From Cetorhinus maximus (lineage: Eukaryota): a stretch of DNA of 64,000 bases. The DNA is taken from NCBI RefSeq assembly GCF_964194155.1, contig NC_135901.1, forward strand, positions 8,618,001-8,682,000, written 5' to 3'. A program made the translations under genes and the position numbers. This document shows positions 1 to 64,000 of the stretch, one piece after another. The notes under the pieces are model-generated. The model ran no database searches. It had not been told where the DNA came from and saw nothing but the letters and a program-made list of their open reading frames with translations. The number at the start of each line of letters is the position of its first letter. The first letter of the stretch is position 1.

Positions 1-517
1 CATTTTTGTTTTTATTTCAGATTTCCAGCATCCACAGTATTTTACGTTTATTTTACAGTTTAAATCACTGCCACTTCTCTTCCAGGAATGCCTACCTTGA
101 GGAAGTATTGCTCTTCTCTCTGAAGTGGATTTCTGTTTGTCTCTTTCACCATGTTCACCTTCATTGCTTTCCATTTACCCCCTGGGATTTGGTAAGGTGT
201 TTCCTAAAACTCGCTTTCACAGCCATATTTCCTTCCTCAGCGATTGTCTCCATGTCCGACTTACCCCATGTGGATTCCAACTGAAGTTCCATCCCTCGTG
301 TTTTGAATCCACCCAGGATTACAGGTATCTCCAGGACATACAATGTTCCTCGGAGATCTGTTCTCACTCAGTGCCATGTGCCACCATATGTACACACTCG
401 ACCCCTCTCTCCAGCAGCACCGAATCACACTATCTCAAAGCCATCCTTGTCCCCAGATTCACTTTATTCTTTGTCACATCAGACACCTTAACAATAAACT
501 TTTTCTCTTTCCTTCAG

Positions 518-603
518 GTGTTAAACTGCTGCTGCTGCTCCACTCTCTCTGAATGAAGATTTAGCTTCACACACACCAAATGTTCCTCCTGTGCCCAACA
601 TCT
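518..603 (+). other. Candidate 5' non-coding exon of ZNF-A
   Basis: Polypyrimidine tract plus ccttcag (511-517) and donor gtgagt (604-609); second acceptor ttgcag at 671-676. Confidence 0.4.
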
Positions 604-1649
604 GTGAGTAAAACATTTTGTTTTCTTTCCCATTGCATTTCTTTTCTAATTCTGGGTTTAAATTGTTGACTTGCAGGAACTGAAGGGAAAGGAGGTGAAT
701 CCAGGGAGGACACTGACTCTGGAAAGGTTGGCCCAGGTCTCTCTCTCTCTCTTAAAGACACTGACATCCTTTGCTCTGTCAGCTTGACATATTTATTATA
801 TGGCTAAAAGAATGGCTCCTTTCCTCATGCTCACAATTAAAGGGGTGGCTTTCCCAGGAGATGGCTGACATTTAAGGGACAGGAAATTAATATAGGACGT
901 AGATATGACTTGTGTTAAATAGTAGACATTTTATATAAATTATTGATGGTACTGTAATATAGCACATTTATTATTATTTCTATTTTTAAAAAATATAGTA
1001 CTGATTAACACACATTTTTAGTCAGTTATATGTACATAGACTAGCATAAACATTTTCAGGTCCCTGTCTCCAGGACATGAAGCCCTGACCATTGATCTCA
1101 GCATGAATCGCTTCTTCAGGAGCATTGGGAAGCCGAATATTAAGTACGGCAAAGTGGGAATGGAGAGTAGGTGTCTGGGATGACTTTTGAATGGGAGAAG
1201 AATGAATGTTTCATAGAAACGAGAATTGCCTGTTCTGAGTTTCTATCCTGTACTGACAGTGATGACTTTTGTAAACTCCTTTTGCAGGATATTAGAAGGA
1301 GAGGATTTGCAGACAGAAATCTCAAATCAAACGTCACATGAAGATCTGACAAAGTCACTTAGTTTATGAGGACCAGAATATCATTGGCCTTTGAATCTAG
1401 AAGGAGAAATGTTTGTCTGTATTGTCTGCTTCAAAAGGTTTTAAACATCAGTGTGACTGGTAAAACATCAAGACACACAGAGCCGAGCCAGAGGTCCTGG
1501 AGCACTGACTGTGGAAAGAACTTTTACTGGTTACCCAGTTGAAAAAACATCTCACAATTCACAGTGAGGAGAGGCTGCACATGTGGCCTGTGTCCAGACG
1601 AGGCTTCAACTGATCGTCGAGCCTGGAGAGGCACAAGGACACCTGCATC

Positions 1650-2660
1650 ATGGAGAAACCATGGAAATGTGGGGACTGTGGGAAGGGACTCAGATCCCCA
1701 TCAGAGCTGGAGATTCATCGACGTAGTCACACCGGGGAGAGACCGTTCACCTGCTCTGAGTGTGGGAAGGGATTCATTGATTCATCTGCACTGCGGAAGC
1801 ATGAGCGAGTTCACAATGGGGAGAGACCGTTCACCTGCTCTGACTGTGGGAAGGGATTCACTAAGTCATCCAACCTGCAGTCACACCAGCGAGTTCACAC
1901 TGGGGAGAAACCATTCTCCTGCTCCAAGTGTGGGAAGAGATTCACTCATTCATCCAACTTGCTAACACACCAACGAGTTCACACTGGGGAGAGGCCATTC
2001 ACCTGCTCTGAGTGTGGGAAGAGATTTATTAACTCATCCCACCTCGTGGCACATGAGCGAATTCACACCGGAGAGAGACCGTTCGCCTGCTCTGAGTGTG
2101 GGAAGGGATTCGGATCCCCATCTAAGCTGGAGATTCACCGACGCAGTCACACCGGAGAGAGGCCGTTCACCTGTTCCACATGTGGGAAGGGATTCACTCA
2201 GTCGTCCCACCTCCTGTCACACCAGCAAATACACACAGGGGAGAGGCCGTTCACCTGCTCTGAGTGTGGGAAGGGCTTCATTGATTCATCCGCACTGCGG
2301 AAGCACAAGCAAGTTCACACTGGGGAGAGACCATTCACCTGCTCTGAGTGTGGGAAGAGATTCAGTCATTCATTCAACTTAGTGACACACCAGCGAGTTC
2401 ACACTGGGGAGAGACCATTCACCTGCTCTGAATGTGGGAAGGGATTTGCTCATTCATCCACCTTGTGGGCTCACCAGCGAGTTCACACTGGGGAGAGACC
2501 TTTCACCTGCTCTGAATGTGGGAAACAATTCAGTGATTCATCCACCCTGCGGAAACACCAGCGAGTTCACAGCAGGGAGAGGCCATTCACCTGCTCTGAC
2601 TTTGGGAAGGGATTCACTCATTCTTCAAACCTGCTGACACACCAGCAAGTTCATGAGTGA
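1650..2660 (+). CDS. Tandem C2H2 zinc-finger protein (ZNF-A), 12 finger units (last lacks 2nd Cys), no KRAB seen
   Basis: 336-aa ORF of 28-aa CxxC-x12-HxxxH repeats with TGERPF linkers; acceptor tttgcag ends at 1287; decayed fingers 1400-1650. Confidence 0.9.
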
Positions 2661-2786
2661 TTACAGAAATTGGATTCTGCTGTTATTGCTGCTGTTAATC
2701 ACATCCAGGATTGAACCATGTTCATTCTCACAGTTAGTGAAGTGGGAGGGTCGGAGGGTTTCATTCTGCTGGACTGGCCGGTCACC

Positions 2787-3869
2787 ATAAGACCACAAGA
2801 TGTAGGAGCAGAAATAGTCCATTCGGCCCATTGAGTCTGCTGCTCTATTCTATGAGATCACGGCTGATCTGATAATCCTCAACTCCAATTTCCTGCCTTT
2901 TCCCCATAACCCTTGATTCCCTTACTGATCTTAAAATCTGTCTATCTCAGCTTTGAATATACTTAACGACCCAACCTCTACAGCCCCCTGCGGTAAAGAA
3001 TTCCGCAGATTCGCTATCCTCTGAGAGAAGAAATTCCTCCTCATCTCCATCTTAAATGGGCGACCCCTTACTCTGAGATTATGCCCTCTGGTCCTACACT
3101 CTCCCATAAGGGGAAAAAAACCTCTCAGCATCTACCCTGTCAAGCCCCCTAAGAATCTTATAGGTTTCAATAAGGCCACCGCTTATTCTTGAGTGAGTAC
3201 AGGCCCAACTTACTCAAACTCTCCTCATAAGAAAATCCCTCCATACCCGGGATTAACCTCGTGAACTTCTCTGAACTGCCTCCAATGCCCCTTAGATAGA
3301 TGGACCAAAACTGTCCACAATATTCCAAACGTGATCCAACAAGTGCCTTGTATAGTTTTAGCAAGACTTCCCTATTTTTATATTCCATTCCCTTTGAAAT
3401 AAAGGCCAACGTTCCATTTGCCTTGCCTATTACCTGCTGAACTTGTATGCTAGCTTTTAGTGATTCATGCACGAGAACCCCCAAATCCCTCTGTGCTGCA
3501 GCTTTCTGCAGTCTTTCTCCATTTAAATAATATTCAGCTCCTCTATTCTTCCTGCCAAAGGAATAACCTCATGTTTTCCCACATTATATTCCATCTGCCA
3601 AGTTTTTGCCCACTCACTTTACCTGTCAAATCCCTCTGTAGACTCTTTGTGTCATCCTCACCACTTGCCTTTCCACCTATTTTTGTGTCATCCACAAACT
3701 TGGTGATAGTACATTCACTTCCTTCATCCAAGTCATTAAAATATATTGTAAATGATTGTGGCCCCAGCACTGATCCCTGTGGCACTCCACTAGTTGCAGT
3801 TTGCCAACCTGAAAATGCCCCATTATCCCAACTCTTTGTCTTTTATTAGTTAGCCAATCTTCTATCCAT
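2787..3869 (-). mobile_element. CR1 LINE 3' fragment (RT C-terminus and 3' tail)
   Basis: PQGSVLGP, KFVDDTK, LLKLYKALV..LEYC and RTRGHNLR peptides; absent from the paralogous flank near 12840. Confidence 0.9.
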
Positions 3870-4059
3870 GTCTCACAGCTTTGCCTCCACTGGGCTGATG
3901 CTCTTTGAGCCTGGGAGTGCACATTTCCACTGAAAAGATCCACAAAAGCTGATGAAGTACATTTGTTTTATCTTGGATTGTAAGTCGTGTTTTTCCTACC
4001 ACCACAGGTAGATCTCAAATAAATATATTTGTCTCTGTTCCATTGAGTCTACAGCACAG

Positions 4060-4920
4060 GGCCAGGCCAGTCAGCTCAATTCGCCTTTGTCAGTATTTAT
4101 GTTCCACATGAGCCTCCACCCACTCCATTTCATCTCCCCCATCAGCAGATTCTTCTAGTCCTTTCTCCCTCATGTATGTACCTAGCTTCCCTTAAATGTA
4201 TTCGTGCGATTCACCTCAACCACTCGCTGTAGTAGTGAGTTCCACATTCTCATCATTCGCTGGGCAAAGATGTTTCTCATGAAATCCTTATTGGATCATT
4301 GAACCCCTTCATAATCTTAAAGACTTCCATCAGGTCACCCTTCAGTCTTCTCTAGAAGTGAGAAAAATGCCCCAGCCTTTCCTGAGGGTTAAATGCTCTC
4401 AGTTCTGGTATTATTCTTGTGAATCTTTGTTGCCCTTTCTCCAGTGCCTGTATTTCCCTTTTCTAAATAGAGACCACAAATATTGACAATCTTCCCAGTG
4501 TAGTCTAACCATGGTTCTGAACAAGTTGAACATAACCTCCCTGCTTTTCAACTCTATCCCTCTGGAGAGGGACCAATATGGGCCCCATATTGAAGAAAAG
4601 ACATCAAGTTCTTTAAGAGGCTGGAGAGAGGATTTAAGAGAATAACACCAGGGATGAGGGACTTCAGTTAGTTGGAAAACTGCAGCAGCTGAAGTTTCTT
4701 TCGATCATAGGGTCATTAGGGTAGGGAAGATGGCCATTTGACCCATCAAGTCCACACTGACTCTCTGTAGAGCAAACAAGTCAGTCTCATTACCCTGTTC
4801 TCTCCCTGTATCCCTGTAGTTTTATTTTCCTCAAGTGCCCATCCAATTTCCTTTCAAAATCATTCCAACACCTCTGCTTCTACCACCCTCACAGGAAGTG
4901 GGTTCAAGGTCATTACCACT
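4060..4920. mobile_element. Old CR1 3' fragments
   Basis: Degenerate CR1 tail motifs (gagttccacattctc, caggtcaccc). Confidence 0.6.
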
Positions 4921-6671
4921 CGCTTTAAATGTACACAAGACTCCTAGAGCGCAGAATGAGGCCATTCATCCCATCATGCTCAAGCCAGCTATCTAATTAA
5001 TCGCATAGCCCTGCAATTTTCTTTTCATTTCAAGAATCTGTCCAATTCCTTTTTGAAAGATAGAATCAAATCTGTTTCTTACACAGTTTTCAGGCATGTC
5101 ATTCCAAATCACAACAACTCACTGTGTTTTAAAACAAATAATTCAGGATTTAGTGTGTTTGGTGTCAGAGACATGGTTGGAACCAAAGTTAAGGCTCAAT
5201 CTTTATTAATGATTTTTGTTGTTGGGACTGAGTGTAATATATCCAAATTTGTGGATAATTAGAAAAAAAAATGCATTTTTATACCACAGGATGTCCTGAT
5301 GCATCTTACAGCCAACGAAGTACTTCTGAAGTTTAATTGCTGTTATCGGAAACTTCAGGTAGCCCTGGGTAATCAAATTCAGGTTTAAAAATCAATCACT
5401 TTCATTTTGTATTCACTGTTATAGCCAACAAGGTCAAGGAAGACATTTTATCCTCTTACATGTGGCACCTTTCTGCCTTTTCACATTCTGTAACTTTTCT
5501 TTATTGAATATAGATTGAGTTTGTATTAAAATCTAGTCATGAAACATAATTATTCAGTAATGACCTTGGTTAATGAATCAGTAATAGATAATTATATTGA
5601 AAAGGTCAGATCTTTATTTTAAAAATTAACACTGGATAATCCAAAAAGAAACTGCAGAGCTAGCAGAAATTGTTTAAACAAAGAAATTCTTTTCTAATTT
5701 TGATAAGCTACAGGACATCATATCCTGCCAAAGTACAGCTCAAGGATAAGGCTCATTGTTCAATCTGATCAAGATTAGTAAGAAGCAAAGCTATTGTCTT
5801 CCACAAACTCTTTTTGAACCAGACTATCTTGTATTAACAAAATATAATAATTAAAGGTTACTGTATTAATTAACTACTAGTCAACAACGGATGATTGAAT
5901 AAGTAATGAGCCTTGAGTTACAATTAATAATGAATAATGAATCAGTAGTTATAACAAAAAGGTGAGTTTTATTTGCTGTAAAGATGAAAAACCTTAATTG
6001 CTGTGTGTATGTGAAGAATGTGTATGTGAAGATAAATGTAGCGGCAAGAGAGATCTTCAAAATCTGCTTAGCCTCAAAATTGAACTTTATGAATAAGGGA
6101 TTATATAGAATCAGATGAAAGGACAGTATGAAACAGTTCTATTGTTCTCCTGTCTGAGATAATGAGTTAAGGTGATGTAAGTAATTGGGAATCCAGTTAA
6201 ATTAATCTAGTAACCAGAGTGACCAATTGTCATGCTACGACAGGCCCCACTCTGACTTGAGTTAATGGTCACTTTGGGGATAAAAGTAGAGATTCCAACG
6301 GTCTTCCTTGCTATCCACGTACTGAAGATTCCCAAGGCCGAGATCCAAGGAAATTACTGACAAAGAAGGAACCAGATCCCGAGGCCGAAATCCACAAGAA
6401 TTACTGTCGAAGAAGGAGCCTGGGAGGGTCACGCTTCTATGGGCTGATCACACATATGAAGTTGTAAAAGTCAATTTCTTAATGTTTTTAAGGAAACACT
6501 TTTCTTTCAGTAAACGTTTTACACTAACTACCCAGAGAATTCTGCCTTTGCCTTAATTGGTGAAAGTCTTGTCCGAAGGAAAGCAAATTTATTAAATGGC
6601 AAGTTGGAGTTGGCTGAAATCAATTAACTTACAGACCACAAGATCAGATAATAGAAATTTCAAATTTAAAT

Positions 6672-7127
6672 CTTGCATTTATATAGCATCTTTTATGGCC
6701 ACAATACATCCCAAAGCCCTATACAGCCAATGAAGTACTTTTGGAATGCAATCACTGTTATAATGTAGGAAACTCAGCAGCCAATCAGCAGCAGCAAGAT
6801 CCCGCAAAGAACAATGCTATAATGACCAGATGATCTGTTTTTAGTGATGTTGATTGATAAATATTGGCCATGATACCGGGGTTAACTCCCCTGCACTTCT
6901 TCGAAATAGTGGCCATGGGAACTTCTCAGTGTGCCCAAGGCAGCAGACTGGCACTTGCATTAACATCTCATCCAAAAGACTGCAGCTCCAACAGTGCAGC
7001 ACTCCCTCAGTACTGGCACTTGGAATGTTGCACATGAGTTTGCCCTCAGGCTCCTGGACTGGCACTTTTCCAAAACGACTTTCTGACTCAGAGGTGAGAG
7101 TGCGATCCACTGAGCCACGGCTGACAC
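6672..7127 (-). mobile_element. DeuSINE (SacSINE1-like)
   Basis: tRNA-like head near 7127, Deu-type core (aatattggcc..ggggttaactcccctgc..cgaaatagtggccatggga) and gcatttatatagc tail. Confidence 0.7.
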
Positions 7128-7587
7128 GATAGACAATACAAAGTTAGAAAGGGAAACATACCCTTTGCCTCCAGTGCCTAAATCTAAACCTTAAAAAACC
7201 CCATATTAAAAACAAGTATTTGACAGACAAATATTCAAATTTTGGTTTAGAAACACAAGTTTCGACTTCCCATTTGAGCCTCCAGCACTTTTCTGTCTCT
7301 ATTGCTTGTGTCAATGAGCCGAGAGCTGAATTTAGCTGAGAATAATGGGGCCTGTGCCCCAGTTGGGAAACTGCCATGAGTGTCAAACTAAAAGAGACAG
7401 GAAGGTTCTGGTGGACTAATATGGAAATTGGTCTCCAACCAATTGGGGAGGGAGGGGGTGAGTGGGGCTGATGGTGACGCGACCCTGAGGTTCAGTTTCC
7501 TCTTGTCCAAAGTGGGGAGTCATGGGAACAGGGTACAGACGAGATAAAGAGAAACCATTTGGGTCCTGAACATTTTACATATTGTTG

Positions 7588-9010
7588 AAAAAAGAGACAT
7601 GTTTAAGCTTTTCATCTTGCAATCATCAGGATACTTGCAAGAATACCAATGTAAGGAGGAAAACAACAATTTATACTATATGTGAGGAGAGTGCTGATTG
7701 GTAGGCAAGTGACGTTGCCATTCAGAATGTACCATTATTGGTGACTGACAGGTAACTGCCACATATTGTTTGAAATTTAAACCAGGCATCTTGACCCTGA
7801 TTGGTCAGGGCATTGCCCTGAGGAATGAGTCAGTGAATGGCTGTCACTTATTTTGTTTAGCTGAAACAGATACAATGTGTGTACATGTTCTTTCTGTCTG
7901 CAATGAACAGGACCCTGTATTAATAGATGTAGCTTCCAGTACATGCATATGCACTACATTGCAACCTGGAATTACAACCTTAAATTGGTTGTCAGCGTAA
8001 TTCTTAGCACATTGAGGGTTATTTATTAAGTGATAGGGGGAGGCAAAGAAGAGGTTACCAAAGATGTCATAGACAAAAGGACAAAGGGGTGTTGACGGTG
8101 GTGATATTAGCTAAGGAATGTTCTAATGGTGACATTAAGGGTAGAAAGCAGGACGAGCGAGGTACAGATAGCCCTAATGGGGTTGGGGTGGGGTGAAGGG
8201 CATCTCATGAATGGGCCTAAGGCCATCACTTTCAGCCCTGAAAAGTGCCCAGTCTACCTCAGGTTATCTTGGAAGGGCAAGGTATCTCAAAAATTTGAGC
8301 AACAGGTCAAACAGCTGTTTCACGCTGCTACTATGCAGTAGCAATATAAGTGGTATTCACCACTAACAGGATGCTGCTGTCAAACCAAAAAAACATTCTA
8401 TCACACAAATGAATAATGTAGTATGTGAATTTCAGTGCCAGTGTGACGCTAGGTATGTAGACTGTACATCCCAAAGACTGGTGGATCATATCAAACAGCA
8501 TGTCCCAGCTGCTGTTCACAATGGGCACGGTACAGACTGTACCCAACCAGCCCGTGCCTGCAAACCTCAAAACAACAGTGTCCCACATTCGACGTGATTC
8601 TGCAATTGGACAACATTGGCTAAATAATCCTCAATGTGCTAAGAATTACGCTGGCAACCAATTTAAGATTGTCAGTTGAGCTTGCAATTTAGTGTATTAG
8701 GATGTACTGGAAGCTACATATTAATGCATAGGGCCCTGTTCTTTGACAGCCATTCACTGACTCATTCCTCAGGGCAATGCCTTGACCAATCGTGGTCAAG
8801 CTGCCTGGTTTAAATTTCAAACAATGCTTGGCAGTTAACTGTCAGTCACCATCAGTGGTGCATTCTCCATGGCAACGCCACTTGCCAACCAATCAGCACT
8901 CACTTCACATACAGTATAAACTGTTGTTTTCTCCTTTATGTTGATGTTCTTGCGAGTGTCCCTGATGAGTGCAAGGTGAAAATCTTAGTCATGTCTCTTT
9001 GTTCAGCAAT
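7588..9010 (+). mobile_element. Penelope-like element: GIY-YIG endonuclease remnant with inverted pseudo-LTR copy
   Basis: NNVVCEFQCQCDARYV..TSQRL..IKQH at 8409-8597; 7588-8015 is an inverted copy of 8630-9010; 8028-8195 is a piece of a second Penelope family. Confidence 0.8.
8957..8992 (+). ncRNA. Degenerate minimal type I hammerhead ribozyme motif in Penelope pseudo-LTR
   Basis: tgtcc-CTGATGA-gtgcaaggt-GAAA-atctta; inverted copy near 7600-7635 keeps palindromic AAGCTT. Confidence 0.5.
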
Positions 9011-10601
9011 ATTCAAGTCCTATCTTACCAAATGACTATTTTGCATATCCTTTTACTCTGGCTACCCTTGGTCCTCAAGAAATGTTCTTTTTTTAACCAT
9101 ATTTTCTTTCATTAATAGACTTTAAACAATAAAAATATTTGATTTTGCTGAACTTTTCATGAATACATTTAAGAACTTTAGGGAAAGCAGATGAGAGTGT
9201 TTATTAGACTCTTTAACAGAAAGTGAATCCCTCTTAGGTAATTGGCAAAGTAGCCTTAGGGGGGAAGATGAGATTTTGTTATTGACACAGTAATGTTAGA
9301 AAATGGAGTTCAGGGAATCAAATAATCCTTTATTCCCTTTTCCCAAACTCTGAAATGATTCGCAGTGATAACCCTTATTGGTGACAGAGGTTAGATTTTA
9401 TTCAGTATAAATGAGACCTGACACTTACTCATGCCTGAGCAGCAGTATCAAAGTGCAGCAGCATTACCATTGCACTCTGGGTAGAAGCACCATCTCCATG
9501 TAAATGCTCCCTGGTTGCCCCAGACGCTATGGCACCAGTCAATGTAATGTATAAAACCTCTGCAAATCTCTGTGCTTGGGGAATCCCTTCTTATACTTTT
9601 ATACATTACAAAGTCCATGGAGACTGATTTCACCCAATCATTGCCTACCAAACATTTGAATGGACCAATTACAAAACCTGTCATTGAACCATCTGTACCC
9701 ATCCAAGCCATGTCAAACTCTCAAACAACTGGGCCCCCACACTCCATCCCTGGTACAGAGAGTCAGCATTTCCAGGCCAAGCAGTGAAAACATGGTGGAT
9801 TTGACACCCAGACGTCATCTATAATTAATGGTACTCTTCTTTTCTCTGTCCTCCGGGAGCTGATTATCTCCCTGTTCCCACATAGAAAGTCATCTGTTCT
9901 TAGTTCTGCTAGATTTCTGCTGAGGTTTGACCCCTTTTACACCTTTTGGATCAATAAAGCATTGGTCAATGAAGACCCAAATCACAATTTCCTATCCTGT
10001 CACCTGGCAATCAGCCTTTCACAGAGCATAATCACAACAGGAATAAAACCAGAAGTGTAACAATAAAATTAAAAATAAATGTACCGCCAGTTATAGAATT
10101 TAATTTAATGTTCACTAATTAGCAAGAAAACCCAAAGTAAGGGTCTCCCAGGATTCCTACACCTTGAGAGGAGAAGAACTCTCTGTCTCCGACCCCTCAT
10201 TCAATTTCACTCTGTTATTTTCCAGTTCTGTTCTGACCCTGACCGGGGTAACATCTACTCAATCTTTTCCTCTTCTGAGGGAACACTATGAGTTCTTAGT
10301 TACTAATACATAAGGATGTACACTTCAAGCAACAGATCATGCATGGATGCACAGGGTTCTCCAGCTCTCTCTTTACCCCCATCCAACTTGAGGACAGTTC
10401 TTACTGAGTATTATTTTTCCCAAGCCCTTAATTATGCAATCCAAATTTTTATCCCTTTTACTTTAATTTTACTCCTTTTGACCATGACCAGTGTTTAATT
10501 CTATCCTGGTTGTTTTAAAGTTAGTTTCTCTATGGAGTATGTGTCAATGCCTTGATAGTGTCAAAATGTTGTCTCATTCCCCTGGCCACATGAATCATTT
10601 C

Positions 10602-10972
10602 ATGTCATGCTATTTGTCAAGTAGCTGCATATGTCTGGGACCCAGTCTTCAGTGGAAGTTCATCATGCATTTCCCAATGCTAGTTGAAACACATGTAAGA
10701 AATGATATCTGCACACTCACACCAGTATCCCAAGCTGATGCTACACATTCTTGACATTCAGGTCATCTTATCAAAAGGTCCAAGGGAGTGTCATGGTGTT
10801 TGTCAAGTGGCTGTGCTTGTTTGAGGCCCATTCTTCAGAAGCATTTCGCCATGAATTTATGTGTTGGTTGCTTCACATGTAACAAATTACATCTGCACAC
10901 TCACATGGGTATTCCAATATCATGCCACATATTATTAACTTCCAAGTGCTCTTATTAAAAGATCAGAGTGGG
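10602..10972. repeat. Two diverged tandem ~187 bp units
   Basis: tgtcatg..tttgtcaagt..cacatgtaa..atctgcacactcaca recurs at 10602 and 10789. Confidence 0.7.
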
Positions 10973-11314
10973 TGTCAATCTTGACATATTTGCCTATCTC
11001 CCCCAGTAAGGTCCTGATGTTTCATGTAGTGACGATGTGGTGTTCTTTAATTTAAAAAATCATAGGCAAAGGATGCAAATATCTCTGAGAAATCTGTCAA
11101 CTTATTCACCTCATCCACACTTTCCTGACTTTCACTAGAATGTAGGTGGATACCAGATTGATATATTCCATTCAACAACACCCAAGGTGAGTTATTCCAA
11201 TTCCTTTAGTGTCCAGAACAATATGTTCATCATATCTTTAAAGCAGCAATCAAGCATTCCTATTTGATTTCAGGCATTAACGTATTCTGTTTGCTTGTTC
11301 TTTATTTTAGATAT

Positions 11315-12680
11315 CAGGCTGATGTTGTTCTCCTTGGAGTAAAGGAGCCTGATGGGAGATTTCATAGAGGTGCACACAATTTTAGATAATGTGGACAAAG
11401 AAAAGCTGTTCCCATTCGCTGAATGTACAAGGATGAGGGGACACAGATTTAAGGCTTTGGGTAAGAGATGCAGGGGAATGTGAGAAAGAACATTTTCATG
11501 CAGCTCACTGCCTAAGAGGAGCAGGGATGAGGAATGATTTCGAAAGGAATTGGAAGGACACTCGAGGGGAATAAACTTTCAGAGCTACAGGGATAGAACC
11601 AGCCTCCACCACCAATGCATAGTGGCAGATGCACTGCAGCAACTCACAAAGGCCCCTTCAACAGCACCTTCCAAACCTCTGACCCCGACCATCTAGAAGG
11701 CCAAGGGCAGAACAACATGGGAACACCACCACCTACAAGATCCCCTCAAGCCACAAACCATCCTGACTTGGAAATATATCGCTGTTCCTTCACTGTCGCT
11801 GGGACAAAATCCTGGAACTCCCTCCCAAACAGCACTGTGGGTGTACCTATGCCACAGGGACTGCAGTGGTTCATGAAGGCGGCTCACCACCACCTTCTCA
11901 AGGGCACCTAGGAATGGGCAATAAATGCTCACCCAGCCAGCAATATCCAGATCCTGTGAAGGAATAAAAACTAAGAATAGACTTTTTTGCTCTACTGAGC
12001 CCTGGCATGGACTCATGGGTTAAACAGCCTCCTCCTCTGCCCTAATAACTCAATGACCTAAAGAAAATAATTTCAATGAACTGAAGTCCCTCTTGTCAAT
12101 CCCTGCTGCAACCTTGCTAAGAACGTCACATCTTTCCTACCGTGTGGGGCCCATATATAGGGTTCCTTTCTAGAGAATTGAAAAGCAGGGAGGTTATTCC
12201 CCACTTGTTTAGAACCATGGTTAGACTACACCGGGAGGACTGTCAATATTAATGATCTCCATTTAGGCAAAGAAAGCAGAAGCACCGGAGAAGGTGCAAC
12301 AAAGATTCACAAGAACTGAGAGCATTTAACCCTCAGGAAAGGCTGAAACGCTTTTCTCTAGGGAAGAGAAGACCATAAGGTGACCTGATGGAAGTCTTTA
12401 AGATTTTGAAGGTATTCAATAACCCAACAGGGATTTCATGACAAACATCTTTACTCAGCGAGTGGTGAGAGTGTGGAACTCGCTACCACAGCGAGTGGTT
12501 GAGGTGAACAGCATGAATACATTTAAAGGGAAGCGACATAGATACATGAGGGAGAAAGAAATAGAAGGATATGCTGATGGGGGAGATGAAGTGGGGTGGG
12601 TGGAGGATCATGTGGAATATAAATACTGACACAGACTAATTGAGCCAACTGGCCTGGCCCTGAACTGTAGACTCAATGGA
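11315..12680 (+). mobile_element. CR1 3' fragments plus a LINE/SINE tail at 11600-11970
   Basis: FTQRVVRVWNSLP peptide; gggcaataaatgct tail shared with the SINE copies. Confidence 0.7.
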
Positions 12681-12839
12681 ACAAAGACAAATATATTTAT
12701 TTTAGATCTATCTCTAGTGGTAGGCAAACACTATTCACTATTCAGGATAAAATATATGTACTTCATCAGCTTTTGTGGATCATTTCTGTGGAAATGTGTA
12801 CTTCCAGGCTCAAACAGCATCAGCCCACTGAAAACAAAA

Positions 12840-13027
12840 TCGTGAGACCGGCCAGTCCAGCAGAAAGAAATCCTCCGATCCTCCCACTCCAATTGCAGAG
12901 TGAACATGGTTCAGTCCTGGGTGTGATTAACAGCAGCAATAACAGCAGAATCCAACCCCTGTAATTGTTTGTGAAGTCGCTGGTGTCTCAGCAGACTGGA
13001 TAGCTGAGTGAATCCATTCCCACACGG
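12840..13027 (-). pseudogene. ZNF relic: last half finger plus 3' flank fused directly to promoter DNA
   Basis: Reads CGNGFTQLSSLLRHQRLHKQLQGLDSAVIAAVNHTQD*; adjoining 13028-13200 matches 46176-46348. Confidence 0.8.
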
Positions 13028-13400
13028 GGTCTGGGGCCTACCCCAGAAGTTGATCCAGTTCCCAGTCCAGCCGCGGTTTCCATTCCTACCCCGTGCTCAC
13101 AATCTCCTCCCGCCTCCCGAACCGTCTGCTCCTCCTCACTCTGTCACCATGACTGACACTGAGCATGCTCAGAGCGCACACCCACACTGCACCTGCGCAC
13201 TGGGAGCGGGCTCGCCGAACGCCGCCATTTTGGGAGAGCAAGGCGGGTCTTGTTCAGGGAGCCGGGCGCATTGGCGGCCATCTTGGTGAAGGCAGGGGGA
13301 GAGAAGGCGGGGCTTCCTCCCCGGTGACACGCCCGGGTTACCCGGACAACCGGCCGCCGCCATCTTGCGCTGAGGGTTTTCCATCCGGGTCTTTAGTGAA
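13028..13400. promoter_or_regulatory. CpG-rich promoter segment with three YY1-type motifs
   Basis: gccgccatttt, gcggccatctt and gccgccatctt; high CpG density. Confidence 0.65.
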
Positions 13401-13829
13401 GGAATGGAGAATGAGCTGGAGTCAGTTTGAAAACTGTTCAGAGGAAGGTCTGAAATCAGATTTACATCCAGATACCTGTAAGGACAATAAACTTTACATC
13501 AATTATGTGTTTAAAATGAAATCAGAATGCTGGAAACACTCAGTTCTGAAGAAGAATCATATTGGATTGGAAATGTTAAATCTGTTTCTCTCTCTTCACA
13601 GAAGCTGCCAAACCTGCTGAGGATTTCCAGAACTTTTTGTTTTTATTTCAGATTTCCAGCATCCACCGTATTTTACTAAAATTATGTTTCTTTGCAATTT
13701 TTTTGCATAAAGAGTAAAATAATTGTGACCATTTAAATGTACAAATCAGTGATATTTATTTGTGTAACTGAGACTCGACTCAAGTTAACCCGCACCCGAC
13801 AGTGACCTCTCACCTGGCAGCTCACAATG

Positions 13830-14100
13830 CCCGGCTGATTGACGGCAGCTGCGAGCCAATAGGAATAGAGGGGCGGGACTAGAGGACCGAACAGGAGCTG
13901 TTGGGCGTCGAGCCAATCGGAGTGATGGGGATGGGGGAGGGGCGGGTCTAGGCTCGGACTGAAGCATGCGCAGTACTAGAGCCGGAGCTGGAAGAAGGAG
14001 CGGTCGAGTTGAGATCACAAAGGGTGAGAAATGAAGTCGGCGCCTGGAGATTGTGAACCGGGGGGAGCCTGGAAACTGCGCGCGAGCTCAGACGGCGGGA
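13830..14100 (+). promoter_or_regulatory. CpG-rich promoter and probable first exon of ZNF-B
   Basis: Two agccaat boxes, two GC boxes, gcatgcgc NRF1-like site, donor-like g|gtgaga near 14023. Confidence 0.6.
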
Positions 14101-14104
14101 ATAC

Positions 14105-14420
14105 GGTGGCCCAGTGGTAATGTCACTGGGCTAGAAGTCCAGAGACCTTGGGATGTGGGTTCAAGACCCAGCATAGCTGCTGGAATTTAAATTTAGTTAA
14201 TAAATCTATAAAGTTATCATCGATTGTGGTAAATTCCGTCTGGTTCACCAGTGTCCCTTTAGGGAAGGAAATCTGCCGTCCCCACCAAGTCTGGCCTACA
14301 TGTGACGCCAGACCCACAGTGATGTGGTTCACTCTGAATCGGCCCAGCAAGCCACTCAGTTATGAGTGCCATGTTATGTGGGCAATGCCCACATCCTATC
14401 ATAGAATTAAAAAAAAAACA
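14105..14420 (+). mobile_element. tRNA-derived SINE
   Basis: A/B-box head (ggtggcccagtgg..gggttcaagaccc), same body as 21682, 41212 and 53383 copies, A-rich end. Confidence 0.75.
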
Positions 14421-14679
14421 CATGGTGTGTGCGGGACTGGAAACCCTGGTAAGAGGCCTGGCTTATGCAGGCAACTGCCTGTTGCCATCTTAGGAGGGGA
14501 AGGTGGGATGAATGGGTAGTGATATTGGTGAGGGAATTGTCATTTGTGGGAGGGAATTCCAATCTTGTCCCAGCTTTTGTGTCAATAATTGTTTCCACAT
14601 TTCACTCTGAAAGACATGGCTGCAATTTTTAGACCATGATCGTCCTCACTTCCCCAGATTCAGTCAGCTTCAAAGAAGA

Positions 14680-15525
14680 GTCATAGTCCTGGACTCTGGG
14701 GGCACAGTGTAAACATGAGAGCCAGACCTTTCAGGAGTGAAGTTAGCAAACACATCTACACACAAAGGGAGGTAGAAGTTAGGAACTCTGTTCCACAAAC
14801 AGTAGTTGATGCGAGATCAATGTTAATGTTAAATCTGACATTGAACGATCTTTGTTAACCAAAGGTATTAATGGATATGAAGCGAAGGCAGCTGTATAGA
14901 GTTAGATCACAGATCAGCCATGATCTCATTTCACGGTGGAACAGGCTTGAGGAGCTAAATAGTCAACTCCTAGAATCATAGAAACTTACAGCACAGGAAG
15001 AGGCCATTCGATCCTTTGTGTTTGCACTGTCTCTTTGAATGAGCAGTCACGTTTAGTCCCACACACATGTTGTGTTCGTAGACCTAAGAGTTCCTCATTC
15101 TCAAATAACCGCCAATTCCCTTTTAAAATTCCTTATAGAGTCAGGTTCCAGCACTTTTTCAGGTGTGAGTTCCCAATCCTGACAACTCTTTGTTGGTGCC
15201 GAAACTGTTGAACTCGATGCTGAGTCTGGAAAGTTGTAAAGTTTCAAATCAGAAGATGAACTGCTGTTCCTCGAGCTCCCATTGAGCTTCATTGGAACAG
15301 TTCAGGAGGCCAAGGACAGAGAGGTCAGAATGGGAGTGGGGCAGAGAATTAAAATGACAAGTGACTGGAAGCCCAGGGTCAAGCTCACAGACTGAATGGA
15401 GGTTATTCCACAAAGTGATCACCCAATCATGTTTGATCTTCCCAATGGAGAGCAGACCACATGGTCAGCACTGAAGACAGTAACTAAATTGAAAAAAAAA
15501 TTACAAGCAAATCACTGTTTGTTAT
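14680..15525. mobile_element. CR1 tails and a minus-strand Penelope GIY-YIG C-terminal fragment (15190-15525)
   Basis: Similar to 30720-31090 (gctgttcctc..gagcttcattggaaca). Confidence 0.65.
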
Positions 15526-15589
15526 GAGCCGAGGAAAGATACTTCATTTGAAGAATAAGGGTTACAAAGTAAAACAAGCCGATTTCCAG

Positions 15590-15820
15590 AATATTAAAAC
15601 TTCAGTCCAGTTACAAAGGTTATTAACATCAGCAGAAACAAACCCAAACTATCAGAATGAACATGGTTCAGTCCTGGATGTGATTAACAGCAGAACCAAC
15701 CGCTGGAGTCTCTGCTGAACTCGCTGGTGTGTCAGCCAGTTGGATGATGGATTAAATCCCTTCTCAGACATGGAGCAGGTGTCCGGCCTCTCCCCAGTGT
15801 GAACTCGCTGCTGTGTGTCT
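15590..15820 (-). pseudogene. ZNF relic: last 1.5 fingers plus conserved 3' flank, antisense to ZNF-B
   Basis: [33 protein letters not shown] followed by gctgttaatcacatccaggactgaaccatg. Confidence 0.8.
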
Positions 15821-16304
15821 TGGAGCTGATGGCTTCCCCCATGCACCAGCTGCTCTTGTCTTTCTATGTGGGTGGGGGCTATGGGAGATTCTACCAAAAA
15901 TTCTGGTTGAATTGCAGATCTATGAAGTCCATCTCCTTTTCCCCTCCTCCACCTCTCACTCTTTTCCCATCGAGGCCAGAGTCTTGTGTCAGCCCAGATT
16001 GGGAGGCAGGTTCCCTTCCCTGAAGGACATTAATGAACCAATTGCGTTTTTATGACAATCCAGCAGTTTTCATGGTCACTTTTTCCTAGTGCCGACCCCA
16101 CAAATTATCGGATTCATTCAGCTCAATTTCACAACCTGTCTTTGTGTTTTTGTGGGTTCTCTTTCACAGTTCTTCATTTCTGTTTTAAATTCATTTTACA
16201 GGCTGTTAGAAGGATTTGCAGTTGGGAAAGTCAAATCAAAATCACATCAAAATCTGCCAGAGTCTCTCGATTCATCAGAACCTGAAGATTGACAGCCTTT
16301 GAAC

Positions 16305-17090
16305 ATGGAAGCAAAAAGCACTGTTCACACCAGGGAGAAACCATGGAAATGTGGGGACTGTGGGAAGGGATTCAGATCTCCGTCTGATCTGGAAACTCAT
16401 CGACGCAGTCACACCGGGGAGAGGCCATTCATCTGCTCCGTGTGTGGGAAGGGATTCACTCAGTTAATCGGTCTTCAGACACACCAGCGACTTCACACTG
16501 GAGAGAGGCCATTCATCTGCGCCGTGTGTGGAAATAGATTCACTCGCTCATCCCACCTGCTGAAACACCAGCAAGTTCACACCAACAAGAGAGAATTTCA
16601 ATGCCCCGACTGTGAAAAGAGCTTTAAAAACCCACATGGACTGAGGGAGCACCAGCGCATTCACACTGCATATGCACCGTTCAGCTGCTCACAGTGTGGG
16701 AAGAGGTTCAGTACATCACCCCACCTTCTGACACACCAACGACTTCACACTGACGAGAGACCTTTTAAATGTCCAGACTGTGGGAAGTGCTTCAAAAGTT
16801 CTATGGATCTGCAATACCATCAACGTGTTCACACTGATGAGAGACCATTCAGATGCTCTCACTGTGGGACTGGGTTCAGGCAATCATCTCACCTCACTGC
16901 ACACCAGCGCACCCACACTGGGGAGAGGCCATTCACCTGCTCCAAGTGTGGAAAAAGATTCACTCAGTCATCCAACCTGCTGACACACCAGCGAATTCAC
17001 ACTGGGGAGAGACCATACACCTGCTCTGAATGTGGGAAGGGATTCACTCGCTTTTCCCACCTGGTGACACACCAGCGAGTTCACAAATGA
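16305..17090 (+). CDS. Tandem C2H2 zinc-finger protein (ZNF-B), 9 fingers
   Basis: Intact ORF from first ATG (track starts at TTG 16299); acceptor ttttacag ends at 16201. Confidence 0.9.
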
Positions 17091-17149
17091 TTGCAGGGGT
17101 TGGATTCTGCTGTTATTGCTGCTGTTAATCACATCCTGGACTGAATCAT

Positions 17150-17276
17150 AAAGATAAAAACAAAAAGCTAAAAGCTGCCGAAGGGCCATGAGGGCTCGAA
17201 ACGTTGACTGATTTCTTCTCCGCCGATGCTGCCAGACTTGCTGAGTTTTTCCAGATAATTCTGTTTTTATTTTGTT
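17150..17276 (+). mobile_element. Mini Penelope 3' end insertion with 14-bp target-site duplication
   Basis: ctggactgaatcat at 17136-17149 and 17277-17290; body gaaacgttgact..gatgctgccagac..ctgagtttttcc. Confidence 0.8.
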
Positions 17277-17971
17277 CTGGACTGAATCATGTTCATTCTG
17301 ACAGTTGGGGTTGATCTCTAATGTCAGTTGCCCAGTTCAGACTTAGCGTGTACTCGTACCATCTCTCAATTATGAGTGAATAGATCATCATTGTCTGCAA
17401 ACCTTGTTTTTAAATTTAAATCCACACAGAAACTGTATCGAACTAAAGATGAATATTAAACAGATCACAGTGCAATCCTGCAGCTCTATATTGACTGGAG
17501 AAAGTCTGTCCTGTAACTCGAGGATGAGGCTCGGTAAACTCTGAATGTTTGGAATCACAAGTAGGCTCGAGCTATTTGAGAGGTGGGCTGTTCAAAACTG
17601 TTAACCGTTAAGATATTGAAGGAATTACTCTGAAAGTAAACTCACCAGTTGATAACCTCAGACTCTGCTCCCTGCTGTAATTAATACTCAGCATCCATTC
17701 GTGCTGATTTACAGTGAATCACTGAATATCCTGTGGAGTCTTTGTTCCTTGTTTTGTGAAATAGCTCTCCCCATTAGTGCTGAACTGCTGGATAACTCTG
17801 ATTACATTTAGACACGTCTATAAAGAGTCTGTGTGCCCACATTTCGCTGTGATTTGTAAACAATAAACAATGTTCATGGCCTGACTTGTAGTCTGGTATC
17901 CGGGTGATTTGTGAAGAAAGATTTAATTCACTCACTCAGCAGCTTGAGGGGAACCAGACTGAGGTTTATTG

Positions 17972-19485
17972 AACATAAGAAATAGGAACAGGAATAGGCC
18001 ATTCGGCCCTTCGAGCCTGCTCTGCTATTCAATACGATCATCGCTGATCTTCTATCCCAGGTCTGCTCTCTCCGTATCCCTTATTTCCCTTCAAAAATAC
18101 TCAAATCTCTATCGACCTGTGTCCTAAATATAACTGAGAACCCACCCTGAGGTGGAAAATTGCAAAGATTCGCAACCCTCTGAGTGAGGAAATTCCTCCT
18201 CTTCTCAATTTTAAATGGTCAACCCCTTATTCTGAGACCACCCCCCAACCCCCCACTCCCTTCTAGATTCCCCAGCCAGGGGAAACATTTTCTCAGCATC
18301 TACCCTGTCAGGCCCCTTAAGAACTTTAAATTTCAATTAGATCACCTTTCATTCTTCTAAACTCCATTAAATTTAGGCCTAGTCTGCTCGATCTCTCCTC
18401 ATGGGACAATCTCCTCATCCCAGGAGCCAGTCTGGTGAACATTTGTTTCACTCCCTCTAGGTCAAGTATGTCCTTCCTTAGGTAAGGAGACTAAACCCGC
18501 ACACAGTGCTCCAGGTGAGGCCTCACCAATGCTCTGTGTAATTGTAGTAAGACATATTTACTCTTATACTCCAATCCCTTTGTAATAAAAGCTAACAGAC
18601 CATTTACCATTGCTTGCTTTACCTGCACATTAACTACCTGTGATTCATGTACAAGAACAGCCAGGTCCCTTTGAATGCAAATATTTCCCAGTCTTGCACC
18701 ATTCAAAAAAATATCCTGCTTTTATAATTTCCCTCTTTTATAATTTCCCTATCAATATTGATAACTTCACACTTCACCACGTTGTATTCCATCTGCCATG
18801 TCCTTACCCACTCTCCCAATCTATCTATCCCTCTGCAGACCCTTTTCGTCCTTGTCACCATTTACTTTTCTAATTAACTTTCTTCAACAGCAATCTGGAT
18901 ACATTACACTCAGTCTCCTCATCTAAATCATTGATATCGATTGTAAATAGCTGAGGCTTAACTACTGATCCTTGTGGTACCCACAAGTTACAGCCTGTCA
19001 ATCTGAAAATGTCCTGTTTATTCCTATTCTCTGTTTTCTATCCATTAATTAACTCTCAGTCCATGCTAGAATATTACCCCAATCACCTGACACCTGATTT
19101 TGTGTAATGACCTCTTGTGTGGCACCTTATCAAATGTTTTTTGAAAATCCAAATGCACGACATGTGCTAATTCCCTTGTTATCCACCTCACCCGTTACAC
19201 CCACAAAAAGCTCTAAACAAATGTGTCAAACATGATTTCCCTTTCATAAATCTGTATTGACTCTGTTTAATCAGTTAATGATTTTCGAAGTGCCCTGTTA
19301 CCACATCTAATAATAGCAGTTGGCAAAATGCTAGAATCTGATGTTAGACTAATTGGTCTATAGTTCCCCATTTTCTCTCTTCCTCCTTTCTGAATAGTGA
19401 GGTTATGTTTTCTACCTTCCATTCCTTGGGAACTGTTCTAAAAAAGCTAAGGAATCCTGGGATATCAAATCCAATGTATCCACCA
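17972..19485 (-). mobile_element. CR1 LINE 3' portion
   Basis: LLQLHRALVRPHLEHC peptide; tail cctatttcttatgttc at ~17975. Confidence 0.85.
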
Positions 19486-19942
19486 TGTTATGATCCCTGT
19501 GGAGATCAACAAACCAAAAGAACCAAATTTACTGAACAACACCAACAAGAAAACCATTGAACAAGATTTCACCTTTGATACCTTTTACTTTAATAATCAA
19601 ATCAAAATCAACATAAATTAAACATGAATTAACAGGCAAATTGCAGCCAATATTAACTAAAACTTATATATTAAAGAGCAGATGCAACAAAGGGAGATCT
19701 GCATTTTTCAGAAGTCTACCCAGCAGATATGGCACCAATTTCAGCCATAAACTCCTTCAAAACTCTGAAAGTCCTCAGGTGGAATTCCAGCTTCTTTTCT
19801 TTCAGGATTTAGGTGCCGATTACATATTTCACTCCTGGGAGTGGTTTGTTTCTTGAAGGTGAGATTATTATTAAAATGACAACACACACTGTGTCCACCC
19901 AGGGATCTCTCTGGACTAACCGGCACCACACAGGGTCATGTG
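19486..19942. mobile_element. Probable solo LTR or short TIR element inserted among CR1 fragments
   Basis: Starts tgttatgatccctgtg, ends cacagggtcatg (imperfect terminal inverted repeat). Confidence 0.4.
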
Positions 19943-20289
19943 TCTATGAAGAGGAGGTTGTTGTCCAGTATTTCCTAACCAATTCTCTATCTAAGTGATA
20001 GATTGTCTCTAATTCCAGGCACTTTCATTTTGTTAGAATCTCTTGTATGGAACTTTATCAAATGCCTTCTGGAAGTCAGTATAAGTAACATCATTGACAT
20101 TCCCTTAACTACCACATTAGTGACCTCCTCAAAAATACAACACAGTTATTTAGACATGAATTAACCTTTTACAAATCCATGCTGTCTCTCTCTGATCAGC
20201 TCATATTTCTCAAAGTGATAATGGGGTGAATAATTCAGAATTCACAAACCTCCTGAATCTTTCCTATTTATGGCAGACAGAAGATGTAG

Positions 20290-21275
20290 AGTTAATCTCT
20301 CTTTCTGTTTCCCTCTTTCGCTCTGTCCTATATTTCTCCCTGGATTTCTTTCTGTCTCTGTATCCTCTCTCTTGGTCCTTCTGTCTTTTGCTTTGAAACA
20401 ATTTCTTGTCTCTTTTTGTGTGTCTCATTCTCTCTGACTATATTTATCTCTCTATTTGTCTTTCTCCCTCTCTCATTCTGTCATGTTGTCATTCAATCTT
20501 TCTGTCTCACTGTCTCTCACTCCCTTTCTGTGACTGTCTTTCTCGCTCCATCTGTCTCTCCCCCTCTCTCTCATCCCCTGTCTGTCTCTCATGTTCTGAT
20601 TGTCTCTTATGTTCCGACTCTCTCTCACTATCTGTCTCTCGGCCTCTGTCTGTCTCTCAGTCTCTGTCTCCCACCCTCTGTATGTTTCTGATACTTTTCT
20701 GTCTTTCAGTCTCTGTCTGTCCTTCCCTGTCTGTCTCTCACCCTCCATCTGACTCTCACTCTCCGTTTGTCTGTCACTCTCTGTCTGTCTCTCACTCTCC
20801 ATCTGTCTCTCACTCTCTTTCTCTCACTCTACATCTGTGTCTCACCCTCTGTCTGTTTCTCACCCTCTGTCTGTCTGCCACTCCCTGTTTGTCTCTCACC
20901 CTCAGCCTGATTTGCACTGTCTCTTTCTCACTCTGTCTCTCACTCTCTGTCTGTCTCTCACCCTCTGTCTGTCTCTCACCCTGTCTGTCTCCCACTCCCT
21001 GTCTGTCTCTCACCCTCAACCTGATTCTCACTGTCTCTTTCTCACTCTGTCTCTCACCCTCTGTCTGTCTCTCACCCTCTGTCTGTCTCCTACTCCCTGT
21101 CTGTCTCCCACTCCCTGTCTGTCTCTCACCCTCGGCCTGATTCTCACTCTGTCTCTTTCTCACTCTCTGATTCTCACTCTGTCTCTTTCTTACTCTCTGA
21201 CTCTCACTCTCTGTCTGTCTCTCACTCTCTGTCTGTCTCTCATTCTCTGTCTGTCTCTCATTCTCTGTCTCATTT
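20290..21275. repeat. CT-rich minisatellite / low-complexity tract
   Basis: Repeats of ctctgtctgtctctcacc-like 18-mers with higher-order duplication. Confidence 0.95.
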
Positions 21276-21681
21276 CCTATCTCACTGGCATTGATTCTCT
21301 ATTTCAGACACAGAGTCTCTGCCACTGCAAGATGAACACAACACCCGAGATGAGCCCAGACCTCACATTGAACACAATTATACCAACATTCCCAATCATT
21401 TCCAATCAGAGTCTGTAAAGCTGACAATGAATAAGGACAACATTAACCAGAATGGAGGGAAATCAGACTCATCCTGGTATGAGTCAGGTACTGAGTTCGA
21501 GCCCCACCGATCTTCCCTTTCTGTGATATCACCATCCCCTTACTACGAGTGTTGGGAAATGGCTGACTTGTGCGCAGCAACAATGTTGATTTCTCCAGAT
21601 ATGTAAAATTTGCCACAATATAAATCGCAATTTAATTGGGTTTAACTGTGTGTTTGGATTCTTGGCACCTAGGGAGAGGTG

Positions 21682-22252
21682 AAGGTGTAGTGGTATTGTC
21701 GCTGGACTAGTAATCCAGAGATGCTCTGGATCTGTCATGGCAAATGGTGGAATTTGAATTCAATAAAACTCTGGAATTAAAGGTTTAACGTTGACCATGA
21801 AACCATTGTCGATTGTTGTAAAAAACCCATCAGGCTCACTAACGTCCTTTAGGGAAGGAAATTTGTCATCCTTACCTGGTCTGGCCTACATGTGACTCCA
21901 GACGCACAACAATGTGGTTTACTCTTAAATGCCTTCTGAAATGCCACTCAGTGGTATCAAACCACTACAAAGTCACTGGAAAAAAGGAATGAAACCAGAC
22001 AGACCACCCAGCATCGACCTAGGCACCGGAAATAACAACGGCAATCTCAGCCCCATCGAGCGCCATTCCTTTACTGTCACTGGGTCAAAATCCTGGAACT
22101 CCCTTCCTAACAGCACTGTAGGTGTACCTACACCACATGGATTGCAGTGGTTCAAGATGGCAGCTCACCAGCGCCTTCTCAAGGGCAACTAGGTATGGGC
22201 AATAAAGCCAGCCCAGCCAGCGAAGCCCACATCCCGTGAATGAATTAAAATA
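21682..22252 (+). mobile_element. tRNA-derived SINE with LINE-type 3' tail
   Basis: tagtggtattgtcgctggactagtaatccagag head; gggcaataaa..cccacatccc.tgaatgaat tail. Confidence 0.8.
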
Positions 22253-22837
22253 AACCTTCAGAAAGTGTCATCGACTTCAGAAAGTCTCTCCAGACTCCTG
22301 TTCAATACATTTGCTCAGTGGATTTAAATTTAAACCAGGTTTACAGATGTGATGCTGTATTCACACATCAAAGGCGAGAGCGATGCTGTGGGACATACAC
22401 TAAGTCCAGTAGCTGAAAATGATTAACAGACTGGGTTTTGTGTTCAGTGATCCCAGGAGTGTTACTGACACCTTCCCTGCATCCCAAAGCTAGGGGAGCC
22501 ACTCTGAAAGGTATGGGGAGCTGTGGCTTGTCCATGAGAGTAACTGAAGGTTTGAGAACTGAAGTAATCTAAAGTTGGAAAGGAGAAAAGACCCAAAATA
22601 GAGCAGTCAGTAACAGGATATCAAGTAACCTCCTCTTATCCTGGAGAAATTAAAGACTCAACAAAGTGTGTGTCTGAAACAACATGAATTCATTTGACAG
22701 ATATCAAAATATTGAACTCCAGCCAGTTATAGGGGTTATTAACATCAGCAGAAACAAACACCAACTATCAGAATGATCGTGGTTCAGTCCTGGATGTGAT
22801 GGACAGCGGCAATAACAGCAGAATCCAAACCCTGCAG

Positions 22838-23512
22838 TCACTGGTGAATTCGTTGGTGTCTCAGCTGGTGGGATGACGAAGTGAATCCCTTCCCACACAT
22901 AGAGCAGGTGAACGGTCTCTCCCCAGTGTGAGTGCATTGGTGTTTCAACAAGTCACTTTTGCTTTTATAGCTCTTCTCACAGTCAGAACATTTAAAAGGT
23001 CTCTGATCACTGTGAACAAGTTGATGTTCAGTGAGGTTGCATAAGTGAAGGAATCCCTTCCCACACTTGGAGCAGGTGAATGGCCTCTCCCCAGTGTGAA
23101 CTCGCTGGTGTCTCTGTAGGTTGGATACATTATTAAATCTCTCCCCACACACAGAGCAGGGGAATGGCCTCTCCCCAGTGTGAAATTGCTGGTGTGCCAG
23201 CAGGTTGGCTGACTGAGTGAATCCCTTCCCACACTCAGTGCAGGTGAATGGCCTCTTCCCAGTGTGAACTCGCTGGTGTCTCAGCAGATCCATTTTGCTT
23301 TTGAAGTTCTTCTCACAGTCAGAACAGTTAAAAGGTCTCTGATCAGTGTGAACAAGTTGATGTTTTGAAAGATGTGCTGACTGAGCGAATCCTTTCCCAC
23401 ACACAGAGCAGGTGAATGGCCTCTCCCCAGTGTGACTGCATCGATGAGATTCCAGCTGGGATGGAGTATTGAATCCCTTCCCACAGTCCCCGCATTTCCA
23501 TGGTTTCTCCAT
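22838..23512 (-). CDS. Tandem C2H2 zinc-finger protein (ZNF-C), 8 fingers
   Basis: Intact [13 protein letters not shown]..; ATG at 23512 (track starts at TTG 23548); decayed fingers 23520-23700; acceptor at ~23706. Confidence 0.9.
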   Translation of the reverse strand: MEKPWKCGDCGKGFNTPSQLESHRCSHTGERPFTCSVCGKGFAQSAHLSKHQLVHTDQRPFNCSDCEKNFKSKMDLLRHQRVHTGKRPFTCTECGKGFTQSANLLAHQQFHTGERPFPCSVCGERFNNVSNLQRHQRVHTGERPFTCSKCGKGFLHLCNLTEHQLVHSDQRPFKCSDCEKSYKSKSDLLKHQCTHTGERPFTCSMCGKGFTSSSHQLRHQRIHQ

Positions 23513-24939
23513 GGTGCTGTCGTCTTTGTGTGTCTCCAGCTTGGACAATCAGTTGAAGCCTTGTCCACACACAGAACACATGTACAGTTTCTCCCCACTG
23601 TGAATGGTGTGATGTTTTATCAGCTTGTGTGACTGGTTAAAGCTCTTTCCACAGTCAGCGCACTGGAACACTCTCAGTGTCTGTCTCGGTGCTTTTCTAG
23701 TCACACTGTAAAAGGAATTTAAATAGAATTACACAGAATATTCAATGCAGAAACAGGTCATTCTGTTCAACTGGTCCATGCCAGTGTTTATGCTCCACAT
23801 GAGCCTCTCACTTCTCTCTATCAGCATATCATTCTATTCCTTTCCCTCTTGTGTGCAGCTTCTTCTTAACTGCATTCACGCTGTTTTGCCTCAACTTCTC
23901 CCTGTGGCAGCAAGTTCCACACACTCTGGACAAAGACTTTGAACTTAAATAGTACGTTCTTGGGTTGCCGATGAGCACTGCTGCCTCTTTTCTGCATTTC
24001 CTGCAGAGGCTGAATCGTTGCTGATGAGAAAGCGCTGAGCTCTGTAGCTGTACTCCAGTTTTGTCATCTCTGGAATTCAGGTGTATGAGGAAAGTGAGCT
24101 CAGCCTTCTCAGCTCCCAGAATAAAGCTGATACCTTGTGAAGTAACTTCAGACAAGTGCAGTGGATCACAAACAACTATTGTATGAATCATTGTCTGGCT
24201 ATGCTGCTGTAAAACACCTCTGGATGTTAATGGCGCTATGTGAATGAGATGAAAAGTATCTTCAATGAACAGATTGTGAATTGGAATTCTCTAACCTAGA
24301 GGGCTGTGAGTGCTCAGTCATTAAGTATAATCAAGACTGAATTCAGCAGATTTTTGGAGATGGAAGGAACGAAGGGAAATGGGGACAAGGAGGAAAAATG
24401 GAGCTGATGTGGATCAGCCATGATCTTATTGAATGGTGGAACAGGCTCGATGTCCTACACCTGCTCCTATTTGTGATGTTTTTAAGTTGTTCTTGCTGAA
24501 TAGAGAACTCTTTAATTTAGTGGAATGATCAGCAACAACCTAAGATTTTCTTTTGGTTGCATTCATTTTCAGAGAATCTTCGAGGTGCATCGCACAAGAG
24601 GAGGTCATTTGGCCCATCATTCCTGTACTGGCTCTTAGAAAGAGCAGACTTGCTCAGTCCCACATCCCTGTTTTATGTCCGAAACTGTGTAACCTCCTCA
24701 TCAGGTAACTGTCCACCTCCCTTTTAGAATTAGTTATGGAATCAGATCCCACGACCTTATCAGGCAGATCGCGACAACTCTCTGAGGTTTACTCATTACC
24801 CATTATGAAGGTTCAAAGAAGGTTTGAGCAGTGTAAGATGGTTTCAAGAATATCAACATCAAAATATGTTTAATTATTACAATTATTGGCTGGGAGGGCA
24901 GTTCTGTCAGTGTCCAAAAGATACTTGTCTCCTGGTCAC

Positions 24940-25350
24940 TGGGAACAATGAAGCCCCGCCCACTTCCGGTTCCCTCACCAAGATGGCCGCACATGCGCGT
25001 CTTCCACGCATTGCATCTACCAACATGGCGGCCGTTTCCCCACCGTCAGGGCGGCTGTGAACCTGGTCTGTCAATGCAGGGCAAACAGCCTCCTCTTCTC
25101 CGAAGCTTTAAGCCTACACCTGGTGTTAATGAACGTTAACAGCACCATCCCCGCTTCCCCACCACCCCCATTCCACCCCGAGCCGCACAATATCTTTACC
25201 GCCTCCCGGAACCAGCTATGCACCGGCCCGTCTCCGCCATTGTCACCGCGCATGCTCAAAGCACATCTGGTACTGCACCGGCGCATTTGACCCTGTCGTC
25301 ATTGATAGGGGACTTTCTGGCCTGCGGGGAATCTGGGTGAACAGACCGCC
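24940..25350. promoter_or_regulatory. CpG-rich promoter, probably of ZNF-C
   Basis: cacttccggt (ETS), caagatggccg and aacatggcggc (YY1), cgcatgc, cattgatagggg motif shared with 36700 and 46350. Confidence 0.6.
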
Positions 25351-25548
25351 ATTAAACCACGAACTGGCGATGAGAAAAATGTATTAATGCCCAGTCTCTC
25401 CACGTTGATGCGAAGTACAATGACCACCACTTTTCTGTTACTAACTCCAACCACCGGTTAAACCGCTAAATGTTTTCTCACAGTGTTTTCTAAATCCAAT
25501 GCAGGCCTGTCATTTAGAGGGAAAGTTACGAGGCCTCATTTTTTGTCA

Positions 25549-25835
25549 CAAAACAAAAACAAAAATACCTGGAAAAACTCAGCAGGTCTGGTAGCATCGG
25601 CGGAGAAGAAAAAATTTGACGTTTCGAGTCCTCATGACCTTTCAACAGAACTAAGTAGAAATAGGAAAGGGGTGAAATTTCCTATTTCTACTTAGTTCTG
25701 TTGAAGGTTCATGAGGACTCGAAACGTCAACTTTGTTCTTCTCCGCCGATGCTGCCCGACCTGCTGAGTTTTTCCAGGTATTTCTGTTTTTGTTTTGGAT
25801 TATCCAGCATCCGCAGTTTTATGTTTTTATTTTTG
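25549..25835. mobile_element. Palindromic mini-Penelope (two inverted 3' ends)
   Basis: 25549-25670 is the reverse complement of 25678-25797; hammerhead-like ctgttga..gaaacgtc in both arms. Confidence 0.85.
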
Positions 25836-26429
25836 CCTCATTTTTTGTGTCCTATCAAAAAATCTCATTAATAAATTGGCAGCATTATCTGCTTCAAGGT
25901 GGAAAGGGGTGAAATAGCTGCTGCCGATACACCAATGCCCATGGGACAGAGAAATTCACTTCACCAATATATCTGGTACAGGACTTAGTCTCGATTCCCT
26001 CCATCCACTGGTGCACTGTCTGTGCCGTGTGCACAGTCTACGAGATGTGTTGAGTCCACATCTAGAGAACAGAATTAATGGATAGCTACCTACAAATCAG
26101 AATTCAGAATATAAGAGTTAAGAGATGTTTCTCTGGTGTACTGGGATTCCCAACACTATGAATCTTACCTCCTGGGATAAAGTAATGATCCAGTTTGTGG
26201 GGCACAGGGGCGGATTAATGTTCAGTCTACAGTGCACTTATCTTGGGAGTGGATTATGGTTCTTCAAGGTACACTGCAGGGCCAACAGCTCAATCAGCTC
26301 CACTTTCAGCTCAGGAGACCTCAACAACTGCACATACTGTTCACAGGGGAGATCTACTGGTGCAGTGAGGCCAACATTCATGCTTTAACTAACACCACCA
26401 AAAAACTGGATGTTGTGAAACAGTAACAA

Positions 26430-27875
26430 TGTGTATTTATAAAATGTAATAAAATATCCTAAGGTCAGAAGAGTTTCAGAAAGAAAAAACTGACACCAAG
26501 TTACATTGGACGATATTAGGGTAGACGGCCAAAACCTTGATTTGACAGGCAGATTTTAAGCAACTTTAACCAGGAGAGTGAAAGGTTTAGGGAGGGAATT
26601 TCAGAGCTTCACACCCAGGCATGGCCACCAATGTTGGAGTAAATAAAATCAGGGATGCTAAATAGACCGGATGAGAAGAGTGCAGATACCTCAGAGGGTT
26701 GTGCGACTGGAGATAAGGAGGAATAAGGGCATGAATGAATTTCTGAACAAGGATGCAAAGTTTAAAATCGAGACATTATTTGACCAGGAGCCAATGTAGG
26801 TCAGGGAACACAGGGATGATGTGTGAATGGGACTTGGCATGAGAATGCAGCAGAGTTTCGGATGATCTCATGTTTCCGTGTTGAGGTGGGGTGAATGTGA
26901 GAAGCTGGTCAGGAATGTATTGGAATCGTGAAGTCTAAAAGTGACACAGGCATGGATGAGGGTTTCAGCAGGAGATGAGTTGGAGTGGGGTGGAGACAGG
27001 CGACGTTATGGAGATTGAAATATGGGGTATTAATAATGGTGTGGATGTGTAGTTGGAAACTCATGTTGGGGTCAAATATGACACCAAGATTGTGAACAGT
27101 GTGGTTCAGCCTCAGACAGTTCCCAGGGAGAGGGATGGACTCACTAGTTAGGGGACAGATTTTGGAATGTTGACTGAAGACAATGGCTTTGGTCTTCCCA
27201 ATTTTTAACTGGAGGAAATTTCTGCTCATCCTGTACTGGATATCGGATAAGCAGGTTGATAATTTAGTAACAGTGGAGGAACGGAAAGGGATGGTGGTGA
27301 GGTAGAGCTGGGTGTCGTCAGTGTACATGTGAACCCTAACACGGTGCTTTTGGACAATGTTACCTAGTGGCAACGTGTAGATGAGAAATACAAGGGCCAA
27401 GGATAGATCCTTGGGGGACACCAACTTCAAGGACTCTGGAGAGGAAAGGGAGGTCAGAGTGGGGTGTGGCAGTTTACCAGGATGGTGGGGTCAAGTGGTT
27501 TTTTTTCAGGATGGGTGATGACGGTGAATTTAAAGGTAAAAGGGACAGTGCCAAAAGAGAGAGAGAACCCCCGTTAACAATATCAGATAACATTGGGAAG
27601 ATGGATGGTCAGCAGTTTATTGAGAATAGAGTCAAGGGAGCAGAAGGTGGGTCTCACGAGCAAGATGAGCTCTAGGGGAGATAGAAGACAGGAGAGAAAT
27701 AGGAGAAAGAAGTGAGTTCAGGGCTTGGACAAGGGGCAGTTTGGCCCAATGAGCTAGTGGAAGGGAGGGAAGCAGCAGAGGCAGCTGATCGGATTGCCTC
27801 AATCTTAGTGACAAAGGACCTCCATGAGCTCCTCACACTTGTTGTTGGAGGTGAGAATGGAGGAGATGGGAGAGG
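26430..27875 (-). mobile_element. L2-clade LINE fragments (RT)
   Basis: HMYTDDTQLYL..LSDIQYRMSRNFLQLKIGKT. Confidence 0.85.
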
Positions 27876-28081
27876 GAGAGCCCTTCAAAATGAATTAACC
27901 TGTGTTAGAGATATTAAAAAGACCTGACAGTTGTGTGTTGAGCACAAAGCTGATTTATTAGACTTTTATCCAGAATATTAGCCCCTATAATTGGGTTGCA
28001 GTTTATTAACATCAACAGAAAAAGATCCAAATGAATATGGCCCAGTCCTAGATGTGATTAAGAAAAATTCAATCACTGTAG

Positions 28082-29035
28082 TTACTCGTGAACTCGCTGG
28101 TGTTTCAGCAGGTTGGATGAGGTTGTGAATCCCTTCCCACACTCAGAACAGGTGAACAGCTTCTCTCCAGTGTGAATTCGCTGGTGTGTCAGCAAGTTAG
28201 ATGACTGAGTGAACGCCTTCCCACAATCAGGACAGGTGAATGGCCTCTCTCCAGTGTGAACTCGCTGGTGTGTCAGCAGGTGGGATGACCGAGTGAATCC
28301 CTTCCCACAGTCGGAGCAGGTGAACGGCCTCTCTCCAGTGTGAACTCGCTGGTGTACAATCAGATCAGATGAACATGTGAACCCAGTTCCACAGTGAGAG
28401 CACCTGAATGGTCTCTTGTCAGTGTGAACACCCTGATGAAACATCAGTTCCCTGGAACTTTTATAGCACTTCCCACAGTCTGGGCATTTAAAAGGTCTCT
28501 CGTCAGTGTGAACTCGCTGGTGTGTCAGCAGGTGAGATGAGTGAGCAAATCCCTTCCCACACTTTGAGCAGGTGAATGGCCTCTCCCCAGTGTGAACTCG
28601 AAGATGCACAGTGAGGTCAGATAATGTCTTGTGCCCAGCCCCACAGTGAGAGCACCTGAACGGTCTTTCGTCAGAGTGAACACGTTGATGGCCATTCAGT
28701 TCCCGGGGACTTTTATAGCACTTCCCGCAGTCTGGACATTTGAAAGGTCTCTCGTCAGTGTGAACTTGTCGGTGTTTCAGCAGGGTGGATGAACAAGTGA
28801 ATCCCTTCCCACACTCAGAGCAGGTGAACGGCCTCTCCCCAGTGTGAACTCACTGATGATTTTCCAGCTCTGATGGGTAATTAAATCCCTTCCCACAGTC
28901 CCCACATTTCCATAGTTTCTCCCCAGTGTGACTGCATTTACGTTTGGGCAGGCCAGATGATCTGCTGAAGCCTCGTCCACACACACAACACGTGTACGAT
29001 TTCTCTCCACTGTGAACGATGCTTTTTCCTTCCAT
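28082..29035 (-). pseudogene. ZNF-D, 11 finger units, single nonsense codon (CGA>TGA at 28850-28852)
   Basis: Track ORFs 28850-29041 and 28082-28609 share a frame; the intervening 240 nt translate without stops. Confidence 0.85.
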
Positions 29036-29569
29036 GTTCAAAATCCAATGATATTCAGGTTACAATAAATGGGGCAACTTCTTCAGATCCTGATGTGATG
29101 TTTTGTTTCTGTTTCCCAACTGCAATTCCTCCCCTTCTAATATCCTGTGAAATTGATTTAAAACAGAAAAAATGGAGTGAGAGAGGACCCACAAAAACAC
29201 AAAGGTAGGCTGTGAAATTGAGCTGAATGAATCTGGTAATTTGTGGGGCCGGCACTAGGAAAAAGCGACCATGAAAACTGCTGGATTGTCGTAAAAACCC
29301 AACTGGTTCACTCATGTCCTTCAGGGAAGGGAATCTGCCACCCATTCTGGGCCTATACAAGACACTGGCCTAGATTGGAGAAGATAACAAGAGAGAGAAG
29401 GGTCAGGTGGGAGGGGCAAGGGTTGAAAAAGAAGGATTACAACTCAACCAGAGATCTCACAGAACCTCCAAAGCCCTCAGCCTCCACCACTTAGCAGGAC
29501 AAGGATAGTAAGTGAATGTGAACACCATCACCTCCAAATACCTCTCCAAGTCACACACCATCCTGACTT

Positions 29570-30112
29570 CTCTGACATCCAGTACTGGATGAACAGAAAT
29601 TTTCTTCATTTAAATATCGGGAAGACCAAAACCATTGTCTTCAGTCCCCGCCACAAACTCCACTCCCGAGCCACTGACTCCATCCCTCTCCTTGGCAACT
29701 GCCTGAGACTGAATCAGACTGTTCACAACCATGGTGAAATATTTCACCCCAGACTGAGTTTCCAACCAGATAGCCACATTATCACCATGACCGTATGTTT
29801 CCACGTCAGCAACATCACCCGACTCTACCCGACTCTCAGTTCAACTGCTGCTGGAACCGTCATCCATTCGTTTGTTACCTTTAGACTTAACCATCCTAAC
29901 ATGCTTCCAGCAAGCCACCCACATTCAACATCCCTGTAATCTTGAGGTCATCCAAAACTCTGCTGTCCATGTGCTTACTCACACCAAGGCATGTTCAGCC
30001 ATCCCCCTGTGCTCGCTGACCTACAAAGGTTCCTGGTTTATAAACACACCTGTGAAACACCTTGGAAAGGTCTAATACATGAAAGGCACTATATAAATAA
30101 AGATTGTTGTTG
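29570..30112 (+). mobile_element. L2 LINE 3' fragment
   Basis: MNRNFLHLNIGKTKTIVF; aaaggcactatataaat tail; paralogous to 36050-36490. Confidence 0.8.
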
Positions 30113-30152
30113 TGATTTGGACATTTATCACTGTTCCTTGGAGAGGAAGACA

Positions 30153-30192
30153 GAGTTAACATTTCGAGTCTATATGACTCTTCGTCAGAACT
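30153..30192 (-). ncRNA. Minimal type I hammerhead ribozyme candidate
   Basis: agtt-CTGACGA-a-gagtc-atata-gactc-GAAAt-GTT-aact: stems I and II pair and the core is intact. Confidence 0.6.
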
Positions 30193-30221
30193 AAAGAGAA
30201 ATAGAAATGTGGTGAAATATA

Positions 30222-30338
30222 GGGTGAAATTTTACGGCAGCGGGGTTTTACGTTTCTGCCAAAGCCAATGAGGTTAAGAATGTCTTGCCGCATTTAATGG
30301 CCTCGTCCCCGCCGAAACGGGGCCGTAAAACTCTGCCC
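30222..30338. mobile_element. 117-bp MITE (PIF/Harbinger-like) nested in Penelope arm
   Basis: TIRs gggtgaaattttacggc / gccgtaaaactctgccc; 3-bp ATA duplication. Confidence 0.75.
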
Positions 30339-31812
30339 ATAAGCTGTTTAAGTGGGGTGGGACAGGTGGAGCTGGATAGAGGGCCAGTGATAGGTGGAGG
30401 CAAAGGAGAGATTGCCAAAGATGTCATAAACAAAAGGACAAAGGGGTGTTGACGGTGGTGATATTATCTAAAGGATGCGCTAATGGGGACATTAAGGGTA
30501 GAAAGCAGGACGATCAAGTGACAGATGGCCCTAGTGGGGTGGGGGGGAAGTGATCGAAATAGGCTAAAAGGTGTAGATAAAACAATGGATGGAAATACAT
30601 TTTAAAAATAATAATAGAAATAGGTGGGAAAAGAAAAATATATATATAAAAAAATAATAATTATCAGAAAAAAGGAGATCAAAAAGGGGGTGGGGATGGA
30701 GGAGAGAGTTCATGATCTGAAGTTGTTGAACTCAATGTTAAGTCGGGAAGGTTGTAAAGTGCCTAATCAGAAGATGAGGTGCTGTTCCTCCAGTTTGCGT
30801 TGAGCTTCACTGGAACATTGCAGCAGGCCAAGGATGGACATGTGGGCATGAGAGCAGGGTGGTGTGTTTGAAATGGTAAGCGACAGGAAGGTCTGGGTCA
30901 TGCAACCTCGTCCACACACAGAGCATGTGTACGGTTTCTCTCCGCTGTGAATGGTACTTTTTTCTTCCATGTTCAAAATCCAAAGCGGTCACCCAGTCTG
31001 CGTTTGGTCTCTCCAATGTAGAGGAGACCGCATTGGGAGCAGTGAATCGAGTAGACCAAATTGAGGGAAGTGCAAGTGAAATGCTGCTTCACTTGAAAGG
31101 AGTGTTTGGGCCCTTGGATGTTGAGGAGGGAGGAAGTAAAAGGGCAGGTGTTGCACCTTCTGCGGTTGCATGGGAAGGTGCCGTGGGAGGGGGTTGAGGT
31201 GTAAGGGGTGATGGAGGAGTGAACCAGGGTGTCCCGGAGGGAATGGTCCCTACGGAATGCTGACAGGGGTGAAGGGAGGATGTGTTTGGTGGTGGCATCA
31301 TGCTAGAGCTGGCGGAAATGGATCATCCTTCCAGTGAAGCTCAACGCAAACCGGAGGAACAGCACCTCATCTTCCGATTAGGCACTTTACAGCCTTCCAG
31401 ACTTAACACTGCGTTCAACAACTTCAGATCATGAACTCTCTCCTCCATCCTCACCCCCTTTTTGATCCCCTTTTTTCTAATAATTATTATTTTTTTCATA
31501 TATATATTTTTCTTTTTCCACCTATTTCTATTATTATTTTTAAAATTTATTTCCATTCATTGTTTTATCTCCACCTTTTAGCCTATTTCAATCCCTTTCC
31601 CCCCACCCCACCCCCACTAGGGCCATCTGTCACTTGCTCATTCTGCTTTCTACCCTTAATGTCACCATTAGCACATCCTTTAGCTAATGTCACCACCGTC
31701 AACACTCCTTTGACCTTTTGTTTATGACATCTTTGGCAATCTCTCCTTTGCCTCCACCTATCACTGGCCCTCTATCCAGCTCCACCTGTCCCAACCCCCT
31801 TAAACAGCTTAT

Positions 31813-31929
31813 GGGCAGAGTTTTACGGCCCCGTTTCGGCGGGGACGAGGCCGTAAAATGTGGTGAGACATTCTTAACCTCATTGGCTTTGGCAGAAACG
31901 TAAATCCCCGCTGCCGTAAAATTTCGCCC
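31813..31929. mobile_element. Second copy of the 117-bp MITE in the other Penelope arm
   Basis: gggcagagttttacggc .. gccgtaaaatttcgccc at the equivalent site. Confidence 0.75.
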
Positions 31930-32119
31930 TATATTTCACTGCATTTCCATTTCTCTTTAGTTCCGACAAAGAGTCATATGGACTCGAAATGTTAACTCTG
32001 TCTTCCTGGTAGAGGTTGCATGTTTGAAAGGAGCTGTTGAGGGAGCCTTGGTGAGTTGCTGCAGTGCATCTTGAGATGGCACATGTTCATAATTTACACT
32101 ATAACTTGATTAAACTTTT

Positions 32120-32438
32120 TAGAACCCTACATGAAACCTCATCCCGCCACTGGATGAGGTTTCATGTTTTCTCTATTCCCCGCCGGGGCTCCTGGCCTGC
32201 CCGCTAACCTTAAGGTTGGACGGGCAAGTCCTTTAATTGTTTAATTGAACATGTCAATGGCCTTAATTGGCCATTGACAGGTCGGTGGGCCCGCAGCTGA
32301 TTTTGCTGCGCCCCTGCCTTCCTGAAAATTTAAATGGGGCGCGATGACATCAGGGGTTCCGCCCGACATCACCGTGTGTCATTTTACACATTGGCGAGTG
32401 GGCCCCGCCTCCTGCTCGCTGACGGCAAAATTCTGCCC
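32120..32438. mobile_element. Non-autonomous Harbinger-like DNA element fragment
   Basis: Ends aaaattctgccc, like the MITE TIR; internal hairpin catgaaacctcatcc..ggatgaggtttcatg. Confidence 0.5.
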
Positions 32439-33030
32439 TGGGAGTACAAAGGTCAAGGAGGCTCACTATAAAAAACATTATTTCTGCCCTGGCTGGAGGG
32501 TTGTGTCCAATTCTGAGCATCACATTTTAGGGAGGACATGAAGGCTTTGGAGAGGGCACAGAGGAGATTGACTCCAATGATTCCAGGGTTGGTGGATCAC
32601 AGGACCACGGATCAATGAGAGAACCTGGGGTTGTTCTTCTTGGAACAGAGAAAGCGAAGAGGAGATTTGATTGATGTGTTTAAAATCATGAAGGGTTTAG
32701 ATAGAGTGAATAAGGAGAAAATATTTCCAATGGCCAGTGGGTTTGATAACCAGAGGACATTGATTTAGGGTGATTGGCAAGAGAACCAGAGGCATCAGGA
32801 GGAAATCTTTTCAGTAACAAGTGGTTAGGATTTAGAATGCGCTGTCTGACGGGGCGATGGATACAGGTTCAAGAGTGACCTTCAAAAGGGAATTGGAGAA
32901 ATACTTGAAGGAGAAATGATGCAGGGATGGGATAAAGAATGGGGGAGTGGCACTAACTGGATAGCTCGTTGAAAGTTACCAGCACAGATTCTATAGGCCA
33001 AATGGCCTCCTTCTCTGCTGTACTATTAGG
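32439..33030 (+). mobile_element. CR1 LINE 3' fragment
   Basis: gaggagatttgat..tttaaaatcatgaaggg; ggccaaatggcctccttct tail. Confidence 0.75.
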
Positions 33031-33254
33031 AGATTCTGTGATTTATAATACAATGATTCATAGTAAACATGATATGATAGAATCAAGAGCATGGATGGTG
33101 GCCATTCAGCCCATTGTCCCTGTACTGTCCCTGAAAATGTTACCAATCTGTCCCACTCCCCTGCTCTTTTCTGATTGCCCTCCAAATCTTTCCTAATTAA
33201 ATAAAAGTCCAAATCACTTTTGAAAGTTACTATTGAATCTGCTTCTACCAGTCA

Positions 33255-34295
33255 TTCCGACAATGAAAACAATGACTTCAGTCTTCCCAATATTTAATTG
33301 GAGGAAATTTCTGGACATCCACCACTGAATATCAGACAAACAGTCTGATAATTTACCAAGAGTGGAGAAGTTGAGAGAGGTGGTGGTGAGGTAGAGCTGG
33401 GAGGTGTCAGTGTAAATGTGATAAGTGACAGTGTTTTCAGATGATGTCATTGTGTGGAACAGGTTGATGAGAAATAAGAGACCAAGGTGGATCCTTTGGG
33501 GACACCAGAGGTGACTGTGTGAGTGGGAAGGGAAGACATTACAAGTGATTCTCTGGCTATGATTAGATGGAGAAGAATGGAACCAGGAGAGAGCAGCCCC
33601 ACCCAGCTGGACGACAGGGGAGAGGCGAAGGTGCAGAATGATGTGGTCAACAATGTCAAAGGCTGCAGACAGGTCAAGGATGAGAAGGGAGAATTTATCT
33701 TTGTCACAGTCACAAAGGGTGTCATTTGTGACTTTGATAAGAGCTGTTTCAGTACTGTGACAGCGGCAGAAACCTGATTGGAGGGATTCAAACATGGAGT
33801 TCTGGGAAAAATGGGCACAGTTTTGGGAGGTGACAACATGTTCAAGGACTTTGGAGAAGAAAGGGAGGCTGGAGATGGGGCAGTAGTTTAGAAGGATGGT
33901 GGGGTCAAGGATTTATTTTTTGAGAAGGGTATAATGATGGCAGATTTGAAGGTGAGAGGGACAGTACCTGACAGAGAAAACTGTTAACATAGTCAGTGAA
34001 CATGGACAAGTTGAGTGATCAGTAGTTTAGTGGGAGTAGGGTTGATGAAGGAGGCGGGTTTCATGGACAAGATGAGCTCTGAGAGGGCCTGAGGTGAGAT
34101 GGGAGGGAAACTACAGAACGATGTGAGTTCAGGGGTCAGGTAACAGGGAACTTTAGAGGCAGTTCAGCCCCGTGGGCTAGTGGAAGGGAAGCAGTAGAGG
34201 CAGCTGATCAGATTGTCTTAATCTTAGTGACAAAGAAGCTCCATGAGCTCCTCACACTTGTTGTTGAAGGTGAGGATGGAGGAGACGGGGAGAGG
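33255..34295 (-). mobile_element. L2-clade LINE RT fragment
   Basis: QSGF..HSTETALIKVTND..LDLSAAFD; GVPKGS. Confidence 0.9.
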
Positions 34296-34502
34296 GAGAG
34301 CCCTTCAGAAAGAATTAACCTGAGTAGAGATATTCAAAAAACCTCCATGGATTTGTGTTTAACACAAAGCTGCTTATTTGATTTTTATCAAGAATATTAG
34401 CCCCTTTAAGTGGTCTGGAGATTAGTAACATCAGCAGAAATAGACTCCAATTAACAGGGTTCAGTCCTGGATATGATTAACAGCAAAATCAAATCACTGT
34501 AG

Positions 34503-35540
34503 TTACTTATGAATTCGCTGGTGTCTCAGCCGGTGGGATGAGGTAGTGAATCCCTTCCCACACTGCGAGCAGGTGAATGGCCTCTCCCCTGTGTGAACTC
34601 GCTGGTGTGTCAGCAGGCTGGATGAGATAGTGAATCCCTTCCCACACTTGGAGCAGGTGAATGGTCTCTCCCCGCTGTGAATTCGTTGATGTGTCAGCAG
34701 GCTGGATGATTGAGTGAATCCCTTCCCACACTCAGAGCAGGTGAATGGTCTCTCCCTTGTGTGAATTCGCTGATGGTCAGTGAGTTGAGATGATTGTCTG
34801 AATCCAGTCCCACACTGAGAGCACTTAAATGGTCTTTCATCAGTGTGAATACGCTGATGGTACATCAGTTCCCAGGAACTTTTAAAGCACTTCCCACAGT
34901 CCAAGCATTTAAAAGGTCTCTTATCAGTGTGAACTCGCTGGTGTGTCAGCAGGGTGGATGAGGTAGTGAATCCCTTCCCACACGTGGAGCAGGTGAATGG
35001 CCTCTCCCCAGTGTGAATTCGCTGATGCTTCAGCAGGTCGGATGACTGAGTGAATCCCTTCCCACACTCGGAGCAGGTGAACGGCTTCTCCCCAGTGTGA
35101 ATTCGCTGGTGTACAGTGAGTTGGGATGATCGCCTGAACCCAGTCCCGCAATGGGAGCATTTAAATGGTCTCTCGTCAGTGTGAACACGTTGATGGTACA
35201 TCAGTTCCCAGGAACTTTTATAGCATTTCCCGCAGTCTGGGCATTTAAAAGGCCTCTCTTCACTGTGAACTCGCTGGTGTCTCAGCAGGTTGGATGAAAG
35301 AGTAAATCCCTTCCCACACATGGAGCAGGTGAACGGCCTCTCCCCAGTGTGACTGCGCTGATGCTTTTCCAGCTCAGCTGGAGATTTGAATCCCTTCCCA
35401 CAGTCCTCACATTTCCACGGTTTCTCCCCAGTGTTACTGCACTTGTGTTTCCACAGGCCAGTTGATTGCCTGAAGCCTCGTCCACACGCAGAACACGTGT
35501 ACAGTTTCTCTCCACTGTGAATGGTGCTTTTTTCTTCCAT
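34503..35540 (-). CDS. Tandem C2H2 zinc-finger protein (ZNF-E), 12 units (first degenerate)
   Basis: Intact ORF, ATG at 35540 (track starts at TTG 35546); acceptor cacag at ~35650; internal four-finger duplication. Confidence 0.92.
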
Positions 35541-36049
35541 GTTCAAAATCCAATGATACTCAAGTTCCGATCAACTGGACGACTCTGTCAGATTCTGATG
35601 TGATGTTTGGTTTGAGTTTCCTGACTGTAAATCCTCCTCTTCTAATACCCTGTGAAATTGATTTAAAACAGAAAAAAGGGAGTGAGAGAGAACCCACAAA
35701 AACATAAAGGCAGGTTGGGGAACTGAGCTGAATGAATCTGGTCATTTGTGGAATTGACATGAGGAAAAAGTGACCATGTAAACTGCTGGATTGTCATAAA
35801 AACCCAACTGGTTCACTAATGTCCTTCAGGGAAGGGAACCGGAAACCCAGACTGGGTCTACACAAGACTCTGGTCTCCATGGGAGGAGAGAGAGAGAGAG
35901 GTGGGAGATGGAGGGGGTGAAGAAATGTTTTATACATCTACAACTCATCCAGGAATTTCACAGAATCCCCAGAGCCTCAACCACCACCACCTAGAAGGAC
36001 CAGGGTAACAGGTGTCAGTGAACACCATCACCTCCAACTCACACACTAT

Positions 36050-36490
36050 CCAGTCTGACATCCAGTACAGGATGAGCAGAAATTTCCTCCATTTAACTAT
36101 TGGGAAGAGGGACGCCATTGTCTTCAGTCCCCACAACAGACACCACCCCCTAACCACTGACTCCATCCCTCTCTCTTGCAGCTCTCTGGGCCTGAACCAG
36201 ACTGTTCACAATCTTGTTGTCATGTTTCAGGCCAAGCTGAATTTCTGACCACAAATCACTAAAACCACCCATTTCCACCTCAGTAACATCACCCAACTGT
36301 GTCCCTGCCTCAGTTCATCCGCTGCTGAAACTCATCCATTCCTTTGTTCCCTCTAAACTGGACGATTCGACTGTGCGTCTTGTCGACCTCCCAGATTCAA
36401 CTCCATGGAAACTGGAGTTCATTCAAAACAGCTGCTCGTCCTTACTCACACCAAGTCTTGTTCACCATCACCCCTGTGCTCTCTGATCCA
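36050..36490 (+). mobile_element. L2 LINE fragment
   Basis: SDIQYRMSRNFLHLTIGK. Confidence 0.75.
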
Positions 36491-36539
36491 GATGGTGGTA
36501 ATTTCCAGTCTTACAGCCCTCCAGGATTATCTGGGATAA

Positions 36540-36780
36540 TTGAATTCCGGCCCACCCCCAGCTCCAATTCCTCTCGTGCGTCCACAATCTCCTCCGGCCT
36601 CCTGAGCCGCCTGTTCCACCTCAGTCCCTCTCCACAAGCTGCACTGAGCATGCTCTGAGCACAGCCCGGCCCCCACGCCGGCGATCTGGGTTCCTGTTCT
36701 CATTGATAGGGGGATTTCTGACGCACAGGGCATTCTGGGTAATCCTACCTCCATCGAGACCAATCAGTGAACGGGCAATT
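36540..36780. promoter_or_regulatory. Probable promoter of ZNF-E
   Basis: gcactgagcatgctc, cattgataggggg, ZNF143/Staf-like gcattctgggtaa, ccaatca. Confidence 0.55.
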
Positions 36781-36792
36781 TTTTTTCCCAGT

Positions 36793-37810
36793 TGGTAAAA
36801 TGGAAGTTCCATGGACAAGGGGGATATTGGATGGGAAGCACAATGAAAGGTTCAGACACTTTATTGAATACTCACAGCAGAAGCACATTAATCTGATCGG
36901 AGATCACTTCCACACGAGCAGCCAGCGGAGTGGAGCATCTTGAGATTCCGGTCCCTTTCCAGTCAGTATTCACAGGAGCTGGGACATGGAAAAGAGTCTC
37001 AGTAAAATCTAGAATTTATTTGTTCACTGTTTTACAATGGGTCTGGGCGCACACTCGAAGTTTGTGCAGCCTGTGACTCCCTGGGATTATTAATCCTCCC
37101 CCTCCAAACCCTTTGGGCTCTCTATTGTTGGACTCTATTGTTTTTCAATGTCCTCCTGCCCTTGTTGTACCTGATCCAATAAAAACCCTCCTTACATCAC
37201 ACAGGGAACAGCTTTAGACATGTTCTGACTTTTCACCTCAATCTTATTCTGCTGAATGATCTCACTGACCGTTCCCTTTCTCTCGATCCGTCCGTCCACC
37301 ATCTCTTTTCTGGATTTCACTCCTTCTTGTTGTTCCAGGATTTCATCTCTATGTCTTTTATTTCTTTTACTGAAGATTCCTGTCCATTGCTGCCTCACAG
37401 CCTCGTCCTGTTCCGACATATTCTCCATGTCTAAGTGCTTCCCAGCGGCCGTGCCAGCCGTGGCCCCTATTCCAGCCCAGTCACTGATCCCTCTCTTCCC
37501 TCCACCCTTTTTACTGGTGTCACTATCACAGGGACGATTGCGGTGTTTTCCCAAAACTGCCTTAACACCGGGGTCTTGGCTACTGGGTGATCATAGTCCA
37601 CCCATCTCTCTCCCTGCATTCTGACTTATGAAATTCCTGGATAATTCCCTTATCATCTGAACATCAAGGTCCTTGTAGATGGGATGACATAACCTTGGGG
37701 ACGGGTGTGTGGTGTTCAGGGCACGTATTACAGGAACTATTTTAAATCTTGTATCATTATATAGGCTTTGTGAGTACGGGTGATGATTAATCCATTTGTG
37801 GGACCAATTT
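36793..37810 (-). mobile_element. Probable endogenous retrovirus 3' end: env remnant, polypurine tract, ~300 bp LTR
   Basis: GGKR|GISDWAGIGATAGTAAG furin/fusion-peptide-like sequence; PPT ggagggggagga 37094-37105; AATAAA near 36860; end ttttacca at 36793. Confidence 0.55.
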
Positions 37811-37814
37811 CTTA

Positions 37815-38975
37815 TGGCAGGACAGATTGAGGGGTAGTTAGGGAAATATCTGGGATCTTGGGCTTCATAAATAGAGGAACTGAGTATAAAAACAGGGAAG
37901 TGCACCAACAGAGTTGTCCTGATCTGGAAATCTCTCCCTGAAAAGGTGCTGGAACCTGATTCTATGTTTAGACTCCACCTGCTTGTCCTAGATTCCCCAA
38001 CCAGTGGAAATAGTTCCTCTCTATCTACCCTCTCAGTTCCAATCAATAACCCAAAAACTTTGATCAAATCACCTCTTAATCTTCGAAATTCCAGGGATTA
38101 CAACCCTCACAGTATTTTAGCAGGAGGAATAGGGAGGGGAAGATATAATTCATGGCACAGATCTAAAGAATGTGAATGGACAGAAGGACCTGGAGCTGCA
38201 TGTTCTTTGATCTCTGAAGGTGACAGGATGTATTAAGAGAGTAGTTAGCACAGCAGATTGGATCTTGAGCTACATAAATAGTGGTATTGAGAACAAAAAC
38301 AGGGAAGTTATGCTGAATCTTTATAAAGCTTTGGTTAGGCCAGAATTCAAGAATTGCATTCAGTTCTGGTCACCTCACTTTAGCAAGGGTGTGAAGGTCC
38401 TTGAGAAAAGTGCAGAGGAGATTTACCAGAATGGTTCCTGCAAAGGAGGTTGAGGGCAGATTGGTAGAGGTGTACAAGATTATGACAGGTTTAGATAAGG
38501 TGGACAAAGAAAAGCTGCACCCATCAGCTGATTGTACAAGGACTCAAGGACAGAGGTTTAAGATTTTGGGTAAAAGGTATGGGAGGTGTGAGGAAGAATA
38601 TTTTTACACAGTGAATGGTAATGAGCTCGAATTTGCTGTCTATGAGGGAGGTGGAAATGGACATGATGAATGATTTCAAAAGGAAATTGGATAGATGCTC
38701 GAGGGAAATAAACTTGCAAAGATACAGGGATACAGAAGGGGAATGGGGCTGATTGGATTGTTCTAGAGATCTGGCATGAACTCAATGGGCCGAATGGCCT
38801 CCTCTGTGCCATAATGACTGTGGCTTTTTTGAGTAATCTCATTCTGTAATTTATCCCTTGGGGCTCAGATATCACGCAGGTAAATCAGTGTTACACTCCC
38901 TTCAAGACCTTTCTATCCTTCCTGATGTTTGTTGCCCAGAACTAAACATTGTTCTCCAGGTGTGCTGTAACCAGG
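37815..38975. mobile_element. Nested CR1 fragments
   Basis: VMLNLYKALVRP..CIQFWSP (+) and VDREELFPL (-). Confidence 0.8.
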
Positions 38976-39350
38976 GTTTGTGTGTCTCAGCATTTTTCCA
39001 GTCACACCTGAAATCTTCTCCCATAGACAGTTCAGACAAAGCTTTTCCTTCCCACATTCAAAGAGCGATGATATTCAGGTCCGGATGAAACGAGTGACTC
39101 TGTCAGGTCTTGATGTGATATTTGGTTTGAGTCTCCCGTCTGTCAATCCTCCACTTCCAGTAACCTGCAAGTTTACGGAAACCATCACTGTAAATCCAGG
39201 ATAGAAATTGAAGAGAGAAACATTTCTTTTGATTTAGTTTGCTGTGTGTAAATCCTCCCCTTCTCACCCCCTGTAAAAGGAGTTTCCAAAAATCCATCCC
39301 TGTCAGTCAAGGATAGAAATACACAATATTCTCTCCTCCTGCTGACAGGC
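38976..39350 (-). pseudogene. ZNF relic: duplicated acceptor modules and leader, finger array missing
   Basis: Leader gagactcaaaccaaatatcacatcaagacctgacagagtcac..tgaatatcatc; paralogous to 47031-47392. Confidence 0.7.
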
Positions 39351-39354
39351 ATAT

Positions 39355-39760
39355 GGATAACCGCGCATGCGCCCTGCTGCACATTGGCCACTATAAAGAT
39401 GGCGGCCGTTAACCCGGGCCTGTGACCCAGAGGAGTTCAAGCGATCTCGCCCCGTCCCGGGTAAACAGGACCGGTAGTTTCTTAGTCGGGGTTTGAGGCC
39501 TCCACCGAGTATTTATGAAGCCTCTCCGCCCACTCTCCTCGCTCTAATCCTCTCCACCTACCCAGCGGCTCCATTAGTCAACCGCAGTCCATTATTTCTC
39601 GCTTCTCCGGCTAACGCCAGGCACAATCTGCACTGCGCATGCCCTAGTCAGAGACCGCATTGCGCATGCTCCGGTTATGCCCAGCAGTGCGCATGCGCAG
39701 GAAGCTCCTGTGGTCTGGATAGGATACATTCTACCCCGCGGAGAATGCTGGGTAAACATC
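39355..39760. promoter_or_regulatory. CpG-rich promoter
   Basis: Four (t)gcgcatgc NRF1 motifs, aagatggcggc YY1, attgg, ZNF143-like gaatgctgggtaa. Confidence 0.7.
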
Positions 39761-40164
39761 CCACCATTGAAAGATGGTCCTGTTGAAAATTATACTCTTT
39801 GTTTTCCGATTTCGGTTGGAGCCATTAGGGCAAAGATGTAAACTTATTAAAATCAAATCAGCTAACCTGCTCCTCGCTAATAAGAATGTTCTGATTGTGC
39901 AACAGATCCTTTGAACTTTTAAAGCTCGAGTGCTAGCAGGTGGGAAAATAGAATAACTCCCTCCGCACAAGTGAAGTATCTGAATGGTGTTCCTCCAGTG
40001 TGACTGAGCTGTTGTGTCAATAAATGGGATAACCGAGAGAATCCATTTCCACATTCAGCTGGTGAATGATATTTTGTGGTGAGATTTTACTCATGAGTTT
40101 CAAGCTCAGACAAGGATCCAAAACTCTTATGATAATGAGATCCACACTCTTAACATTATCCAGT

Positions 40165-40395
40165 TAAAGAAAAGCAAAATACTGCAGATGCTGGAAATCT
40201 GAATAAGCAACAACAAAAAATAGTTAACACATCTGGTAACATTTTTGGAAAGGGAGGCATAGTTTACATTTAAGGTCTATAACCTTTCATCCTAACTGCA
40301 CCACATCAGTTCATAGACCTGAAACGTTAAGTCTGTTTATCAATCTCCAGATGCTGCCAGATATGCTGAGTACTTCCAGCATTTTCTGTTTTATC
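40165..40395. mobile_element. Older palindromic mini-Penelope
   Basis: aaatactgcagatgctggaaatctg .. gaaacgttaa .. gatgctgccag .. ccagcattttctg. Confidence 0.65.
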
Positions 40396-41211
40396 TCTGG
40401 TTAAGGAAGTTGCTGCTGAATTGCACATTAGATTTATTACTGACTAAGTTATATTTATTTTCGACCTTGGCAAATGGAAATTCTTCCACTTATCAACCCT
40501 GTAAAAACACTTTTGTTATCTTAAATTCCTTGATCAGGTCACCCCTCACTCACTTTCCCAGAGAAAACATTTCCACCCTGTTCAAACTTTCTTGGTAGGT
40601 ATAATCCTTCAGTTACAGCAACACTCCAGTAACTTATTCTTGCATCTTCTCCAGTCCTTATAATATGGAGACCTGGGCTAATCTGAGCAGCAAATGCACC
40701 ATTGTCCCCAAATGCCCGTATGTTGCAGCATTTTAGTCATTTTCCCATGAGCTGAATAAAAGATTGGATGGGCCGAGCAGATCCAACAAGCCAGCCTGTA
40801 ACACTATGGAGTCTCTACTCCTTACAGTGAAGCAGTTGGCCATTTCACTCTTAATTCTTCAATTATGACATGCAGAATAGCGTGTCTGAGAATGACAAGA
40901 TTTGAGCATGGTGACAGTAGGTCAGGTTAAGTTCAGTTAATGATTGCTGAACAGTGATAGGGGGAACTTGCAATTAATGTGCACCTTCATTGTGCATTTT
41001 CCAGATTAAAATGAATTGATCTTAGCCTTGAGTATATTCATAAGCAGCAATCAGACGAGTGACCAAGTAATCGTGTATTTTTGGTGTGTTAGTTAAAACA
41101 TGAATGTTGGTCCCACCGCACCAGGAGAACTCCCATGTGGACAGTACGTGGAGCTGAAAACTCTTGTGTTCATTTAGAACCTTTCACGCCCTCAGAACAG
41201 TGGGGGATTGG

Positions 41212-41668
41212 GGAGGCAGTGGCATTGTGATGGGACTAGTAATCCAGAGACCCAGGGTAATGCTCTGGGAACTTGGGTTCAAATCCCACCAAAGCAGATG
41301 GTGCAATTTGAATTCAATTAAAATCAGGAATTAAAAGTCCAATGACAACCATGAAACCATTGTTGATTGTCGTAAGATCCCATCTGGTTCATTGATGCCC
41401 TTCAGGGAAGGAAATCTGCCGTCCTTACCTGGTCTGGCCTACATGAGACTCCAGACCCACAGCAAGGTGGTTGACTCTTAAATGCCCTCCGAAATGGCCT
41501 AGAAAGCAACTCAGTTGTATTAAAACCACTAAAAACAAGTCAGCATTGTTGGTGTACCTACACCACATGGATTGCAGTAGTTCAAGAAGGCAGCTCAACA
41601 CCACCTTCTCAAGGGCAATGAGGGATGAGCAATAAATCCCACACACATCACATGAATGTATAAAAAAA
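41212..41668 (+). mobile_element. tRNA-derived SINE
   Basis: gggttcaaatccc B-box; same body and tail as 21682 copy. Confidence 0.8.
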
Positions 41669-41669
41669 A

Positions 41670-42040
41670 TGTATCAATAATCAGGACACTGTTACATTAA
41701 TAATCAGAATCCTATTGCATGAATAATGAGGATCCTCAATGCTTGGGTTCCTATTATATTAATGATCAGAGTCCAATTACTTTAAGATTCAGGATTCCAA
41801 CACATTAATAATCAGGATATTATTACATTGATAGTCTGGTGCCTATTGCATCAACAATCGGGATCGTCTTATATAAATTATGTAAATATTAATAATCAGG
41901 ATTCTATTACATTAATAATCAGAATCTAATTACATTAATTACATGGTTCCTACTGCATTAATAATCAGCTGCCTATTGCTTCAATAATCAGGAAGTTATT
42001 GCAATTATCATTATGCTAATACATTAATAATCAAAATTAT
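41670..42040. repeat. AT-rich minisatellite (~26 bp)
   Basis: Recurring attacattaataatcagga. Confidence 0.85.
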
Positions 42041-42044
42041 TTCA

Positions 42045-43150
42045 ATTATGATAGAAAGGTAGGTAGGAAGCTAAGTTGTGAAGAGGACATAAGGAGGCTA
42101 CAAAGAGACACGGATAGGTTAAGTAAGTGGGCAAAGATCTGGCAAATGGAGTATAATGTGGGCAAATGTGGAATTGACCATTTTGGCAGGAAGAATAAAA
42201 GAGAAGCATATTACATAAATAGTGAGAGATTGCAGAGCTCTGAGATTCAGAGGGATCTGGGTGTCCTAGCGCAGGAATCACAAAAGGCTTGTTTGTAGGT
42301 ACAGCAAGTAATTAGGGAAGCTAATAGAATGTTATCATTTAGTGTGAGGGGAATTGAGTACAAAAGTAGGAAGGCTATACTTCATTGTACAGGACACTGG
42401 TGAGATCATATCTGGAGTACTGTGTATAGTATTGATCTCCTTATTTAAGGTAGAATCTAAATGCTTTATAAGCAGTTCAGGGAAGGTTTACAAAACTAAT
42501 ACCAGGAATAGACGAGTTGTACTGTGAGGAAAGACTGGACAGGCTAGGCTTGTATCTGCTAGAGTTTAGTAGAGTAAGAGGCAACTTGATGGAAGCATGT
42601 AAAATGTTGAGGGGTCTTGACAGGGTGGCTGTGGAGAGGATGATTCCACTTGTCAAGAACTAGGGGTCATTGTTTAAAAATAAGGGGCCACCCATTTAAG
42701 ACAAAAATGAGAAGAATTTTTTTTCTCGCAGAGGCTTGAGAGTCTTTGGGACTCCCTCAAAAGGCAGTGGAAGCAGAGTCTTTGAATGTTTTCAAGGGGA
42801 GGTAGATATATTCTTTATAAATAAGGGGTTGAAAGGATATCTGGCGTAGGCGAGAGGTTACAGTCAGAACAGCCATGATTTATTGAATGGTGGAGCAGGC
42901 TCAAAGGGCCGAGTGGCCTATTCCTGCTCCAAACCCAAGCACAAAGACTTGGGTGTATATATGCATAGATCATTGAAGGTAGCAGGGCAGGTGGAGAGAG
43001 CAGTTAATCAAGCATATAGCACCCTGGGCTTTATTAACAAGGGTATAGAACACAAGAGCAGGAAGGTTATGCTGAATTTATATAAGACACTCGTTAGACC
43101 TCAGCTGGAATATTGTGTACAGTTCTGGGCACCATATTATAGGAAGGCTT
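42045..43150 (+). mobile_element. CR1 LINE 3' fragments
   Basis: LNLYKTLVRPQLEYCVQFWAP; ggccgagtggcctattcctgctc tail. Confidence 0.85.
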
Positions 43151-43470
43151 GATTGCTTAGCAAGCAGAAAGACACCCAGCAAGGATGACATGCCAGCTGA
43201 ACTGCTCAAGCACGGAAAGTCCCATCTACTGCCTCACCTTCATGATCTCCATCTTCTTGGTTGGAACGTAGGATCCATTCCACAGGACACGTGTGATGCA
43301 AGGATCATCACAATAAACAAGAACAAAGGTGACAGAGGAGATTTCAGCACCTACAGGGACATCTCACTCCTTCACGTCACTGGGAAGACCTGTGCTGGGT
43401 TATGCTTAAAGATGTCATCTACTTGCAGGCCAAGTACATCCAGAAGAACAGTGCAGTTTCTGTGCTTCTG
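43151..43470 (+). mobile_element. RTE-clade LINE RT fragment
   Basis: DDMPAELLKHG..IPQD..DARIITI.KNKGDRGD..YRDISLL..TGK. Confidence 0.7.
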
Positions 43471-43862
43471 GAGAGTGGGAGATGTCTGTCTCACAGGAAT
43501 ACAGCTCACAGTAGTGTGAGACATTTGTTTACTTCCATCGGTCAGTACTTCACCATATGCTGATTTCAGGGGATTAACTTTGGTGATGGTTGGACCATGT
43601 GCCTTTGACTCCATCATCCAAAGCACGGAGGTTTCTATTGGCACAGGCAGTTTGGATTTCTTGTCATAGGCTGATCCAGTGTTTATTTATACAGGATCTC
43701 CCTGTCTTTTGCACAACTGTCGTGGCTACATTCAAGTTATGCAGTGCTCTTGCTGTTGGGTCTCAAACCAGTCTCTGTTGTGGGTTCCACCTTTACCAAA
43801 TGTTGCTGCTGCTGTGTTAGAAATGATTTAACTCAGCGACTTCCAAACTTCATCAATATCAA

Positions 43863-44070
43863 TGAAAGCAAAATACTGCGGATACTGGAGATCTGAAACA
43901 AAAACAGAAAGTGCTTGAAAAACTCAGCAGGTCTGGCAGCATCTGTGGAGACAAAAACACAATTAATGTTTTGAGTTCAACCATCATATTCAACTCGAAG
44001 CGAACTCTGTTTCCCTCTCCATGGATGCTACCAGACCTGCTGAGTTTTTCAAGCATTTTCTCCTTGTGTT
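43863..44070. mobile_element. Palindromic mini-Penelope
   Basis: Inverted arms cttgaaaaactcagcaggtctgg / ccagacctgctgagtttttcaag. Confidence 0.75.
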
Positions 44071-44544
44071 TAATCAATATCAATGTTAATTGATGACACT
44101 TTTATTGATGTCCCTGTAAAATATTTTACTGTTGTGTTTAATGTTCCTTATTAATTTAATTTCATAAAGAAGGTGCAACTGAAGAAGAATGTGCAAGTAA
44201 GTAACAATTGTCAGCAAAGATTAATCAGCACTTTCTAATTGGAGATGTTAATCAGTGGAACCTTTCAGACACTGAATTGTAGATTTTACACCAAAGATCA
44301 ATTTAGGATTGAAGTAAAAGTTCATAATTTTATTACAAATGAGTTTATAATGAGAGATCTTGAGGATTAAGGGGAAAGATCACAGGTTGTATGTTTAAAA
44401 AGGGATACTGCAGCCCTGAAAATCAGCAACATCTGCAGAATATTAAACTTCAGTCACTTATAGTGGTTGTAAACATCAGCAGAAACAAATCAAATCCTGG
44501 ATGAGATTAGCAGCAACAATAGCAGCAAAATCCAACCCCTGTAA

Positions 44545-45219
44545 TCACTTATGAATTTGCTGATGTGTCAGCAGGTGGGATGACCGAGTGTATCCCTTCC
44601 CACACACGGAGCACGTGAATGGCCTCTCCCCAGTATGAGAACGTTCATGTAACAGCAGGCTAAAGGACTGAATGAATCCCTTCCCACACATGGAGCAGGT
44701 GAACGGCCTCTCCCCAGTGTGAGTGCGTTGGTGTGCAGTGAGGCTGGATGACTGTCTGAAGCTCTTTCTACAGTAGGTGCAGCTGAATGGTTTCTCCTCA
44801 GTGTGAATTCGCTGGTGTGTCAGAAGGCTGGATGAATGAGTGAATCCCTTTCCACACACAGAACAGGCGAACGGCCTCTCCCCAGTGTGAACTCGCTTGT
44901 GTGCATTGAGGTCGGATGAACACCTGAACCTCCTTCCACAGTGAGAGCAGCTGAACGGCCTCTCCTCAGTGTGAATTCGCTGGTGTAACTGCAGGCTAAA
45001 TGACCGTGTGAATCCCTTCCCTCACATGGAGCAGCTGAAGGGTCTCTTCCCTGTGTGAATTTGTTGGTGTGCCATGAGGCAGGTTGACTTAGTAAATCCC
45101 TTCCCACACATAGAGCAGGTGAACGGCCTCTCCCCGGTGTGAATGCGTCGATGAGCTTCCAGCCGGGATGGATAATAAAATCCCTTCCCACAGTCCCCAC
45201 ATTTCCAAGGTTTCTCCAT
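44545..45219 (-). pseudogene. ZNF-F, 8 finger units, single nonsense codon (TGT>TGA at 45022-45024)
   Basis: Track ORFs 45022-45219 and 44545-44859 are in frame with no other stop; decayed fingers and leader 45220-45541. Confidence 0.85.
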
Positions 45220-45969
45220 GGTGTGGTGTCTGGCCTTTGTGTCTCCCCAGTTGGATGATCAGTTGAAGCCTCATCCACACAGAAAATACGTGTATGGTTT
45301 CTCCCCACTGTGAATGGTGTGATGTTTTTTGTTAACTGGTTAAAGCTCTTTCCACAGTCAGTGCACTGGAACACTCTCACTCCAGCTGAAATATTCTCCC
45401 ACAGACAGCAGAGAAACATTTCTCCTTCCACATTCAAAGGCTGATGATTTTCAGGTCCTGATGAATGGAAAGACTCAGTTAAATCTTGATGTGAAGTTTT
45501 TATTTAAGTTTCCCGTCTATAAATCCTCCCCTTCCAATATTCTGTAAAAGGAATTTCGAGAATTCTTAATTGTAAGTCCACAATAGAAATTCAAACCAAT
45601 TTTAGTTTCTATGGAACATTTTTCCCCTTCTTGTTCCCCCAAAGCTGTAAATCCCCGTCCCACAGACTCTCCCTCCTCCCTGGGCTGAAATCCAAACCCA
45701 TCTCACCATCTCCACCATTTCTTTCCTCCACCCCCAGTTTACTCCCTCCCTCTCCTCTGCCTGGGTTAATTTCTCCAGCTCCTGTCTGCAGACTGACAAT
45801 AAAATCAAAGAGTCTTATTAAGGTTTTGGGGCCTCCAGCGGGTGTTTCTGAATCCTCCCCGCCCACCTCCCAGGGTTTCCTTCCTTCCCACAGATCAGAT
45901 CCTCATTGATTTGAGCCCAAAGTGTAACCTCTTGTTTATTGTCTCCCCTCCCCCATCCTCTGATGTGAA

Positions 45970-46410
45970 CCATCCTCCGCTCGCTGACCCAGGATGGCGG
46001 CCGTTAACCTGGGCCTGTTCCCGGGAGGGAGAAGCCCCGCAGCTGCAAACCAGGAGCTGACAATTATTCCTCAGGGTTTGCGGATCCACAAAGTGTTTCC
46101 AAATCCTCCCCGTCCAGCCGCCGGCTCCATCGCTCCCTCCCCCCCCGGGCCTGTCACCGCGGGGTAAACACGAGGCCTGGGGCCTACCCCAGAAGTTGAT
46201 CCAGTTCCCAGTCCATCCGCGGTTTCCATTCCTACCCTGTGATCACAATCTCCTCCCGCCTCCCGAACCGTCCGCTCCTCCTCCCTCTGTCACCATGACT
46301 GACACTGAGCATGCTCAGAGCGCACACCCACACTGCACCTGCGCACTAGTCATTGATCGGGGACTTTCTGCAGCGCGGTGTGTTCAGGGTAAACAAGCCG
46401 CCATAGGGAC
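45970..46410. promoter_or_regulatory. CpG-rich, possibly bidirectional promoter between ZNF-F (-) and ZNF-G (+)
   Basis: gatggcggccgttaacc motif shared with 39395; 46176-46348 nearly identical to 13028-13200; gccgccat. Confidence 0.65.
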
Positions 46411-47030
46411 GAGTCAGTGATCATAAAGTTTTTTTTTGTCTGGAATGCACTGCCTGGGAGGGTGGTGGAGGCGAGTTGTCTCACGTCCTTTAAAAAGTAC
46501 TTGGATGAGCACTTGGCACATCATAACATTCAAGGCTGTGGGACAAGTGCTGGTAAATGGGGGTAGGTCAGGTGTTTCTCACGTGTTGGCGCTGACTCGA
46601 TGGGCCGAAGGGCCTGTTCTGCACTTTGTGATTCTGTGATTAAGCTCCACCCTGCATTTTCTCTATTCTACTAATGCCTCCGCTGATTTGCTCCCCTTGT
46701 ACCTGCTAAAATCCTCTCTTTTCCTTCTCATCGTATCCTGAATATCTCTGGTCATCCATGGTTCTCTGGGCTTGTTACTCCTTCTTATCACCCTAGAGGA
46801 AACATGTTGAGCCTGTACCCTTCCCATTTCCTTTTCGAATGCCCCCCACTGCTCTTCTGTAGATTTCCCCACAAGTAGCTGTTCCTAGTCTACCTTGGCC
46901 AGCTCCTGCTTTATTTTACTAAAATCTGCTCTCCCCCAATCCAAAACATTTTTTTTTTGCAACTTGTCTATTTTGTCCAAAACAAGCTTAAATTGTACCA
47001 TGTTGTGGTCACTATCACTAAAATGCTCCC

Positions 47031-47392
47031 CACATGCGCGTTCATCCCTTTCCCTGTCAGCAGGAGGAGAGTATATTGTGCATGTCTATCCTGGACTGAC
47101 AGGGATGGATTTTGAAAACTCTTTTTACAGGGGGTTAAAAGGGGAGGATTTACACACACCAAACGCAAACCAAGAGAAATGTATTTTTCCTCTCAATGTC
47201 TATCCTGGACTGACAGTCATGGATTTTGGAAATTTCTTTTCCAGGGTATTAGAGGCAGAGGATTGACGGACGGGAAACTCAAACCAAACATCACATCAAG
47301 ATCTGACAGAGTCATTTGATTCATCAGGACCTGAATATCATCAAACTTTTAACGTGGAAGGTAAACAACTTATCTGTGTGCAAAGATTTCAA
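47031..47392 (+). pseudogene. ZNF relic: two tandem acceptor modules and leader, cut by CR1
   Basis: tctatcctggactgacag..cag occurs twice; leader NSNQTSHQDLTESFDSSGPEYH. Confidence 0.7.
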
Positions 47393-49592
47393 GTAAGGGT
47401 AAGAATAATTAATTAGGGGAAAGCCAACTTCAATGGGGTAAGAATGGATCTGACCCAGGTAAGTTGGAATTTCAAAGGGAATGGAGTTTAAAAATCGGGA
47501 AGTCTTGCTCAAACTAGATAAGGCACTAGTTGGACCACACCTAGAATACTGTGAACAGTTTTGGTCCCCTTTTCTAAGCAAAGATATACTGGCATTGGAG
47601 GCAGGCCAGAGAAGGCTCTCGAGGTTGATCCTGGGTATGGATGGATTTTTTTATGAGGAGAGGTTGAGTAGGCTGGGCCTGTACTCAGTGGAGTTTAGAA
47701 GTGTGAGAGGCGACCTTATTGAAACATATAAGATTCTTAGGGGTCTTGACAGAGTAGATGCTGAATGGGAGAGTATAGAAATAGGGGGCATAATCTCAGA
47801 GTAAAGGGTCGCTCATTTAAGACAGAGACAACGAAGAATTTCTTCTCTCAGTGGGTAGTGAATCTGGAATTCTTTACCGCAGAAGGCTGTAGAGGTTGGG
47901 TCGTTAAGTATATTCAAGGCTGAGATAGACAGATTTTTAACCTGTAAGAGAATCAAGGGCTATGCAGGAAAGTGGAGTTGAGGATTATCAGATCAGCTAT
48001 GACCTCATTGAATGCCGGAGCAGATTCGATGGGCCAAATGGCCTACTTCTGCTCCTACATCTTATGGTCTTATGAATCAAAAGTTGGCAGGTGAAACTGT
48101 AACTGAACAATGCACTGCCTTCAAAGAAGAGAGTTCTGACACAGTAAAGATATATTGCCATGAAGGGGAAAGGTAGGGTAAACAAATCCACAGCCCCCTC
48201 GATGAGAAAAGAGATAGAGATTGAGATAAAGGAGAAAAAGTGTGCTTATGACACATGTTAGCTGGATAATAAAACCAAGAACCAGGCTGAATAGAGAAGG
48301 TTCAGAAGGTTTTGGAAAACCAAATAAGAAAAGCAAAGAGAGCATGAAAAGAGACTGAAAGCAAACATGGAAATAAATCAAGAAGTCTTCCGTGGGCATG
48401 TAAATAGTAAAAGAGTGGTAAAAGGAGGAGTGGAGGCAATTAGGGACCAAAGAGGTGATTTAGGCATGGAGGCAGGGGGTATGGATGAGGTATTAAATAA
48501 ATATTTTGTATCTGCCTTTACCAAGGAAAAATATGCTGCACAGGTGATTGTGAAAGAGGAGATAGTTCAGACCCTTGTGGGGTTTAAAATTGATAAGGAG
48601 GAGATATTGGATAGTCTGTCTGACAAAGTTGACAAAGCCCCAGGACTGGATGAGATGCATCCAAGGATACTGAGGGGAAATGAGAGTGGAAATTGTGGAA
48701 ACGCTGGCCATAATTTTCCAGTCTTCCTGAGATTCAGAGTTGCTGACACAGGGACTGGAGAATTGCAAATGTTACACCTTTGTTCAAAAAAGGTGTAAAG
48801 AGAAGCCAAGCTTCTACAGACCAGTCAGTTTAATCTCGGTGCTGGGGAAACTTCCAGAAATGGTAATTCAGGACATATTTAATAGTCACTTGAGAAAATG
48901 TGGGTTAATTAAGGAAAGCCAGCAGTTACTTGTTAAGGGAAAATCACGTTTAACTAAGTTGCTTTAGGTTTTTGATGAGGTCACAGAAAGTGTTGTTCAG
49001 GGTAATGCTGTTAATGTTGTGTAACATGGACTTCCAAATGGCATTAGATAAAGTACCATGCAACAAACTTGTGAGCAAAGATTATAGCTCATGGGATAAA
49101 AGGGACAGCAGCAACATGGATACAAAATTGGCTGAGTGACAGGAAACAGAGAGTCATGGTTAATGGATGTTTTTCAGACTGGAGGAAGGTTAAGAGCGCA
49201 GTTCCCCAGGAGTCAGTGTTCGGACCCGCGCTGTTCCTGATACATATAAATAACCCAGACCTCAGTGTTCAGGCACAATTTTGAAATTTGTGGACAGAGT
49301 CTTGAGTGGGCATAGACCACGTAGCAGGTTCCCTTCCCTGAGATGAGGAAAAATTTCTTCACTCAGAGGGTGGTCAACCTGTGGAATTCTCTACCACAGA
49401 AACCTGTGGAGGCCGGGTCACTGAGTATAGCCAAAGAAGAAATTGATCATTTTTTGGATATTAGGGGCATCAGGGGGATTAGAGAGAAAGCAAGAATATG
49501 GCGTTGAGATAGAGGAACAGCCATGATCATATTGAATGGTGGAGCAGGCTCAAAGGGCTGAATAGCCTTCTCCTGCTCCTAATTTCTATGTT
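47393..49592 (+). mobile_element. Nested CR1 LINE ORF2 fragments
   Basis: KAPGLDEMHPRIL, YRPVSLISVLGK, PQESVFGP; younger 3' end nested at 47467-48072. Confidence 0.9.
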
Positions 49593-49873
49593 TCTGAAGG
49601 ATATTAGTGAACCAGTTGGGTTTTTAGGACAATCCAGCAGTTTTCATGGTCACTTTTCCCTGGTGCCGGCCCCACAAATTACCAGATTCGTTCAGCTCAA
49701 TTTCACAACCTGTTTTTGCGGGTTCTCTCTCACTCCCTTTTTCTGTTTTAAATCAATTTCACAGGGTATTAGAAGGAGAGGATTTGCAGTCGGGAAACAC
49801 AAACCAAACATCACATCAGAACCTGACAGAGTCGCCCAATTTGTCATAACCTAAATATCATTGGATTTTGAAC

Positions 49874-51079
49874 ATGGAAGGAAAAAGCACCGTTCACAGT
49901 GAGGAGAAACCGTACATGTGTTCTGTGTGTGGACGAGGCTTCAGCCAATCATCTGACCTGTCAGAACATAAATGCCGTCACAATGGGATGAAACCATGGA
50001 AATGTGGGGAATGTGGGAAGGGATTCAAATCCCCGTCTGACCTGGAAAGTCATTGGCGCACTCACACTGGGGAGAAACCGTTCACCTGCTCCGAGTGTGG
50101 GAAGGGATTCACTCGTTCGTCCTATCTGCTGATACACCAGCGAGTTCACACTGGGGAGAGGCCATTCACCTGCTCGAAGTGTGGGAAGGGATTCATTCAG
50201 TCATCCAACCTGTGGACACACCAGCGAGTTCACACTGAGGAGAGACCTTTTAAATGTCCGGACTGCGGGAAGTGCTATAAAGGTTCCATGGAACTGATGC
50301 ACCATCAACGTGTTCACACTGATGAGAGACCATTCAGGTGCTCTCACTGCGGGACTGGGTTCAGGTGGTTGTCTCAACTCACTGCGCACAAGCACAGTCA
50401 CACTGGGGAGAGGCTGTTCACCTGCTCTGTGTGTGGGAAGGGATTCACTCAGTCATCCAAACTGCTGAGACATCAGCATGGGCACAGTGATGAGAGGCCA
50501 TTCACCTGCTCCATGTGTGGGAAGGGATTCATTCAGCAATCCCATCTGCTGACACACCAGCGAGTTCACACAGACGAGAGACCTTTTAAATGCCCAGACT
50601 GTGGGAAGTGTTTTAAAAGCTCCCAGGACCTGATGTCTCATCAAAGTGTTCACACTGGGGAGAGGCCGTTCAGGTGCTCTCACTGCAGGACTGGGTTCAA
50701 GCAATCATCTCAACTCATTGTACACCAGCGAATTTACATTGGGGAGTGGCTGTTCACCTGCCCTGAGTGTGGGAAGGGATTCACTCAGTTATCTACCCTG
50801 CCAACACACCACCGGGTTCACACTGGGGGGCAACCATTCATCTGCTTTGAATGTGGGAAGGGATTCACCCACCCATCCAACCTTCTGAGACACCAGCGAG
50901 TTCATACTGGGGAGAGGCCGTTCACCTGCTCTGAATGTGGGAAGGGTTTTACCCAGTCATCCAACCTGCTGACACACCAGCGAGTTCACACTGGGGAGAG
51001 ACCATTTACATGCTCTGAATGTGGGAAGGGGTTTGCTTATTTATCTACACTGCAGAGATACCAGCAAGTTCACAAGTAA
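49874..51079 (+). CDS. Tandem C2H2 zinc-finger protein (ZNF-G), 14 units (10th and 14th have His>Tyr)
   Basis: Intact ORF, ATG at 49874 (track starts at TTG 49868); acceptor cacag ends at 49764. Confidence 0.9.
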
Positions 51080-51730
51080 CGACAATGGTTGGATTTTGCT
51101 GTTAATCACATCCAGGACTGAATTATGTGTATTGGGGTCTGTTTCTGAAGATGTTAATAAACTCCAGCCCAGTTATTCGGGCTGATATTGTAAATAAAGG
51201 TCAATTAGATTAGCTTTGTGTTAAACACACAGTGTCTTGAGTCTTTTCAATATTTCTAACCTAGGTTAGTTCCTTCTGAAGTGCTCTCTCTCACCCCTGT
51301 CCCCTCCATCCTCACTTCCAACAACAAGTGTGAGGAGCTCATGGAGCTTCTTTGTCACTAAGATTGAGACAATCTGATCAGCTGCCTCTGCTGCTTCCTT
51401 CCCTCCCTCATCGGCAGTGGCTGTGATTATTTGAATTAGATTTTTACATAATCACTTGGTAAGTGATCAGGTGTCACTGAACATTTGACAGAAAATTGTT
51501 CCATTATCATCCTCACAGTGACTGTATCTTGCAGACCAAGTGATTCTATCTACACCAGCCTTTCTGGAGAAGATCACCAGAGAAGAGTGAAGACATTACA
51601 GTCCACAGCCCAGCTCATAGTGGTGCACATATCTGATAAATCCAATTAAAATGCAGAGTATATCGGTTTGCTACAGGTTTATCAATATACATTGATTATC
51701 AATCATACGAAATAGGAATTATAGTTCCTG

Positions 51731-51759
51731 GGTCCCTGGTTTGAAACCAGGCAGAAACA
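51731..51759 (+). pseudogene. 3' fragment of a tRNA-Val gene
   Basis: ggtccctggtttgaaaccaggcagaaaca followed by a flank like that of the intact copies. Confidence 0.65.
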
Positions 51760-52954
51760 TTATCAAAACATATTTTAAGTGTGAGCAATAATTCATCTTT
51801 ATTGTTAAACATTAACTGTATGTAATACCTTACAGCCATGTGACATTAGCTCTTCCCCTCTACAGTATGTACACACTGAAACTAGACAGAATCTTCCACT
51901 TGTTCCCATTTCCAGTCCTGATGGTTCAGAAAGCTTCCCTCAAACCTGCATTTGCCAGCTGATTTGTGTAAGGTTATTAAAGGCTCCTGCAGCATGATCT
52001 CCATCACGAACAGTCGGTCAAAGCTACATTTCAGACAGGGCAACAAACCCATCAACGATTCTGTCTTCCCTGCTCCGTAGTGAGTGAGACCGGGAAAAGC
52101 AGTAGGATTTTGCCCCACCCTCTCCAATCACCCACTGCGAACAGAAAGCAGTGACAGCAACTTCAATCAGTGGGTTACTGCCCATTCTTGGGATGCAAGA
52201 TACTCCAATACAAGCCAAACCTCCTAATACACCAAGCACAGATTCAGATGATTAACTTTAAACATTGCTGCTGTTTTCCGGAGTGAACCCCAGCTCTCCA
52301 TTCCTCCAGTAGTGTCACCGCATTTAAATGGAGTCTGTCTCCACCCCGCTTTGTTAACATCACAGTTGTTGGGTTAGGAGTGAAAACGGCTCTTTTCTTC
52401 ACTGGAAGAGTGGGAGTGCAGTTTGTAGGCATGGGTCTGATATGCAATGAATGATGATTGAATATTTTTAAGGCAGAGGTAGATAGATTCTTGTTAGGCA
52501 AAGGAATCAAAGGCTATCGGAGTTAGACGGGAATGTGGAAATCGAAACACAAGATCAGCCATGACCTTATTGAATGGCGGAGCAGGCTTGAGGGCCCGAA
52601 TGGTCTACTCCTGTTCCTATTTCTTATGTTCCTTTGACAGTTTAAAAGTGGCAAGTTCCACTCAAGCTCCTGCACCAACAGAATTGCTCAGAGTCACAGA
52701 ATTAAAATAGTCACTTCCTGGAGGGCTGATTGCATCGGGTTCACATCCAATCAGTTGAGAATGGTCTAATTCATAAGATTACAGGAAGGAAATTAAGGAA
52801 CTGTACCTGAAATTATCCAAGTCACAGTGAAGAACGAAATGTTTGTGCCGGGTAATGGAGGGGAAGGATTAAGAGTTTTCAGTGTGGGACAGAACTGAGA
52901 GCAGAGAGAACTGATTGATACAGAATGGCATCATCATCCCTTTTGTGCTTTTTT

Positions 52955-53680
52955 CATTCATTCATGGGATGTAGGCAGTACTGGCTGGGCTAACATTATA
53001 TTGGCCATTCCTAATTGCTCTTGAGAACTGAATGGCTTGCCCAGCCATTTCAGAGTCAACCACATTATTGTGCATCTAGATTCACATGTAGGCCAGACCA
53101 GGTAAGGACAGCAGATTTCCTAAAGGACATTTGCGAATTGGATGGGTTTTTAATGACAATTGGTGGTTTCATCATTTCGACTTAATTCAAATTTCACCAC
53201 CTGCCATGGTGGGATTCAAACACTACCCTGGGCCTTTGAAGTACTAGTCCAGTGACAATACCAGTCCGCTGCCCCCTCCATCTCCCCTCCCAACCTATCA
53301 CAGACCTTCCCTTTTGTTCTTTCCTCCTCTCCTCTGTATCTGTTTCAAACCTGTTACATCTCTAGCATTTACCAGTTTTGATGTAGCATAGTGGTATTTT
53401 CACTGGACTGGTATTCCAGAGACCTAGGGTAATGCTCTGGTGGTCCAACCATAGCAGGTGGTGAAATTTGAATTCAACAAAAATCTGGAATTAAAAGTCT
53501 GCAAAACCCCATCTGGTTCACTAATGTCCTTTAGGGAAGAAAATCCACTGTCCTTACCCGGACTAGCCTACATGTGGCTGACTCGTAACTGCCCCCTGAA
53601 AAAATGGGCAATTTAAGGATGGGCAATAAATGCTGGCTTAGCCAGTGATGCCCACATCCCATGAACGAATAAGAAAAAAA
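52955..53680. mobile_element. Two tRNA-derived SINE copies in opposite orientation (52955-53270 minus, 53383-53680 plus)
   Basis: Same family as 21682; separated by a Penelope pseudo-LTR piece. Confidence 0.75.
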
Positions 53681-54744
53681 CTATTAACTCTGTTTCTCTC
53701 TCTGCCTGCTATTTCCAGCTTTTCCTGATTGAAAAGGCAGGAGTCACTCTGTAAAAAGAACAAAAGGGAAGATCTGTGATAGAGAGCGAGGCAGGATGGA
53801 TTAACTGACACAAGAATGATGGACAGGGCAGCACGGAGCTGGTGATGGTGGACCCGGGTGGTTCGGAGTCAATGCTTTCTCCATCACGGCCTGGGCTCGA
53901 TGGCCGGTGACCAAAGGTTAACCAAACAAACCATTTTGTGCGAGAAACCTGTCAGCAGTGTCAGTGAACTGAAGGGCAGTAACGGGTAAAGAGATGATCA
54001 TCAGTGATTTGAAGGCTTGCTTGTCAGCTTCCCTGGTCAGTCCAACTATTAGAAACCTCCAAACATTCTGGCAGCTCAGCACTGCCCTGTTTGCGACACA
54101 AATATTTATCCTCTGTAAGATTCCGGTCCAGGAACAAAATTATTTCAAACCAAATGAATTAAACGAACAATTGAAGCACGTGATCTTGGCAGGGCCCTGT
54201 TAAACTCCGGAACAAACATTTTCCTCTGTGATATCGCACCGTCGATTGAAGGGCTGTGGAGCAAAAGTAATAAGATTGTAAAAATACTAAGGTTGAAAAA
54301 ACAACACTTTCGCAAATTCGATGAGATCAATTGTATAATTATATCATGTCCATCTGGCGAAGTATATTAGGAACCCAAGTCCAAATCGTCGTGTGAACCT
54401 TGTGAATTAAGGCAAACCAGGCATGGATTCGGCAGAAACGACTTTTTCAAAAGGGAATTCAGCAATTTCATGAAAGGGAGGGAAAAACTGGTTCATTAAG
54501 AGAGAGAAGCAAATTGCGATTAATTAGTGTGCTCGTTTAAAAGGGGGCCTCGGATCGGATGTTGGAAGGGCCTCTAATGGCTTTGCTGGTGCTAGGCCAT
54601 TTTATGATGACATTGTTACATCAGTCTCGCTGCAGCGTTCCTGAGAATCGCAACTGTATTTAATTTGTCTGCAACAGAGACTCCGATTGCTGCAGCGTTA
54701 CAGCGCAGTTTAGCATGCCAGACAGGCTTAGTAACACCACAGCA

Positions 54745-54817
54745 GTTTCTGTAGTGTAGTGGTTATCACGTTCGCCTAACACGCGAAAGGTCCCCGGATC
54801 GAAACCGGGCAGAAACA
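54745..54817 (+). tRNA. tRNA-Val-AAC: tRNA-Val (AAC)
   Basis: 73 nt matching vertebrate tRNA-Val; acceptor GTTTCTG/CAGAAAC pairs; T-loop variant ATCGAAA. Confidence 0.92.
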
Positions 54818-54943
54818 TTATGAAAACTTACTCATTAAATTGTGAGGATAATTTGCATCGTTAAAGCTTACCTGAATCTCCAATGTTGCAGGCATAATGC
54901 ATTTGCTCTCACCGAGGTCATAAAACACGTGCAACAAAATCAG

Positions 54944-55205
54944 AATACCCGCAAAAACTCAGCAGGTCTGGCAGCATCTGCGGAGAGGAACACAGTTAAT
55001 AAATAAAAAAGAGGTGAAATATAAAAGATATATGCGATGTTATATTTCACCTCTTTTCTGTTTTTACTTAGGTCTGTTGAAGAGTCATACGGACTCAAAC
55101 GTTAACTGTGTTTCTCTCCGCAGATGCTGCCAGACCAGCTGAGTTTTTGCAGGTATTTTTATTTTTGGTTTGGATTTCCAGCACCCGCAGTATTTTGCTT
55201 TTACC
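54944..55205. mobile_element. Palindromic mini-Penelope with ~14-bp target-site duplication
   Basis: tgcaacaaaatcag (54930) / tgcagcaaaatcag (55206); single site in the second unit near 56618. Confidence 0.8.
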
Positions 55206-56448
55206 TGCAGCAAAATCAGTACGTCTTTCGATGCAGCTTAACAGTTACTCACCATGTCAAAGGTGTCTCATTGCAACGTGTGCTCACAAAGACAGACAAA
55301 AAGTGATCAGATCTAATTAACGCATCATTCTCAAGTCTATTCCCAAAAAAATTCTTGGATTTTGTTTAAAAGCTAACTGCGCTCAATTTCAAATGAGCAC
55401 CATATGATTTGCATTACATGTTGACTGACATTCTTTCGTCTATCAGTCATGTTTGCAATTCGGGGCTGGTGTATATTTCAGAGAGTCTCAATTCAGACGA
55501 AGGCATCAATAACAGATAAAATATGAATATTAAATATAGAATAACGGAACAAATACTGAGTTTCTTTAATTTCGTCTTCCAAGGATGAGAAGGATGTTCC
55601 TAATGATTGAGCAGAAAGCATTGCACCCGGAGACATTTGCTGGACGGACACGTCTACATTTTGAAATTCAAAACAAGCTGAGGCACCAGGATCAAATCAA
55701 CAGTTGCTTCCCTGCAACAAGTGACATGGACCCTCAGTCCAACCGTTGGAAACCTCCAAACACCCTGGTAGCTCAGCACTGCCCTGTTTGTTCCACAAAT
55801 ATTTATCCTCTGTTAGATTCCGGTCCAGGAACAAAATTATTTCAAACCAAATGAAGTAAACGAACAATTGAAGCACGCGATCTTGGCAGGGCCCTGTTAA
55901 ACTCCGGAACAAACATTTATCTCTGTAATATCGCACCCTCGGTTGAAGGGGTCTGGAGCAAAAGTAATAAAATTGTAAAAATAGAAAGGTTAAAAATAAC
56001 ACTTTCGCAAATTCGATATGAGATCAATTGCATAATTACATCATGTTCATCTGGTAAAGTATATTAGGAACCCAAGTCCAAATCGTCATGTGAACCTTGT
56101 GAATTAAGGCAAACCAGGCAAGGATTCTGCAGTAACGACTTTTTCAAAACAGAATTGTGTAATTTACTGAAAGGGAGAAGAAATAGATCATTTAGAGAGA
56201 GAAGCAAATTGTGATGAATTAGTTTTCTCGTTTAAAAAGGGACCTGAGATCGCATGTTGGGAGGGCCTCTTTTGCCATTGTTTGGATACATGGTGCTAGG
56301 CCATTTTCTGATGACATTGTTACATCAGTCTCGCTGCAGCGTTCCTGAGAACAGCAGCTGTATTCCATTTCTCCGCAATACAGACCCAGATTGCTGCTGA
56401 GTTACAGCGCAGTTTAGCATGCCAGACAAGCTCAGTAACACCACAGCA

Positions 56449-56521
56449 GTTTCTGTAGTGTAATGGTTATCACGTTCGCCTCACACGCGAAAGTTCTCAG
56501 GTTCGAAACCGGGCAGAAACA
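56449..56521 (+). tRNA. tRNA-Val-CAC: tRNA-Val (CAC), T-stem weakened, possibly non-functional
   Basis: 73 nt, anticodon loop CTCACAC; T-stem TCAGG/CCGGG has one mismatch and one wobble. Confidence 0.8.
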
Positions 56522-58367
56522 TTATGAAAACTTACTCATGAAATAGTGAGGATAATTTGCGTCGTTGAAGCTAACCTGAATCTCCCATGTTGCAGGCAAT
56601 AAGAGGTCACAAAATGAATGCAGCAAAATCAGCACGTGCTGAGATTCTATGACACACTTGAGTGGATAGATATCCGTATTTCACTGCGCTCACATATTAG
56701 CAGCTCGTTTAGTCAACAAGATAAAACAATGGATCTTTCGATGCAGCTTAAGAAAGTTCCTCACCATGTCAAAGGTGTCTCAGTGTAATGTGTGTTCATA
56801 AAGACAAAGAGGGAGCAGATCTAATTAACGCATCATTCTCAAGCCTGTTCCCTGTAAAATTCTTTGATTTTGTTGAAATGCTGACTGTTGTGCTACATCT
56901 CAAATCAGACCCATTTCAAATGCAGTACCTGGTGACACATTCTTTTGTTTGCCAGTCAAGTTTGCAATTCGATGTTGTCTATCTCACAGAGCCTCAAGTC
57001 AACCAAGGGCATCAATATCAAATACATTAATACTGAATGGTGAATAAGGTAAAAAAATTGCTGAGAAAGGTTTGTTGAATTTCTTCTGCTGAGGAGAAGT
57101 GTGTTCATAATGATTGAGCAGAAAGCATTGCTGCCTAAGACATTTGCTGGACCGAGCCTTCTGCATTTTGAAATTCAAACAAACTGAGGCACCAGGTGGA
57201 AACCAAGAGTTGTCTTCCTGTAACAAATGACATGACCACTCAGTCTAACCATTGGAATCCTCCAAACATTCTGGTAGATCAGCACTTTTTCCTAAACAAA
57301 TATGTATTCTATAAGATTACCTTCCCAGAACAAATGCATTTTAAACCAAACGAACGAAACAAACTATGCCAGCCTTTGATCTTGGCAGGTCTCTGTTGAA
57401 CTGTAAGAATGATTTCCCACTGTGATATAACACCCTCGATTAGCCGTTTGTGGATGAAATGTAATTAATTGTATAAATCAATCAGAAATAATGAGATGTT
57501 TGATCAGAAAAATAAGCACTTTTGTCAATTCGATATGAAATCAATAGAAAAAGTAAATAATGTTCATATGCATAGCCATGTAAGAAGCACTAGTCTAAAT
57601 CTTCATGGCATTGGGTGAGGGAAACAGTGTTAATTAAGGTAAAATAGGTATGGAATCTGCAGCATCTCCTTTTTCAAAAGGGAATTGTGCAATTAATTGA
57701 TATTCAGAATAATAACAGGTTTATTAAAAGAGGGAAGGAAACTGAGATTAATTCGTTTGCTCTTAAAAAAGCTGATCGAGACAGGATTATGGAAGGGCCC
57801 CGTATGCCATTGAATAGATACATGGTGCTTTGCCGTTTTATGATTACATTGTTATATGAATCTTTCTGCAGCATCCCTGATAATACCAGCTGAATTCCAT
57901 TCTACCGAAACAGAGACCCAGAGTGCTGCTGCATGACAGCATGGCTTAACATTCCGGATAGGCCCTGGTCAGTCGGACAGCTCACCCCTTCATTCTCCCC
58001 TGATTCCACTTCCTAAAGAGTTTGTAATTATTCATAGAACTGGAGACTGGGTTTCCTGTTTTGGTTCCTCCTCCATTTTTCCACCTGCCAACTAACAACA
58101 TTTTCCAAAATCTCGTCACAATGTTCCGCCTTGCACCATGTTCAGGGGTGAACACATTCAGTTTTGTGGAGAGACTATAAAGGCTGGGATCGTTTTCTTT
58201 AGAGCAAAGCAGGTTAAACCGAGTTTTCATGGTGTTGTTTAAAATTATTGGGCTGAGGAAGGGATCGGCGGCGGGCGGTTTGATAGAGCAGTTAGGGAGA
58301 AACTGTTTCCACTCTCGAGGGTCAGTCACCAGAGGACTGGAGTTTATGATAATTAAATAAAGACAGG

Positions 58368-58625
58368 CTTGCATTTATATAGCACCTTTCCCGACCAGCG
58401 GACGTCTCAAATCGCTTTCCAGTCAATGAAGGACATTGTAAAGTGTCGTCATTGTGGTGTAGGAAACACGGCTGCCAATCACCGCTCAGCAAACTCCCAC
58501 AAACATTAACGTCATAATGAGCGGATAATGTGTCTTTGTGACGTTGATTGAGGGATAAACGTTGACCAGGAAGCGGGGAGAACTCCCCTGCTCTTCTTTC
58601 AAATAGGCTCATGGCATCTTTTACA
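58368..58625 (-). mobile_element. DeuSINE 3' part
   Basis: Similar to 6672-6925. Confidence 0.65.
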
Positions 58626-59880
58626 TTCTGGCGCCTACATCCCGTTCATGTCTCTTTTTTCCGTACTGAATATGAAAGGACCTGCACCGAGTCGTGGTTT
58701 CCTCGGTTCCCTGGTAGTTTTTCCTCTTCCTCTATTCTGAAGCCCGATACAAAGTAATCCTGTGGCATACCTGCCATTTCCTCGGTTTCAATTACAGTAT
58801 CGCTTGTCATTAACAAAGTTTCCCAGACCCAAAGACATTAAGAGTTGGACTTTAGATTCCGATATAATTTTTGAACCAAAAATGTATTTATGCGGCTGAT
58901 TTCATACCGAACTTTCCAAAGAGATTGATTCAGATCAAGCATGTCCTCGTTTTTCTCAGTCGCTCTATACAATCTAATTTCCCTTGCTGTACAAACTGTT
59001 ACAGAGACTGTTTTAGAAAAGAGGGAAAGGTTTGCTGCAGCTACACAAAGCCCTGGTTAGGTCACACCTGGAGGACTGTGGATAGTTCTGGGAACGGCAC
59101 CTTATAAAGGATCAATATTTGCCTTGAAAGTTTCAGAGGAGCCGCATTGATTCTGTTGGTGGGTTTGGAAATTGAAAGTTGTCCATCCGCAGCTTGTGGC
59201 ACAATTTCCCCTCACTGTTCACGTCATGTTCATGTCGAACACACTCGATGCTGTTATTGGCTGAACAAGTCTTCTGTGTTATAACTAAACATGCTGTTAT
59301 TCGGCGCTCTCTCTCTTGCCGCCTGGGTTTGGCCCACATCAGGGAATGTTGTTTTCTTGTTGCTGTGTGAACTGTCACAATGAACTGATCCCGGAGTCTC
59401 TTTCCCCTGGGATCGACAAAACCCGTCACTTCTCTTCCTTCATTCTCACTCTTTCATTCCAAGTTTGAGTCGGTTCTCCTTTCGGGTTCTTCAACAAATC
59501 CATTTGGACGGACAAGTGGCTGAAATTTAATGTCCGGAAGTGTGAAGTGATTCATTTTGGTCGGAGAGGAGAGGAAACAGAAAATTCAGGTTACAATTTT
59601 AAAGGGGCTTCTGTGTTGCACAGCGAGTGGTTCGGATCTGGAATATATCAATTCGGTTCAGTTCCACGAGGGGGTGGACGCATTTTACCATCGCAAACTT
59701 CATTCACATTAGTTGTGTAGCTTCATATTAAAAAGGTTCAGGGAGAAAAAGCAGATTGGGAAGATGCAAGAGGAGATTGTTTCTTTCTGTATGTTTTTAC
59801 ATTGGATGCCGTTCAGTTACTGAGCGTTACAAAGTGGACGGCGATTGAAATTTCCAGTTAAGACAATGACAATTTTAGAC

Positions 59881-59962
59881 GTCGCAGTGGCCGAGCGGTC
59901 TAAGGCGCTGGATTTAAGTTTCAGTCTGTATGGAGGCGTGGGTTGAAATCCTATCGCTGCCA
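59881..59962 (+). pseudogene. tRNA-Leu pseudogene (TAG/AAG-type body, loop reads TAA)
   Basis: tggccgagcggtctaaggcgctgga..ggaggcgtgggtt..cgctgcca, 82 nt; acceptor stem and T-loop disrupted. Confidence 0.75.
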
Positions 59963-60014
59963 GAGTTTCAGACTGTCCGCATTTTCAATCAATTTTGCCA
60001 TCCCCTTCAGTCAT

Positions 60015-60315
60015 TGAGTTGGAGAGGGCTGCAGCACAGAAAAAGGCCCTTCGGCCCATCGAGTCTGCGCCGGTCAAACAAATACCTAATTATTCCAATC
60101 CAAATACTTCTTAAATGTTATGAGGGTTTCTGCCTCTACCACCCTTTCAGACAGTGAGTTCCAGATTCCCACCACCCCCTGGGTGAGAAAATTCTTCCTC
60201 GCATCCCCTCTAAACTTCCTACCCTTTACCTTAAAATCCGTCCACCAAGGGGAAAAGTTCGTTCCTGTGTGCCCTATTATGCCCCTCATAATTTTATGCA
60301 CCTCAATCGTTTCCC
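60015..60315 (-). mobile_element. CR1 3' tail
   Basis: RKNFLTQGVVGIWNSL; ggcccttcggcccatcgagtc. Confidence 0.75.
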
Positions 60316-60976
60316 CCCTGTGTGTGTTCGGTGTGCAGTGCTCCATTCTGGCGGAAAGATCGAGGAGAGGCAGCAGAAATTGCAGGACAGCCAGGAATAG
60401 ATGGGGCTGCATTTCTTCATTCCCTTCTGTAACCACTCTGTTGTTTTATGTACAGAACATTAAAAGGTACATGGCGACGATGTACGGAACTGACTTGCTT
60501 ATGTAATGGGTTTGAAACCCTTTAGAGTTTCCTGGTACAGGTGAAAATCCGACATTTTGAACCTGCAATCTACATTTAGTAGTTTACATTTCTCACTGTT
60601 CCTGTTTTAAGAATGAATTACAGAATTTATTATCTATTAAATGGACTAAAAAACCTTTCAAACACTTCCCTGTATTTTTCATTTCCGTTCATCTGCCGGC
60701 ATTCATCAAATTTGCAGCTGGAAATGGAACAAAAACGGAGCCAATTTGGTGACATCCTTGATTTCTGCATGTTTGTCTCCCTTTAGACCGCTGCCTCTAT
60801 CGGTGCCTTTGTCTGTGTGTGTTCCTCTGCGTGTGTCAATGTGATTCAGTACCCTGAGGGGGATGAATGCATTTTTACCATCATAAACTTTACTCACTTT
60901 CGTTGTGCATCTTCATGGTAAATGACACAGAGAATTACAGTAGGTTTAAAAGTTGGAAGAGGACCTTAGCCTTTCT

Positions 60977-61055
60977 GGCGCTGTTGGCGTAACTCGTGGT
61001 TAAAATAGTGGACTTATCAAACTAGATGCTGTGAGTTCGATCCCTGCTGGTGCCT
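60977..61055 (+). pseudogene. Highly degenerate tRNA-like sequence (Thr-type ends)
   Basis: ggcgctg..tggttaaa..gagttcgatccc..ggtgcct; anticodon arm not recoverable. Confidence 0.45.
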
Positions 61056-61229
61056 GTGGATAAAGTTTAGCTGAGGGAAGCGGTGGAAATGTAAACTGTG
61101 GGGAGGCGTATCTCGGCTGTGAAGAGATTTAGACACGTCAGGGTAACAAGGATAGAACATGGGAGAATACTTTCCAGATGTGCAAAGCTATTAAGAAGGT
61201 CTGACAGAAATTGAAAAAATGCTGAACCA

Positions 61230-61880
61230 TTTAGGTACAACAAGTAATTAGGAAAGCTAATAGAACGTTATCATTTGCTGTGAGGGGGAATTGAAATAAG
61301 AAGGTTATACTTCAGTTGTACAGGACAGTGATATCAGGAGTACTGTGTAGAGTATTGGCCTCCTTGTTTAAGGAAAATGTAAATGCGTTAGAAGCAGTTC
61401 AGAGAAGGCTTATTGAACTACTACCAAGAATAGGCGGCTTGTCTTATGAGGAAAGGTGGCAGGCTAGGCCTGCATCCCATGGAGTTTAGAAGGCTAAGAG
61501 GCGACTTGATCGAAATCTTTCAGATCCTGAGGGGTCTTGACAGGGTGGATGTGGTGAGGATCTTTCGTCTTGTGGGAGAATTTAGAACTAGGGGTCACTT
61601 TAAAAATAAGGGGTCGCTCATTTAAGACAGAGATGAGAGAAGTTTTTTCTCAGAGGATTGTGAGTACTTGTAACTCTCTCCTTCAAAAGGCAGTGGAAGC
61701 AGAGTCTTTGAATATTTTTAAGGCAGAGCTAGATTGATTCTTGATCAACAAGGGGGTGAAAGGTGTTCGGGGTAAGCAGCAGGTTTCAATCAGATCAGCC
61801 GTGATCTTATTGAATGGCGGAGAAGGCTTGAAGGGCCGAGTGGCCTACTCCTGCTCCGAGTTCATATGTTCACATGTTCT
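61230..61880 (+). mobile_element. CR1 LINE 3' fragment
   Basis: Closely similar to 42300-42930. Confidence 0.85.
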
Positions 61881-62164
61881 TTGAGTCCAGACTGCTTCCT
61901 GGCTCAGTGCCCAAATGCCAAAAAGTCAAGGATGATTGAAATTTTCACTGAGCAACATGTAAACTGACAATGGATTCATTCGGTGCGATGGTGTGTTCCA
62001 GTTCTATATGTGCAATCATAGAATCAATTTCTATTTGTTGTTTTGAACCCAATATTTCTAATGGGCTGGATGTTATGCACATGTTTGATCTAATTTATCC
62101 CATTTACAAAAATAAATATTGGAAAACTATTTGTGTGGGAGGTTACTGGATAAAAGCAGGCCTG

Positions 62165-62345
62165 GAAATGGAGCAGAGAAAGAGGATCCCTGAAGTGATG
62201 TTCAGTCAGTTCAGGAGGATGGTTTCAGAGTGAATGGAGAAGGGAGAGAGTATCCCTGGGGTGATGTTCAGTGAGTTCAGAAGAAAGGCATGAGAGAGAA
62301 TGGAGCAGGGAGAGAGGATCCCTGGGGTGATGTTCCGTGAATTCA
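62165..62345. repeat. Three ~65-bp tandem units
   Basis: aatggag..gagag.atccctg..gtgatgttc.gt repeats. Confidence 0.8.
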
Positions 62346-62554
62346 GTTGTTTGTTGCGCCTGGCAGGCCGCAGGGCCTGGGAATTTCCACGATTTGTGCT
62401 CCCTGGTGTTCCTAATAAGCCCCAAACTGTGGTAATAATTTGCAGGATTACTGCTCGATAATGTGTTTGTGTCAGATCGGCCCTAGTCTCCAGGAATCTC
62501 CCATGGTTTGTGTCAACGGTTCAGTCTGCGGTATTTGTGTATTTTTTGTTATGC

Positions 62555-63006
62555 GATGTGGGCGTGGCTCTCTGGGCCAGCATTTATTGCCCATCCCTAA
62601 TTGCATTGAGAAGGTGGATTGTGACGTCTCTGCCTTGTGAGTGTTTAATTGGACAAGGTGGAGAGAGTCCAGGCGAATGCTCTGGGCGCATGGGTTCAAA
62701 TCCCAACATGGCAGCTGCTGGAATGTGAATTCAATTATTAAAACCTGGGATTGAAAACTAGCCTCAGTAATGGTGACCATGACAACTGTCACCGATTGTC
62801 GTAAAAACCCATCTGCTGCACTAATGTCCTTTAGTGAAGGGAATCTGCCATCCTTACCCAGCCTGGTCGACATGTGATTCCAGGTCGACAGCAACCTGAC
62901 TGACACTTAACAGCCCTCTGAAATGGCCTTGGAAGCCGGGCTGTTCTGGGCGGCCTTGCCAGCGACACCCACACCTCATGAAAGGGTAAAGAGATAAAAA
63001 AAAAAC
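62555..63006. mobile_element. SINE pieces (inverted tail, then plus-strand copy)
   Basis: ggccagcatttattgcccatccctaattgc; gggttcaaatccc; aaaaacccatctg..ctaatgtcctt. Confidence 0.7.
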
Positions 63007-63305
63007 TTTTATTCCCTATCTAACCCCTGCTGCACCGACCCTGGGAGTGTTAGATGGGACAGTGTAAAGGAAACTTTCGTCCTCCATATACTGTCCTGTA
63101 TGGGCCTCTGATGAAGCAGATCCCTGCTGTTTACAATTACCTGACATGTGACTGTGACAGGCCTGAGTATGAGTGAAATCACCGAGGTTCTCCTCGCTGT
63201 GCAATCATCCTGGCTCTGGGGTTTGCCATAAAAAGGTAGAGGTAAAGGTGTATTAACACCGATGGGTCGCTGGGTGGCGCAGTGTCTCTTTCACTGAAGG
63301 ACCTT

Positions 63306-63410
63306 GGGCTCTGAAGAAGAGTCATGAGGACTGGAAACGTTAACTCTTTTTTTTCTCCACAGATGCTGTTGGGCCTGCTGAGTTTTACCAGCATTTTCTG
63401 TTTTTGATTC
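63306..63410 (+). mobile_element. Penelope 3' end with degenerate hammerhead motif
   Basis: CTGAAGA-a-gagtc-atgag-gactg-GAAAC-GTT-aact then cagatgctg..ctgctgagtt. Confidence 0.7.
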
Positions 63411-64000
63411 ACATCCCAAACAGGAATAGTTAAAAACACCTGTCTGGGAAAGGGGAGGAAACAGTGTAATAGGGGAAATGGAGTGGTGTCGATGGGCCTG
63501 GGGGAAAGGAGTTCAGCAAAGTCAGTTCGTTTCACATTCATGATTTATTAACAATTTCGGAGAACATTTTACAGAAAAGTTTATTTTAAAGTCAACTGGA
63601 CTGAATAAGATGACTGAGAGTCACACTGAGAGCAGAACACATTCGCTCTGAGCTGCCAACTGTATGTACAGCTGTAACAGAGACCAGAAAGAGAAAACCG
63701 GAGCTCAACATAAAGGGAAGGGAATAATTGTGAATGAGGAATGAGGAAAGCTACTTATTTACACATGGAATTCAAACTACTGGGGAATTATAAGCTACAA
63801 TTACAACACAGCCATAATTATCTCGCACATTTCAAACAGAGAAGCGGAAATACCGTCCATGACTGTCTTAGTTACAAATTCGGAAACATGAACTGAAGGT
63901 ATTTCATTTTTAGATTCACCGAGAGGACATATTTTAAATTCGTAATACAGAGATCTCAATAAACGGCTGAGGAAAATATACGGTGTCCAAAATTCAACTG

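What the first reader, a model, noticed from the sequence alone, without database searches (positions are those of the whole stretch)
1288..51130. KRAB-less ZNF cluster built from one repeated cassette: candidate shark counterpart of KRAB-ZNF / FiNZ-ZNF transposon control
Seen: about 12 ZNF loci in 51 kb (5 intact, 2 single-nonsense, 5 relics) with divergent recognition helices, shared promoter, acceptor and flanks, no visible KRAB/SCAN/BTB exon, and dense transposons around them. Known: tetrapod KRAB-ZNFs and cyprinid FiNZ-ZNFs form such clusters and repress transposons. Inference: this may be an independent chondrichthyan family with an unknown effector.
Basis: partly seen in the sequence, partly recalled or inferred. 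Interest (0 to 1): 0.7.

Follow-up and report, generated by a model that had tools for sequence, protein, structure and literature searches.

The report
Fingers-only shark zinc-finger gene family
This shark DNA holds seven copies and six remnants of a gene family with over a thousand copies, mostly on one chromosome, whose proteins are predicted to be DNA-gripping zinc fingers with no silencing domain; they likely bind repeated DNA such as transposons, but that role is untested.

Summary
The cluster is real: 5 intact C2H2 arrays, 2 with one nonsense codon, and 6 relics. It is a slice of a family with 1,250 exact copies of its first-finger motif, concentrated on contig C24 and spread by 14-50 kb segmental duplications. 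There is probably no hidden effector exon. In 67 of 71 intact genes the shared leader between acceptor and fingers has in-frame stops, it drifts like non-coding DNA, and the ORFs start at an ATG next to the fingers. No KRAB match lies on C24. The arrays are under purifying selection (dN/dS 0.3-0.4). Base-contact residues vary most between older paralogues, but positive selection is not established because synonymous sites are saturated. Repeats are no denser here than in control DNA. There are several promoter types, not one. A distinctive first finger (WKC...PSxLE) recurs in seven shark genera and is the best candidate partner-binding surface. Transposon control is plausible and untested; splicing and expression were not shown. 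Shark ZNF expansion has been counted in print; I found no paper describing this architecture. This scan noted the same family earlier on other stretches of this genome.

The parts
1288..2660 (+). Z1: acceptor (exon start 1288), decayed leader, ATG 1650, 336 aa, 11 fingers plus a degenerate twelfth; intact
12846..13201 (-). Relic R1: promoter type A fused directly to a last finger and 3' flank (internal deletion); 13022-13201 is 96% identical to 46168-46347
13021..13480 (.). CpG island (promoter type A end plus YY1-like motifs; motif label recalled)
13741..14180 (+). CpG island type B, likely promoter of Z2; same-strand matches upstream of 15 of 77 family loci, 0 of 39 controls
15587..15864 (-). 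Relic R2: last finger and 3' flank
16202..17090 (+). Z2: acceptor 16202, ATG 16305, 261 aa, 9 fingers; intact
22838..23725 (-). Z3: ATG 23512, 224 aa, 8 fingers; intact ORF; two decayed fingers upstream; shared acceptor not found (repeat at 23729-23920)
24881..25400 (.). CpG island upstream of Z3 (type D, weak likeness to type A)
28082..29144 (-). Z4: acceptor 29144, ATG 29035, single TGA at codon 62 (28852) in the WKC finger
30881..30983 (-). Relic R3: MEEK start and pre-finger only, inside a 679-bp inverted repeat pair (30144-30815 / 31329-32007)
34503..35649 (-). Z5: acceptor 35649, ATG 35540, 345 aa, 11 fingers plus a C2HC-like pre-finger; intact
36567..36786 (-). Diverged type A promoter upstream of Z5 (68% identical to 46228-46436)
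39005..39369 (-). Relic R4: double acceptor and leader without fingers
39301..39780 (.). CpG island type E upstream of R4; same-strand matches upstream of 38 of 77 family loci, 0 of 39 controls
39925..40155 (-). Relic R5: three decayed fingers
44545..45541 (-). Z6: acceptor 45541, ATG 45219, 8 fingers, single TGA at codon 66 (45024); otherwise identical to an intact copy in L096
45941..46460 (.). CpG island type A upstream of Z6; same-strand matches upstream of 29 of 77 family loci (16 opposite), 0 of 39 controls
47033..47365 (+). Relic R6: double acceptor and leader without fingers, head-to-head with Z6
49765..51079 (+). Z7: acceptor 49765, ATG 49874, 401 aa, 12 regular fingers plus degenerate ones; intact
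33217..33912 (-). Reverse transcriptase fragment (RVT_1, E 1.4e-6, just under the curated cut-off); a second one at 3546-3842(-)

Best explanation
This is a slice of a shark gene family, multiplied by segmental duplication on one chromosome, whose genes are predicted to make proteins of C2H2 fingers only and likely act as sequence-specific binders of repeat-derived DNA, likely using finger surfaces, above all the conserved first finger, in place of an effector domain. Shown: over 1,000 copies, blocks of 14-50 kb copied along C24, about half of sampled copies broken, a closed reading frame upstream of the ATG, purifying selection on the finger core, and base-contact residues as the most variable positions between older paralogues. 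Inferred: a non-coding first exon from a CpG-island promoter is spliced to one exon holding the decayed leader, the ATG and the whole array (0.8); the proteins bind diverse DNA sites (0.85); the main targets are transposon-derived (about 0.45, by analogy with KRAB- and FiNZ-ZNFs); the first finger docks a partner (about 0.25).
For: 1,250 exact first-finger motifs, 0 for the reversed control; at least 100 of 155 copies of a rarer variant on C24. Window 13-64 kb is repeated at C24 1.71-1.76 Mb (94-99.8%), and parts at 5.41-5.44 and 12.54-12.56 Mb. 86 of 154 assessable loci intact; 67 of 71 with in-frame stops between acceptor and first finger; 78 of 86 with an in-frame ATG after the last stop; 35 of 39 MEKP-type starts have A at -3 and G at +4; 67 of 86 end one residue after the last finger. 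In recent duplicates the leader differs 0.038/0.040/0.038 by codon phase, the ORF 0.017/0.017/0.042. dN/dS 0.29-0.38 overall, 0.06-0.08 at Zn ligands and core. KRAB: 4 genome-wide matches, none on C24. WKC finger in 16 of 33 named chondrichthyan hits, 0 of 59 other hits; it is first or second finger in 24 of 35 untargeted arrays. In older pairs first-finger positions +1, +2, +5, +8 have dN/dS 0.28 against 1.29 and 1.07 in finger 2 and the last finger.
Against: No target site, binding or repression was tested. Contact residues in recent duplicates are under purifying, not positive, selection (0.33-0.41). The deeper excess (1.3-2.9) rests on fourfold sites that are saturated (0.26 between non-homologous fingers); in the one unsaturated bin (23 pairs) only finger 2 exceeds the neutral rate. 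Repeats are not enriched here. The first finger's own -1, +3 and +6 residues vary, as in a DNA-reading finger. Most loci were picked by the first-finger motif, which inflates conservation of its first ten codons. 4 of 71 genes do have an open frame from the acceptor, 15 of 86 had no recognisable acceptor, and 8 of 86 have no ATG. Splice junctions were not observed.
Confidence: 0.5

Rival explanations
1. The proteins are finger-only DNA binders with no recruited partner. They act by occupying sites (blocking other factors or marking repeats), or they regulate ordinary genes; transposons are not their main target.
For: No room for an effector at either end. No repeat enrichment. Contact residues are conserved among recent duplicates. 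Conserved ZNF-only regulators are common in vertebrates (PMC3971581, passages).
Against: Copy number above 1,000 with rapid turnover matches the families tied to transposons, and ZNF and retroelement counts correlate across animals (PMC10547256, sections 4 and 10). The first finger keeps a conserved non-contact surface.
Confidence: 0.27
2. The copy number is mostly a by-product of an unstable, duplication-prone chromosome; only a minority of copies matter and the rest drift. The uniform first finger reflects shared ancestry or gene conversion at gene 5' ends.
For: 68 of 154 assessable loci are broken. Blocks are copied with their repeats and dead genes. Z6's stop is its only difference from an intact copy. 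The leader diverges more slowly than fourfold sites.
Against: Purifying selection persists across 31 recent duplicate pairs. In the first-finger helix, synonymous changes outnumber amino-acid changes at +1, +2, +8 and +9, which conversion alone would not give. The finger is kept in seven shark genera.
Confidence: 0.15
3. One reading: a KRAB/FiNZ-like family with a small unknown effector domain encoded by an upstream exon and spliced onto the fingers.
For: The layout (upstream promoter, intron, one finger exon) resembles KRAB- and FiNZ-ZNF genes, and the leader looks like an old acidic coding stretch with two or three decayed fingers. 4 of 71 genes are open from the acceptor. Emerson and Thomas note that missing N-terminal domains may be small unannotated exons (PMC2604467, passage).
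Against: 67 of 71 closed; long leaders fall 9/11/16 across the three phases; TGA 17 codons before the first finger in 37 of 53 genes leaves no good acceptor before the ATG. Annotated shark homologues show unrelated N-termini and no KRAB.
Confidence: 0.08

Closest known systems
Cyprinid FiNZ-ZNF family on zebrafish chromosome 4q (Wells et al. 2023, PMC10547256; sections 4 and 10, passages and two supplement files seen)
   Same: Hundreds to thousands of lineage-specific tandem C2H2 genes, mostly on one chromosome, with all fingers in one exon and no KRAB.
   Different: FiNZ genes carry a conserved 28-aa acidic domain in an upstream coding exon; here the frame upstream of the fingers is closed. 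Positive selection and transposon derepression are shown for FiNZ and not here.
Tetrapod KRAB-ZNF clusters (PMC4592553 passage; PMC2604467 passages)
   Same: Clustered birth-and-death evolution, TGE(K/R)P linkers, variation concentrated at helix positions -1, 3 and 6.
   Different: No KRAB match on C24; no linker region or other domain; TRIM28 recruitment has no handle in the sequence.
ZNF-only / poly-ZF genes without N-terminal domain (Liu et al. 2014, PMC3971581; Emerson and Thomas 2009, PMC2604467; passages seen)
   Same: Tandem C2H2 arrays with no KRAB, SCAN or BTB; lineage-specific expansions occur in many vertebrates.
   Different: Those sets are defined by a failed domain search and may hide exons. 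Here the absence follows from stops in a shared decayed leader, and the family has one founder layout with a signature first finger.
Shark ZNF expansions counted in print (Wells et al. supplement: 1,851 ZNF ORFs in Carcharodon, 3,586 in Scyliorhinus canicula; PMC11979771 passage on catshark zinc-finger clusters on chromosomes 13 and 17)
   Same: Very probably the same family, since catshark proteins carry the same leader and first finger.
   Different: These sources give counts or a passing mention only; no gene structure, effector analysis or function.
Drosophila 'CGEx' N-terminal C2H2 dimerisation fingers (bioRxiv 10.1101/2025.09.04.674178; abstract and outline seen)
   Same: Precedent for a special N-terminal finger serving protein contact.
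   Different: Those are single fingers with an added beta-strand, specific to Diptera; the shark finger is part of the tandem array and has variable base-contact residues.

Membership tests
KRAB-ZNF | N-terminal KRAB domain (PF01352) in upstream exon(s) | tested here: not met
   4 matches genome-wide at E<=1 (150 of 152 candidates scored), none on C24; none in 234 window ORFs
KRAB-ZNF | Tandem C2H2 array in a single exon, genes in duplicated clusters | tested here: met
KRAB-ZNF | TRIM28/KAP1 recruitment and transposon binding | not testable with these tools
   needs biochemistry and ChIP
FiNZ-ZNF | 28-aa FiNZ domain in an upstream coding exon, in frame with the fingers | tested here: not met
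   Indirect: no FiNZ model was run, but 67 of 71 intact genes have in-frame stops between the shared acceptor and the fingers
FiNZ-ZNF | Most members on one chromosome | tested here: met
   at least 100 of 155 copies of a motif variant on C24, 55 not listed
FiNZ-ZNF | Positive selection on base-contact residues | tested here: inconclusive
   0.33-0.41 in recent duplicates; 1.3-2.9 in older pairs with saturated synonymous sites
FiNZ-ZNF | Transposon derepression on knockdown | not testable with these tools
   needs embryos or cell lines
SCAN-ZNF / BTB-ZNF | N-terminal SCAN or BTB domain | tested here: not met
   No match in 234 window ORFs of 64 aa or more; none of the 150 scored SCAN matches (of 4,987 candidates) is on C24; BTB was not searched genome-wide
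ZNF-only poly-ZF genes | Five or more tandem C2H2 fingers and no accessory domain | tested here: met
ZNF-only poly-ZF genes | Transcript and protein start confirmed by cDNA or proteomics | not tested
   no splice junction was obtained; see Tried and rejected

The most novel reading that the evidence does not exclude
Sharks silence transposons with a chromosome-scale, thousand-member zinc-finger family that lost its N-terminal domain and uses its conserved first finger (WKC..PSxLE..RR) as the docking site for chromatin machinery: a vertebrate solution independent of KRAB and FiNZ, with the effector built into the DNA-reading array.
Probability: 0.17. Interest if true: 0.8.

Novelty: new variant of a known kind. 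Interest (0 to 1): 0.48.

Why it matters
Large ZNF families are thought to need an effector domain (KRAB, FiNZ, SCAN, BTB) to act on chromatin. A family of over a thousand copies that is kept under selection while lacking any such domain tests whether DNA occupancy or a finger surface is enough. It also fills the cartilaginous-fish gap in the ZNF-transposon story. The shared sequence around the ATG would allow one knockdown reagent to hit hundreds of members, as was done for FiNZ. Against this: big lineage-specific ZNF clusters are common, the shark expansion has been counted before, and no function is shown here.

Tried and rejected
Expression: no RNA holder listed. Contigs of four runs whose RNA status is a guess (X1, X2, X4, X6) cover the finger exons at 88% likeness or more, but repeats swamped the joint tables and copies cannot be told apart. 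Two contigs begin matching at a predicted acceptor (49763; 47130 with 222 other letters before it), a weak hint only. No splice junction was obtained, so exon 1 is unmapped.

Stop-codon readthrough into the shared tail (LQGLDSAVIAAVNHIQD) as a hidden C-terminal effector: rejected. The tail shows no codon-phase bias (0.047/0.047/0.061; 1 of 31 pairs dropped), carries stops in many copies, and the stop is TGA in 58, TAA in 25 and TAG in 3 of 86; 7 of 86 genes run into it.

The cassette as a mobile element: not supported, since copies share tens of kb of flank with neighbours and repeats.

First deep dN/dS estimate (2.3-2.7): set aside, because pairs were chosen on third-position similarity. Repeated with independent pair choice and a saturation check.

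Strand-biased upstream block search gave no clean conserved exon. ESM Atlas and PDB returned only generic C2H2 proteins. No fold or complex prediction was run, and no binding-site prediction (no recognition-code model on hand). TRIM28/TRIM33 were not searched. Searches were script failures, repeated.

Literature: six searches (terms combining zinc finger, shark, elasmobranch, catshark, one shark species name, FiNZ, KRAB, ZNF-only, KRAB-less) found no paper on this family's structure. The library lacks most subscription papers, and three supplement files of PMC10547256 were not searched.
Full report
OBSERVATION. A six-frame scan finds 69 C2H2 motifs in seven arrays, against 5 motifs in 390 kb of control DNA from other contigs. 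Five arrays are intact (Z1, Z2, Z3, Z5, Z7; 224-401 aa). Z4 and Z6 each carry one TGA. Self-comparison gives six relics. The genes share an acceptor (found in 6 of 7), a leader, a first finger of the form WKC(G/E)DCGKGFxxPSxLExHxxxH and a 3' flank. Their -1/2/3/6 residues differ from gene to gene.

TWO QUALIFICATIONS. There is no single promoter. Several CpG-island types lie upstream; three of them match upstream of 29, 15 and 38 of 77 family loci on the gene's strand and in 0 of 39 control stretches. Transposons are not unusually dense: repeats shared with the control set cover 43% of the non-exon DNA here and 40 +/- 20% of the controls, left out one at a time. That measure uses only 390 kb as its library and would miss repeats confined to C24.

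SCALE AND SPREAD. The window is G000:C24:8,618,001-8,682,000. A 29-base first-finger motif has 1,250 exact copies, the reversed control none. Of 155 copies of a rarer variant, the 100 listed all lie on C24 between 0.5 and 52 Mb; 55 were not listed. Four of the window's seven genes carry the exact motif (read), so about 2,000 loci is a rough extrapolation. Bases 13,022-64,000 recur at C24 1.71-1.76 Mb at 94-99.8% identity, and 14-kb parts recur at 5.41-5.44 and 12.54-12.56 Mb. Recent spread is therefore by multi-gene blocks. The 99.8% part could be a misplaced haplotype; the 94-97% parts are unlikely to be. Z6's stop is its only difference from its copy in L096.

NO ROOM FOR AN EFFECTOR EXON. 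I collected 192 first-finger loci (176 unique, 154 with a terminus in view, 86 intact). The sample was chosen by motif or by likeness to Z7 and includes near-duplicates, so it is not random. Of 71 intact genes with a recognisable acceptor, 67 have in-frame stops between acceptor and first finger; the four exceptions are one gene and one three-member subfamily. Long leaders fall 9, 11 and 16 into the three phases. An in-frame ATG follows the last stop in 78 of 86 genes: 39 start MEKP four codons before the first finger (35 with A at -3 and G at +4), 33 start MEGK-like, 6 elsewhere, and 8 have none. A TGA sits 17 codons upstream in 37 of 53 non-MEGK genes. 67 of 86 proteins end one residue after the last finger. 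In 31 recent duplicate pairs the leader differs equally in all codon phases (0.038, 0.040, 0.038; 4 pairs dropped for indels), the ORF does not (0.017, 0.017, 0.042). The leader still reads as an acidic stretch and two or three decayed fingers, so the founder probably had a longer N-terminus that is now 5' UTR (inference). KRAB has 4 matches genome-wide, none on C24. None of 150 scored SCAN matches is on C24. Pfam finds no effector in 234 other window ORFs. Splicing itself was not observed.

RANGE. A search with the first 45 residues of Z3 returned 91 proteins. Of 33 named chondrichthyan proteins carry the WKC finger by pattern, from Scyliorhinus, Mustelus, Heterodontus, Chiloscyllium, Hemiscyllium, Cetorhinus and Pristiophorus; the 3 ray proteins do not show it, and 0 of 59 other proteins carry the fuller motif. 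Several also show the same leader or tail. Their annotated N-termini are unrelated to each other and none has a KRAB hit. The family is thus shark-wide; three ray hits are too few to exclude rays.

SELECTION. Among 31 recent duplicate pairs dN/dS is 0.29-0.38, 0.06-0.08 at zinc ligands and core, and 0.33-0.41 at base-contact residues. The intact copies are therefore maintained as proteins, with no sign of an ongoing race at this depth. Among older paralogues, positions -1, 3 and 6 diverge 1.36 (1.02-1.75), 1.85 (1.49-2.34) and 2.13 (1.52-3.08) times as fast as fourfold sites in finger 1, finger 2 and the last finger, with pairs chosen on the other fingers. However, fourfold sites differ at 0.26 even between non-homologous fingers, so they are saturated. 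In the one unsaturated bin (23 pairs) contact divergence is 0.065, 0.152 and 0.080 against 0.076, 0.074 and 0.093. Diversifying selection is suggested and not established.

THE FIRST FINGER. It opens 24 of 35 arrays that were not picked by motif, as first or second finger; several of the other 11 are downstream pieces of broken genes. Its helix is net acidic (-1.1 against +0.3). Positions +1, +2, +5 and +8 have dN/dS 0.28 against 1.29 and 1.07 in the other two fingers, while its -1, +3 and +6 vary. These positions lie outside the search motif. This fits a finger that reads DNA and also keeps a fixed surface. A docking role is my inference; C2H2 fingers that serve protein contact are known (bioRxiv 10.1101/2025.09.04.674178, abstract). 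Shared ancestry with structural constraint at the array's start would also explain it.

HOW IT MOST LIKELY WORKS. A CpG-island promoter drives a transcript (inferred) whose last exon holds the dead leader, the ATG and 5-15 fingers (shown). The product binds DNA through varied helices (established for this fold; not tested here). Blocks duplicate, copies decay or change specificity (shown in part). By analogy with KRAB- and FiNZ-ZNFs and the ZNF-retroelement correlation (PMC10547256, sections 4 and 10) the targets are likely repeat-derived, at about 45%. Any partner must be recruited by the fingers.

COMPARISON. It works like FiNZ- and KRAB-ZNF clusters in layout and turnover but is a member of neither: the defining N-terminal domain is absent. 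It belongs with ZNF-only poly-ZF genes (PMC3971581, PMC2604467; passages). Shark ZNF numbers are in print (1,851 and 3,586 ORFs in two species; PMC10547256 supplement), and catshark zinc-finger clusters get one sentence in PMC11979771. Six searches found no account of the family's structure. Earlier notes of this scan describe the same family on other stretches; I had reached the finger-only reading before that call.

VERDICT. A real, shark-wide, finger-only ZNF family; a new variant of a known kind. The anatomy is well supported, the transposon role is an untested analogy. Interest 0.48.

Noticed in passing
G000:C34:9,123,034, 9,346,918 and 9,397,348 (L210-L216): The three best KRAB matches in the genome lie upstream of exons with 5-10 near-identical fingers: apparently three PRDM9-like paralogues within 300 kb (label recalled from architecture; SET domain not checked).
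   Followed up: partly
genome-wide: 4,987 SCAN-like candidates scattered over most large contigs, probably gag capsids of an LTR retrotransposon family (recalled). One lies 3 kb from a family gene at C22:38.86 Mb but on the opposite strand.
   Followed up: no
L083 (G000:C24:33,890,900-33,900,899), also L019, L021, L029, L069: Some genes have tandem copies of the WKC-type first finger, five in a row in L083, often with longer linkers.
   Followed up: no
window 30144-32007: A 679-bp inverted repeat pair (93% identical) encloses relic R3; the duplicate block at C24 1.728 Mb lacks window 28869-31358.
   Followed up: no
window 25549-25797, 43896-44071, 54936-55165: Short palindromic elements of one repeat family, MITE-like.
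   Followed up: no
window 54037-57963: A degenerate tandem triplication of a unit of about 1.5 kb, with low repeat cover and no fingers.
   Followed up: no
window 39005-39369 and 47033-47365: Relics R4 and R6 have the acceptor block two or three times in tandem, about 110 bp apart.
   Followed up: no
L049, L051, L062, L065: In a few genes the two upstream decayed fingers are still open in frame with the array, although the frame is closed further up.
   Followed up: partly
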